Under the pieces are notes generated by a model. That model saw nothing but the letters and a program-made list of their open reading frames with translations. It was not told where the DNA came from and did not search any database. This document shows positions 1 to 64,000 of a stretch of 64,000 nucleotides of DNA, piece after piece (within the stretch, counting starts at the first letter, position 1; each line of letters begins with the position of its first letter). The position numbers and the translations under genes were made by a program. Origin of the DNA: Mobula hypostoma (taxonomy: Eukaryota); contig NC_086097.1 of assembly GCF_963921235.1 (NCBI RefSeq), positions 169,014,001 through 169,078,000 of the forward strand. The letters are read 5' to 3'.

Positions 1-837
1 AGGGTTACTGTATAGGGTAGTTGAGGATGAGAAGCTTGGGGAGTGTTACCAGCTTCTGATACCTAACAGCTTGAGGAGCAAATTGTTAAGAGTATGTACA
101 TGATTCTATGGGCCATCAAGGCATAAACGTACTCTGCAGTTGTTGAGAAGCCGATGTTTTTGGGTAGGCATACACGAGGATGTGGCACAGTGGGTCAAAA
201 GTTGTCCACGTTGTGTACTAACTAAGATGCCACAGCCTACGATCCGCGCGTGCCCCCCGCCCCCATGAAGTCATTTCTGGCTTCTAGGCCGCTTGAAGTT
301 GTTGCGGTAGATTTCACTGTGTTGGAGCCGGCAAGTGATGGGCGTGAGAATGTCTTATTGGTCACAGGCGCTTTCTCTAAATTTACCCAAGTATTTCCAA
401 CTCAGGATCAAAAGGTGGATACCACAGCAAGGGTGCTCTTGAGGGAATGGTTCATGAAGTACGGTGTCCCTGAGAGGTTGCATTCTGACCAGGACAGTAA
501 CTTCGAAAGTGAGGTCATAGCGGAGCTTTGCAAACTATACGGGGTAAAGAAAAGCCGTACCACACCTCATCATCCTACTGGAAACGTGCAGTGCGAGCAT
601 TTCAACAGGACAATGCATGATCTGCTGCGTACGTTGCCTCCAGGAGAGAAACGCAGGTGGCCAGAACATCTACCTGAGTTGGTGTATGCATATAATGCGA
701 CACCTCACGCAACCACCGGGTATTCGCCTTACTGTCTGTTGTTTGGGGTGGATCCCCACTTGCCTGTGGATGCTATGTTGGGGCAAGAACAGATGGTGGT
801 CCGGAAACGATTACTTGAATGCAGGGGAGAAATGTAA
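1..837 (+). pseudogene. Ty3/Gypsy integrase remnant (3' part of pol), C-terminally deleted
   Basis: HHCC remnants upstream in broken frames (HDSMGHQG near 100-122, CPRC near 202-215). ORF 250..837 has the rve core VAVDF...HSDQ...QCEHFNRT and YNATPHATTGYSPY. The ORF runs straight into the polypurine tract (gcaggggagaaa 821-832) and the LTR. Confidence 0.9.
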
Positions 838-1727
838 CCGGGTGACCGTCGGACCTTATTCAGTATCGTTAAAAGTGTACTTAGGCATCCATCCAGGTAA
901 TGCTAGAATAGTTGTCTGTGCCTTAAGGGAGACGGTGATGTCATTACGCACACGCAGGATATCGGGGAGACCATTTTGCTGAAGATGCTGGTGGGGCGTT
1001 GGAATCTGGTCTCTCCCAGAGTGTGCTGGGCATGGTGAGGAAAGGTGAGCATTAATTGACGATATCCATGTGAATTCATTTATTCTTGCTGACGAATTGA
1101 GAATATCGGTAGTTTGACATATTTTACATGTGGATGCTTTAGATTTTCTCGAGTGAATGACTCAACGCTGGATCACGTGGCTTGGGCAAAGTTCTTCACC
1201 ATCCAAGTAGGTCAGGCTTCCTGTAATTTAACTACCAGGCAATACCTTGTAAAAGTTGTGCCAAAGTGTACCTTTTGTCTAACTTTATTGTATCAGGACT
1301 GATTGTGAATGTAACAGTGTAACGTGAATGTTTAGTCTCTGTTCGGAAGTTCAGCACGTGTGTACGTCTTAGATGAGATGTATTCGCTTACATTTTTCGC
1401 TGTTATGTATAAGATGCAGGGTGGGTGGGATTCTAATGTTGTTTGTATTGTGTTCCTTCAGGATTGCCACTACCGTATTTGTACCGTATCTGTACTGGTA
1501 TTTTTTATACTGCATATGTGATTCTGTCCATACACAAGGGTGTGGATCGAAAGTTACACTGAGACTGTAACGGCAAGAACTGGTTGTCAATTCATTCGTT
1601 TTGTCTCGCGACCCTCTACTGGTACTTAAACATCGAAAACCGATAAAGGAATTAAAACCCGAAAAAGTCTTTGTTGTCCTGAGCGTGTACTTTTCCCCAG
1701 GCTACACATGTACCTGCCTTGGTTACA
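833..1727 (+). repeat. 3' LTR of the Gypsy element
   Basis: Begins TGTAACC immediately after the PPT and ends GGTTACA (7-bp terminal inverted repeat, TG...CA). L1 ORF2 sequence starts immediately after 1727. The partner LTR is outside the window. Confidence 0.8.
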
Positions 1728-2656
1728 TTTTTAACCCTCCTATTAACATACTGTCGTACCTGTAGATACCGATAAAGGCTTGTTTTTTTAATAAGTGTTT
1801 CTCTTTAAGTATTTCAAAACTGAACAGTGTTCCTCCTTCATTATATTGCAAAGAACTGTTATTCCTTTAGCTGTCCAGTCCTTAAATCTAGCATCCAGTT
1901 TATTCAGCGTAAAATCAGAGTGATATGCAGACCATTTAAGAATTGCAATATCTCCCTCTAGTTTATATTCTTTTATAATAGTTTTCCATATTTTAAGAGT
2001 CCATTTCACCCATGGGTTATCAATAGTTTTTATGTACCTTTGTAGGTTGTTATCAGCCAAAATTGCCTGTACGGGGATGGAAAGTATCCTCTCCTCAATG
2101 TTTTTTCATTGAGTGTCATATGATGGGTTGCACCAACAGCTCTCAACTGTGCTGCAAAATAATAATCTCTAAGAGAAAGTAGGCCCCATCCCCCCTTTTC
2201 CTTGGCTAATTGCAAAGTTTTGAGACAAACTCCAGGCCTTTTACCTTGCCATATATATCTTGATAACATTTTTTTCCATTCATTGAATTGATCCGGATTA
2301 ATCTCTATTGGTAGGGTCTGAAAGAGATATATTCACTTTAATAGATTTAATCCTTGAACTGAGACTAAAAGAAGGAATTAGGTTCCATCTTGTTATATCT
2401 TTCTTAATTCTTTTATATATAGGCTGATACTTGCATTCTGATAATTTTGACAAATAGTTTGCCATAATGATGCCCAAATATTTGAAAGACTCTGTTTGCC
2501 ATGCCCAGGGATATCTACTTTCAATTTCTCTTGGTGGGCTATAGTTATATGAAATTAATTGAGTTTTATCTATGTTGATCTTGTATCCTGATAACTGGCC
2601 ATATTGTTCAAAGGATTGCACCAACTTAGGTAAAGAGTATGTTGGTTGCCCTAGAT

Positions 2657-4882
2657 CAGGGGTGTCAAACTACCGGCCCGCAGGCCGCATCTGGCCCACG
2701 GGACGATCTGGTGAAAAAAAAGTATATTCATGACCATTTATTATGTATCTGTACGGCAGCCGCTCTCTCTCCCACCGTTGTCTGTGCTGCCGGCTGTGCC
2801 CGCAGCTTGTTGTGTGTACTTAGAAAACAACAGGCGGCAGTTAATAACCCGCTGTGCATAAGCGCCTACCACCCTGCACTGAAGACCACTAGGGTCCCAC
2901 TTACGTCGTCAGACACAGTGTAAACACACAGAGTACTCAGGTAAGTAACACCTGTAGCAAGGCTGAGACTGTTTGCTGCTGTGGTTCAAAATGCTTTCCA
3001 AGAAAAGAAAAGTTGACATCGAAGGTGGGATATTCAATGATAATTGGAAAGATCATTTTTTCTTCTGTGAGGTCAATGGCAAACCTACATGTCTGATACG
3101 CTCGCAACAAGTGGCTGTGGGAAAAGTGTACAATATCAAATGACACTATGAGACGTCACACAGAGAAAAATATGACAAGTATGCAGGATGACTCAGAACG
3201 CAAAAGGTAAACGAGCTTGAAGCAGCTCCGAAAAAACAGCAATCAGTGTTCACCAGAAGTCGAGAGACTCACGATGGAGCTGTCAAGGCCAGCTATATCA
3301 TTGCCAACAAAATAGCTGCTGCGTCGAAGCCATACTCAGAGAGGGAATTCATCAAAGCATGCATGCTGACGGCGGCTGAGCTGGTGTGCCTGAGAAGAGA
3401 CAGGCTTTTGGTAATATCAGCTTGTCAAGAAACACTATGGCAGAGAGAACCAGGGACCTTGCAGGAGATTTGAACAGTCAACTAAAAGGCGAAGTGAAGT
3501 CACTTATTGCCTTCTCTATTGCAATTGATGAGAGCACCCACATGACTGATGTAGCTCAGTTGGGAGCATTTATTCGTGGTGTTGATGCATCTTTGATTGT
3601 CATCGAGGAGTTTGTGGAGATGGTGCCCATGACAAACACCACAACGGAGAACGACATTTTCTCCAACTTCATCGAGGCCTTGGACAGACTGGGGGTTGAC
3701 TGGAGTCACGCTGTCAGCGTGGTAACAGATGGCGCACCGTCCATGGTCGGGAAAAAGGCAGGAGTTGCTGTGAAACTCAGAGAGAAAGTTCAGACAGGGA
3801 ATCCAGAGCAGGAATTCTGGAATTTTCACTGTATTATACACCAAGAGGCGTTATGTAGCAGGAGCCTGAAAATGGACAATGTCATAGATGTAGTAATCAA
3901 AACGGTTAATTTTATTAGAGCCAAGGGACTCAACCATTGGCAATTTGACACTCTTTTGTCCGAAAGTAATATCGGACACGGCCTACCCTACCACACTGAA
4001 GTCCACTGGTTGAGCAGAGCGGTTGTGCTCAAACGTTTTTTTCAATTACGTGTGGAAATTAGACTATTCATGAACGAGAAAGGGAAGCCAGTGGCAGAGC
4101 TGGATGACCCAGACTGGCTTCATGATCTTGCATTTTTGGTGGATATAACAGAGCACTTAAGTGTGCTTAATGTTAACATGCAAGGCCGCAACAAACTTGT
4201 TACGGAATACTATGACAGCATTCGTGCCTTTCAAATTAAATTAGGCCTGTGGGAGATGCAACTATCCCAGAGCAACCCAGCTCATTTCCCCTCTTTGCAG
4301 TCTGTGTGTGTCGCTCATGGAAACAATGACAACATGGACAGGTACAAGGACAAAATATCACGGCTGAAAAGTGAGTTTCAGAATTGTTTCCAAGTCTTCT
4401 TCACTCAGCTTGAGAAGGAATTCTCACTATTTTGCTCGTCATTTGCCGTCAACGCAGCATCAGATGTGCCGGAGGAACTCCAAATGGAACTAATTGAAAT
4501 TCAGTGCAACTCAGCTTTGAAATATAAATTTGAGACTGTGGGTCTGGACTTATTCTATCAATACCTGGGACCGAAGTACCACAAGGTGACAGACTTTGCC
4601 TCAAAGATCCTTTGCATGTTCGGGACAACATACCTCTGTGAGCATGCGTTCTCCACAATGAACATTAACAAATCCAAACTGTGCTCGCAGCTGACACACA
4701 GACATCTAAATGACATTAAGAAAATCACAACTGAGACACATGAGAGCAGGTTGAAAAAACGAAGGCAACGAAAGCTATGGGAGCATGCGCGCATGCGTTT
4801 GCACGTGCACAACTGATCCGGCCGCATGACGTCGCATTTTGCCCAATCCGGCCTGTGACCTAAAATGAGTTTGACACCCCTG
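2657..4882 (+). mobile_element. hAT DNA transposon (Buster/Charlie, SPIN/GTF2IRD2-like)
   Basis: Perfect 15-bp TIRs CAGGGGTGTCAAACT (2657-2671 and 4868-4882). Perfect 8-bp TSD CCCTAGAT (2649-2656 and 4883-4890) with central TA, typical of Buster-type hATs. Confidence 0.96.
2991..4816 (+). pseudogene. hAT transposase, frameshifted in the N-terminal third
   Basis: Starts MLSKKRKVD at 2991 with a broken zinc-finger region. ORF 3386..4816 has IDEST, TDGAP, HCIIHQ, HWLS (RW motif altered) and TYLCEHAFS. Confidence 0.88.
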
Positions 4883-6787
4883 CCCTAGATAGATCAAAAT
4901 GTCATCCGCGTAACAGGCCAATTTATGCTCTGTCCCTTTAATAGTAATTCCCCTGATATCTTCATTTTGTCTGATGTATTGAGCTAATGGTTCCAGATAT
5001 AATGCGAAGAGTAGCAGTGACCATGCACAACCCTGTCTCGTGCCCCTTTCTAGGGTAAAACTATTTGATAAATATCCATTGATTTTAATCCTAGCAGTAG
5101 GGTTGTCATATAGTGCCTGTATAGTTTTAATAATTGTATCATGGAAACCAAATCAATGTAAAACTCTGTAAAGAAAATTCCAATTAACCGAATCAAATGC
5201 CTTTTCAGCATCCACGCTCATCACTATTGCTTCGATTTTATTTTTCTGTATATGATCCATAACATGAAGTGTCCTTCGTATATTGTCTTGGGTTTGGCGT
5301 TGTTGTAAAATACCTGTCTGATCCTTATGTATCAGTATGGGTAGAAACTCTTCTAATCGTTTGGCCATGATGGAGGTAAATAATCTATAATCTACATTAA
5401 GAATGGATATTGGTCTAAATGACCCACATGCCATTTTATCCTTGCCATCTTTTGGTATAGCTGAGATTATCGTTTCCTTCCAGCTGGGTGGCATTTGTGC
5501 CTTTTTTAGAGCCCAGTTCATTGTGGGGAGTAAGACAGGAATTAACTCATTTTTAAATTTTTTGAACCACTCTGCCGTCTACCCATATGAACCTGGTGAC
5601 TTGCTTAATTTAAGCCTACTAATTCCAGCTTTTAGTTCAACTTCAGTTATGTCAGCAGTCATCGTTCTATTTTGTTCTTCGCTTAAAGTGGGTAACTCTA
5701 GAGAATTGTGGAAAGCGTCAATATGGGTTATGCTTCCCCCTGGAACTTTGGAATATAAAGTTTTGTAAAACACTTCAAAAGCTTCTTGAATTTCACTTAG
5801 CTTTTTTTTTTATCATTTTTGTTCTTGGATCCCAAATTCTATGAATTATACTTCTTTCTATCTTTTTCTTCAGTTTCCACGCCAGTATTTTCATAGACTT
5901 AGATCCACTTTCATAATGTCTCTGTTTCAGAAACATTAAATTTTTCCTGATTTCTTGCGTAGCCAAACTATTAATTTCATTCCTAATTTTTAAAATTTCC
6001 TCTAATGTATCCTGCGCCAAACTGAATTTGTGTGTTTTTTTAGTTCCTTCAGCCTATTTTTTAATTCCTCTAATGTTTTATTCCTTATTTTTTTCTTATA
6101 TGAAGGTATCACTATAACTTTCCCTCTTAAGACAGCCTTCAGAATATCCCGTAGAATGGGAGGTGAAAGCTCTCCATTATCATTGAATTCTAAGTAAAGA
6201 CCAATTTCTTTTTTAATTTGTTCCTTAAAGTGGAGATCATTGAGTAGGCTTGAATTTAGTTTCCAAATAGTATTCTTTTGTTGTAGGTCAAGATCAACAG
6301 ATAAATATATAAGTGCATGGTCACTTACATCTATTGTCCCAATTCCACAGCTGTTTCTTTTGTTTTTGTCTTTTCCAAATGTTATGAAATAGTCTATTCT
6401 TGTATATACAGAATGGGGGGGGGGGGGAGAATAATGAGTGTAATCCCTTCTGTCCGGGAAAAGGTCCCTCCATATATCAAGTAAACCAATATCTTCAAAA
6501 AGTGTATTAACTCTCTTATGTAAGGATTTTGTTTCATAGGTTTTTCTATTGGAAGAGTCTAATTGTAAATTTAAGTCTCCCCGACATATCAGGAGACCTT
6601 CTGTTTCCGTTACCATAATATTAGTAATTTTCTGAAAGAAACTAATATCACTTCCTGGGGGTGCGTATATATTCAATAGAGTAACTGAATTTCCATCTAT
6701 ATTCCCCCTTTCCGGAATATAGCTGCCCTCCCTATCTCCCATTTTGAATACTTTTTCAAAATTTGGCTTGCTTGAGATAAGAATAGC

Positions 6788-7676
6788 AGATCGGGATAAC
6801 TGCTCAGCCAGGCTTTCCCTCGGTTTGATCACGCTGACGGGCAGCCCTCTGTTCCTCATGTCTGTAGTTGCCTCTTCCACTGTCTGATACAGTTGCATAC
6901 TATCTTCATAAAACACCCGCAGTTTAGCAGGGTACGGAGTTTGGAATCTAATCTTTCCTTGCTTTAATATTCGCTTTACAGCAGAGTATTCTTTACGTTT
7001 CTGCAGGACCGCCAGAGGGTATTCCTGATTGAATTATATTAATTTCCTGTACAAAAACACCCTCTTCTTACCCCAGGCCCTTCGTAGAATTTCCGCCTTG
7101 GTATTATATGGAAGGAATCTAATTACTATTGAGCGTGGCTTATCTTCTCTGTCTCCAGTAGGCCTTGGGACGAGCGCACGATGTGCCCTCTCAGTTTCAT
7201 GCTCCATAGTGGAGGGAATCTCTAGCGCGTCCCGCAGCAACTTTCCTACAAACTCCATCATAGACAAGCCCTCCGTTCCTTCGGGAACATTGTATATCCT
7301 GATATGTTTCCGTCGTGATCTTCCCTCCTGGTCAATCAGTTTACTTTCTTGTTGATATAGTATTTTTATCATCTTACTTAGTATCTGTTTCACATTTTGC
7401 ACGCGATCTTCCACCTTCTCAATTCGAGTCTATGCCACCACTTTTTTTCATTGACATTGGCGAGCTCTGACTTGATATCATTGAGTTGCTGTTTTATATC
7501 GTTTTGGAATCCCCATACCTCTTCCAGAATTTTTATCATATTTGCCGCTTCGCCTGAACGAGGTCCATCGTCAGCCTCGCTAGCACGCGTTCAGGGAGGA
7601 GAGGCATGCGTTGCACCTCTCTCGTCCATAGGCTCCGCAGTGATGCTTTTTTTTAATCTCCATTCTTCTTCCCCAT
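6788..7676 (-). pseudogene. L1 ORF1 (coiled coil/RRM/CTD RNA-binding protein), frameshifted
   Basis: ORF 7034..7414 has L1 ORF1p RRM motifs. The C-terminal part (PYPAKLRVFYED...EEAT) continues in 6788-7030. The start codon position is approximate. Confidence 0.8.
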
Positions 7677-7810
7677 TCTTGCCCCCCCCTTATCAATTCA
7701 GATATTTTTGAAAGATCTTATATTTGATGGATTAATGGGGCAATATATGCGTTTTTCCAGAGGAGCTATTAATTTAAGCTGCCATTCTGGACGATGACGT
7801 CACCGGAACC

Positions 7811-7945
7811 AACTTTAGCTTTTCCTTTTCAAACCGCAAAGTGAATTCTGTCATATTAGGATCACTGGTCCATAAGGGTTCCTTTACCTTAAGCTCTCTA
7901 ATCAATTCCAGTTCATTGAACAACACGCAATCTAGAATAGCACCA
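7811..7945 (-). mobile_element. CR1 LINE endonuclease fragment (host of the L1 insertion)
   Basis: Translates AILDCVLFNELELIRELKVKEPLWTSDPNMTEF, matching CR1 EN at about 43650-43760. Confidence 0.75.
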
Positions 7946-7984
7946 GCTGCAGACCCCAAATGATAAACCGGTCCAGAAAGTTAA

Positions 7985-8610
7985 AACATGTGGAATGCAA
8001 GGCAAGCTGGCTATATGGATCCAAATTGGCATGGTAATAGTAGGCAAAGGATAGTGGCAGAAGGATACTCTTCTGATTGGAAGTCTATAGTTAGAAGTCT
8101 AAAGTGGTGAAGGTGGCATATGGCATGCTTGCTTTCCATAGGTCAGGTCAGATAATATAAAATTTCACATGTTATGTTGCAAATTTACAAAACACTAGTT
8201 GGACTGTACTTGCAGCAGTGATGTGGCTCCGACTTACAAATTAAAGGAGAGATATGTTGTGTTCGAGAGAGAGCAGAGAAGATTCAACTGGATGTTGCCT
8301 GGATTGAAACGTTCTTGTTACAGGGATAGGTTGGATTTTGTTTTCCTGCAGCAAAGAAATACTGTATAAGGAATACAGCAAGAATCTTTTTCAAAAGCAA
8401 ACACATGGCATTAGAAAAAGAAAGGCAAAAGGAAGAAGGATTAAAGCAGATTTGAATAAAAGATTTCTTTTGTTTACACAGGATAGTTAATATCTAGAAA
8501 CTGCTAACAGAAGAGGTACAATCACTATGGTTAAGAGACATTTAGACCTGCACTTGAGTAGTCAAGGCATAGAAGGATACAGACCAAATGCTAGTAAATG
8601 GGATTAGTGT
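7985..8610 (+). mobile_element. Highly degraded CR1 3' fragment
   Basis: Residual similarity to CR1 RT and 3' sequence (tggatccaaattggc, gatgttgcctggattg, aaatgggattagtgta). Confidence 0.55.
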
Positions 8611-10044
8611 ATATGCCAACCTTTTAATCCCATCTACAATAATCTACACTAATATTAGCTTCTGACATCTTCTCCATGGCATATGTTAAGATGTTTGCTC
8701 TCTGATGAAATTTCAGGAAGAAGAATTCACAATAATTAAATGGATTCTGTTAATTTCTTTATCATCCTTACAAACTTCTCTAACATTTTGACAGTTTATC
8801 ATGATTGGCAAGTACAGTATGCATTGACCAAACCACAGAATGGTCAACCAAGGAAAATGCAAAAACAAACTAACAGTTTGCTTACTGATATTTTTAGTCT
8901 TACTTAAAGCAACCAGACTAAATACTTGTAAACAGCAAGCCCCATGCTAGTGAAATAATTTCCGGTCAGGGATTTTTGGTTTGCCAATCATTGACGGGTT
9001 TGAGTAAATCTACGCCACTATTTTGGGTTGGAGAACAGAAAAAAACATGGACTAAAATGTAAAGAAAAAACACTGTATGATATTGAAGACCCCCCCCCGC
9101 CTTGAAATTAACACTGAAGTAGCATTCTGGAAAGGGTATAAAGATTACGTCAAGGCAAAGTTAGACTATGAGTCTTTTTCTGTTGTCATGCATCTGCACT
9201 TTGTGTTTTCTAATCATAAGTGCCTACAGCAGTCCAGGGCAATGCATACTTTAGAATTCCTGCCCTCAAACTCTTCTCCTCTTTCCTTATTTAAGATGCT
9301 ACTTAATATTTAATTCCTTAATCAACATTTTGGTCACCAGGAACAATATATCTTTATATTATTCAGTGCTAATTTTCTGAAAATGTTGCTTTGAAGTGCC
9401 ATGGGATATTTTTTGTGTAAAAATACAAGCTATGGTTGCTCTGAGCTGAATAAAGCAGAAGGATAAATGATTCAATCCTATAAAGTATGTATTATAGCTC
9501 CAGGAAACAAAACTTCACTTGACTCAGTGATAACCATTCTAATGAGCCAAATCCTACTATGTGCTTGAGTCAAAAATCAACACTGATACTTATGTAGTAT
9601 TTAAGTAGTACTGTACTGGTAGAGATCTTTTGTGAAATTCCTTAATTCCTTAAATGAGGTCCAATTCACCTCTCAAGCAGATTTCAAAGAAATGTAACCC
9701 AGTGTCCAGGACCTGTAAGTTATCTAACAAAACAGATTACCTATCTCATAGTTAGTTAGGTGCAGAAACAGGCTGCCATTTTTTTTTCTGTGTCAACATA
9801 CTGAACAATTATTTTTGAATGATGACATACTAAAAACACTTAACATGGATGTTTGAATATAGTTTGTGAATCAATAAAATGCAGTAAGTACTTATTTGAT
9901 CTGTCCTGAGATGAAGAAATTGTTATAAATTCTAGCTCTTGTCCATTTAAAAAAATCATGCAACTGTTAAATATAAAATGCTTTTAAGCAAACCTGCACT
10001 GTATTTTGTAAGTTAAATCACATTATTCTAAGTGTGCTTTCTAC

Positions 10045-10132
10045 CATTGATCTCCAGAGTAGAGCCTGCACCCACCATTTTAGAAGTACAGCTCTTAATT
10101 TTGCACTCCAGGCCTTCATGAACTATGACAGC
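10045..10132 (-). other. Candidate host-gene coding exon (unidentified)
   Basis: Lies in non-repetitive DNA. Acceptor ttaatctgttgtAG; 88 nt with a single open frame (AVIVHEGLECKIKSCTSKMVGAGSTLEIN); donor GTAGAA. Not recognised as a known protein. Confidence 0.25.
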
Positions 10133-10599
10133 CTACAACAGATTAATGCAAAAATTGTGATAGCCACAATTAAAATTCATATTTTTTCTCCAAGAAAAAG
10201 AGCCATTTACTGATCAAGAAGACTGTTTGTTTAAATTGTAATCAGTCACTCCAAAACAATGTATAGGGAGTTTGTCATATCAGGGCGCAGGAAGAAGAGA
10301 TATCTATGAATTTTACTGTAAAATCTCTCTGGGAAAGCAAGGAGGGAATTATGGCATCAGTGCAGTTAATGCATTATTCTATAACTTTAAAAAACCCTGA
10401 AAGTAAGTAACAACGTGCTAATTATAACAAATAGTATAGGGCTGGCTTGAGCCGGTCATGATCAGAAATTCGGAAAGCAACTATCAGCATTCATCCATTT
10501 GCAGATAAACAGCCATGCCACAAGTTCCAGAATAACTAAATAACATGGATTCCATTAGGAGTGTATCTCTACGACATGGTAACTAGCTTAATATTTGTT

Positions 10600-12080
10600 A
10601 TTGGCAAGATGTTGGAGTCTATAATCCAGGAAAAAATACTATAGCTCGTCATTTAGAGAAGGTTCATGCAAAACAAACAAGTAAACATGTTTGACAAATA
10701 TGCTAGCATTCAGGAAGAGTTATTAAAATCTAAACACCAGATATGAGTTTATATAGAATGCCTGAAAGCATTCAGTAAGGTGCCAAATAAAAGGCTGGTG
10801 CACAAGGCAGAAACTCACAGTACATTTGGAAAGACATGAATTAATCTGCAAGAGTTGACATGGCATTGAAATCTTGTCTCATTAACTTCATTGTACTTAT
10901 TGAGGAGTTAGCTAAGAAGAGTAATGGTAGACATTGTCTACTGTATCTATACTTCAATATGGCATTCAACAAAATCCAACATGGTAGCTTGGTCCAGAAG
11001 ATTAAGATGAATGTAATCCAAAATAAGCTGACTAACTGGATCCAAAATTGCCTTGGTGATAAAAAGCAGTGGGTAGTGGTGAAAAATGCTTTGCTGATTG
11101 GAAGTCTGTGACTAGTGATGTACCATAAGGATCAATATTGATTGATTGTGATATATGTTAACAAATCAGATGTAAACAAAAGAGGTTTAATGCAAGTTAC
11201 ACAAAAGTGGTGTTGTTTTGGATAACAAGAATCTTATCTAAGGCTACAGCAGGATACGGGTCAGACTACAGGAAAGACGTGGAAACTATGGAAAGGGTGC
11301 AGAGGAGATTAACAAGGATGTTGCCTCAATCCTACAGCATGCCTTACGAGAATAGGTTGAGTGAACACGGTCTTTTCTCCTTGGAGGAGCAGTGGAGGAT
11401 GAGAGGTGACCTGATAGAGGTGTATAGGATGTTGAGAGGCATTGATCATCAGAGGCTTTTTCCCAGGACTGAAATGGCTAACACCAGAGGGCACAGTTTT
11501 AAGGTGCTTGGAAGTGGGTACAGAAGAGATGTCAGGGGTAAGTTTTTTATGCAGAGAATGGTGAGTGCGTGGAATGGGCTGCTGGCAGCGGTGGTGGAGG
11601 CGGATATGACAGGGTCTTTTAAGTCCTGGATGGGCACATGGAGCTTAAAAAAATAGATGGCTATGGGTAACCCTAGGTAATTTCTAAAGTAAGTATATGT
11701 TCAGCACAGCATTGTGGGCCGAAGGCCCTGTATTGTGCTGTAGGTTTTCTTTGTTTCTATGTGTCTATGAAAAGTTGAGCAGAGGTTTAGCAGATAAAAT
11801 TTAATTCCAGCAAACGCAAGGTGATACATTTTGGGAAGTCAAGTAGGTATAGGACACATACAGTAAATGCTAGGGTGCTAAGAGATATTAATTAACATAG
11901 GGACACTGGGGTTCAAGCCCATTGTTTTCTGGGAGTGACAACACAACTCGATAAGGTGGTACTGGAAGCAAAAGACATGTCTGCATTCATAAATCGGGGC
12001 ATGGCATATAAAATTTGGACATGATGTCACACCTTTACAAATACAAGCTTGACTGCACTTAGGGTCTTATGTGCAGCTCT
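10600..12080 (+). mobile_element. Degraded CR1 RT fragments with a younger CR1 3' end nested at about 11260-11770
   Basis: ORFs 10860..11111 and 11207..11656 (ERVQRRLTRM, RGDLIEVY, TRGHSFK). Younger copy ends in a tttctatgtgtctatg tail. Confidence 0.75.
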
Positions 12081-12276
12081 AGAACATAGAACAGTACAGA
12101 ACAGTATAAGCCTTTCAGCCCAAAAATTTCTGCTGACCTTTTAATTTACTCCAAGATCATGTCATACTTCTTTCCCAGATACCCCTTCATTTTTCTTTCA
12201 TGCATGTGCTGAGAGTTTCTTAAATGTCCTTAATGTACCTGCCTTTACCACCACCTCTGGCAATGAGGTCCACCAA
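12081..12276 (-). mobile_element. CR1 3' end; host of the Gypsy insertion, continues at 15863-15910
   Basis: Inverted CR1 tail agaacatagaacagtaca. The sequence resumes after the LTR as ctctctatgtt...aaaaaccttcctctgaca. Confidence 0.65.
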
Positions 12277-12464
12277 CCTGATTCCTGAGAACTGTCAGTT
12301 CTATGTTCCGCATCGTTTTCTGGATACTCTACGTGAACCTTGTCTCTGTGTAAAGACTGTCCTGGATAGCGGTTCCCCGTTCACGGTGGTGCTAATGCCT
12401 AACGACTCCGCCTCCGTGCCTGTGTCCTGCACTTGGGTTCATCCCCAGCCACGTCCTTGCAACA
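12277..12464 (+). repeat. 5' LTR remnant (5'-truncated)
   Basis: 188 bp colinear with 15675-15862, 8 substitutions by eye; ends ...GCAACA. Confidence 0.92.
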
Positions 12465-12481
12465 GAATGAACTGGACAAGT

Positions 12482-15440
12482 ATGAACCCAGCGGACACGG
12501 ACCCTGTGCAACAGGCCCTCGCCAGCCAGGGCTACTTACTGGGTGCCATGACCAACTGCCCAGGGAGACTACTGTGACCCCACCTGTCTTGGAACCCCTC
12601 GACATGTCCAGAGTCCCCACAGAATACCATGACCTGGGACAGGTATTCAGTAAACAACGGGCTCTTTCCCTGCCTCCGCACCGCCCGTAGGATTGTGCCA
12701 TTGACCTTCTCCCTGGGGCCTCACTACCCACCAGTTGTCTTTATAACCTATCCCGACCGGAGAGAGAGGCCATGGAGAGATACATTAGCGAGTCTCTCGC
12801 AGTGGCAGGCATTGGTAAACCTTCATCCTCCCCGGTAGGTGCCAGTTTCTTTTTTATAGAAAAGAAGGATGGGTTGCTTTGTCCTTGTATTGATTATCAA
12901 GGCCTAAATAATATAACAGTTTGAAAATAAGTACCCACTACCCCTCATTAGTTCATTTGAACCACTGCATGGAGCCACCATCTTCTCGAAGTTAGACCTT
13001 TGTAATGCATACCATCTAGTCAGGATGAGGGAGGGGGACGAGTGGATGACGACCTTTAATACACCTCTAGGCCACTTTGAATACTTGGTCATGCCGTTTG
13101 GCCTCACCAATGCTTCTGCTGTTTTTGAAGCCCTAATCAATGATGTGCTGTTACTAATGAGATGTTACTAATCGCTTCGTATTCGTTTACCTTCATGATA
13201 TCTTGATATTTTCTAGCAGCCCCCAGGAACACATTCACCATGTCTGTCTAGTCCTCCGGAGACGGGAAAACCAGTTTTTTTTTTATTTGTGAAGGTGGAG
13301 AAATGCGAGTTCCACGTTCCTTTGGTCAGCTTCCTGAGCTATATCACTGAGAGCGGGCAGGTGAGAGCAGACCCCGAGAAAATCCGGGCAGTGGAAGAAT
13401 GGCCTAGGCCCACGACCCGCAAGCAACTTCAGCGATTCCTGGGGTTTGCGAACTTCTACCGCTGATTTATCAGAGACTACAGTCGAGTGGCAGCCCCCCT
13501 TACCCGGCTTACCTCGCCTACCACACCTTTTTGTTGGGACTCTGAAGCTGACTCGGCGTTCACTGGCTTGAAGAGGCGTTCTACCACCGCTCCCATCCTT
13601 GTCCATCCGGACCCTTTCCGCCAATTCATTGTTGAGGTGGACGCCTCTGACTCCGGGATAGGAGCAGTCCTGTCTTAACAATCAAGTTCACACGAAAAGC
13701 TTCACCCCTGTGCCTTCTTTTCTCATCGACTGTCCCCTGCCAAGCGGAATTACGACATGGGGAATCAGGAACTACTGACAGTCAAACTAGCATTGGAAGA
13801 ATGGAGGCACTGGCTGGAGGGGGCAGAACACCCGTTTGTTGTGTGGACTGATCATAAGAACCTGGGTTATATTCAGACTGTCAAACGTTTGAACTCTCGC
13901 CAGGCCGGTTGGGCATTATTTTTTGGATGGTTCAAGTTTTCCCTCACATACCATCCAGGGTCCAAGAACGGGAAGCCGGACGCACTCTCCCGCCAATATG
14001 ACTCCAAGTAGGACACTCCAAGCCCAGAGACTATCCTCTCACCATCCTGCGTGATGGCAACCCTCACTTGGGAGATCGAGTCCAAAGTAAAGGAAGCCCA
14101 ACGGGACGACTCTGACCCCACCAATGGACCTGGCATCTGTATGTGCCTGATTCCGTCAGATCCCAGGTTCTCCAGTGGGGGCACACATCTCAGTTCACCT
14201 GCCACCCTTGGAGTGATCGGACCCTGGCTCTCCTGAAAGGACACTTTTGGTGGCCTTCCATGGAGGCGGATACCCGTTCCTATGTCTTGGCATGTTCCAT
14301 CTGTGCCCATGGAAAAGCCTCTCATCGGCTACCTGCGGGGTTACTTCGTCCTCTACCTGCCCCTGGTTGTCCCTGGTTGCAAATCGCCCTAGATTTCATC
14401 ACTGGTCTACCCCCTTCCCGCAGAAGCACCACTGTCCTCACCGTGGTAAACCGGTTCTCCAAGATGGTGTACTTTGTAGCCCTCCCCAAACTCCCCTCTG
14501 CTCAGGAAACTGCAGACCTTCTCGTCCGCCACGTCTTCCGCCTCCACGGAATCCCTATGGACATAGTCTCCAATTGAGGTACGCAGTTTGTCTCGCAGGT
14601 ATGGGAGGCTTTCTGTCAAACCTTAGGTGCATCGGTCAGCCTGTCATCCAGCTTCCACTCCCAGACGAATGAGCAGACGGAACGGGTCAACCAGGATTTG
14701 GAGGCGATGCTACGTTGGGTAACAGCAAACAACCCATCTACCTGGAGCGACCACCTCCCGTGGGTTGAGTACACCCACAACTCTCTGGTGAGTTCTGCCA
14801 TTGGAAGGTCTCCCTTCGAGTGTTCCCTTGGGTACCAACCCCTGCTGTTCCCCGTGCAAGAAGAGGAGATTGTGGTGCCTTCTGTTCAGAACCATATTGA
14901 TCGGTGCCTTAAGGTTTGGGAGGAGACACGCACAGTCCTACTCAGATCAGCAAACCGCAATAAGAAGACTGCCGACCGACACCGGACTCCGGTGCCTAAG
15001 TACCGACCTGGGCAGATAGTGTGGCTTTCATCCAAGGACATCCCACTCTAAAATGAGCCTAGGAAACTCGCCCCTCGCTTCCTGGGACCATTCAAGGTCG
15101 AAAGGGTCATCAATCCCACAGCAATCCGACTTAAACTGTCAAGATCTATGTGCATCCACCCTACCTTTCATGTTTCCCGATTAAAGCCAGTTTCTGTCAG
15201 CCCCTTGTGTCCTCCGACTGAGTCTCCCTCACCTGCCCATATCATCGGCAACCATCCGGCATACACCATCCGACTACTGGATGTGCACCATCGGGGCAGG
15301 GGTTTCCAGTACCTGGTAGACTGATGGGGGGGGTGGGGGTACCTGAGAAGAGCGTTCCTGGGTTCCCTGCCCCTTCATCCTGGACCCTTCCCTCATCCAG
15401 GACTTTCATAAGGACCATCCAGACAAGCCTGGAGGATCGC
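12482..15440 (+). pseudogene. gag-pol remnant: gag N-terminus fused to RT-RNase H-integrase-chromodomain
   Basis: Motifs [90 protein letters not shown] and FQYLVD...SWVP. Multiple stops and frameshifts. Confidence 0.9.
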
Positions 15441-15471
15441 CTGGAGGCTCCTGTTGTGGGGGGGGGGGTAA

Positions 15472-15862
15472 TGTCATGGTCCTGTCTGGCAATTCCCCAC
15501 CTTGCTATTACCTCAGCAATTGGGCCTCAATCCCCTCATCTAATTTCCAATCCTTCCCAGTTCCACTAATTACACACACCTGCCTTCCATCAGTAAATGC
15601 AGGATAAAAACCCTGTAATCACAACAAGGAGCTGCCAGTTCATTGGTCGACTCTAGTGTGAGTAAACCTTGTTTCCTGATTCCTGAGAACTGTCAGTTCT
15701 AAGTTCCGCATCGTTTCCTGGATACTCTACATGAACCTTGTCTCTGTGTAAAGACTGTCCTGGATAGCGGTTCCCCGTTCACGGTGGTGCTAATGCCTAA
15801 TGACTCTGCCTCAGCGCCTGTGTCCTGCACTTGGGTTCATCCCCGGCCACGTCCTTGCAACA
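15472..15862 (+). repeat. 3' LTR (TG...CA, 391 bp)
   Basis: Starts TGTCATGG after the PPT and ends GCAACA. TATA-like GATAAAAA at 15603-15610. Confidence 0.92.
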
Positions 15863-15910
15863 CTCTCTATGTTAATAAAAAACCTTCCTCTGACATTCTG
15901 TCTATACTTT

Positions 15911-17215
15911 CATAGAACATCAAACAATACAGTACAAAATCAAGCCCTTTGGCCCACAATGTTATGCCGAACCAGCTAAAAAGTAAGTCAAAAAAATCCC
16001 AAAAACTAAACCCTCCTACCTACACGATGTCCATGTCCCTCCATCTTCCACATATTCATGTGCCTATCTAAATGTCTCTTAAAGGCCTCCAATATACTTG
16101 CCTCCACTTTCATACCAGGCAGCTCATTCCAGGCATTCACCACTCTCTGAGCAAAAAAACTTACTCCTTGCATTCCCTTTGAATCTACCCCCTCCACCTT
16201 GAATACACGCCTTCTGGCATTGGGCATTTCTATCCCTGGAAAAAGAGACTCACTGTCTACTCTGTCTATGCCTTCCGTAATCTTCTAAACCTCTATCAGA
16301 TCTCCCCTCAGTCTCTGCCACTCCACAGAAAACAACCCAAGTTTGACCAATCTCTCATGATAGTACATGTCCTCTGAACCAGGCAGACTCCTGATAAACC
16401 TCTTTGGCACCCTGTCCAAAGCTTCAACATCCTTCCTAAAGTGGGGCAATCAGAAATGTAGGCAATATTCCAGATGTGGCCAAACCAGTTTATAAAGTTG
16501 CAACATAACCTCTTGACTTTTGAACTCAATGCCTCAACTAATAAAAACATGCATTCCATAAGCCTTCTTAACCACCTTATTGACCAATGTAGGCACTTTC
16601 ATGGAACTATGAACTTGGACCCCAAGATCTCTCTGCTAAGCAACACCATTAAGAAACTTGCCCTTAATAGCGTAATGTTGTAATAGTGTAATTTGCCCTA
16701 CCAAGGGGCAACACTCACATTTATCTGGGTTAAACTCCATCTGCCATTTCTCTGCCCATATCTGCAACTGATCTATATCATGCTGTTTTTTTTGTTTCAG
16801 TTCTTCTACACTCCTCATAGTTCTACCAATCTTGGTACCATCTGCAAACTTATGCATCCATCTACATTTTCATCCAGGTCTTTTATATACATCGCAAACA
16901 GCAGAGGTCCCAGCACAAATCCCTGTGGAATACCACTAATTACAGACCTCCAGCTCAAATATCCCTTTGACCACTACCCTCTGTCTTCTGTGTGCAAGCT
17001 GTTCTGAATCCAAACAGCCAATTCACCACAAAGCCCATCCATCTTAATTTACTGGATTAGTCCATGAGGAACTTGGTCGAACACCTTACTGAAATCCATG
17101 TAGACAACATCCACTGCTCTACCTTCATCATTCTCTCTTGTCACCATGTCAAAAAACTTAATCAAGTTGGCAAGACATGACCTGCCCAACACAAAGCCAA
17201 GTTGGCTCTCATATA
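15911..17215 (-). mobile_element. CR1 LINE 3' portion (RT), decayed
   Basis: ORFs 17049..17249 (DVVYMDFSKVFD), 16636..16857 (KFAD, WQMEFNPDKC) and 16006..16227. Confidence 0.85.
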
Positions 17216-17264
17216 ACCATATAACAATTACAGCACGGAAACAGGCCATCTCGGCCCTTCTAGT

Positions 17265-19590
17265 CTGGTAGGATCCCTTTGGGGATGGTGGAAGTTGCAG
17301 AGAATTACATGTTGGATGCAGAGGCTGATGGAGTGGTAGGCCAAGAGGATCTCAATCACTATTACAGTAATAGGAAGATGGGGTGAGTGCAGATGTGTGG
17401 GAAATGGAAGAGATGTGGGTGAGAGTAGCATCAATAGAAGAGGGAGGAAAACTCTGTTAGAAACATAGAAACCCTACAGCACAATATAGGCCATTCGGCC
17501 CACGATGCTGTGCTGAACATGTACTTACTTTAAAAATTACCTCGGGTTACCCATAGCCCTCTATTTTTCTAAGCTCCACGTACCTATCCAGGAGTCTCTT
17601 AAAAGACCCTATTGTATCTACTTCCACCTTTGTTGCCGACAGCCTATTCCACGCACTCACCACTCTGCATAAAAAAACTTACTCCTGACATCTCCTCTGT
17701 ATCTACTTCCAAACATCTTAAAACTGTGCCCTCCCGTGTTAGCCATTTCAGTGCTGGGAAAAAGCCTCTGCCTATCCACATGATCAATGCCTCTCATCAT
17801 TTTATACACCTCTATCAGGTCACCTCTCATCCTCTGTTGCTCCAAGGAGAAAAGGCCAAATTCACTCAACCTATTCTCATAGGGCATACTCCCCAGTCCA
17901 GGCAACATCCTTGTAAATCTCCTCTGCACCCTTTCTATGGATCCACAAAGCAAGATCCCCTTGGATCCCATGCCTCCTTCCTTTCTCAATAAGCCTTGCA
18001 TGGGTACCTTATCAAATGCCTTGCTGAAATCCATATACACTACATCTACTGCTCTACCTTCATCAATGTGTTTAGTCATATCCTTAAAAAATTCAATCAG
18101 GCTCGTAAGGCATGACCTGCCTTTGACAAAATCATGTTGATTATTCCTAATCATATTATGCCTCTCCAAATATTCATAAATCCTGCCTCTCAGGATCTTC
18201 TCCATCAACTTACCAACCACTGAAGTAAGACTCACTGGTCTATAATTTCCTGGGCTATCTCTACTCCCTTTCTTGAATAAGGGAACAACATCTGCAACCG
18301 TCCATCCTCCAGAACCTGTTCTTTAAAGAAGGAGGATGTCTCTGATGTTCTGGAATGGAAAGCTACATCCTGAGAACAGATGCGGCAGAGGCAAAGAAAC
18401 TGAGAAAAGGGAATAGCATTTTTACAGGAGGTAGGGTGGGGGAAGAGGAATAGTTGAGATAACCGTGGGAATCAGTAGGTTTATAAAAGATGTCAGTTGA
18501 CAAAAAGGTCAAGAAAGGGGAGGGAGGTGTCAGAGATGGACCAAGTGAATTTAAGGGCAGGGTGGAAGTTAGAGGCAAAATTGATAAAATTGATGAGCTC
18601 AGCATGAGTGCATGAAACAATGCCAGTGCAGTGAGGAAGATTTGGGGAGTATAACCTGAGAAAGCTTCGAACATAGACTGTTTTATACAGCCGATGAAGA
18701 GGCAGGCATAGCTAGGGCACATACGACTGCCCATGTCTATCCCTCAAGTTTGGAGAAAGTGTGAGGGGCCGAAGGAAAAATTGTTCAGGGTGAGCACCAG
18801 TTCTGCCAGATGGAGGAGGATGTTGTTGGAAGGGGATTGATTGGCTCTTTTGTCACGAAAGAAGTAGAGTGCTTTGAGGCTTTCCTGATTGGGGACAGGA
18901 GTGTATAGGGACGGATTATCCATGGTGAAGATGAGGTGGTCAGGGCCAGGGAATTGAAAGTTACTGAATAGATTTATGGCATGAGAAGTATTGTGAATGC
19001 AGGTGGGAAGGGACAAAAACAGGCAGAGACGATAGGCTTACCCAGACAGTCCAGTCTGTGAATCTTGGGTAGGACTCAGAAGCAAGCAGTGCAGGGCAAG
19101 GGTACTATGAGCATTAGTGACAGTGGTTGGGAGTTCTCCAAGTGGAAGAGGTCAGTGATAGTATCAGAGATGGTTTTCTGATGGTAGGTAGTGGGGTCCT
19201 CCTCAAGATATGAGGAGGTGTCTCAGAGTTGCCACCTGGCCTCGGCAAGGTAGAGGTCAGTATACCACACTACAGCAACACTCCTTTTGTCTACCATTTT
19301 GATGGTAAAGTTGGGATTGGTGCGGAGAAAGTGGAGGGCAGTTCATTTGGAAGGGGTAAGGTTGAAGAAGGAGAGAGGAGTGTTGAATTCAAGACTGATG
19401 TCTCATCGGCAATTAGAGATGAAAAAATCCAGATCAGACAGTGAATCAGAGGGGGATTTCCAAGCAGCGCGGAAGGGTTGGAGATGGAAGAAGGCGTTAT
19501 CAGCACGAGGCGTGGAATCTTTGTCAAAGAAATGGGCTCGGAGACAGGGGTGACAGAAGAAGAGCTTGACAATGTGGCCAGCGTGTAATG
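17265..19590 (-). mobile_element. Penelope-like element RT region, decayed, split by a CR1 insertion
   Basis: LTLNNFSFGPSHFLQ, MGSRMCPSYACLFIG, TDIFYKPTDSHGYLNY and AYHSISLCIQHVILCNFHHPQRDPT are PLE-type RT and thumb motifs. No GIY-YIG domain is visible in this copy. Confidence 0.8.
17459..18315 (-). mobile_element. 5'-truncated CR1 with an internal deletion, inserted in the PLE
   Basis: Flanked by CTGTT (17454-17458 and 18316-18320). ORF 17657..18235 jumps from early RT (DFSKAFDKV) to the C-terminal ERVQRRF region near 17940. Confidence 0.85.
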
Positions 19591-19757
19591 CTTATGTAGA
19601 AATATTTTGTTGCTGCCTAACTCAGTTGTGTAAATTAGATAGAGTTCTGCAACTCTTTGCTCTAGACATTATTGATTCAAGATAGGAACTGAACACACCA
19701 CCTACAATAGAATAGCAGATCAAAACTGAACTGCAGCAACAAAAAAAATAAGGTACT

Positions 19758-20150
19758 TACACTCAATGGACACTTTATTAGGTATAGGAGGTGGCTAATA
19801 AAGTGGCCACTGACTGTATGTGTTTCTGCTTGCTGTAGCCCATCCACTTCAAGGTTCGACATATTGTGCATTCAGAGATGCTCTTCTGCACATCACTGTT
19901 GCAACGTGTGGTTATTTGAGTTACTCTTGCCTTCCTGTCAGCTTGAAACAGTCTGGCCATTCTCCTTTGATCTCTCTCATTAACAAAACATTTTTTGCCC
20001 ACAGAAGTGGTGCTCACTGGATGTTTTCTTGTTTTCGCACTATTCTCTGTAAACTATAGAGGCTGCTGTGTGTGAAAATCCCAAGAGATTGGCAGTTTCT
20101 GAGATATTCAGACCATCCCGTCTGGCACCAACAATCATTCCATGGTCAAA
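19758..20150 (-). mobile_element. Tc1/mariner non-autonomous remnant with a terminal mini-palindrome
   Basis: ORF 19778..20017 resembles the Tc1 DNA-binding region (ERDQRRMARL...ISECTICRTLKWMGY). Inverted repeat 19758-19781 / 19795-19818 is bounded by TA. Confidence 0.75.
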
Positions 20151-22362
20151 TTAGGGGGGATTTTAGTATGAAAGCGGATTGGGAAAGTCAGGAAGGTACT
20201 GGATCTCAGGAAAGGGAGTTTGTAGAATGCCTACGGGATGGCTTTTTGGAGCAGCTTGTCCATAAACCCACCAGGGATCGGCTGTTTTGGATTGGGTTCT
20301 GTGTAATGAACCTGAGGCGATTAGGGAGCTGGAGGTAATGGAACCCCTTAGAAGTAGTGATCATAATATGATTGAGTTCAGTTTCAAATTTGAAAAGGAG
20401 AAGCTGGTATCAGGTGCATCAATATTTCAGTGGAACAAAGGAAATTACAGTGGTATGAGAGAGAAACTGGCCCAAGTAGATTGGAAAAGTAAGCTAGATG
20501 GAGGGACGGTAGAGCAGAATTGGATAAAATTCCGACAAGAAATAAGGAAAGTGCAGGAAAAATATATTCCAAGAAAAAAGAAAGTCATGAATGGAAATAT
20601 AGCACAAATGTGGCTAACAAGAGAGGTTAAGGCTAAAACAAAAGCAAAAGAGACAGTGTACAAGGAAGCAAAAATTAGTGGGAAAACTGAGGACTGGATG
20701 ACTTTTAAAATCTTACAGAGGAAACTAAGAAATTCATTAGGAATTAAAAGATGAATTATGAAAGGAAGTTGGCAATTAATATTAAAAAGGATACTAAGAG
20801 TTTTTTTAAATATATGAAGAGTTAAAGACTGACACGGGTAGATATAGGACCGATTGAAAATGATGCTGGAGAAATTATAGTGGGAAACAAAGAGATGGCA
20901 GAGGGACTAAATGAGTATTTTGCATCAGTCTTCACAGTGGAAGACATTAGCAACATACCTGATAGCCAGAGGTCTCAGGGAATAGAATTAGGTACAGTCA
21001 AGATTACTAGAGAGAAAGTGATTGGGAAGCTAAATGGACAAAGAATAGATAAGTCTCCCGGACCGGATGAGGTTGTACCCACGAGTTCTAAAAGAGGTGG
21101 CTTTGGAGATTGTGGAGGCATTGGAAATGATCTTCCAGGAATCAATAGACTCTGGCATGGTTCTGGAGGACTGGAAGGTTGTAAATGTAGTTCCGCTGTT
21201 TAGGAAAGGAGGGAAGCAGCAAAAAGAAAATTACAGACCTATTAGTCTGACATCGGTAGTTGGAAAGTTATTGGAGTCGATCCTCAAGGACGAGGTTATG
21301 AAATACCTCGAGGTGCATAACAAGATAAGCCCAAGCCTATCTTAAAGGGAAGATCCTGCCTCACCAATCTATTGGAATTTTTTGAGGTAATCTCTAATAC
21401 GATTGATAAGGGAGAGGCTATGGATGTTGTGTATTAAGATTTTCAAAAGACCTTCGATAAGGTGCCGCATAAGAGGTTGCTTAATAAGATGAGAGCCCAT
21501 GGAATTACTGGAAAGATATTGGAATGGGTGGAGTATTGGCTGATAGGCAGAAAGCAAAGGGCGGGAATAAAGGGATCCTATTTTGATTGGTTGCCGGTTA
21601 CTAGTGGTGTTCCGCAGGGGTCGGTGTTGGGGCCACTTCTTTTTACAATGTATATCAATGATTTAGATTATGGATTAAATGGTTTTGTGGCTAAGTTTGC
21701 GGATGACACCAAGATAGGTGGAGGAGCAGGAAGTGCTGAAGAAATGGAAAGGTTGCAGAGAAACTTGGTCAGTTTAGGAGAGTGGGCAAAGAAATGGCAG
21801 ATGAGATACAATGTTGACAAATGTACGGTTGTAAGTTTTGGAAGAAGAAATAATCAGGGAGATTATTATTTAGATGGGGAGAAAACTCAAAAATCGGAAG
21901 TGCAAAGAGACTTGGGGGTCCTTGTGCAGGACTGGATCGACTAGGCTTATACTCGTTGGAATTTAGAAGATTGAGGGGGGATCTTATTGAAACATATAAA
22001 ATCCTAAAGGGATTGGACAGGCTAGATGCAGGAAGATTGTTCCCGATGTTGGGGAAGTCCAGAACGAGGGGTCACAGTTTGAGGTTAAAGGGGAAGCCTT
22101 TTGGGACTGAGATTAGGAAAAACTTCTTTACACAGAGAGTGGTGAATCTGTGGAATTCTCTGCCACAGGAAACAGTTGAGGCCAGTTCATTGGCTATATT
22201 TAAGAGGGAGTTAGATATGGCCCTTGTGGCTAAAGGGATCAGGGGGTATGGGGGGAAGGCTGGTACCGGGTTCTGAGTTGGATGATCAGCCATGATCATA
22301 CTGTATGGCAGTGCAGGCTCGAAGGGCCGAATGGCCTACTCCTGCACCTATTTTCTATGTTT
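20151..22362 (+). mobile_element. CR1 LINE (EN C-terminus, RT, 3' UTR) with a deletion near 21930
   Basis: [42 protein letters not shown]; tail cctactcctgcacctattttctatgt. Confidence 0.92.
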
Positions 22363-25240
22363 TAACCTGCTCAATTGCTTTGAGTCCTATGGACTTGGAC
22401 CCCAAGATCCCTCTGATCCTCCACACTGCCAAGAGTCTTACCATTAATACTATATTTTGCCATCATATTTGACCTCCCAAAATGAACTACTTCACACTTA
22501 TCTGGGTTGAACTCCATCTGCCACTTCTCAGCCCAGTTTTGCATCCTATCAATGTCCTGCTGTAACCTCCACACTATCTACAACACCTCCAAGCTTTGTG
22601 TCATCAGCAAACTTACTAACCCATCTCTCCACTTCCTCATCCAGGTCATTTATAAAAATCACGAAGAGTAGGGGTCCCAGAACAGATCCCTGAGGTGTTC
22701 CACTGGTCACCGACCTCCATGCTGCTCTTCCTTCATCAATGTGTTTAGTCACATCCTCAAAAAAATTCAATCAGGCTCGTAAGGCACGACCTGCCTTTCA
22801 CAAAGCCATGCTGACTATTCCTAATCATATTATACCTCTCCAAATGTTCATAAATCCTGCCTCTCAGGATCTTCTCCATCAACTTACCAACCACTGAGGC
22901 AAGACTCACTGGTCTATAATTTCCTGGGCTATCTCTACTCCTTTTTTTGAATAAAGGAACAACATCGGCAACCCTTCAATCCTCCAGAATCTCTCCCGTC
23001 CCTATAGATGATGCAAAGATCATCGCCAGAGGCTCAGCAATCTCCTCCCTCGCCTCCCACAGTAGCCTGGGGTACATCTCATCCGGTCCTGGCAACTAAT
23101 CCAACTTGATGCTTTCCAAAAGCTCCAGCACATCCTCTTTCTTAATATCGACATGCACAAGCTTTTCAGTCTGCTGCAAGTCATCACTACAACCACCAAG
23201 ATCCTTTTCCACAGTGAATACTGAAGTAAAGTATTCATTAAGTATTTCTGCTATTTCCTCCAGTTCCATACACGCTTTCCCACTGTCACACTTGATAGGT
23301 CCTATTCTTTCACGTCTTATCCTCTTGCTCTTCACATACTTGTAGAATGCCTTGGGGTTTTCCTTAATCCTCCCGCCAAAGCCTTCTCATGGCCCCTTCT
23401 GGCTCTCCTAATTTCCTTCTTAAGCTCCTTCCTGTTAGCCTTATAATCTTCTAGATCTCTAACATTACCTAGCTCTCTGAACCTTTTGCAAGCTTTTCTT
23501 TTCTTCTTGACTAGATTTATTACAGCCTTTGTACACCACGGTTCCCGTACCCTACCATAACTTCCCTGTCTCATTGGAACGTACCTATGCAGGGCTCCAC
23601 GCAAATATCCCCTGAATATTTGCCACATTTCTTCCGTACTTTTCCCTGAGTACATCTGTTTCCAATTTAAGCCTCCAATTTCCTGCCTGATAGCCTCATA
23701 ATTCCCCTCACTCCAATTAAACGCTTTTCTAACTTGTCTGTTCCTATCTCTCTCCAATACTATTGTAAAGGAGACAGAATTATGATCACTATCTCCAAAA
23801 TGCTCTCCCACTGAGAGATCTGACATCTGACCAAGTTCATTTCCCAATACCAAATCAAGTACAGCCTCTCCTCTTGTTGGCTTATCTACATATTGCGTCA
23901 AGGAACCACCCTGAACACACCTAACAAATTCCACCCCATCTAAACCCCTTGCTCTAGGGAGATGCCAATCGATATTTGGGAAATTAAAATCTCCCATCAC
24001 GACAACTCTGATATTATTACACCTTTCCAGAATCTGGTTTCCTATCTGCTCCTCGATATCCCTGTTACTATTGGGAGGCCTATAAAAAACACCCAGTAAT
24101 TGACCCCTTCTTGTTCCTAACCTCCATCCACAGAGGCTCCATAGACAATCCCTCCATGGTGTCCAACTTTTCTGCAGCTGTGATACTATCTCTGATCAAC
24201 AGTGCCATGCCTTCATCTCTTTTGTCTCCCTCCCTGTCCTTTCGGAAACGTCTAAAACCTGGCACTTGAAGTAACCCTGAGCCATCCAAGTCTCTGTAAT
24301 GGCCACCACATCATATCTCCAAGTACTGATCCATGCTCTAAGCTCATCCGCTTTGTTCACAACACTCCTTGCGTTAAAATAGACACATCTCAAACCTTCG
24401 GTCTGAGCGCGCCCCTTCTCTATCACCGGCCTATCCTCCCTCCCGCACTATCTACAAGCTTCCTGTATTTGTGAGCGAACCTCCTCTTCCCCAGCCTCTT
24501 CAGTTCGGTTCCCACCCCCCAACAATTCTAGTTTAAACTCTCCCCAGTAGCTTTAGCAAACCTCCCCACCAGGATATTGGTCCCCCTGGGATTCAAGTGC
24601 AACCCGTCCTTTTTGTATAGGTCACACCTGCCCCAAAAGAGGTCCCAATGATCCAGAAATCTGAATCCCTGCCCCCTGCTCCAATCCCCCAGCCACGCAT
24701 TTATCCTCCACCTCATTCTATTCCTATTCTCACTGTCGCATGGCACAGGCAATAATCCCGAGATTACTACCTTTGCGGTCCTGCTTCTCAACTTCCTTCC
24801 TAACTCCCTGTAGTCTTTTTCAGGACCTCTTCCCTTTTTCTACCTATGTCATTGGTACCAATACGTACCACAACCTCCGGCTGTTCTCCCTCCCACTGCA
24901 GGATATCTTGGAAATGATCTGAAACATCCCAGACCCTGGCACCTGGGAGGCAAACTACCATCCAAGTTTCTTTCCTGCGTCCACGGAATCACCTGTCTGA
25001 CCCCCTAACTATACAGTCCCCTATCACTGCTGCCATCCTCTTCCTTTCCCTACCTTTCTGAGCCACAGGGCCAGACTCTGTGCCAGAGGCACAGCCACTG
25101 TCACTTCCCCAGGTAGGCTGTTCCCCCCAGCAGTACTTAAACACGAGCACTTATTGTCAAGGGGTACAGCCACAGGGATACTCTCTAGTACCTGACTCTT
25201 CCTCTTCTCCTTCTTGACTGTGACCCACTTGTCTGTCTGC
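22363..25240 (-). mobile_element. CR1 LINE with ORF1 SGNH-esterase, EN and partial RT; 3' end missing
   Basis: ORF1 VVISGLLPVP...DGLHLN (24528..24791); [38 protein letters not shown]. Internal deletion near 22720. Confidence 0.92.
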
Positions 25241-25407
25241 TGGTTAGGGGGTTAAGTCAGGGGTTAAGTCAGGGATTACTGGGTGGCGTGGCTTGAAGGA
25301 CTGGAAGGGCCCTATTCCATGTTGTATCTCAATAAATAAATAAAATTAGCAAAACTTCTAAATACATCCTTAGTTTATGTGTTTGTTTTTTAAATTTAAC
25401 TCCAGTG

Positions 25408-25699
25408 GGGGCCAGCTGGTGGTGCAATGACACCGGTGCCGGACCCAGGAGCGGAGGTTCCCGGTTCAAAATCAGTCGGGTCCACTCCTGAGTACGCTTT
25501 CCATCCATGCCGAGTTGAGTGTCGATATCACAACTCGACCTCGTAAAATAAAGGGAAAAAACACTGCAAAAATATCTGTGTGAGGAGTGGTGCACCACAC
25601 AGTCTCTCTCTTGCTCTGTGCCTTGTAAAAAGCCATGAAAAAGACATCATCACGGACACGCACAGACTCGCATGCACGCAGGCACATGCCAAAAAAAAA
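25408..25699 (+). mobile_element. tRNA-derived SINE with poly(A) tail
   Basis: A-box-like TGGTGCAATG, B-box-like GGTTCAAAATC and a 9-A tail. Flanking 16-bp repeats aaatttaactccagtg (25392-25407) and aaatgtaactctagtg (25697-25712), 14/16 identical. Confidence 0.75.
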
Positions 25700-26184
25700 T
25701 GTAACTCTAGTGTAATTTTGGTAAATCCACACTGAATTTCCTCTACTATCTGAACTACCTAGTATGAGGTGTTCGAAGATGCCAATAGCATTCCATGCCT
25801 GATCTAAGAAGAGTGTAACTGAGCTGCAGCGGAACTTCTAATCTCTTTTTCCTCCACAAAACCTTGAACATTTTGTAGCCTCCTAGATCTGTGGCCATCC
25901 TATGTGAAACTACCATTTGAATCCCAGTAGTCTCTTCTATATCCAAAGGATTAGTTGTTACTGCAGTACAGTCACACTGAATTAAAGCTCAGCCATGATC
26001 TTGTTGAATGGCAGAACAAATGAGAAGCCAAGTGGCATTCTCCAGCTTTTTTAACTTCTGTTCTTATTCAGTTCTGGCCAAAAAAACAATAAAAAATTAA
26101 ATCGACGCTAAAAATACATATAAAGCCAAGCTGCATATACAAAGAAATAAAAGAGAGCACCTACGCTCCATTTACCAGAAAAAG

Positions 26185-26665
26185 TGGATACCTTGTATTC
26201 CGACCAGGTGACCTCCAACCTGATGGCATGAACTTCGATTTCTCGAACTTCCAGTAATTGCAAACTCCACCCCCCCAACACCATTCCCCACTCCTATTTA
26301 CCTCCCTCACCTCCTTACCTGTCCATCACCTCCCCCTTCCCTTTCTCCACAGTCTTCTACCCTCTCCTATCAGAATCCCCCTTCTCCAGCCCTATATCTC
26401 TTTCACCTATCAACTTCCCAGCTATTTACTTCACCTCTCCCCGTCTCCCGGTTTGACCTATCACCTACCACCTTGTACTTCTTCCTCCCCTCCTCCACCT
26501 TCTTACTCTGAATTCTCATCTTTTTTTCCAGTCCTGATGAAGGGTCTCAGACCAAAACATCGACTGTTTATTCTTTTCATAAATGCTGCCTGGCCTGCTA
26601 AGTTCCTCCAGAATTTTGTGTGTGTGGCTTGGATTTTCAGCATCTGCAGATTTTCTCGTGTTTGA
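26185..26665 (+). mobile_element. PLE 3' end (ORF C-terminus plus pyrimidine-rich terminal repeat) with a degenerate hammerhead
   Basis: Ends an ORF as ...LQPDGMNFDFSNFQ*, like a PLE GIY-YIG C-terminus. CAGTC-CTGATGA...AAAA-CATC-GACTG at 26529-26566. Tail ...catctgcagattttctcgtgtttg. Confidence 0.75.
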
Positions 26666-26919
26666 AATAAAAAGGACTGCTCCAGGTTGTTACCAATCAT
26701 CTGAAACCAAAATGTTAACTCTGCTCCTCTTTCTAACCTGCTGAGCACTTCTGGTATTTTTTTGTTTTATTTCAGATGTCCAGCATCTACATATTTCCAC
26801 ATTTCTATCTTCTGCACATTTTTGCATTTTAACTCAAGTAATAATTTCCCTTCTTAAGATATTCCTTCGGATATGCCCTTAATTTCGTAAATCCACGAGT
26901 TGTTTGTTATGTCTCCCCA

Positions 26920-27280
26920 CCTTGCTGTGATACAGAGACATCTCCTTCTCCCTTACTAGGGAGAGAGAGAGGCTGTAGTATGTCGAACACTGGGTGAACT
27001 GCAAGTCTGTGTCTTTGCTGATGCTTTGCTGCATGCTTAAGTGATCAGTGGTGGGTGCCGAAGCTTTTTTTTTGCTGGTGGGGGAAGGGGGATTGTTGCT
27101 TTGCTACTGCTTACGCATGGGGGGGGAGCTGGGGGAGGGCTTTCAGGTTATAACATTTAACTGTCATTTGTTCTTTGGGGGGCACTCCTCTGTTTTCGTG
27201 GATGGTTGCAAAGAAAAAGTATTTCAGGATGTATACTGTATACATTTCTCTGACATTAAATATACCTTTGAAACCTTTAA
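26920..27280 (+). mobile_element. Non-autonomous retroelement fragment with a Rex1-like 3' tail
   Basis: Ends tgacattaaatatacctttgaaacctttaa, similar to the tgacaataaa plus short-repeat tails of the Rex1 copies here. Confidence 0.45.
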
Positions 27281-27689
27281 TTCTATCCTATTTCTCCAAT
27301 TTACAGGTTACTTGTCAGCAACACCATTTAAAACCAGTTACAGTTTCCATGGTGTACAGTTGAAGATTGAAGGTCTTGAATCCCTATCACAAACACTGTT
27401 CTCACCATCAATTTTCTTGCTCTCCTCTGCAATTGATCCAGACATATTTCAGACCGCAAATTCTATCCCATCTCCATCTTGTCCCAGGCTTTCTCCTTGT
27501 TCTCATTGCCTGTATCCCATCTTACTTTTTCTCAATAACTTAAAATTTATTTATCCTTAATAAAAGCAATTCAATTGAACTTTTAACTCTGTTTATCTTT
27601 ATGCTGATGCTGCCTCCCCTGCTTTATATTTCTGTACTTACTGTTTTTAATTTACTGCTAAGTTATGTATAAAGTATGTATCTCTATGT

Positions 27690-28872
27690 ATCAATTTGCC
27701 TATCGCACCAACAGGTCAACAGAGGATGCCATCTCCACGGCACTTCACTCTGCCCTGACCCACCTGGACAGCCCCAACACTTATGTCAGAATGCTGTTCA
27801 TTGACCTTAGTTCGGCATTCAATACTGTGATCCCCTCCAAGCTGATCGCCAAACTTCACCAGTTTGGTATCAGCTCATCCCTCTGTAATTGGACTTTGGA
27901 CTTTCTGACTAACAGACCCCAATCAGTTAAGTTAGGCAACCTCTCCTCCTCCACTCTCACCCTGAACACCGGCGTGCCTCAAGGCTGTGTGCTGAGCCCT
28001 CCTCTGTACTCCCTTTTCACCTATGACTGCATTCCTGTACATGGTTCTAACTCCGTAATCAAGTTTGCAGACAACACCACGGTGGTTGGCCTCATCAGAG
28101 GGGATGACAAGATGGCCTACAGGGACAAGGTCCAGCACCTGGCCGCGCGGTGCGGCGACAACAACCTGGTCCTTAACCAGAAGACCATGGAGATCATTGT
28201 GGACTTCAGGCATGCTAGGAGCCACACTCATGTCCCCATCTACATCAACAGAGCTGTAGTGGAGCGTGAATCAAGCTTCAAATTCGTTGGTGTCCACATT
28301 TCTGAGGATCTCACCTGGTCCCTGAACTACTCCATCCTGATCAAAAAGGCGCAACAGTGCCTTTATTTCCTGCGGAGCATCAAGAAAGCTCACCTGTGTC
28401 CCAGGATAGTGACGGACTTTTACTGCTGTACCATTGAGAGCATACTCACCAACTGCATCTCAGTGTGGTATGGCAATTGTCTCGTATTGGACCGCAAAGC
28501 ACTCTAGCGTGTGGTGGAAACTGCCTAGCGGATTATCCGCACCCAATTGCCAACCATTGAGAACATCTACCATAAACGCTGCCTGGCAAGGCGAAAAGCA
28601 GCCTCTGCTCCCGCACCAGCAGGCACAGGAAGAGCTTCTTCCCTGAGCTGTGACCCTGCTGAACCTCACATCACAGCGCTGAGCAGTATTGCACCCATAA
28701 TGTACTGACTCAGTACTTTTATATTTGTGTGCTGTAGCACTTACTTTTTATTCACAGCTATTTTGTAAATAACACTATTCTTTGCATTTCTGGTCAGATG
28801 CTAACTGCATTTCATTGGCTTTGTATCTGTACTCGGCACAATGACAATAAAGTTGAATCTAATCTGATCTAA
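27690..28872 (+). mobile_element. Rex1/Babar LINE 3' portion (RT)
   Basis: ORF 27665..28507: [37 protein letters not shown] (FADD altered), LYFLR, IESILT. Tail tgacaataaagttgaatctaatctgatcta. Confidence 0.9.
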
Positions 28873-29242
28873 TGTAATTTACCATATTTTCTGCTGTCAT
28901 TTATGCCAATGTCTCTGGCCTTGCTCTTTCTACTTTCTATAAACTTGAGAGCAATTAAGTTTTAAATGGCAAGTCCTGTTCCATCATCACTGTCTAGGAT
29001 TTGACTGCTTCTGGACTCTGGATAAGACTTTAAAGTTCCCACCCTTGCTTTTACTTCCTCCGTTGTCTTGTTCCCCTAGATTTTGCAAACTTCCTGAGTT
29101 CCACAGCCTTACAAAAAAACTGAACTCCTTCCATACTTTTCCACAACCCTAAACTGAGTTGTTCCAGCATTGGTAGATGTGGTTTCAACTGCTAAAATCC
29201 TAAGCTCCCAAATGCTCTCTCAAAACTTCCCACATCCTTACC

Positions 29243-29465
29243 TTTTACTTTATTTTATTTGGAGATACAGGATGGTGTAAGTGCATCCGGCCCTTCAAGC
29301 CTGGCCTCCCAGCAACCTCTGAATTAACCTTAAGCTCTTTGAGAGAATTTGCAATGACCAAGTAACCTACTAACTGGTACGTCTTTGGACTGTGGGAGGA
29401 AACCAGAACCCCGGATAAAACCCACATATTCCATGGGGAGAATGTAAAACTCCTTACAGAGGATG
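29243..29465 (-). mobile_element. V-SINE (HE1-like) fragment
   Basis: Reverse complement contains the V-domain-like ttctccccatg...gtgggttttatccggggttctggtttcctcccacagtccaaagacgtac and a CR1-like tail. Confidence 0.7.
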
Positions 29466-32043
29466 CATTCTTCCTCTAAAGGAAATTCAGGTCAGGTCAA
29501 AAAACTTGGACTTTATTCACAAGCTAATTACTAAGAAATCCACTTTACCCAAGTCTTCAACAATATTTACCATGAACTTCATTTATAACAGTCTGTCTAC
29601 CAATATGACGAATTTCATGTAGTGAGAGTTTATGATGTGACATTTGCTTCATTCATTTGTTTGAGGTTGAGTAGCAGTTGCCAGAACAGTCTTGGTGAGC
29701 AGCACGGTAGTACACGGAGCACATATCTAGGGGATGTTGAGATTCTTGATTTTTGTGGAAGCTGTACTGATCCAGGCAAATGGAAAATATTCATTCTAAT
29801 TTGTATTGTTGATGATAAAAATGCCTCTGTTTAGTCTGTCTTGTTAGAGATGATCATAGCACAGTACACTTGTAGCATAATTACTTGTCACTTATCGGCC
29901 CACTTTGGCTTGCAGCTCTTCTCGGTTCAGCTGTATTTGCTGAAGAGCAAAAAATGGAATTAAACAACATCCAATCATCAAATAAACATTAGTGAACATC
30001 CTCGCCTCTGATCTTATGACATACATATGGATGTCAATAATTAAGCATAGATGATGGTTTAGCCAAGGACACCTCTCTGAGCAACTCTTTCAGCATTATC
30101 CAGAGGCTAAGCTAATTATGTGACAAGATTAAAAGAAGTATCCAATCTTCCACAGAAAAATGCTGCTTAGAAGTGTGTTCAGTCTATTATTAGTTATCAA
30201 AAATGTCAACCTGAAGTTTAATCAAAATATTTGATTTTGAAATATTTGAAATTAGCATATTTTTCATCATTGTAGTCTATTTTAACATACCTATTTGATA
30301 CATGTTAATCTCCAGAAAAGTGCAACTGGCAACTGAAGAAATACTCAATGTATGATAGAGTCATGGCACAGAAACAGGCATTTTGGTCGATCTAGTCCAT
30401 GACAGCTTGATTTTCCGTCAAGTCCCATCTGCCTGCACCTGGACCATAGCCCTCCATACCCCTCCCATCTACGTACTTATCCAAACTTCTCTTAAATATT
30501 GCAGTCAAACCCGTATTCATCACTTCTAGTGGCAGCCTGCTCAATATTCGCACCACGCTCTGAGTAAAGATGTTCCCTCCTCAGGTTCCGCTTAAATATT
30601 TCATGTTTCCCCCTTAACCTATGCTCTAGTCTCCCCCACTTTTGAGTGGAAAATGCCTGTATCTATCCACCCTATCAATATCCCTCATAATTTTGTATAC
30701 CTCTCCTCATTCTCCCAGTCTCCAGAGAATAAACTCCTAACCTATTCAACCTATCCCTGTAACTCAGGTCTTCAAGTGCTGGCATCATCGATGTACATTT
30801 TTTCTGCACTCTTTCAAGCTTATTCCTGTAGGTAAATGATCAAAACTGTACACAATACTATAAATTTGGCCCCACCAATGTCTTATATAATTTCTACATA
30901 ACATACTAATTCCTGCATTCAATGCCTTGATTTATGAAGACCATGTGCCAAAAGCTCTCTATACAACCCTATCTACTGGTGATGTATAGATCATATATCT
31001 TCCAAGGATCATGTATCTTCCAAATGTGAGTAAATCCTACCTTCAAGAAACCTCTCCAACAATTTCTTTACCACTTATGTGAGGCTTATTGGCCTATAAT
31101 TTCCTGAATTAACCCTATGTCCCTTCTTAAATATAGCAATAACATTGACTATTCTCCAGTCCTCCAGGACCTCACCTGTGGCAAGCGAGGATACAAATAC
31201 CTTTGACAAAGTCTAATAATCTTCTTTCTTGTCTCTGTAAATAACCTGGTATTAATCCCTTCAGGCCCCGGGAAATATCCACATTAATGTTCTTCAAGAG
31301 ACCCAACATAATCTCATTCTTGTTTCAAAATGCCTATTATGTCAAGGGGACATTGCTTTGTGGATCCAGAACTGGCTTGCCCTCAGAAGGCAAACAGTGG
31401 TTGTACACAGGTCATATTCTGCATGGAGGTCAGTCACCAGTGGTGTGCCTCAGGGATCTGTTCTGGGACCCCTACTCTTCATGATTTTTATAAATGACCT
31501 GGATGAGGAAGTGGAGCGATGGGTTAGTAAGTTTGCTGATGACACAAAGGTTGGGGGCATTGTGGATAGTGTGGAGGGCTGTCAGAGGTTACAGCGGGAC
31601 ATTGATAGGATGCAAAACTGGGCTAAGAAGTGGCAGATGGAGTTCAACCCAGATAAGTGTGAAGTGGTTCATTTTGGTAGGTCAAATATGATGGCAGAAT
31701 ATAGTATTAATGGTAAGACTCTTGGCAGTGTGGAGGATCAGAGGGACCTTGGGGTCTGAGTCCATAGGACGTTCAAAGCAGCTGCGCAGGTTGACGCTGT
31801 GGTTAAGAAGGCGTACGGTGTATTGACATTCATCAATCGTGGAACTGAATTTAGGAGCTGAGCATAGTTCCCTCTAAGCTGTGTGCGTGTGCACGCGCAC
31901 TCACGTTTTTCAACCAGTGCACAAAGGAAATTAATGTGTGCACAAAAGTTACCTAAAATAATGTAGTAGTTAATAATTATACTTATTGAAAATAATCTTT
32001 TAGCTAACTGTTTCTGTTAACTAGTTAGTCAGCTTTTCAAATA

Positions 32044-33676
32044 CAGGTTTCCCCTGCCATCCGAAGGTACAGCATTCCTATGAAACGGTTCGTAAGCCGG
32101 AATGTCGTAAAGCGAAGAAGCAATTACCATTTATTTATATGGGAAAATTTTGTGAGCATTCGCAGACCCAAAAATCATCTACTAAATCATACCAAATAAC
32201 ACATAAAACCTAAAATAACAGTAACATATAGTAAAAGCAGGAATGATATGATAAGTACACATCCTATATAAAGTAGAAATACTTTTCCACAATTATTGCC
32301 GGCACTGTTCTCCGTAGCGAAAATCTCACGCAAGCGCTCTTGGCAGAAACACGGCACGAGCGCTCTCCAGTAACCTCTAAGCGATGAAGCTGACAAATCA
32401 TACCAAATAACACATAAAAATACACAGCCTATATAAAGTAGAAATAAGGTATGTACAGTGTAGTATCACTTACGGGAATCGGGAAGACAGCGCAGAGCAC
32501 ACTGATGATGGTGTGTTAGGCTGAGTCGTCGGAGTTTGGGTGGTGCAGTGGCCCTCACCCTCCAGGCAGCGAACCGATACCGATCCACGAAGCATGCAGG
32601 CGTCCAGCGGTAGCCAGGAGGCACACAGCACATCTTTAAGAAAAAAGCCAAAATAAACATGCTAATTAATTAGGTGCTGCCCGGCACGTAATTGTCGGCC
32701 CAGATCAGAGACGATTGCTGATTGCATAACCTCTGATCTGGGCCGACATTTACATGCCCGGCGGCACCTAATTAATTAGCATGTTTATTTTGGCTTTTTT
32801 CTTAAAGATGTGCTGTGTGCTTCCCGGCTACCACTGCATTCTCCGCAGATCGGTATCTGTCCGCAGCCTGGGGGTTGGGGTGGTGGGACACTGGGGTGTC
32901 ATCTCACCGTGGTCTGCTTCCATTAGGGCAGGCAGCTCATCTTCTCCTATGACTGCCCGCCTCGATGTCGAAGGTCAAGGTTCATTGTCTGATGTGGCTG
33001 ATGTGGAAGGCTTGCTTGACTGCTGAGCCTCGCGCATTTTTAGATCATATAGTTCTTTGTAAGCACTCAAACCATCTTGCAAATATCCCCTAAACCGACG
33101 TACCCTTTCAAAATTAAAGTCGTACTTTATCATTGCAGCGAAAATCTCACGCAGTCGCCTCATGTTCAGTTCCTGGATGACTTCACTTTCGCTACTGAAT
33201 TCAGTTTCAATTGTTATCCTTTCCTCTTCCAATTGCATCAGCTCTTCATCTATCAGTTCTTGGTCATGGGATGCCAAAACCTCTTCAACATCATCTTCAT
33301 CAACTTCCACAAGCCAAACTCACTTTGTCCTTACTTCGTTCATCACGATCGAAACACTTAATTATGTCTAGTTTTATGCTAAGTGTAACACCCTTACGAG
33401 CTCTTTCAGGCTTTTCTGATACCTTAGAACTCATCTTGCTAACGGCTGCTCACAGACATGTGTTTAAGCAATGCCGGCGAGAATGCAGTTCTGAATCCGG
33501 GGGAGAGCGCCTGCTGGGGGTGCGCACTGATTTTTATCGCGTGCTGCTTTTTTTCGCATGCTGCCTTTTCTCGTAACAGTGAAAACACCTTCTGTTAGCG
33601 AAAACAGGTACTAATGTAGGTCTTTCGTAACAGTGAGATTTCGTAAAGCGAATGTTCAAAAAGCAGGGGACACCTG
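32044..33676 (-). mobile_element. Tigger/pogo non-autonomous DNA transposon
   Basis: TIRs CAGGTTTCCCCTGC and GCAGGGGACACCTG (13/14); TA TSDs at 32042-32043 and 33677-33678. N-terminal HTH (MSSKVSEKPERARKGVTLSIKLDIIK from 33434) abuts a Tigger C-terminus (EVDEDDVEEVLASHDQEL). Confidence 0.88.
32605..32836. repeat. Long inverted repeat (about 106-bp arms, 20-nt spacer)
   Basis: 32605-32710 is the near-perfect reverse complement of 32731-32836. The ORF track shows MFILAFFLKMCCV on both strands. Confidence 0.95.
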
Positions 33677-33855
33677 TACCATAATGCACGTCACTAATTT
33701 ACATCACCTCACCTATCCTGTTCCGGTTTGTATGGTTGCATCACAGCGGTAGCTATGTTTGGCAGACAGTGTTCATATCGTAAAGTTTACTATGATCTGT
33801 TTCAAATCCGGTAGATAGTTTACTAAGTTTTTACTGGGAAAAATACTGATTCACT

Positions 33856-34732
33856 ATGTCGAATTCAAAAGAAGTGAAGGGCGTGAAGCGCAAAAGAACT
33901 GCAAATTTGTTTAAAGTTGAATGGCTTAACAAAATAGTAGAAACTGCTACACCGAAAGCTCATGAGGTCATGAACATTCAGCTACGAGAAATATTTATGT
34001 TTGATTCAGAAACTGGAGTTATCTGTTTGTATTGTCGTGATGCGAAAGTTGCTGGAGAATTTGCTAGTGGAAAGAAGTGGGATGATATTTGGAAACTTGA
34101 CTTTTTGAAGCGTCATTTGGCAAGTAAATCGCATTTGGACGGGGTAGAAAAGCTCAGGCAACAGAACCCGTCATTATCCGTTACAGGAGTATTATGCATG
34201 TTACGGTTGAGTGCAGATGAGAGAGAGCGAAAATGATCAAGCCCAGAGGAGATCAAAGTTGAGGTACAAGAATGGTCAGCTTCTGATTTCTCCACATATT
34301 GCAGATTGTGATTTCACATTTGGCGATGAACAAATTAATGCCTTATGTCTAAAATATCATGATTTTCAAGCTGAAGATATTGTAATAGTTAGACAGTTTA
34401 ATGATTTCAAATTTTCTGTGCAAGAAAAAATTAAATCCAAACCTACTTCAAACTTTGCTCAAATGGTGGCATTTGTACTTAAAAATGAACAGTTTTGTGA
34501 CCTTGCACAGTTGATGGACATTGGGGGAACCTTTTTTGCATCTAGTGCGGACTGTGAGCGAGGTTTTAGCCTAATGAATCAACTCAAAAACAAGCTAAGA
34601 AACCATTTAGGTGAATGTCATTTGGATATGTTAATGAGAATCAAAAGCTATCAATGGGATGGAAGTTCTATTAGTCGAGATAGAGTTTACAAAGAATGGG
34701 TAAATGCCAAAGACAGGAGAGAGAAAAAATAA
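33856..34732 (+). pseudogene. hAT transposase remnant: N-terminal zinc finger plus C-terminal dimerisation domain; catalytic core deleted
   Basis: ORF 33856..34236 has CLYC...RHLASKSH. ORF 34211..34732 has SSADCERGFSLMNQLKNKLRNHL. Confidence 0.82.
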
Positions 34733-34750
34733 CTGAATGACTTAAATATG

Positions 34751-35229
34751 ATAAAAATTAAATATCTCCAACCTGATGGCATGAACATCGACTTCTGTAA
34801 CTTCCCTTAATGCCCCTCCTCCCCTTTGTACCCTTATTTATTTATTATTATCATTATTATGATTTTTTTTCTTTCCCCTTTTATTCACTCTTTTTTCTCC
34901 CTCTGTCCTTCTCACTATAACTCCTTGCCCATCCTCTGGGCTTCCCCCCTGCCCTTTTCTTTCTCCCTAGGCCTCCCGTCCCATGATCCTCTCCCTTCTC
35001 CAGCTTCGTATCCCTTTTGCCAATCAACTTTCCAGCTCTTAGCTCCATCCCTCCCCCTCCTGTCTTCTCCTAACATTTCGGATCTCCCCCTCCCCCTCCC
35101 ATTTTCAAATCTCTTACTATCTCTTCTTTCAGTTAGTCCTGACAAATGGTCTCGGCCCAAAACGTCGACTATATCTCTTCCTATAGATGCTGCCTCGCCT
35201 GCTGTGTTCACCAGCATTTTTTGTGTGTG
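34751..35229 (+). mobile_element. PLE 3' end with a degenerate hammerhead, inserted in the hAT
   Basis: 13-bp TSD TGACTTAAATATG (34738-34750 and 35230-35242). LQPDGMNIDFCNFP* ORF end. TAGTC-CTGACAA...AAAA-CGTC-GACTA at 35134-35171. Confidence 0.85.
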
Positions 35230-36892
35230 TGACTTAAATATGTATGTTATTTATTCTGTGCAGTTTTATGTCAAATATTTTGTAAACCTACATAAACTGT
35301 CCCATGTGTGCATTCAGTGCACACATACTTTGTCACAGGAAAAAACTTTGTACAACATAAGATTTTTGCGCACACTGACTGCTAAAAATTAGAGGGAGCA
35401 TTGGAGATGAGAGGTAATGTTGCAGCTATATAGGACCCTGGTCAGACCCCACTTGGAGTACTGTGCTCAGTTCTGGTCGCCTCACTACAGGAAGGATGTG
35501 GAAACCATAGAAAAGGTGCAGAGGAGACTTACAAGGATGTTGCCTGGATTGGGGAGCATGCCTTATGAAAACAGGTTGAGTGAACTCGGCCTTTTCTCCT
35601 TGGAGCGACGGAAGATGAGAGGTGACCTGATAGAGGTGTATAAGATGCTGAGAGGCATTGATCGTAAGTCAGAGGCTTTATCCCAGGGCTGAAATGGCTG
35701 CCACAAGAGGGCACAAGTTTAAGGTGCTTGGGAGTAGATACAGAGGAGATGTCGGGGGTAAGTTTTTTTACGCAGAAAGTGGTGAGTGCATGGAATGGGC
35801 TGCCGGCAACAGTGGTTGAGGTGGCTACGGTAGGGTCTTTTAAGAGACTTTTGGATAGGTACATGGAGCTTAGAAAAATAGAAGGCTATGGGTAATCCTG
35901 GTAATTTCTAAGGTAGGGACATGTTTAGCACAACTTTGTGGGCCGAAGGACCTGCAATGTGCTATAGATTTTCTATGTTTCTATATTAGGGTAGCTTACA
36001 CTGATCTTAATATTCTCTATATCCCTCTCCTCAGTAATTCTAATGCTAAGTAATTTAGTACTTCACCGGCATCTTCTGACACCAAGCACAAATGCCCTCC
36101 TTTATCCCTGAATGGTCTTACCCTCTCCCTAGTTATCCTCTTGTTTTAAATGTACTGAAATAATGTCCTGGGGTTCTCTTTAACCGTCCCTGCCAAGGAC
36201 ATTTCTTCTCCCCTTTTAGCCCTTCTAATTCCTTTCTCCAGATTTTTTTTAATTTTTTTAATATTTCTCAAAGACCCTGTCTGAGATCAGCTTCCTAAAC
36301 CTTACATGTACTTCCTTTTTAGTTTTGAGTAAATTTATAACCTTTCTCATCTTCCATGGTTCCCTTTTCTTACTGACTTTGTCCTTCTTCCTTACTGAAT
36401 TCTGGCCAGGTGGTCTTTAAATCACTTCCACATGTCAGATGTGGACTAACCCAACAACAGCTGCTCCCAATTTACTTTCCCAAGCTCCTGCTTAATGATG
36501 CTGCAATTTGCCCAGCCCCAATGTAAAACTTTCCCTCTAGCTCCAGTCTTATTTTTACTCATAGCTAAGTATTAATCACTGTTTCTAATATGCTCTACCA
36601 CTAAAACATTAGTCACCTAGTCAGGATCGTGTCCCAATACAAGATACAGTATGGCCCCTGCTCCAGTTGAACTATCTACATACTGTTCAAGACACTCAAG
36701 CAAAGTCTGCCCATCCTATACTTGCACATCTGCTCCTCTATCTCTTGCTGGCTGTTAACATAGAACAGTACAGCACAGTACAAGCCCTTCAGCCCACAAT
36801 GTTGCACCGACTTTTTAACCTACTCCAAAGATCAAACTAAACCTTCCCTCCTACATAGCCCTCCAGTCTTTCATTCATGTGTGTGTCTTAAG

Positions 36893-38035
36893 AGTTCAAA
36901 GTTCAAAGTAAATTTATTATCATAGTGCAAACTGTATATGTCACTGTATACAACGCTGAGATTCATTTTTTTCCGGGCATACTCAGTAAATCCAAGAACC
37001 ATCATCGAATTAATGAAATACTGCACCCAACATGACGGACAAAAAACCAATATGCAAAAAACTGTGCGAATACAAAAGAAAATAATAAATATACGAACAA
37101 ACATTGAGAACATGAGATGAAGAGTCCTTGAAAGTGAGGCCATGGGTTGTGGAAACAGTTCAGTGATGGGGGCAAATGAAGCTGTGTGACACTATCCCCA
37201 CTGGTTCCAGAGCCTGATAGTTGAGGGGCAATAACTGTTCCTGAACCTAGTGGTATGAGTCCTGAGGCTTCTGTACCTTCTTCCTGATAGCAACAGTGAC
37301 AAGAGAGCATGGACTGGGTGGTGAGGGTCCTCAATCATGGATGCTGTTTTCCTGTGTAGATGGTGGGAAGGGCTTTACTCATGATGGACTGCGCTGTATC
37401 CACTATTTGTTGTAGCATTTTCTGTTCAAGGGCATTGGTGTTTCATACCAAGCCATGAAGCAACCATCAATATGTTCTCCACTACACATCTATAGAGTTC
37501 AGGGTTAACGACCCTGAATGGTAAGCAAAACAGGTATGGAAACAGCAATGAAGATCTTTCTACATCTGAATGGAATGAAATTCCTGAATCTCCACCTGGA
37601 AATTACACGAGTAACAATATGAAAACTGAGCTACTGACACAATGAAGCAAACCCTTCACTGTGATCGCCAGAGATGACGGACCTTCATTGCTGCCCAAAA
37701 TGCCAGAGGCATAACAGGCAGTAGAGAGTAGTGAGACACACCTATAGAAGTTCGTCAAAGTTATAGATGTCATGCCGAATCTCTGCAGACCTCTAAGGAA
37801 GTAGAGGTGCTGCCTTGCTTTCTTCATAATTGTATTTACATACTGAGTCCAGGATAGGTCCTCTAAAATGATAACACAAAGAAATTTAAAGTTGTTGACC
37901 CTCTCCACCTCTGATCCCTCGAAGAGGACTGGCTCACGGATCTCCATGTTCCTCCTCCTGAAGTCAATGATCAGCTCCTTGGTCTTGCTGACATTGAGTA
38001 AGAGTTGTTTGGCAGCAGTCAGCCAGAATTTCAAT
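36893..38035 (-). mobile_element. Rex1/Babar LINE 3' portion, inside a CR1 3' fragment (about 36755-39450)
   Basis: ORF 37603..38034 (LNVSKTKELIIDFRR, KKARQHLYFLR). Tail tgataataaatttactttgaactttgaac on the minus strand. Confidence 0.85.
37497..37735 (+). mobile_element. Short non-autonomous retroposon, probably RTE-related
   Basis: 13-bp flanking repeat acacatctataga (37484-37496) and acacacctataga (37736-37748). 3' end ttgctgcccaaaatgccagaggcataacaggcagtag... resembles RTE tails (inference). Confidence 0.6.
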
Positions 38036-38352
38036 AATAAAGAGTTTCTTCAATGTCTCTAATGTATCAGCCTCTGCCAACACCACCAGCATTTCACACA
38101 CTTACCACTCTGTGTAAAAAATCTCCTTTTGACAATTCCCCTATACTTCCCTCTAATCTCCTTAAAATCATGCCCTCTTTCCCATTGCTGCACTCTATCC
38201 ATGTCTCTATCAAAGTCACACACATTAAAGTTGCTGGTGAACGCAGCAGGCCAGGCAGCATCTCTAGGAAGAGGTACAGGCGATGTTTCAGGCCGAGGCC
38301 CTTCGTCAGGACTAACTGAAGGAAGAGCTAGTAAGAGATTAGTTTACTCTTA

Positions 38353-39150
38353 GGTAGATGGATAGATATACTTTATTAATCCCAAGGGAAATTTGGTTTC
38401 GTTACAGCCGCACCAACCAAGAATAGAGCGTAAATATAGCAAAACAAAAACCACCAACAAACAACAAAATGCAAACTATGCCAGATGGAAAATAAGTCCA
38501 GGACCAGTCTACTGGCTCAGGGTGTCTGACCCTCCACGGGAGGTGCTGCACGTTCGATGGCCACAGGCAGGAACGACCTCCCGTGCCGCCAAGTGTTGTA
38601 TCGCGGTGGAATGTGGCCGAAGTCCAACAGTAAAAAGTTCAATATCCAGTCTGCAAACACGTTCCTCGATCGTAATATGCCCCGGATTGCACCATCCGTT
38701 GTTAACCAGATCAGTAAGCACCCAACTCCTTTACGCTTACCGCTCTCAGTGCACTTCCGGTCAGCCAGAACGGTATTACCCACCGAACTCCTGTTCTCCA
38801 TAAGTCCCTGTTGTCTCGACCCGGTCCTCTTTCCTTGACTTTGTGAACCCCCTCCGCATCCTCTGTGTTTTTCTCCGGATTTCAGCTCGCTAAACCAGTC
38901 GGCATTAGCTGGTTTCTGGAATACACAATGCAACCTTGCTTCTGTCCCGCGTGTTGGGATGTAACCATTTCCAGCGCTAAAAAAGACCCAAATAAAACTC
39001 TCTCTACCAGCATGTTAAAGAGGGTGCAGCTTCGACGTGTTACCGTGAGAAAAAAAATACAAAAAATAACGTAAATTAAAAAGTAAGAAGAGAGTAAGAA
39101 TAGATCGGAACGGCTGTACCAGGCTGCATGCACAACCGGCGCATGCGCAC
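38353..39150 (-). mobile_element. Internally deleted Rex1/Babar LINE (5' end plus EN fragment fused to the extreme 3' end)
   Basis: EN fragment VNNGWCNPGHITIEERVCRLDIELFTVGLRP is joined to the C-terminal RYNTWRHGRSFLPVAI. 3' tail aatttcccttgggattaataaagtatatctatc. Confidence 0.75.
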
Positions 39151-39179
39151 TAATAGCTCTTACTAGCTCTTCCTTCAGT

Positions 39180-39217
39180 TAGTCCTGACGAAGGGTCTCA
39201 GCCTGAAACGTCGACTG
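39180..39217 (+). ncRNA. Minimal type-I hammerhead ribozyme motif (predicted)
   Basis: Stem I TAGTC/GACTG, core CTGACGA 39185-39191, stem II AGG...CCT, GAAA 39205-39208, GTC triplet 39210-39212. Stem III is only the palindrome ACGT. Confidence 0.75.
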
Positions 39218-40278
39218 TACCTCTTCCTAGAGATGCTGCCTGGCCTGCTGTGTTCACCAGCAACTTTGATGTGTGTTGCTTGAATTTCCAGCATCTGCAG
39301 AATTCCTGGTTGTTTGCTCTATCAAGTCACCTGTCATTTTCCTTCACTCAAAGAGAAAAGCTCTAGCTTGCTCAACCTTTTCTCATAAGATGTGATCTCT
39401 AATCAAGAGAGAATCCGGCAAATCTTTTCTGAATATCCTCTTCTATTGAATGGGCTACAATGTAATCTCATCAGTGATTGCACTTTTTCTATTTTTGACC
39501 TCTATCCATATTTTCTCAGTGGATTGGCCCTCCAATAATGATGTAAATAATTATACTCTAGAGACATCTGTGAAATTAAAACTACAAAAAATTGAACACA
39601 AATTTGATAAGTGGCAAATTAATATGTTTCAAGACATGTTTCGTGCAGACATGCAGAACTAATGCCATTAGGCATCTTCACAGTTCACAATGAAACAATT
39701 TGGTTACAGGTAACAATAAGAAAAAAAATGAGTTTACTTAATCTACTTTTTTTTAATCTTTCCTTGGGGTACACACTAGCGTATTGATCAAGCAGTTATT
39801 TTAAAAATTTCCCCTTGATAAGGCTACTTTAAATAAGGGGTTTAGATAAATTTATGCACCAAATCATTTTCTTCAAACTGGACAAACCAGGAAATTCCTT
39901 TTTTTATGGTGCCAGATTATAAATTTACAAGAAATTTAGCTTTAAATGTTTATCTATGAGTTTAATTTTGTGGAGCTGGAACTTCTTTTGTTTTTTTTCT
40001 CACTATTTTAAATGCACGTGTATGTTTTGCACCTTGGCCGCCGAGGAAGGCTGTCGTATTTGGCTATGTCCATGTATGGTTGAATGATAACTAAACCTGA
40101 TTTGATTTGATTTGATTTGGATGTCGCAATTAAAGCAGATCAAAGTTTTTAAGAATAAAGAATTTAATTATGTCATGTCAATAACGGCATTGTATTCCGT
40201 ACCTTTTGTCATCCATGTGAGTAAAAAACTTCCATTTATTCTTGTGTTTCTAGGTAAAGCAAATGGCCATAATTAACT

Positions 40279-40510
40279 CAAACACGAGGAAATCTGCAAA
40301 TGCTGGAAAGTCAAGCAACACACACAAAATGCTGGTGGAACACAGCAAGCCAGGCAGCATCTATAGGAAGAGGTACAATCGACGTTTCGGGCCGAGACCC
40401 TTCGTTGGACTTCATTAGTCCTGACGAAGGGTCTCGGCCCGAAACGTTGACTGTACCTCTTCCTATAGATGCTGCCTGGCCTTCTGCGTTCCACCAGCAT
40501 TTTGTGTGTG
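40279..40510. mobile_element. 232-bp palindromic PLE-derived element with two opposed hammerhead motifs
   Basis: Arms about 40319-40411 and 40417-40510 with a 5-nt spacer. 15-bp TSD tggccataatt(a/g)act at 40264-40278 and 40511-40525. Confidence 0.9.
40416..40453 (+). ncRNA. Minimal type-I hammerhead ribozyme motif (predicted)
   Basis: TAGTC-CTGACGA(40421-40427)-AGGGTCTCGGCCC-GAAA(40441-40444)-C-GTT-GACTG; GUU cleavage triplet. Confidence 0.7.
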
Positions 40511-40614
40511 TGGCCATAATTGACTAGAACTTTTGGAAAAATTCTGGCATTCATCAGGACAGGCATCATTACATTGTACTAATGCCTAGCAGTGAAACCT
40601 GAACTTGGGGTTGT

Positions 40615-41115
40615 TCTTCAATTACACTAGGTGACCTACCACCAAATCTGCCCAGTTCACCAAGGACTCATCGTTTCCTTCCATCAAATCCATCTTCCTG
40701 GTGCATTCCTTCAGTAAGGCTAATAATATCATTAAGAATGCCTGCCACTCTGGCCATTCTCTTTGTTCCCTTTGATCTTCTGGGATAAGATATAAAAGCT
40801 TCAAAGCCAGGATGACCAGATTCAAGAACAGCTTCTTCCCCACTACTACCTGATGTGATTCTGAACCAATCACATCTTTCACATCCCCTTCCCAGTGGCA
40901 GTCTTAGAAACTTAATTCTACCTCTCTCAGTTATTCCAGTATTGCCTCAAATCAGATTACTGCACAATCTTTACACTACTCTGTTGTTTTGCAATTACTG
41001 CTGTTTTTATCGTTGTATTTATTATTGCCATGTGCACTGATTACTCTGTGGGCTGTATGCAAGTAAGGAAGTTCACTGCATTCTGGCATACCTGACAATA
41101 AACTAATCTGATCTG
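40615..41115 (+). mobile_element. Old Rex1-type 3' fragment
   Basis: accagattcaagaacagcttcttcccc (TRFKNSFFP) and tail tgacaataaactaatctgatctg. Confidence 0.6.
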
Positions 41116-41134
41116 TTGGGATATGCAACAGTAA

Positions 41135-41935
41135 TAATAAGACCACAAAAGATAGCAGCAGAATTATGCCATTTGGCTCATTGAGTCTGCTCCGCCATTT
41201 CATCATGTCCAATCCACTTTCCCTCTCAACCCCATTCTCCTGTCTTCTCCCCATAACCTTTCATGTTTTAACTAATCAAAACCATATAACCTCCGCCTTA
41301 AATACATGCTGTCTGTTTCAACGAATCCCACAGATTCACCACCCTCTGGCTAAAGAAATTCCACCTCATCTCTGTTCTAAATGGTCATTCCTCTATTCTG
41401 AGGTTGTGCCCTCCAGTCCTGGACTCCACCACTATAGGAAAAATCCTCTCCACATCCACTCTATCTAGTCCTTTCAACATTCAATAGGTTTAAATGAGAT
41501 CTCCCTTAAATTTTTCTAAATTCCAGCATTTACAGACCCAGAGCTATCAAATGCTCCTCATATGATAACCCTTTCATTCTTACAATCATTTAAATGAACC
41601 TCCTCTGAACCCTCTCCAATGTCAGCACATCCTTTCTTATTTAAGGGGTCCAAAACCCCCTCATGTCGTTTAACCCACCAGCTGAAGTGGTGTACCGGGA
41701 TATGCCACTTGGAGGCAGTTATGAAAGGTTTAGGAGATGGAAGAGGACTAGTGATGCCCATCTACCCAACTAAGTAGACTGCAGCTGCCAAACATCACAG
41801 GTACTACCTCTATCCACAGACTTCTACACCTATAATACCATGGGCTCTTATCTTGCTAAGCAGCCTCACGTACGTTGTCAAAGGCCTTCTGAAACCCAAA
41901 ATCTACCGATTCTCCATTGTCTATTTTGCTTGTTG
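41135..41935 (-). mobile_element. CR1 3' fragments
   Basis: Inverted CR1 tail and C-terminal RT sequence similar to 45197-45900 and 60050-60600. Confidence 0.75.
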
Positions 41936-41949
41936 AAACAATAGTCATT

Positions 41950-42152
41950 GTTCCTTTTTGCACCTTGTGGAACATTGAGCAGCAGTTTTGCCATTTCTGT
42001 AGCACTTGATTGCTTTTGTTTTATGAGGCCAAGTTGCTAGCTCGACACTCAACCCAACACGGATGGAAAGCATTCAAGGAGCTGACTGGATTTGAACTGG
42101 GGACCATTTGCCTTGAAGTCTAATGCTGATGCCACTACTCCACTGATTGGCT
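41950..42152 (-). mobile_element. tRNA-derived SINE related to 25408-25699
   Basis: Minus strand: A-box-like TGGAGTAGTGG, B-box AGTTCAAATCC, then gctttccatccgtgttgggttgagtgtcgagctagcaacttggcctcataaaa, shared with 25497-25548. Confidence 0.65.
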
Positions 42153-42164
42153 AAAACAATAGTG

Positions 42165-45100
42165 ATTCATAGTGAGAATGAGGAGGTGATAGACAGGAGC
42201 TATAAGGAGGTGGTCACCCCTAGGTTGCGGGAGATGGGTAACTGGGTGATGGTCAGGGGAAGTAAGGGAAATGCACAGCTAATGCAGAGTACACCTGTTG
42301 CCAGTCCCCTCAACAATAAGTAGATAACTCTAGATACTATTGAGGGGGGACAACCTATCGGGAGAGAGCCACAGTGACCGGGTCTCTCACACTGAGTCTG
42401 GTACTTTGGTTCAAAAGAGTGGAGAGGTGAAGAAAACTGCAGCAGATTCTTTAGTCAGAGGAACAAAGATGAGGTTCTGTGGGCATGATAGAAACATCTG
42501 GATGGTATGTTGCCTCCCTGCTGCCAGGATCAGAGATGTCTTGGATCATGTCCATGGCATCCTCAAAGGTGAGTGCGAGCAGCCAGAAGTCTTGGTACAT
42601 ATTGGCACCAATAACATTGGTAGACAGGGTGAGGAAGTCCTGAAGTGGCATTTTAGGCAGAAAGCTGAGAAACAGGACCTTCAGGGTAGTAATCTCTGGA
42701 TTGCTGCCTGTGTCATGTGTCATGTGCCAGTGAGGGTAAGAATAGGATGAACTGGCAGGTGAATGCATGGCTGAGGAACTGATGCAGGGGCAGGGGTTTA
42801 GATTTATCGATCATTGGGATCTCTTCAGGGGAAGGTAAGACCCACACAAAAGGGATGGGTTACACCAAAATGGAGGGGGTCCAATATCCTTGCGGGCAGG
42901 TTGGCTAGAGTTGTTCAGGTAGGTTTAAACTAATTTGGCAGGGGAATGGGAACCAGAGTGGTGGTGCTGAAGATGAGATAGTTGGGGGTACAAACAGAGG
43001 CAATGTGTAGTGAGACTCCTAGCAAGGACAGGTTGATGATAGGGCAAAATTGCAGTCAACAGGGTGAGTTGTAACATAAAATGCGGACAAAATCAAAAAG
43101 GGTGAATACATGACAGAGGGTGTTACATTTGAATTAGCACAGTGTACAGAATAAGGTTGATGAACTTGTAGCACAGTTACAGATAAGCAAGTATAATGTT
43201 ATAGGCATTACTGAATCAGGCTGAAAGAAGATTATAGCTAGGAGCTTAATGTCCAAGGATACACATTGTATTGAAAGGATAGGCAGGAAGGCAGATGAGG
43301 AGGGGTTGCTCTGTTGGTAAAAAATGAAATTAAGTCATTAGAAAGAGGTGACATAGGGTCAAAATGCGTTGAATCATTGTGGATAGAGCTAAGGAACTGC
43401 AAAGGTAAAGAGACACTGAAGGGAGTTATATACAGATCCCCAAACAGTAGTAAGGATGTGGTCTATAAGTTACAACAGGAGATAGAAAATACATGCCAAA
43501 AGGGCAATGTTACAATAGTCACAGGGGATTTCAATATGAAGGTGGATTGGGAAAATCAGGTTGGAGCTGGATCCTAAGAGAGGCAATTTCTAGAATACCT
43601 ACAAGAAGGCTTTTTAGAGCAGCTCATGGTTGAATCAATGAAGTGGTCAGCTACTCTGGATTGGGTGTTGTACAATGAACTGAGCTTGATTAGAGAGCTT
43701 AAGGTAAAAGAATTAGGGGCAAGTGATCATAATATGATTGATTTCACCCTGAAATTTGAGAAGGAGACGCTCTCTCTTCCTCCCACAGGCAGTCAGACTG
43801 CTAAATAGCTGCTCTACCTGACTCTGCTTTGGACACTCTTAACTTGCACTGGACACTTATAACTGATTTTAACTGACATGTGGCTGTTGTGTTTTACTAT
43901 TTATTGTTATGTTTATTATTTAGTGTTGCGTTTATTATGTTACGATTGCACTGCTCCTGAGAAACGCTGTCTCATTCTGCCCTGCAGAGCTGATGTATGG
44001 TTAGAATGACAATAAAGTTTTTTGAATCTTTGAATCTTTGAATCTAGAGTCAGATCTATTTACAGAGTAGTAAAGGGGATTACAGAGGCATGAGAAAGGA
44101 GCTGGCAGGAATTGATTGTAAAAGAACACTGGCAGGGATGACGGTAGCGCAGCAATGGCTGAATTTTCTAAACAATTTGGAAGGCACAGGATATATACAT
44201 CCCAAAGAGGAAGAAGTATTCTAAAGGCAAGATGACACAACCATGGCTAACAAGGGAAGTCAAAGCCAACATAAAAGCCAAAGAGAGGGCATAAAATACA
44301 GCAAAAATTGGTTGGAAGGTCTGAAGGTAGATAAGGCACCTGGATCACATGGTGTACACCCCTGAGTTCTGAAAGAAGTGGCTGAATAGATTGTGGAGGC
44401 ATCAGTAATGATCTTTCAAGAATGGCTAGATTGTGGCATGGTCCCGGAAGAATGGAAAATTGCAAAAGTCACTCAACTCTTCAAGAAGGGAGAGTGGGAC
44501 AAGAACAGAAGTTATTGGCCAGTTAGTCTGACCTCAGTGGTTGGGAGATATTGACTCATTATTAAGGATGAGATATCAAGGTATTTGGAGGAGCATGATA
44601 AACTAGGCTGTAGTCAGCATGGTTTCCTCAAGGGAAAATCTTGCCTGACAAATCTGTTGGAATTCTTTGAAGAAATAACAAGCAGGATAGACAAAGGAGA
44701 TTCAGTTGATGTTTTATACTTGGAATTTCAGAAGGCCTTTGATATGGTGCCATATATGAGGCTGCTTAACAAGCTATGAGCCCATGATGTTACAGGAAAG
44801 ATTATAGCATGGACAAAGCAGTGGCTGATTGAAAGGAGGCAGAGTGGGAATAAAGGGTGCCCTTTCTCATTGACTGCTGGTGAATAGTGATACTCCATGG
44901 AGGTGTGTGTTGGGACCAATTCTTCTTACGTTATAGGTTAACGATCTCAATGATGGAGTTGATTGCTTTGTTGCAAAGTTTGCAGATAATACAAAGATAG
45001 GTGGAGGGGCAGATAGTCTTGAGAAAGTATAGAGAATGCAGAAGGACTTAGACAGATTAGGAGAATGGGCAAAGAAATGGCAGATAGATACAGTGTCAGG

Positions 45101-47160
45101 AAGTTTATGGTCAAGCACTTTAGTGGACGAAATGGAAGGGTTGACTATTTCCTAAATGGAGAGAAATTACAAAAATCTGAGGTGCAAAGGGATTTAGAGC
45201 ATAAGATACAGGAGCAGAATTAGGCCATTTAATCCATTGAGTCTGCTCTACATTTTCATCATGGCTGATCTAATTTTTCTCTGAGCCCCAGTCTCCTGCC
45301 TTCTTCCCCTGTCCCATCATGCCCTGAACAATCATGAATCTACCAACCTATGACTTAAATTTACATAAAGACTTGGCGTCCACAGCTGCCTGTGGCAAAG
45401 AATTCCCCAGATTCGCCACTCTCTGGCTAAAGAATTTGCTCATCTCCATTCTAAAAGGATGCCTCTCTATTCTAAGACTGTGTCCTTTGGTCTTGGACTC
45501 TCCACCATAGGAAACATTCTCTCCACATTCACTATATCAAGGTCCTTCACCATTCTATAGATTTCAATGAGGTCACCCCTCATTCTCTGAATTCCAGTGA
45601 ATACAGGCCCAGAAACATCAAACGTTCTTCATATGACAAGCCATTCAATCCCGGAATCATTTTTGTGAACCTCCTTTGAACCCTCTCCAGTTTTAGCAGA
45701 TGCTTTCTAAGATAAGGGGCCCAAACCTGCTTACAATACTCCAAGTGAGGCCTCACCAGTGCTTTATAAAGTTTCAACATTACATCCTTGCTTTTAAATA
45801 CTAGTCCTCTTGAAATGAATGCTATCATTGCATTTACCTTCCTCACCACATACTCAACCTGCAACTTAACCTTTAGGGAATCCTGCACAAAGACTCCCAA
45901 GTCTCTTTGCACCTTTGTTTTTTGTTTTTTCTTTCCATTTAGAAAATAATCAACCTTTTCATTTCTTCTACTAAAGTGCATAACCATACACTTCCCAACA
46001 CTATTCCATGTGCTGTTTCTTTGCCCATTCTTCTCATTTGTCCTTCTGTAGCCTCTCTACTTCCTCAAGACTACCTGCCCCTCCAACTTTCTTCATATTG
46101 TCTGCAAACTTTGCAACAAAGCCTTCAATTCCATCATCTAAATCAGTGATATATAACATAAAAAAGATCGGTCCCAAAACAGCACTGTGGAACACCACTA
46201 GTCACTGGCAGCCAGTCAGAAAAGGCGCCCTCATTATTCCCATTCTTTGTCTCCTCCCAAGCAGCCACTGCTTTATCCATGCTACAATCTTTCCTGTAAT
46301 ACCATGGGCTCATAGCTTGTTAAACAGCCTCATCTGTGACACCTTGTCAAAGGTCTTCTGAAAATCCAAGTACACAACATCAACCGATTCTCCTTTATCT
46401 ATCCAACTTGTTACTTCTTCAAAGAATTCCAACAGCTTTGTCAGGCAAGATTTTCTCTTGAGGAAACCATGCTTACCACAGCCTATTTTATCATTGTGCA
46501 AGATTCCCTAAAGGTTAATTTGCAGGTTGAGTCTGTGATGAGAAAGGCAAATGCAATGTTAGCATTCATTTCAAGAGGATTGGAATATAAAAGCAATGAT
46601 GTAATGTTGAAACTTTAAAAGGCACTGGTGAGGCCTCACTTGGAGTATTGTGAGCAGGTTTGGGCCCCTTATCTTAGAAAGGATGTGCTGAAATTGGAGA
46701 GAGTTCAAAGGAGGTTCACAAAAATATTTCCAAGATCAAACGGCTTGTCATATGAAGACCGTTTGACACTCTGGGCTTGTATTCACTGGGATTCAGAAGA
46801 ATGAGGGCTGCCTTAATTGAAACTTATCAAATGGTGAAAGGTCTTGATAGAGTGGATGTGGAGAGGATGTTTCCTATGGTGGGAGAGTCTAAAACCAGAG
46901 GACACACCCTCAGAATAGAGGGTGGTGTACTTGTGGAATTCATTGCCCCAGGCAACTGTGGAGGCCAAGTCTTTTTATTTAGGGAAAAGGTTGATAGATT
47001 CTTGATTGGTCAGGGCATGAAGAGATACAGGGAGTGGGGGGTGGGGGTGGAGGCAGGAGATTGGGACTGAGAAGAAAAATAAATCAGCCATGATGAAATG
47101 GCAGAGGACACTCAATAGGCCATATGGCTTAACTCCTATAGTTTATGGTCTTATGGTCTT
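42165..47160 (+). mobile_element. Near full-length decayed CR1 (ORF1 esterase, EN, RT, 3' UTR) with two insertions
   Basis: HIGTNN (42340..42750), GVIYRSP/GDFN (43314..43577), SCLTNLLEFF (44585..44779), 3' tail ttatggtcttatggtctt. Interrupted by a Rex1-type tail (about 43772-44045) and an inverted CR1. Confidence 0.88.
45197..46494 (-). mobile_element. CR1 3' portion inserted in inverted orientation into a similar CR1
   Basis: ORFs 46310..46501 and 45580..45987. Host reading gtgcaaagggattt...ttgtgcaagattcc resumes at about 46495. Confidence 0.85.
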
Positions 47161-48869
47161 ACTTCAAAGATGAGCAACTGCAAAGGTCAAAATAAAGCAT
47201 TAATTACAAATTTTCCATTAATTGACTTCAGTTAAATATTTTAATTGCTTGTAAGTGTTTAATTGTTCCATTTAAAAAAAATATTTTACATGCTTTAATT
47301 GGTTCATTGAATTTAAGTGTTTTTGGATGTTTCAGAATATCAGATATTCATAGGAGGCTAAAACTGGGTGTGGCTCTGATCCTTTGCGGCTCTGATCCTT
47401 CACAGCAAAACTTGTTCTAGCCTGCAAATGAGACAGAAATACATTGTCTCTATATCACTGAGAATCAGAATGGCTTTGGATATCAAGTCAATTCCAGTGA
47501 GTCTAGAAAAGATAAAGTAATGTTTCCCATGTGGGTCGGTGGCAAGCATACACATACAACACATTGCTGGCAACAATGTAGACATTGATACAAAAGTTGT
47601 ATCAAAAACATGAAATTACTTTTGAATAGACAAATCTTCTTTCCTTATTAGTTTATCTTCACATGATAATTAACACTGCAGGTTTCATTCCAATACAATA
47701 TGAACAGAAAATAATGATTACATCTTAAAAAAGTTTCTTCCAATTTAGGATCACTTCGTTATTCAGGTAATGTGCTTTTCAATAAACCCAGCAATAACAC
47801 TCTACTACACACCTTGCAGAACGAACATGGGAATTATTTTTAAGCCAGTGTCTGTGGCTGAACAAATAATCATCCAGGTATTTAGATTTTCATTCCTGCA
47901 AACTTGCTTAGCATAGAAATGGGACGTCGGCCCAGGAGAATGAGGTAATGTCTAGCTTTTAAGCCAAGCTGTGGAACTGGTAAGACAGTGCGAGTAAACA
48001 TTGTCCTACAGATGACAAAATTTATTTCAACTACAACTCAAATAAAGACTCAATTATACATTTACTTGTGCAGTTTCCTGCTTACATCAACTAACACAAT
48101 TTTCATAATTTGTATTACGTAATTTCACATCACAATGAAATCACATCTACTGAAATACGTAATTGAACTATTAAGTCTGGGAGATAATATGACATGAACA
48201 TAATAAAAAGCTTGTTCTTTCTGGTTAATGCAAATATCAATATAAACATTTTTCAGTCCAAAAAAAATGCCCATTCTTGGTAGCATATGCTTCAAGCTTC
48301 ATAAATTAATTTAATTGACAGTGGTAATGCAAGCTTAAATGATGACCATCATAAAAATTCAAAAACTTGCAATACTGGAAATATAAAATAAATACAGAAA
48401 ATTATGGAAACATTCAGCTGGTCTACCAACATCTGTGGAAAGAGCAACCAAGTAAATAATTCAGATTAGAGCCTCTCTGTCACTAGCATGAACAGGGATC
48501 ATCTTAGCCAAAGTAGAAACAATTTTCATCAGATTCAGATAAATAGACAAGGACATATGGTTTCCAGTATTGATCACTGCATAGCTAAGAAAACAGAGTT
48601 AACAAAGGCTTTCTTGCTCTATTCCCCTCCCACCATCTCCTTTTCAGTTTAGAAGCTCAAGCCATTTATATAATACAAATGGTCTGAGGCCAAGATCAAT
48701 TGATTGAGCAATATTTACAAATTTTTGCTTCAGATGACTAAGAATTGCTTTCTGCATTTGGCTGCCAATATATGTACTACATATGTTCTTTCAAATGGCA
48801 GACTTCAATGATGGCAATGAATGCAAATTCAATGCCATCATCCCTTCAAAATAATCAATAAGCTTTGAG

Positions 48870-49402
48870 ACCTTGGTCTTAATACCTCCTTGCGGATTTG
48901 GATCCTCAATTTCCTCACTTGCAGACCCCAGTCAATTCAGATCCCCATCACTGAGCACATCTACATGGAGTATTGTCACAGGAAAGAAGCATCCATCATT
49001 AGGGGCCCCCACCACTGAGGACATGCTGTCTTCTCACTGCTGTAATCAGGAAGCTGGTACAGGAGCCTCAGAACTCACACCACCAGGTTCAGAGACAGTT
49101 ATTAACCCTTAGCCGTCAGGCTCTTGAACCAAAGGCAATAAGTTCACTCAACTTCACTTGCCCCATCATTGAAATGTTCCCACAACATATGGACTGAATT
49201 TCAAGAAATCTTCATTTCATGTTCTCAATATTTATTGCTTATTTATTTATTATAGTTTCTTTCTTTTTGTACAGTATTTGCACAGTTTGTTGTATTTTGC
49301 ACACTGGCTGAATGTCCAAGTTAGAGCAGTCCTTCATTAATTCAATTATGGTTATTACTCCATTCTGATAACTTTAACAATAAATTTACTTTGAACTTTG
49401 AA
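48870..49402 (+). mobile_element. Rex1/Babar 3' fragments
   Basis: Similar to 36893-37480 on the opposite strand; tail aataaatttactttgaactttgaa. Confidence 0.7.
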
Positions 49403-49552
49403 TTATTCAGAAATAAAAGTCATCACTCTCCAGCTACTATTTTATTGCAAAACAGAGGAGTTAAGAGGGTGAGAAGGGAAATTCCAGAAAGAAAGGTGGA
49501 GTGGGGGGAGAGTAATCTGATAGAGAGAGGGAGATGTATAATGGGAGAGATA

Positions 49553-51070
49553 TAGAACATAGAATAGTACAGCACAGTACAGTACAGGCCCTTCGGCCCA
49601 CAATGTTGTGCCGACCCTCAAACCCTGCCTCCCATATAACCCCCCACCTTAGATTCCTCCATATACCTGTCTAGTAGTCTCTTAAACTTCACTAGTGTAT
49701 CTGCCTCCACCAATGACTCAGGCAGTGCATACCACGCGCCAACCACTCTCTGAGTAAAAAACCTTCCTCTAATATCCCCCTTGAACTTCCCACCCCTTAC
49801 CTTAAAGCCCTGTCCTCTTGTATTGAGCAGTGGTGCCCTGGGGAAGAGGCACTGGCTATCCACTCTATCTATTCCTCTTATTATCTTGTACACCTCTATC
49901 ATGTCTCCTCTCATCATCCTTCTCTCCAAAGAGTAAAGCCCTAGCTCCCTTAATCTCTGATCATAATGCATACTTTCTAAACCAGGCAGCATCCTGGTAA
50001 ATCTCCTCTGTACCCTTTCCAATGCTTCCACATCCTTTCTATAGTGAGGTGACCAGAACTGGACACAGTACTCCAAGTGTGGCCTAACCAGAGTTTTATA
50101 GAGCTGCAACATTACATCACGACTCTTAAACTCTATCCCTCGACTTAGGAAAGCTAACACCCCATAAGCTTTCTTAACTACACTATCCACCTGTGAGGCA
50201 ACTTTCAGGGATCTGTGGACATGTACCCGAGATCCCTCTGCACCTCCACACTACCAAGTATCCTGCCATTTACTTTGTACTCTGCCTTGGAGTTTGTCCT
50301 TCCAAAGTGTACCACCTCACACTTCTCCAGGTTGAACTCCATCTGCCACTTCTCAGCCCACTTCTGCATCCTATCAATGTCTCTCTGCAATCTTTGACAA
50401 TCCTCTACACTATCTACAACACCACCAACCTCTGTGTCGTCTGCAAACTTGCCAACCCACCCTTCTACCCCCACATCCAGGTCATTAATAAAAATCACGA
50501 AAAGTAGAGGTTCCAGAACAGATCCTTGTGGGACACCACTAGTCACAATCCTCCAATCTGAATGTACTCCCTCCACCACCACCCTCTGCCCTCTGCAGGC
50601 AAGCCAATTCTGAATCCACCTGGCCAAACTTCCCTGGATCCCATGCCTTCTAACTTTCTGAATAAGCCTACCATGTGGAACCTTGTCAAATGCCTTACTA
50701 AAATCCATGTAGATCACATCCACTGCACTACCCTCATCTATATGCCTGGTCACCTCCACAAAGAACTCTATCAGGCTTGTTAGACACGATCTGCCCTTCA
50801 CAAAGCCATGCTGACTGTCCCTGATCAGACCATGATTCTCTAAATGCCTATATATCCTATCTCTAAGAATCTTTTCCAACAGCTTTCCCACCACAGACGT
50901 AAGGCTCACTGGTCTATAATTACCCGGACTATCCCTACTACCTTTTTTGAACAAGGGAACAACATTCGCCTCCCTCCAGTCCTCCGGTACCATTGCCGTG
51001 GACAACGAGGACATAAAGATCCTAGCCAGAGGCTCAGCAATTTTTCTCTCGCCTCGTGGAGCAGCCTGGG
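49553..51070 (-). mobile_element. Relatively young 5'-truncated CR1 with an almost intact RT
   Basis: ORFs 50205..51014 (269 aa; NYRPVSLTS, DFSKAFD, PQGSVL, KFADDT) and 49618..50190 (190 aa) are separated by an apparent single frameshift near 50215. Confidence 0.93.
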
Positions 51071-52102
51071 AGGAGACAGGGTGTTGGCTCAGAAGTGGAG
51101 ATCTGTGGGTAAACTGCCATTATGCCCTCAGTGGATGTGTTCTAGATTCCAAATGTATTCTGAATTCTTTTCTGCAAATTATTTTGATTTGCATTTATTT
51201 TCACCATATCCCTTCTCATGTTATTGAAATTGTCCTGGTTGGGGGATGGGGATGTGCAATTTGGCTGGATAATTTTTCCTCTTTCGGCACAATGGGATTG
51301 TGAAGAGTAGGTTATGATGTATTATTTCAATAAGTAATTAATATAGCAAATAGAGGAATGCATTGTGTATTTTATTTATTTGGAATTCAGAAGTCATTTG
51401 ATAAAATCCCTAACAAGAAATGAGTAGTTGAAATTAAACTCACAGAGTCGAAAATAAATTCACTGGAAAGAAAACAGACAGGGGTAAGGAGGCAAAAAGA
51501 TGGCAAAATTGGGCAGGTACTCAAATTGGCAAGACATGTCTATTATGCCTTACTATTATTAAGAATACTTATAAAACTTAAATCATGCAAAAGAATGTTA
51601 GATATCCAAGTTTGATTACGCCATAAAGATAAAAAGTCATTCTATGTAACACCTAGTAATGCAGCACAGAAACAGGCTATTTGGCCATCATAACCTATTT
51701 ATGCCAATTCCTATACGAATCCCACTGTATACTACTACTAATAGACACAGTAAGATCAACTTAGTAGTTGATTAAATTACCCAACTGAATGGGTTTAGAA
51801 CATGAGAGGAAACCAATCACTGGGATGATACCCATCCATTAGTCAGAGTACTACTACAACACAGGAACAGACCCTTCAGCCCATACATTCACAAGGAGAG
51901 TATGCTTGTGACACAGGCAGTGTGAAGATTTGGATTGTGTTGTACAGAGGAAAGTAAAAATGTAATAATGTAATGAATAGGCAAAACTGGCAAATAGATT
52001 TCAATGCACGTAAGTAAGTGAGAATTACAAAGGAGAAAAGCTTTCCAAATTGCAAAAAAATGGAAATCCAAAGGCTTTGCCCAGTGATATATCAGGTGAA
52101 AA

Positions 52103-53370
52103 GTTCAGGATAAATTTATTATTAAAGTACACATATGTCACCGTATACAACCCTGAGATTCATTTTCCTGTAGGCATTCACAATGAAAAAACACACGCAA
52201 GATGGACAAACAACAATGTGCAAAAGACAACAAACTGTACAATACAAAATGGAAATAAATAAATAACCAAAAAATATCAAGAACACGAGATGAAAAGTCC
52301 TTGACAGTGAGTCCATAAGCTGTGGGAACAGTGTAGTGTTGGAGCGAGTGAAGTTGAGTGATGTTATCCTCTATGGTTCAAGAGTCTGATCATTGAGGAG
52401 TAGTAACTCTTCTTTAACATGGCGGCATGAGTCCTGAAGCTCCTGTACTTTCTTCCTGATGGTAGCAGAGAGAAGACAGCACGATCTGGATGGTAGGGGT
52501 CCTTAATAATGGATGCTGCTTTCCAGGGACAGTGTTCCTTGTAGATATGCTCAAGGGTGGGGAGAACTTTCCCATGATGGACTGGGCTATATTGACTACT
52601 TCTTTTAGGCATTTTCATTCAAGGACATTTGTGTTTCCATACCAGGCAATGATGCAGCTAGTCATGCTACTCTCCACTGCACTTCTATAGTAGATCGTCA
52701 ATTTTTAGAAGACATGACGAATTTTTGCAAACTTCAAAGAAAGTAGAGGTACTGCTGTGCTTTCTTTGTAAAGGCACTTATGTGCTGGACCCAATACAGA
52801 TCCGCTGAAATGATAACACCAAGGAATTTAAAGTTGCTGACCCTATACACCTCTGATCCTTGATGAAAGCAGGCTCATAGACCTCCAGTTTCCTCCTTCT
52901 GTAATCAATAATCAGCTCCTTGGTCTTGCTGAAATTGATTGAGAGGTTCACTCAGCCAGATTACAATCTCCCTCTTATACGCTGATTCATCACTACCTTT
53001 GAGTCAGTCAACAACAGTGGTGTTGTCAGCAAACTTAAATGCAGCATTGAAGCTGTGCTTAGCTTCATAGTCATGAGTATAAAGTGACTAGAGCAGAGGG
53101 GCTAAGTACACAGCCTTGTGGTGCACCTGAGCTAATGATAATTGTAAAGGAGATGTTATGCCAATCCAAACAGACTGAGGAAAATGAGGATCCAGTTGCA
53201 CAAGGAAGTATTGAGGCTGTGGTCTTAGAGCTTATTGATTAATCTTGAGGGGTTGATAGTACTGAGTGTTGACAGTGAGATCTTCACTATCTCGGTGTTC
53301 CAGGGTTGAGTGAAGAGCCAATGAGCTGGCATCTGCTATTGACCAGTTGTGTTGGTAGGCAAACTGTTCC
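52103..53370 (-). mobile_element. Rex1/Babar LINE 3' portion, decayed
   Basis: Minus strand reads [19 protein letters not shown] and KFADNTT, plus KAASIIKDPYHP...LLPSGRKYRS. Confidence 0.82.
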
Positions 53371-53374
53371 ATAT

Positions 53375-55705
53375 GAACATTAGACATAGGAAATGAATTA
53401 GGCCATTCAGCCCATTGAGTCTGCTCCACCATTTCATCACGGCTGATGCCATATCCCACTCAACCCCACACACCTGCCTTCTTGCCATATTCTTTGATGC
53501 CCTGACCGATCAGGAAACATGCAACTTCCACTTTAAATGAACACAGACTTGGCCTCCACCACAGTCTCTGGCAGAGAAATCCACAGATTCACTACTCTCT
53601 GGCTAAAAAAAATTCCTCCTTAACTCTGTTCTAAAAGCTTGTCCCTCAATTTTGAGGCTGTGCCCTCTAGCTTGGATACCCCCACCATAGGAACCATTCT
53701 AGCCACATCCACCCTATCTGGTCCTTTCAACATTCATTAGGTTTCAATGAGATCCCTACGTATTCTCCTGAATTCCAGTGAGTACAGGTCCAAAGATGCC
53801 AAATACTCTGCATATGTTAACCCCTTCATTCCCAGAATCATCCAAGGCAACCAACTCTGGACTCTCCCCAATGACAACACATCGTTTCTGAGATATGGAG
53901 CATTGTAGGAAGTCATTCCTGCCTGTGGCCATCAAACTTTACAACTCCTCCCTTGGAGGGGCAGACATCCTGAGCCAATAGGCTGGTCCTGGACTTATTT
54001 CACAATTTACTGGTATAATTTACATAGTACTATTTAACTATTTATGGTTCTATTACTATTTATCATTTATGGAGCAACTGTAACAAAAACCAATTTCCCC
54101 CAAGATTAATAAAGTATGACTATGACTATGTTCTATCCCCCTTGAAATAAAAGCCAACATTGCATTTGCCTTCTTTACCACAGACTCAACTTATAAATTA
54201 ACCTTCTGGGAGTCTTGCAAAAGGACTCTTAAGTCCCTCTGTATATCTGATCTTTGAACCTTCTTCCCATTTAGATAACAGTCCACACTATTGTTCCTTT
54301 TGCCAAAGTACACTATCATACATTGCCCAGCACTGTATTCCATCTGTCACTATTTTGCCCATTCTTCCAATTTGGCTAAGTCCTGCTGGAACCACGTTGC
54401 TTCCTCAGCACCACCTACTTCTCCACCTATTTTTGTATCATCCACAAACTTTGCCACAAAGCCAACTCCATTATCCAAATCACAGATAAACAATATGAAA
54501 AATCTCTGAGGAATACCACCTGTCACCGGCAGCCAAACAGAACAGGCCCCCTTTTATTCCCATTTACTGACTCCTGCCTGTCAGCCATTCCTCTATCCAT
54601 GCCAATATCTTTCCTGTAATGCTACAGGATTTTATCTTGTTAAGCAACCTCATGTACCCAACCAAATACCTTCTGAAAATCCAAGTAAATGACATCCACT
54701 GCCTTTCCTTTGTCCACCCTGCTTGTTACTTCCTTGAAGAACTCTAGCAGATCCGTCAGGCAAGATTTTCCTTTACATAAACCATGCTGACTTTGACTTA
54801 TTTTATCATTAGTCTCCAAGTACGCCAAAACCTCATCCCTTAAGAATAGACTCCAACACTTTCACAGCCTCTGAGGTTAGGCTAATTGGCCTATAATTTC
54901 TTTTCTTTTGGAGTTACATTTGCAATCTTCCAGTCCTCTGGAACCATACCAGAATCAAGTGATTCTTGAAAGATCATGACCAATGCATCCGTTATCTCTT
55001 CAGCAACCTCTCTCAAGACTCTGGGATATAGTCCATCTGGTCCAGGTGACATCCATCTTAAGACCTTTGAGGTTGCCTAGCACTTTTTCCTTTTCCTTTT
55101 TTTTAGATTATGAGGACACTCAGTCCTCGTTTATTGTCATTTATTATCACTTGTCAAGAGATTTTACTAGCTCTTCCTTTAGTTAGTCCTGACGAAGGGT
55201 CTCGGCCCAAAACGTCGACTGTAGCTCTTCCTAGAGATGCTGCCTGGCCTGCTGCGTTCACCAGCAACTTTGATGTGTGTTATGTACGGCACCCTACTTG
55301 ACAAATAACAGACATCACCACCAGAGAGGCCACTGTGAGCTGCGTTGCGCCGCCATCTTCTCCTCCTGCCTATTGTATTAGTATTAGCAATGGCACTCAC
55401 TCCTGTTCCCTGACACTTACTGACCTCTGGCACACTGCTAGTATCTTCCACAGTGAAGACAGATGAAAAGTATCCATTAAGTTCATCTGCCATTTCTTTG
55501 TCCCCAATTACTACCTCACTAGCATCATTTTCCAGTGGTCTAATATCAACTCTCACCTCCCTTTTATTCTATATATAACTGAAAAAACTTTTAGTATCCT
55601 GCATTATATTTTTGGCTAGTTTGCCTTCATATTTCATCTTTTCCCTTCTTATAGCTTTATTAGTTGCCTTTTGATGGATTTTAAAAGCTTCCCAATCATC
55701 CAAGT
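53375..55705 (-). mobile_element. CR1 LINE with nested insertions (Rex1 tail about 53900-54130; composite 55095-55370)
   Basis: ORFs 54640..54828 (SCLTDLLEFF) and 55179..55556 (EMADELNGYFSSVFT). Confidence 0.85.
55160..55280 (+). mobile_element. PLE terminal-repeat fragment with a hammerhead motif, inside a short non-autonomous element (55095-55370, minus)
   Basis: TAGTC-CTGACGA(55189-55195)-AGGGTCTCGGCCC-AAAA-CGTC-GACTG. The host element has AAGATGGCGG at its 5' end and a tgacaataaa tail. Confidence 0.75.
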
Positions 55706-55829
55706 CGCTCCTCAGATAAGAATTGATATGTTTCATCAACAACCTCTGAAAGAAAGCAAGTAAAGTAACAAAAATGCTAACAGAATGAAGGCTTCAGCAA
55801 CTAGAGTTTTTTTTAATCTATTATGTTTA

Positions 55830-57222
55830 TATAAAGTAGAGATAGCCCAGGAAATTATAGACCAGTGAGTCTTACTTCAGTGGTTGGTAAGGTGATGGAG
55901 AAGATCCTGAGAGGCATGATTTATGAACATTTGGAGAGGCATAATATGATTAGGAATAGTCAGCATGGCTTTGTCAAAGGCAGGTCGTGCCTTACGAGCC
56001 TGATTGAATTTTTTGAAGATGTGACCAAACACGTTGATGAAGGTAGAGCAGTAGATGTAGTGTATACAGATTTCAACAAGGCATTTGACAAGGTACCCCA
56101 TGCAAGACTTATTGAGAAAGTAAGGAGGCATGGGATCCAAGGGGAACTTGCTTTGTGGATCTAGAACTGGCTTGCCAACAGAAGGCAAAGAGTGGTTGTA
56201 GAGGGGTCATATTCTGCATGGAGGTTGGTCACCAGTGGTGTGCCTCAGAGATCTGTTTGGGACCCCTACTCTTCATGATTTTTATAAATGACCTAGATGA
56301 AGAAGTAGAGGGATTGGTTAGTAAATTTGCTGATGACACAAAGGTTGGAGGTATTGTGGATAGTGTGGAGGGCCGTCAGAGGTTACAGTGGGACATTGAG
56401 AGGATGCAAAACTGGGCTGAGAGGAGGCAGATGGATTTCAACCCAGATAAGTGTGAGGTGGTTCATTTTGGTAGGTCAAATATGATGGCAGAAAGTAGTA
56501 GAAGAAGACTCTTGGCAGTGTGGAGGATCAGAGGGACCTTGGGGTCCAGATCCATAGGATACTCAAAGCTGCTGCGCAGGTTGACTTTGTGGTTAAGAAA
56601 GCATATGGTGCATTGGCCTTCATCAATCGTGGGATTGGGTTTAGGAGCCGAGAGGTAATGTTGCAGCTATATAGGACCCTAGTCAGGCCCCACTTGGAGT
56701 ACTGTGCTCAGTTCTGATCGCCACATTATAGGAAGGATGTGGAAACCATAGAAAGAGTGCAGAGGTGATTTTCAAGGATATTGCCTGGAATGAGGAGCAT
56801 GCCATATGAGAATAGGTAGAGTGAACTCAGCCTTTCTTCCTTGGAGCGACAGAGGATGACAGGTGACCTGAAAGAGGTGTATAAGATAATGAGAGGCATT
56901 GATCATGTGGGTAGTTAGAGGCTTTTTCCCAGGGCTGGAATGGCTAGCACAAGAGGGCACAGTTTTAAGGTGCTTGGAAGTAGGTACAGAGGAGATGTCA
57001 GGGAAGTTTTTTTACGCAGAGAGTGGTGAGTGCGTGGAATGGGTGGTGGAGGTAGATACGATAGGGTCTTTTAAGATACTCCTGGACAGATACATGGAGC
57101 TCAGTAAAATAGAGGGCTATGGGTAACCGTAGGTAATTTCTAAGGTAAGGACATGTTCAGCACAGCTTTGGGGGCCAAATGGCCTGTATTATGCTGTAGG
57201 TTTTCTATGTTTCTGTCTTTCT
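55830..57222 (+). mobile_element. 5'-truncated CR1 (RT plus 3' UTR)
   Basis: ORFs 55865..56164, 56155..56658 and 56520..56717; tail ttttctatgtttctgtctttcta. Confidence 0.9.
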
Positions 57223-58584
57223 AAAGAACTGGTAATCCAACTATGGGTAATTCAATTTCAATTCAATTGTCATTCAGCCATATGCATATCTACCATGAAA
57301 CAAAACAACGTTCCTCTGGATTAAGGTGCACAACACAGTACATTTAACTCACACAAAACACAAAGTAATATTACTACAAATAAATTAACAATTAATAAGA
57401 TGCACTTATGACATTCTATTACAAGAATCTGCAACGATTTTTGCCTTTAGACATTAGACAATATAAATAAGAAGCAGAATTAAGCCATTTGGCCTAGTTA
57501 AAGAGAATGTGATGATGTTGGATGAGTTACAAAGTAGATTTATGAGAATTATCTCCAGTCATGACGTTGCATTATTAGACGCCTGTATCACCTCAAGGCA
57601 CATTCTTATAAACTTAATGGAGACTATCCTTCAAGCCAGGAATCACTGAAGGTAACAGAAGCAAATGCCACCCGGATTTCAATCTTTTATTTGTTCAGAG
57701 TTTAAAGAAAAAAGATCATGACAATTAAAACAACAACACATGAAGCTCAAGAAATACAAAGAAAAAGGTAGAAATCATCACAGAAAGATCATATAATGAT
57801 TACTTTTGTCTGGGAAACCATCTGCTGCAAAAGGACAAGTTTACAATACTGACCAGATTCACTAATTTTGAATTGTGATGGTCAAAATTATTAATAACAG
57901 TGGGGCTTGCTCCTCCTTAACCTTTGATAAGACCCACAAACCACAAAATACTGAAAGAAAATTGGGAAAGCATAGTACAAACACATACTATGAGACTTGA
58001 CTCCTGTTATAAAAAAATTGGTGATGTCTTCCATTTATCAGTAGAGAGCAGTATTCCAATCTCTGGGAAATGCAAAAAGGATAGATATCACAGAAAAATC
58101 CTGAGTGTGCAAGTAAAAATTGAGGAATATTTAATGACAAGAAGCAATTTTCTGAGTTTTAACAATTTTTTACCTCATCCAAGAAAACTAATCTACTCCA
58201 TATTTAGAAAATATAAGAAATAGCATTCTGAAGCAAGATTTGCCTTCCTTCAAAAAATGCGTGACTTGTATAATTCAGGAGAATGTCTTCAAAACATGGT
58301 GCAAGATTACCTAAACAAAACAGACATTAAAGTTTTCTAAAAGGTACTTTTTCTCAAAACGACTTTCTGCCCCAGAAGATAACATAGAAGATAACAAATT
58401 CTAATTCTGTGAAAGCTTGAACAGAAGTGAAGATCTCAAATTTCAGTAAAATACCATATTTTGCTTTGCAAAACTTTCTCCTGAAACTATGAAATCATGC
58501 CTCAACTGATTTTACCCAAAATTCATTTTGGCTACAGGAAAACAAATTTTCTGAAAGGTGACACATTTACTTTTTCATTTAGAA

Positions 58585-58660
58585 CAGGGATTCCCAACCT
58601 TCTTTTATGCCATGGACCCCAACCATTAACAGTCCACAGACCTCAGTCTGGGAACCCCTG
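58585..58660. mobile_element. 76-bp hAT (Charlie/Buster-type) MITE
   Basis: Termini CAGGGATTCCCA and TGGGAACCCCTG (11/12). Perfect 8-bp TSD ATTTAGAA (58577-58584 and 58661-58668) with central TA. Confidence 0.85.
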
Positions 58661-60049
58661 ATTTAGAACTATGCTATTCGTAACACATCAAATACTTTGA
58701 CACTTAAGATACCTGCAATTAAAATCTAACAACACAACTGCTTTGTCACACAGAATTCATATGCAAATTCAAAGTATGTATCAAACCAGAAGACAAAATA
58801 ATTGTGAATACATGTTTTTACTCAAAGCTCAAAATGTATATTCACATATGCTTTATATCTTACATATATATCAATAATCTTCCACTAAAATTTTAATGCC
58901 TTATTTCTTAAATAATCAATGGTTCTCATTTTTTATTAGACAATGATTATAACCTGCCACATTACTAGCGTTCAGAATTTAAACCACCAAGTCCTTCTTA
59001 ACAGATAACTTCAACCATATGCAAAGCAGGATTATTGATAATATGCGGTAGTGAATGCAGGAAAAGAAAATAATTTCATGTATCAGCTATTTTATTTATC
59101 TTCCTCTCTTTCGTACCTAATACCTAATGCTGAAACACATTTGTCCTCCTTGTAGTGAGACTCATAAAGTATTTTTAAAAAAACAGCCCCTAAGCTGTGT
59201 GCCAGGGCAATGAGAGATAAGTAAGGCACTGGTATGAGGAGTTTTATAAAATTGTGTGGTAGTTATTCAGGTCATCATGCCTGTGCTGGTTCTTTGAAAT
59301 AGCTACATTATCAAATCTGGTTCTGCACCTTATTCCTTTCCCTTAACCTTCCAAATCTTCAAGTATATGCTCAATCTCCTTTTGAAAAAGTTACTTGTAA
59401 TTGGATAACTTTGTATATTCACATAGTACATTCTAAGTTTTAACAATTTCCTGGGGTGGGGTGGGGTAAAAAGCTTCTTTTCCCTTCTTGTTAAAACAGA
59501 ACTATACATGTGACAAACTAGTAGGGAATGCTGCCTCTCCCGACTGCTCTGCCATTCAATAAGACTGGGTACTACTGTGCCTCATCTACTTTTCTGTTTA
59601 ATTTCCACATTATTTAACTATTCTCATTTCTACTTATTTGACAAATTACTTCAAATCTAAGGACTGTGGCTTACAGTCTGTCTGAAAGAGGAAACAGATT
59701 AATTCTGCCTATATGCACTGTGTGATAATGCAGAAATACAGAAGGACCACAAGAAGATGAAGTCCCCTTAATTATTAATTCCCTAACAACCTGCCAGTGG
59801 GCGTTAAGTATTAATCAGCTGAATTATTTCCATTCTGAACAAGTAGATCAAAACAAATTTGATGCAACTACATAAACTTCTGTAGCCTATGCTGTAAAAT
59901 GTTTCATTGAAATACTATCCATATGAATAATAGGTTTTGACTTAACCCATGGCCAACACATAGGCTACTCTTTAACTCATGTTGAAGTTTTTCTCACATT
60001 GCAAACAGGTAATTGACTTGACTACCTTAACCTAACTCCATTTGTATAT

Positions 60050-62166
60050 AAGACCATTAGACCATAAAATATACGAGCAGAATTAGGCCATTTGGCCCAT
60101 TGAGTTTGCTCCACATTTCATCATCGCTGATCCATTTCCCTCTCAGCTCCAATCTCCTGCCTTCTCCCTGTATCTCTTCATGCCATGACTAATCAAGAAT
60201 GTATCAACCTCTGCCTTAAATATACCCACTGACTTTGCATCCATAGCTGCCTGTGGCAACAAACCACTCTCTAGCTAAAGAAGTTTCTCCTCATCTCCGT
60301 TTCAAATGGACATCCCTCTTTTCTGAGGCTGTGTCCTCTGGTCTTAGACTCCACCACCGAAGGAAACATCTTTTTCACATCCACTCTATCGAGGCTTTTC
60401 AACATTCAATAGGTTTCAAGGAGATCCCCACTCATTCTTCTGAATTTCAGTAAGTACAGGCCCAGAGCCATCAAATGCTCCTCTTATGATAAGCCTTTCA
60501 ATCCCAGAATCATTTTTGTGAGCCTCCTTTGAATCCTCTCCAATGTCAGCACATCCTTTCTTAGATAAAGGGCCCAGAACTGCTCAGAATACTCTAAATG
60601 GGGCCACACCAGTGCTTCATAAAGCCTCCACATTGCATCCTGCTTTGGTATTCTAGTCCTCTAGAAATGAATGTTAACATTGCATTTGCCTTCCTCACCA
60701 CTGACTCAGCCTGTAAATCAACCTTTAGGGAATCCTGCATGAGGACTCCCAAGACCCTTTGCACATCAGATTTTTGAATTTTTTCTCCATTTAAAAAGTA
60801 TTTTTCTCTTTTATTTCTTCTACCAAAATGCATGACCATACACTTTGTGACACTGTATTACATCTGCCACTTCTTTGCCCATTCTCCTAAGCTGTCTAAG
60901 CCCTTCCATAGCACTTTGCTTCCTCAACATTACATGTCCCTCAACCTATCTTTGCATCATCTGCAAGCTTGCCCACAAAGCCAACAATTTCAATATAACA
61001 TAAAAAGCAGTCATAACACAGACCCCTGTGGAACACCACTAATCACCGACAGCCAACGAGAAAGGGCTCCCTTTGTCCCAACATATTGCCTTCTGTCAAT
61101 CAACCAGTGCTCTATCCATGCTAGAATCTTTCCTGCAATACCATGGACTCCTAACTTGTTAAGCAGCCTCATGTGTAGCACCTTGTTAAAGGCCTTCTGA
61201 AAATCCAAGAACACAACATCCACCAATTTTCCTTTGTCTAGCCCACTTGTTATTTCTTTAAATAATTTATTTGTCAGACAAGATTTTCCCTTAAGTAAAC
61301 TATGCTGACTTTGGCATATTTTATCATGTGCCTCCAAGTAGCCTGAAACCTCTTCCTTAACAATTGACTCCAACATCTTCCCAACAACTGACTAACTGGT
61401 CTATACTTTTCTTTCTTCTACCTCTCTCCTTTCTTGAAGAAAGGAGTGATATTTACAGTTTTCCAGTCCAACAGAACCATAACAGGATACATTGATTCTT
61501 GAAAGATTATTACTAATGCCTCCACAATCTCTTCAGCCACCTCTTTCAAACACTGGAGTGTAGACCATCTGGTCCAGGCTAATTATCTACCTTCAGCTCT
61601 TTCTGATTCCTGAGCACCATATGCCTGGCAATGGCAACGTCATACACTTCTGACACCTGACACTCAGGAACATCCACTGTACTGCTAGTGTCTTAAAACA
61701 GTGAAGACTGATGCAAAATACTTATTCAGTTCATCTGCCATTTCCCTGTCCCCCATTACTACCTCCAGAGCATCAGTTTCCAGTGGTCCAATATCTACTC
61801 TCACCTCTCTTTTACACCTTTATAATATTGGGAGAAACTTTTGGTATCCTATTCAATACAATTAGCTAGCTTACCTTCGTATTCCTACTTTTCCTTCTTT
61901 ATGATCACAATATGATTGAGTTCAACTTGAAATTTGATAGGGAGAAAGTAAAATCTGACATAGCAGTATTTCAATGGAGTAAAGGAAATTACAGTGGTAT
62001 AAGAGAGGAGTTGGCCAAAGTAAATTGGAAGGAGATGCTGGCAGAGAGGACAACAAAACAGAAACGGTATGAGTTTCTGGGAAAAAAATGAGGAAGGTTC
62101 AGGATAGATGCATTCCAAAAGCAAATAAATACTCAAATAGCAAAATAGTACAACAGTGGTTGACAA
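60050..62166 (-). mobile_element. CR1 LINE (minus, 60050-61900) with an adjoining inverted upstream segment (plus, about 61901-62166)
   Basis: ORFs 61011..61376 and 60594..60839. The plus-strand segment translates DHNMIEFNLKFDREK...QQWLTR. Confidence 0.82.
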
Positions 62167-63962
62167 GGGTCCGTGTTAGGGAACTGGAGCTACAGCTCGA
62201 TGACCTTCGTCTGGTCAGGGAGAGTGAGGAGTTGATAGAGAGGAGTTACAGACAGCTGGTCACACCGGGGCCATGGGAAGCAGACAAGTGGGTCACGGTT
62301 AGGAGGGGGAAGGGAAAGTGTCAGGTACTAGAGGGTACCCCAGTGGCTGTGCCCCTTGACAATAGTTACTCCTGTTTGAGTACTGTTGGGAAGGACAGCT
62401 TACCTAGGGAAGCAACAGTGGCCGTGCCTCCGGCACAGAGTCCGGCCCTGTAGCTCAGAAGGGTAGGGAAAGGAAGAGGAGGGCAGTAGTAGCAGGGGAC
62501 TCAATAGTTAGGGGGTCAGATGGGCGATTCTGTGGACGCAGTCAGGAGACTCGGATGGTAGTTTCCCTCCCTGGTGCCAGGGTCCGGGATGTTTCTGATC
62601 ATGTCCAAGATATCCTGAAGTGGGAGGGTGGGGAGCCAGAGGCCATGGTACATATAGGTACCAATAACATAGCTAGGAAAAGGGAAGAGGTCCTGAAAGG
62701 AGAATATAGGGAGTTAGGAAGGGAATTGAGAAGAAGGACCACAAAGGTAGTAACCTCGGGATTACTGCCTGTGCCACGCGACAGTGAGAGTAGGAATGAA
62801 ATGAGGTGGAGGATAAATGCTGAGGGATTGGAGCAGGGGACAGGGATTCAAGTTTCTGGATCATTGGGACCTCTTTTGGCACAGGTGTGACCTGTACAAA
62901 AAGGACAGGTTGCACTTGAATCCCAGGGGGACCAATATCCTGGCGGGGAGATTTGCGAAGGCTACTGGGGAGACTTTAAGCTAGAATGGTTGGGTGGTGG
63001 GAATCAAATTGAAGAGACTAGGAGAGAGGAGGTTAGTTCACAAATAGAGAAAGCTAGTAGACAGTGTGTGAGGGAGGATAGGCAGGGGACAGAGAACGGG
63101 AGCACTCAGACCGAAGATGTAGGGGGGAGAAGGAAGAAAAAGTTAACAAAATTGTTTGCACCATTAGGGATAAACAGAGAGTAAGAGGTGGAGAGTTTCT
63201 TAAATGCTTATATTTTAATGCTAGGAGCATTGTAAGAAAGGTGGATGAGCTTAGAGCATGGATTGATACCTGGAAATATGATGTTGTAGCTATTAGTGAA
63301 ACATGGTTGCAGGAGGGGTGTGATTGGCAACTAAGTATTCCTGGATTTCATTGCTTCAGGTGTGATAGAATCGGAGGGGCAAGAGGGGAAGGTGTCGCAT
63401 TTCTTGTCAGAGAAAACATTACTGCGGTGCTTTGGCAGGATAGATTAGAGGACTCGTCTAGGGAGGCTATTTGGGTGGAATTGAGGAATGGGAAAGGTGT
63501 AGTAACGCATATAGCAGTGTATTATAGACCACCTAATAGGAAGCGAGAATTGGAGGAGCAAATTTGTAAAGAGATAGCAGATATTTGTAGTAAGCACAAG
63601 GTTGTGATTGTGGGAGATTTTAACTTTCCACACATAGACTGGCAAACTCATTCTGTAAAAGGGCTAGATGGTTTGGAGTTTGTAAAATGTGTGCAAGATA
63701 GTTTTTTGCAGCAATACATAGAGGTACCAACTAGAGAAGGGGCAGTGTTGGATCTCCTGTTGGGGAATGAGATAGGTCAGGTGACAGAGGTATGTGTTGT
63801 GGAGCACTTCAGGTCCAGTGATCACAATGCCATTAGTTTCAATATAATTATGGAGAAAGATAGGACTGGACCCAGGGTAAAGATTTTTGATCGGAGAAAG
63901 GCTAACTTTGAGGAGATGCGAAAGGATTTACAAGGAATGGATTGGGACAATTTGTTTTATGG
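62167..63962 (+). mobile_element. CR1 LINE ORF1 (coiled coil plus SGNH esterase) and ORF2 endonuclease
   Basis: RVRELELQLDDLRL, AGDS (about 62492-62503), HIGTNN, DRLHLN; EN YFNARS, ISETW, YYRPP, GDFNFP, SDH. Confidence 0.9.
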
Positions 63963-64000
63963 GAATACGGCTTTGTGCGGAACCAAACGAAATGGGGGAG

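Follow-up and report, generated by a model that had tools for sequence, protein, structure and literature searches.

Seven short hammerhead-like repeats are dispersed over a 64-kb window (the whole stretch of Mobula hypostoma DNA that was analysed), which raises the question of how they arrived there and whether they can still cut RNA. A sequence-only reading had reported seven readable copies, and reading back the sequence confirmed the place and strand of each, with C3 at 26534+, 35139+, 38309-, 39185+, 40407-, 40421+, and 55189+, as well as the predicted cut site, H17 of the 39180 copy, at C39212. The copies are not all intact, as the full core is present in only two of the seven. Nor are they independent: the seven motifs represent six insertions, because those at 40376 (minus strand) and 40416 (plus strand) are inverted arms within one 11-bp target duplication. 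The repeats are the 3' pseudo-LTR (pLTR) ends of a Penelope-like element (PLE), and their 36-38-nt motif is a minimal type I hammerhead as published for PLEs, matching the consensus (PMC4209133), as had been recognized from the sequence. It is very probable that the repeats are six 5'-truncated PLE insertions carrying a minimal hammerhead, likely as decaying leftovers that do not cut, and that the motif of the parent element likely works as published for other PLEs.

A profile of the seven copies recovered all of them in the window at E <= 5e-32, a match by construction, and no eighth copy, the next-best match having an E of 0.055. A minimal-hammerhead descriptor matched the window twice, at 39185+ and 40421+, so that two of the seven single copies pass it in full, and it had no match in 200 dinucleotide-type shuffles of the window. 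The check with Rfam hammerhead covariance models, proposed by the sequence-only reading, did not detect a hammerhead family: the whole window had no Rfam match at gathering score, and hammerhead families were absent among the 16 matches up to E 10 between 39.0 and 40.7 kb. The Rfam hammerhead models expect a loop on stem III. Matches to microRNAs at 40.4 kb, with scores far under gathering, are the inverted arms of insertion 5 and were rejected. An exact motif scan of metagenome contigs gave no matches, and blastn against phages found none to the repeats.

The proposed PLE origin was borne out by ORF ends and a reverse transcriptase (RT) that match the same ray PLE proteins. The RT, expected at 17.3-19.6 kb, was found with PLE proteins of sharks, rays, and corals as queries (tblastn, E to 9e-85) within a decayed ORF on the minus strand (17267-19591), which comprises the N-terminal part, RT, and thumb with stops and frameshifts, and lacks the endonuclease and pLTR. 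The ORF is interrupted by a LINE fragment (17458-18317, minus strand), which matches many other LINE copies in the window and which we take to be of the CR1 type from its RT motifs. The PLE homology breaks off and resumes around it: positions 18630-18316 are 57-65% identical to four ray proteins (61-65% for three), and the homology resumes at 17456-17267. The closest named relatives are ray proteins with an RT, a zinc-finger linker, and a GIY-YIG domain, ending in LQPDGMNIDF. Three of them (P0207, P0208, and P0135), with RT thumbs 57-61% identical to the window RT, combine the thumb, a Cx2-5CxxC linker, the GIY-YIG region, and an LQPDG/LQPGG C-terminus in one ORF. The linker is present in the ray relatives and in all 65 fetched proteins with both endonuclease motifs; the window copy is without that region. 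With the Pfam GIY-YIG model, whose cut-off is 22.6 bits, four shark and ray relatives scored 19.6-23.2 bits, one of them above the cut-off, and full-length P0015 scored 25 bits. A Cx2-5CxxC linker between RT and endonuclease is a feature of the Neptune/Nematis clades.

ORF ends reading LQPDGMN[F/I]DF are retained upstream of two of the seven motifs, as had been noted, but they do not directly adjoin them; pyrimidine-rich UTRs of about 270 and 320 nt lie between. Ray proteins as tblastn queries detected the ORF ends at E 8e-5 to 0.03. A C-terminal HMM made mostly from non-fish proteins ranked both first but without significance (iE 0.38-0.78), and Pfam missed all seven PLE fragments when run singly, with only a weak DUF match (E 0.09). 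The catalytic part of the GIY-YIG domain is absent from the window, and the window RT has lost its own 3' end; therefore, the RT and the pLTR are joined only through the relatives. Our literature search found no paper describing a shark Neptune/Penelope hammerhead ribozyme.

Insertion 1 on the plus strand contains the C-terminal end of the GIY-YIG ORF (…LQPDGMNFDFSNFQ*; 26190-26257; by translation and by tblastn matches with the C-termini of PLE proteins from rays and sharks, E 8e-5 to 8e-4), followed by a pyrimidine-rich 3' UTR/pLTR (26258-26528). This UTR/pLTR is only 54% identical to its counterpart in the 35134 copy and, judged by its sequence, is of another subfamily than the remaining copies. 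Its hammerhead (26529-26566) is broken by G12A, a lost palindrome, and one stem II mismatch, and the downstream part of the pLTR with a tail (26567-26665), a long 3' end, aligns to the end of the longest copy. Insertion 2 on the plus strand is flanked by a 13-bp target-site duplication (34738-34750 and 35230-35242; p = 0.0007 versus 3000 random flank pairs), the left copy of which is separated from the element by 15 nt. Its PLE ORF end (LQPDGMNIDF…, 34766-34811), identified by translation and by loose ends of related contigs, is 5'-truncated at 34766; upstream of this position, loose ends in all four sequencing runs continue into the PLE C-terminal motif. The hammerhead of this tailless copy (35134-35171) is broken by G8A, G10.1U, and G12A.

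The remaining insertions are short pLTR ends. Insertion 3 (38213-38343, minus strand) is tailless, and its hammerhead (38277-38314) has lost the palindrome and contains a stem I mismatch and C11.1U. Insertion 4 (39150-39316, plus strand) has a tail and a hammerhead (39180-39217) with an intact core and a G10.1-U11.1 wobble, for which cleavage is predicted after 39212. Insertion 5 lies within the 11-bp duplication (40264-40274 and 40511-40521; p = 0.0023) and consists of an inverted arm with a tail (40278-40411, minus strand), whose hammerhead (40376-40411) has U4 deleted and G5A, and a tailless direct arm (40410-40512, plus strand), whose hammerhead (40416-40453) has an intact core and a GUU triplet and is predicted to pair with the other arm. 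Insertion 6 (55156-55281, plus strand) is tailless, starts with an inverted piece of about 9 nt, and carries G12A in its hammerhead (55184-55221). The window is without a full-length or tandem copy of the element.

The ends of the copies indicate how they were made. Two classes of 3' ends are present, at +102 to +104 nt from the cut site in three of the seven copies and at +64 to +73 nt in four, and all seven copies span the cut site. Clear target duplications flank two of the six insertions (13 and 11 bp); they are absent in three, and a fourth has only a doubtful one of 8 bp. Insertion 5 combines an inverted arm, a tail on one arm, and the duplication; tails measure 31-40 nt. Endonuclease-bearing (EN+) PLEs leave an inverted 5' copy and a one-sided tail of 30-40 bp (Craig et al. 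2021, PMC8557442; Arkhipova et al. 2013, PMC3846280), and the insertions resemble this canonical Neptune/Nematis-type unit in their 5' truncation, adjacent inverted copy, and tail at one end, with duplications of 11-13 bp here versus 8-10 bp in the rotifer examples. The Poseidon element PAc of the green anole likewise carries a hammerhead in its pLTR and an optional tail of 30-40 nt arising from two RT start sites downstream of the ribozyme; its ribozyme is protein-assisted, and uncleaved RNA is its main substrate and template (Frangieh et al. 2024, PMC11167929). Unlike PAc, which belongs to the Penelope/Poseidon clade, the ray relatives of the element carry the Neptune/Nematis zinc-finger linker. 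The element's endonuclease and RT likely produced the genomic copies from uncut or re-ligated RNA, starting at either of two internal priming sites some 35 nt from each other, which would account for the two classes of 3' ends, the inverted arm, and the target duplications.

The short copies could instead be examples of a 130-170-nt unit, non-autonomous and retrozyme- or SINE-like, which borrows the PLE protein and spreads by ribozyme cutting and circles. Three short copies begin within 25-31 nt upstream of C3, and retrozymes related to PLE pLTRs have been reported in one chondrichthyan (10.64898/2026.07.22.740005). Non-LTR retrozymes share the type I hammerhead, the link to PLE pLTRs, and, in vertebrates, the dimer dependence (PMC7229834; 10.64898/2026.07.22.740005), but they are tandem with a ribozyme in each unit, whereas searching the window with the copies gave only dispersed matches and one inverted pair, without tandem units. 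No copy begins at the cut site, two extend into the ORF end, and the 3' ends, located at PLE RT start sites, and the inverted arm are typical of ordinary PLE insertions. We consider a retrozyme-like unit very unlikely.

The anatomy of the motif identifies its closest counterpart. The minimal hammerhead of PLEs has a known consensus with an extra nucleotide and a palindrome, is inactive as a monomer, and has low activity as a dimer; the extra base, palindromic stem III, and dimer-only cleavage were all described by Cervera and De la Pena in 2014 (PMC4209133). The majority of the seven copies have CUGANGA, GAAA, and NUH in type I order and, like the published motif, one unpaired base, a G10.1-C11.1 pair closing stem II, a short stem I (4-5 bp here), and palindromic 15.2/16.2 positions without a stem III loop. 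The extra A between A9 and G10.1 had been attributed to copies with a GGG/CCC stem II; the base is there, but it is present in all seven copies. The 10.1/11.1 pair is G-C in four copies, G-U in two, and broken in one; our literature search found no source on the effect of a G10.1-U11.1 pair. The palindromic positions read CG in five copies and CA in two. As in the PLE survey, most copies are single and dispersed on truncated elements, with some close pairs on opposite strands. The closest listed example is the Neptune motif of Acropora digitifera, which shares the core and the C-G-U-C cleavage region and has a stem II of 4 bp capped by a 4-nt loop, and no cartilaginous fish is among the species of Table S1 and Fig. 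S3 of the survey (PMC4209133).

The inserted motifs appear to decay as unselected methylated DNA would. Five of the seven have lesions in the core or palindrome, and the changes concentrate on CpG (12 of 70 CpG cells versus 8 of 189 others, p = 0.0013). The core shows no protection from change, whether at CpG (4/14 core versus 8/56 non-core changed) or outside it (2/63 versus 6/126). The CpG at 11.1/12 is changed in five of seven copies versus 7 of 28 cells at the other four CpGs, but its p = 0.033 is not counted significant, since this was one of five sites and chosen afterwards. Among the seven copies, 90% of stem cells are paired, a level reached by 128 of 500 shuffles, and the sole two-sided stem change stems from the misaligned 40411 row, so that there is no real covariation.

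The sequence-only reading expected that a monomer is unable to form stem III and that cleavage needs a dimer, in agreement with the published PLE motif (PMC4209133). Its dimer model holds as regards ACGU pairing, but this does not suffice in the folding calculations, where the partners must also exchange stem I strands. For a single RNA, without stem III, the predicted fold is a collapsed, inactive rod that pairs G5-G8 with the cleavage triplet (pair probabilities of 0.82-1.0 in both intact copies). On a tandem transcript, two motifs would trade strands of stem I and join through their ACGU palindromes, and cleavage after C17 would be weak and would likely require assistance by the element's protein; such assistance has been shown for PAc only (PMC11167929). 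The 39185 copy has a full core and lies outside any hairpin. For the best-preserved copy, 40421, the prediction is that the inverted arm of its own insertion ties it up in a hairpin of about 100 bp, with P(stem I) = 0. In cofolding, the double hammerhead lies 6.5-10.5 kcal/mol above two monomers, and forcing the cis dimer of 39185 and 40421, the only intact pair on one strand, costs 75 kcal/mol; since nearest-neighbour energies take no account of tertiary contacts in the core, of Mg2+, or of protein, these penalties overstate the barrier, the 75 kcal/mol less so. With five copies core-damaged and the other two predicted not to fold into the cutting shape, the copies are likely inert leftovers.

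These results bear on the idea that the dispersed copies cut or cross-pair host transcripts crossing the region, in cis or in trans. In its favour, the two full-core copies share a strand, are separated by 1.24 kb, and could form a double hammerhead with standard pairs only, and the family is very abundant, with 489 to 24,528 matching contigs per run. However, the lesions, the hairpin lock, and the cost of the cis dimer argue against it, PLE dimers cleave weakly in vitro (PMC4209133), and the anole element shows no RNA-seq ends at its cut site (PMC11167929). Pfam domains were matched in 11 of 132 tested ORFs, all of them from mobile elements, and no host exon was detected by this search in the window. 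The claim is thus unsupported, and we regard it as very improbable. An equally remote extension can be imagined, in which the great abundance of this PLE hammerhead in rays lets intact copies in pre-mRNAs meet partners in trans, the G5-G8/CGUC rod is an off switch released by the element's protein, PLE expression triggers sequence-specific cutting of many host transcripts, and the three short copies mark the 5' end of an uncut pLTR transcript. Were host RNA to be cut in trans by intact copies, this would be relevant to transcript quality control in cartilaginous fishes.

Whether the parent element itself still cuts is a separate matter, compatible with inert copies. The motif may no longer cut in this family and be kept as a structure or protein-binding site near the RT starts, or as a passenger. 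The cut site was intact and was copied through in every case, related runs commonly show G12A, catalytic mutants had no effect on insertion of the anole element in vitro (PMC11167929), and Naiad PLEs proliferate without canonical hammerheads (PMC8557442). We nevertheless find loss of cutting unlikely, since all 11 core positions and the palindrome are retained in the majority state of the seven copies, and in four runs 83-99% of contig depth supports G at G8 and G10.1. Among the four best-supported rows per run, three runs have loose ends at 35135-35136 and two have them at 35170, which are the two edges of stem I; therefore, other subfamilies seem to share the motif and not its flanks. From these contig sequences, conservation of the motif without its flanks suggests selection in active lineages. 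G12 reads G in only 14-40% of contig depth, a share probably biased by the likeness filter because depth there drops by a factor of two to ten (three to ten between 35147 and 35159), and G12A may mark an expanded subfamily rather than decay alone.

The favoured reading, six decaying PLE insertions, brings a ray family into a class of motifs that has been on record since 2014 in dozens of animals. As it stands, the finding is of small importance and of an ordinary, known kind. A family of very high copy number would offer statistical power on core selection and on RNA cutting at C17, given the whole genome and raw RNA reads. Stem I is adjoined by a pyrimidine tract and AG, like the intron end in D. 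virilis, but a role as a splice acceptor was unsupported: none of 15 of the 37 joints had GT..AG ends or landed at the stem I edge, and the loose ends at 35135-35136 finish in letters resembling those of the other subfamily. One of the Pfam-positive ORFs also matches ALKBH8_N, beside its RT.

The repeats reported by the sequence-only reading are all present (26529+, 35134+, 38277-38314 minus, 39180+, 40376-40411 minus, 40416+ and 55184+), and the seven form one family of 105-170 nt with pairwise identities of 75-94% in local alignments. A profile built from the seven detected no eighth copy in the window (next match E 0.055). A hammerhead descriptor (CUGANGA, an optional base, a stem II ≥ 3 bp, GAAA, the 15.2/16.2 pairing, UH and a stem I ≥ 3 bp) matched twice in the window and never in 200 shuffles. 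Therefore, the hammerhead motif is real but complete in two copies only. By all the sequence features that could be tested, it is a minimal hammerhead of a Penelope-like element (PLE). Every feature named in the earlier reading was described by Cervera and De la Pena in 2014 (PMC4209133), who report the base between positions 9 and 10.1, the palindrome, low activity as a dimer only, single motifs by the thousand on truncated elements, and neighbouring pairs on opposite strands; the motif of an Acropora Neptune element in that paper has the same layout. The tail mechanism and protein-assisted ribozyme were described by Frangieh et al. 2024 (PMC11167929). We found no paper on this PLE hammerhead family in rays; the supplements of a 2026 retrozyme preprint may list it for one chondrichthyan, and Lunse et al. 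may include shark or ray motifs.

A decayed PLE reverse transcriptase (RT) ORF, interrupted by a LINE, lies at 19591-17267 on the minus strand, and its closest named relatives are from Amblyraja, Mobula, Hypanus, Chiloscyllium, Rhincodon and Stegostoma, which makes a ray the likely host. The ray PLE proteins P0207, P0208 and P0135 align to this RT and to both ORF ends in the window, and in each of them a single frame holds the RT thumb, the Cx2-5CxxC linker, the GIY-YIG region and an LQPDGMNIDF-like C-terminus. Such a linker is described for the Neptune and Nematis clades (PMC8557442), and its presence in these relatives suggests that the parent element may come from one of the two. The ray proteins P0001, P0135 and P0136, named by NCBI as NMRK1, DIPK1C and CHID1 isoforms, are largely PLE ORF and are likely gene-model errors or exonised insertions. 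Contigs of four sequencing runs were aligned to 34740-35270, and in every run their loose ends at 34766 run on into the part of the PLE C-terminus that lies upstream; therefore, this copy is 5'-truncated at 34766. The 26529 and 35134 copies are 54% identical in the UTR and 79-87% in the ORF end and motif, and as judged by sequence the former belongs to a different subfamily. In both subfamilies, stem I is adjoined by a CTTAC resembling a branch point, together with a pyrimidine tract and an AG (35105-35138 and 26503-26533). This arrangement recalls the intron end adjoining the D. virilis ribozyme; no spliced joint was present among the contig rows listed.

One insertion accounts for both 40376(-) and 40416(+), which form its head-to-head arms; the tail is on one arm only, and an 11-bp duplication flanks both (p = 0.0023). 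The window thus holds six insertions of the family, which amounts to one in every 10.7 kb. Comparison of the flanks of the six showed a 13-bp duplication at 35134 (p = 0.0007), a doubtful 8-bp one at 26529 (p = 0.045) and no target duplication at three. The layout is that of canonical PLEs (PMC8557442, PMC3846280). The copies extend past the cut site by either 102-104 nt (three copies) or 64-73 nt (four), matching the optional PLE tail of 30-40 bp, which the anole element produces through RT starts at two internal sites (PMC11167929). All seven span the cut site, which suggests that the insertion templates were uncut or re-ligated RNA. Independent short insertions at 38343(-), 39150(+) and 55156(+) begin 25-31 nt upstream of C3 (~34 nt for 55156 if an inverted piece is counted); this shared start (n = 3) may mark the 5' end of a transcript or a stop of the RT.

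Lesions were scored against the majority of the seven copies, named here by their C3 position. Copies 39185 (C11.1U, one loop change) and 40421 (C17U) have an intact core. Copy 26534 carries G12A, a CG to CA change in the palindrome and one stem II mismatch; 35139 carries G8A, G10.1U and G12A; 38309 has lost the palindrome and has a stem I mismatch and C11.1U; 40407 has U4 deleted and G5A; and 55189 carries G12A. The required core includes G5, G8 and G12 (PMC7151607), and G8C abolished cleavage in a PLE ribozyme (PMC11167929). Changes affect 12 of 70 CpG cells versus 8 of 189 others (p = 0.0013), and the core is not spared relative to the rest, either at CpG cells (4/14 versus 8/56, p = 0.24) or elsewhere (2/63 versus 6/126). 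This pattern would fit unselected, methylated DNA, with low power at seven copies, among which covariation gave no real signal. The CpG closing stem II (C11.1-G12) is changed in five of seven copies, versus 7/28 at the remaining four CpGs (uncorrected p = 0.033), which could be a subfamily trait or reflect the loss of active copies.

At G8 and G10.1, 83-99% of the contig depth of the four runs reads G, and the changes in 35139 are therefore private. G12 is G in only 14-40%, and depth falls three- to tenfold from 35147 to 35159; either mapping bias or a subfamily rich in G12A could account for this. Loose ends at the stem I edges (at 35135-35136 in three of the runs and at 35170 in two, among the 24 of 955 rows listed) suggest that the motif is common to the subfamilies and its flanks are not, as would fit selection in active lineages.

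Folding energies were computed with no term for ions, protein or tertiary contacts. The predicted fold of a lone intact motif is a rod, in which G5-A6-C7-G8 pairs with C15.2-G16.2-U16.1-H17 (probabilities 0.82-1.0) and the cleavage triplet is buried. The ACGU duplex by itself contributes only -1.7 kcal/mol. A dimer is expected, as put forward earlier, but ACGU pairing is not enough for the active form, which would also need the 5' strand of stem I in each motif to be paired with the 3' strand of the other. A double hammerhead of both intact copies is predicted to use standard pairs only; its computed energy is 6.5-10.5 kcal/mol higher than that of two monomers and 14-15 kcal/mol higher than that of the most favourable other dimer, in agreement with the low activity reported for PLE minimal motifs (PMC4209133) and with the anole ribozyme's dependence on protein (PMC11167929). 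The suggestion that the copies cut or cross-pair transcripts is not borne out: most are lesioned, 40421 is predicted to be locked in read-through RNA in a hairpin with its inverted arm over ~100 bp (P(stem I) = 0), and forcing 39185 and 40421 into a cis dimer within an RNA of 1371 nt is computed to cost 75 kcal/mol. The copies in the window are most likely inert relics. The earlier observation holds, and its interpretation is supported in part. The near-perfect inverted repeat at 40315-40514 (~100 bp, -179 kcal/mol), if transcribed, would yield dsRNA, a possible source of small RNA against the element.

Within the window, 43% of the sequence is repeated. Outside repeated DNA, 11 of 132 stop-to-stop frames of at least 62 aa had Pfam matches, all to mobile-element domains; one also matched ALKBH8_N, beside its RT. 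Short exons or a long intron may lie in the window. Other mobile-element relics (226-837, 12917-15321, 3380-4816, 33850-34732 and 19781-20053) comprise pieces of LTR-retrotransposon integrase and RT, a long frame resembling a transposase and a Tc1-type helix-turn-helix, and include what we take to be a hAT-like end adjoining the 35134 insertion. The motif lies between the two units of a short pyrimidine-rich direct repeat, at 39164-39170 and 39221-39228 and at the same places in other copies; the letters preceding the repeat agree between both sides in copies 35134 and 55184.

Follow-up and report, generated by a model that had tools for sequence, protein, structure and literature searches.

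The 64-kb stretch of DNA analyzed here (the window) contains a 232-nt insert at positions 40279 to 40510, flanked by 15-nt direct repeats that are identical at 14 of 15 positions (Table 1). Alignment of the arms bore out the original prediction that two Penelope-like element (PLE) 3′ ends lie head-to-head with the 3′ ends facing outward, that a 3′ tail of ~40 nt is present on the left arm only, and that this copy is noncoding (it has no open reading frame). The target-site duplication predicted for the locus was likewise confirmed: a match at 14 of 15 positions has a chance probability of ~1 × 10−7 at the exact ends and 2 × 10−4 over 45 × 45 offsets. Because the first T of the repeat may be element sequence, the duplication is given as 14 to 15 bp.

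Positions 40319 to 40405 pair with 40424 to 40510 at 82 of 87 sites, the longest perfect run being 29 bp, and the center of the insert forms a 5-bp stem with a 5-nt loop. The RNA hairpin has a computed folding energy of −189 kcal/mol (z = −24; none of 200 shuffled sequences was equally stable), and the minus-strand RNA one of −195 kcal/mol. The hairpin, which had been described as perfect, is thus found on both strands but is only near-perfect. None of its five mismatches is compensatory and two are at CpG sites, as expected under neutral decay.

The terminal repeat harbors a hammerhead motif, which we called by hand from its match to the minimal motif of PMC4209133. The right arm keeps an intact minimal core (40421 to 40444) with stem I, the CUGANGA box, an extra A, stem II, GAAA, and a palindromic CG; its cleavage triplet ends in UU, that of other copies in UC. 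Of the two opposed hammerheads originally proposed, only this one has an intact core, while alignment to the other arms reveals one lost and one changed base in the CUGANGA box of the left arm. An Rfam scan of the window (E ≤ 1) gave six matches, none of them to a hammerhead, and the hammerhead segment of the family had no match in metagenome_contigs. In agreement with the expectation that the hairpin would outcompete ribozyme folding, forcing the ribozyme fold in the full insert costs ~46 kcal/mol and the stem II pairs have a probability of ~10−21, so that the intact core is predicted to be buried within the full insert. A match to MIR6154 over the center (32.6 bits versus a gathering score of 100) was rejected, as it merely reflects the hairpin. 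Elsewhere in the window, two further short hairpins (32690 to 32751 and 19755 to 19821) have weak microRNA-family matches far below the gathering scores; they are probably remnants of transposon inverted repeats.

Table 1. Coordinates of the features that make up the insert and its target-site duplication
Feature	Positions	Strand	Support
Left target-site duplication copy (14 to 15 bp)	40264–40278	+	14/15 identical to 40511–40525; single copy at the empty site of organism C
40-nt PLE 3′ tail, left arm only	40279–40318	−	Same end base as tailed copies at 39316 and 26664; tail of 30 to 40 bp in PMC8557442
Left arm, 5′-truncated PLE terminal repeat	40319–40411	−	81 to 88% identity to 5 of 5 other window arms; 82/87 complementary to right arm
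Decayed minimal hammerhead of left arm, catalytic box broken	40377–40411	−	Alignment to other arms; no intact core on the minus strand
Center junction, 2 bases common to both arms plus 5 nt	40410–40416	+	Seven-arm alignment; once in the window at ≤3 mismatches
Right arm, 5′-truncated PLE terminal repeat, tail-less	40417–40510	+	End common to copies at 38218, ~35230, and 55281
Minimal type-I hammerhead motif, predicted to be buried in the long hairpin	40417–40452	+	By-hand match to the motif of PMC4209133; motif search; folding
Right target-site duplication copy	40511–40525	+	14/15 identical to left copy; empty site in organism C

Assignment of the Repeat to a PLE Family

The window contains seven arms of this repeat in all, five of them outside the insert. 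In their alignment, three end at the tailed end and four at the tail-less end 40 nt earlier. We compared the window with contigs from four of the 24 runs listed, X1 (organism A), X5 (organism B), X9 (organism C), and X15. X1, probably from the source sample itself, does not provide independent support. In all three DNA runs, loose contig ends with unrelated flanks accumulate at 40313 to 40314. Summed contig depth is ~10^6 over the arms and ~11 on the flanks, a figure that is not a copy number but shows the family to be very abundant.

Two sister copies in the window carry C-terminal residues of the protein P0001 at ~300 to 350 nt upstream of the repeat (tblastn E = 1.7 × 10−4 and 0.031). P0001 is a ray protein with reverse transcriptase (RT)-like and GIY-YIG parts, the GIY-YIG match (E = 8 × 10−4) lying below the Pfam curated cutoff. 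It was retrieved with a decayed PLE RT fragment from elsewhere in the window (2 hits among 305 candidates), and its relative P0002 has an RT match (RVT_1, E = 1.5 × 10−7). The location of the P0001 C terminus upstream of the repeat in the sister copies indicates that the repeat is the 3′ terminal repeat of an endonuclease-bearing PLE. Other traits of such elements are also present, namely an inverted 5′-truncated copy on the 5′ side of the insertion, a one-sided tail, a target duplication that is single at the empty site, and a hammerhead motif in the repeat. Judged from these sequence features, the focal repeat appears to belong to an endonuclease-bearing PLE, to which it is linked through the sister copies. 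A cysteine-rich linker is visible in both P0001 and P0002; that of P0001, taken together with the account in PMC8557442, suggests a Neptune-like family.

Additional PLE-related sequences are scattered over the window. On the minus strand, the segment at 17267 to 19612 is a degenerate PLE RT coding region that contains stops and frameshifts and is interrupted by a LINE-like RT fragment (~17657 to 18300). Three single-arm copies were observed: one at 26150 to 26664 that is tailed and has an apparent internal deletion in its endonuclease end, a tail-less one at 34750 to 35232 with a duplication of ~13 bp, and one at 55156 to 55281 that is entangled with another repeat.

Filled and Empty Sites in Related Organisms

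Organism C possesses an empty site. On a 723-nt contig (X9 record 26), positions 40080 to 40263 and 40511 to 40650 map next to each other; 40263 is joined directly to 40511, and the 247 nt that are skipped equal the 232-nt insert plus one 15-nt target copy. An orthologous empty site with one target copy, which had been proposed as a check of the original prediction, therefore exists. The filled site recurs in organism B, where one contig (X5 record 23) begins at 40468, 43 letters inside the element, and continues across the right junction, and another (X5 record 18) includes the left junction and 26 letters of the tail. In X1 (organism A), both outer junctions match exactly, with 24 to 25 letters inside the element. 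Coverage at the left junction (25 to 26 letters inside the element) is below the 31-letter bridging rule.

The flanks differ from the window at 16 of 1,048 positions in organism B and at 43 of 990 in organism C. Given these differences, and a site that is filled in A and B and empty in C, the insert was most simply acquired by a shared ancestor of A and B. The alternative history, in which organism C lost the insert through a precise deletion between the 15-bp repeats, is less parsimonious. Presence or absence of the insert can also be scored as a marker, by which organisms A and B fall together to the exclusion of C.

From X15, which we guess to be an RNA run, a 229-nt contig with a depth of 3.6 matches the left flank exactly (40024 to 40252); it may represent pre-mRNA or DNA carry-over. 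No locus-specific piece over the element is among those listed for X15, which is no evidence either way.

A Second Head-to-Head Unit and Other Arm-to-Arm Joints

Another head-to-head unit of the same PLE family is located ~1 kb away, at 38205 to 39330. It is enclosed by its own 13- to 15-bp duplication, in which one base differs in an A run, and its tail is on the right arm only, so that the rule of one tail per unit holds in both head-to-head units of the window. Both of its arms have subfamily-diagnostic bases different from those of the focal arms. Its junction lies ~35 to 40 nt further upstream than the focal one and is interrupted by a nested element of ~800 bp (~38344 to 39148). The different subfamily and junction mark the two units as independent events.

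The focal center junction itself has a single match in the 64-kb window at ≤3 mismatches. In the run contigs, which have 326 further arm-to-arm joints, at least 13 distinct left-arm ends occur among the 15 joints listed. The letters between the arms are known for four of these 15, and all four differ from the focal junction; for the other 11, listed as “between: not known” with a short side of 20 to 35 letters, exact placement is not possible. The deepest joint listed (window positions 40376 to 40417) connects an inverted arm ending ≤4 nt from the predicted hammerhead cut to an arm that starts at stem I. It reaches a depth of 360 in X1 (two contigs), ~33 times the flank depth of 11, while its depth is 7.9 in X9 and 0 in X5. 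Some junctions therefore recur, and this one could reflect either a hot spot for microhomology or the amplification of a small subfamily of mini-palindromes.

How the Insert Was Formed

Five nucleotides lie between the arms (40412 to 40416), as had been predicted for the spacer, but their sequence is not foreign: in the seven-arm alignment, they correspond, except for one missing base, to the family sequence that immediately precedes the right arm. The two preceding bases (40410 to 40411) are common to both arms, and the junction has the appearance of two arms that were truncated separately and then joined across ~2 common bases. Being sense-strand upstream sequence, the spacer favors two separately primed cDNAs over fold-back copying; copying back along the left-arm cDNA would not supply it, which points to separate templating of the arms. 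This argument rests on one junction and needs the one-base gap.

We consider it likely that this very short head-to-head insertion of an abundant PLE, absent at the organism C site, arose in one event, with reverse transcription primed from both nicked target strands and the resulting short cDNAs then joined to each other. Priming by both target strands, which the original prediction had inferred, is plausible and fits both in vitro work (PMC11167929) and the spacer. In such an event, the GIY-YIG endonuclease would cut the two target strands ~15 bp apart. One 3′ end would prime at the start site at the end of the tail and the other at an internal start site 40 nt upstream, and synthesis of both cDNAs would end close to the 5′ edge of the hammerhead. 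The two cDNAs would then be joined through ~2 bases of microhomology, and repair would fill the stagger. The resulting copy was likely dead on arrival and would have undergone neutral decay thereafter; a transcript, if made, would fold into a ~90-bp hairpin that buries the sole intact ribozyme core and that might, as originally suggested, be a Dicer or ADAR substrate. The rule of one tail per unit would not be accounted for by this scheme, as PMC11167929 reports no start-site difference between the strands.

Alternatively, the second arm could have been made in a single event by self-priming, with the first cDNA or an antisense RNA folding back at a short palindrome and being copied back to the tail boundary. 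Palindromes at inverted PLE junctions are read in this way in PMC3846280, which prefers self-priming for head-to-head junctions, and the center of the focal insert is a 5-bp stem with a 5-nt loop. Both focal arms also carry the same subfamily bases, which fits copying from one template as well. We nevertheless regard self-priming as unlikely, because the loop reads as the sense-strand upstream sequence of the right arm and not as the continuation of the left cDNA, and because extension of both strands has been demonstrated in vitro (PMC11167929).

A fixed mini-palindrome might also be transcribed and reinserted as a unit by the PLE machinery, which would make the insert a member of an amplified nonautonomous palindromic family, or retro-MITE. 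The tailed arm retains the 3′ end that the protein would presumably need, judging from PMC11167929, and the deepest joint, located where the stem I strands overlap close to the predicted cut, has the elevated X1 depth given above. For the focal insert, however, such an origin is very unlikely. Its junction occurs once in 64 kb, the neighboring unit is of another subfamily and has another junction, and the joints listed are heterogeneous. In each DNA run, moreover, 65 to 97 contigs depart from the right arm at 40415 and continue with the usual upstream sequence of the family, and a copied transcript would not obviously yield a tail-less second end flush with the duplication. Formation at insertion is thus likelier than an amplified MITE-like family.

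Finally, an assembly fold-back artifact, or two independent insertions at one site, is extremely improbable: inverted PLE structures do trouble assemblies (PMC8557442) and the center junction is spanned by none of the 32 contig pieces listed, to which 121,405 others are to be added, but the arms differ at 5 of 87 sites as well as in the hammerhead core, one duplication encloses both arms, the empty site has one target copy, and both outer junctions recur in organism B, which together argue strongly against an artifact.

Comparison with Known Elements

Insertion by priming from both target strands has a counterpart in the twin priming of mammalian L1, in which, as reportedly described by Ostertag and Kazazian in 2001, the second target strand primes a second cDNA and an inversion with a short-microhomology junction arises within one duplication. 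L1 twin priming is said to invert an upstream part of the RNA and to give arms without overlap, whereas both focal arms copy the same 3′ end, and the product is therefore a palindrome.

Retrozymes carry hammerheads in direct tandem repeats, from which monomer RNA is released. A retrozyme was rejected for the focal insert, as its motifs are inverted and one is broken. The insert is also not a MITE: its left end has 40 unpaired nucleotides, and its arms are PLE 3′ ends rather than the inverted repeats of a DNA transposon. MITEs as described in PMC8969392 are like the focal insert in being short, noncoding, and bounded by inverted repeats, but in the insert a 40-nt tail offsets the inverted repeat, the duplication is long, and each arm is the 3′ end of a retroelement.

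The special status that had been implied for the palindromic insertion is not supported. An inverted, 5′-truncated copy and a tail of 30 to 40 bp at one end constitute the standard PLE layout (PMC8557442, PMC3846280, PMC8969392). Canonical units (Fig. 2 of PMC8557442; Pen2a_Av of Adineta vaga in PMC3846280) share with the focal insert the head-to-head arms within one duplication, the one-sided tail, and a hammerhead in the terminal repeat. In the focal insert, by contrast, no open reading frame is present and almost the entire sequence is hairpin, and the duplication is 14 to 15 bp compared with 8 to 10 bp in the A. vaga examples. The focal copy lies at the short end of this published layout and differs only in degree, with both arms cut back to the terminal repeat. 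In mostly open-access literature, including the available parts of PMC9004415 and PMC5753468, we came across no description of short, all-hairpin PLE insertions from sharks or rays.

A study from 2014 (PMC4209133) already described dual minimal hammerheads on opposite strands, separated by 100 to 700 bp. Like the focal motif, the minimal hammerheads of metazoan PLEs described there have stem I, CUGANGA, an extra base before stem II, GAAA, and a palindromic two-base remnant of stem III. The focal motifs, in contrast, are directly adjacent to each other; one has a broken core, and folding predicts burial of the intact one.

A biochemical parallel is PAc, the PLE protein of Anolis carolinensis, which cleaves and extends both strands in vitro, prefers 5′-ATT-3′, and initiates at two internal sites that form the boundaries of the tail, ribozyme cleavage being dispensable in vitro (PMC11167929). 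Its target is AT-rich with ATT, and the focal duplication contains ATT. PAc is a Poseidon element, while the cysteine-rich linker of P0001 suggests that the focal family may be Neptune-like. The available part of PMC11167929 describes neither joined head-to-head products nor a rule of one tail per unit.

As a single locus, the insert matters little, since its layout is published and the copy is likely dead. It is useful, however, as a clean footprint: the empty site is proven, each arm has its native 3′ end flush with the duplication, and the junction favors separate templating of the arms. It can be viewed as a compact in vivo counterpart of the anole in vitro reaction with its two strands and two start sites. 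Tabulating many such units could allow a choice between dual priming and self-priming and help with the rule of one tail per unit. A broader proposal, which we regard as decidedly unlikely, is that two-ended PLE integration seeds ray-type genomes with very many near-perfect hairpins of 60 to 100 bp, which would be the main endogenous double-stranded RNA substrates of ADAR or Dicer, like inverted Alus in primates; some of them, e.g., those with the recurrent stem I junction, would be remobilized as a nonautonomous retro-MITE family.

Other Mobile Elements in the Window

Several other elements were observed in the window. An open frame of 478 codons (stop to stop) lies on the plus strand at 3380 to 4816, between pieces of a minus-strand element (2298 to 2669 and 4775 to 7429). 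Judged by its motifs, the frame reads like a hAT-type transposase, and the flanking pieces are probably L1/Tx1-like. The segment at 12277 to 15862 contains 188-nt direct repeats with 96% identity; the frames between them are presumably Gypsy-like RNase H and integrase, and the frame at 226 to 837 likewise reads to us as integrase-like. The segment at 12277 to 15862 is likely a fairly young copy of an LTR retrotransposon.
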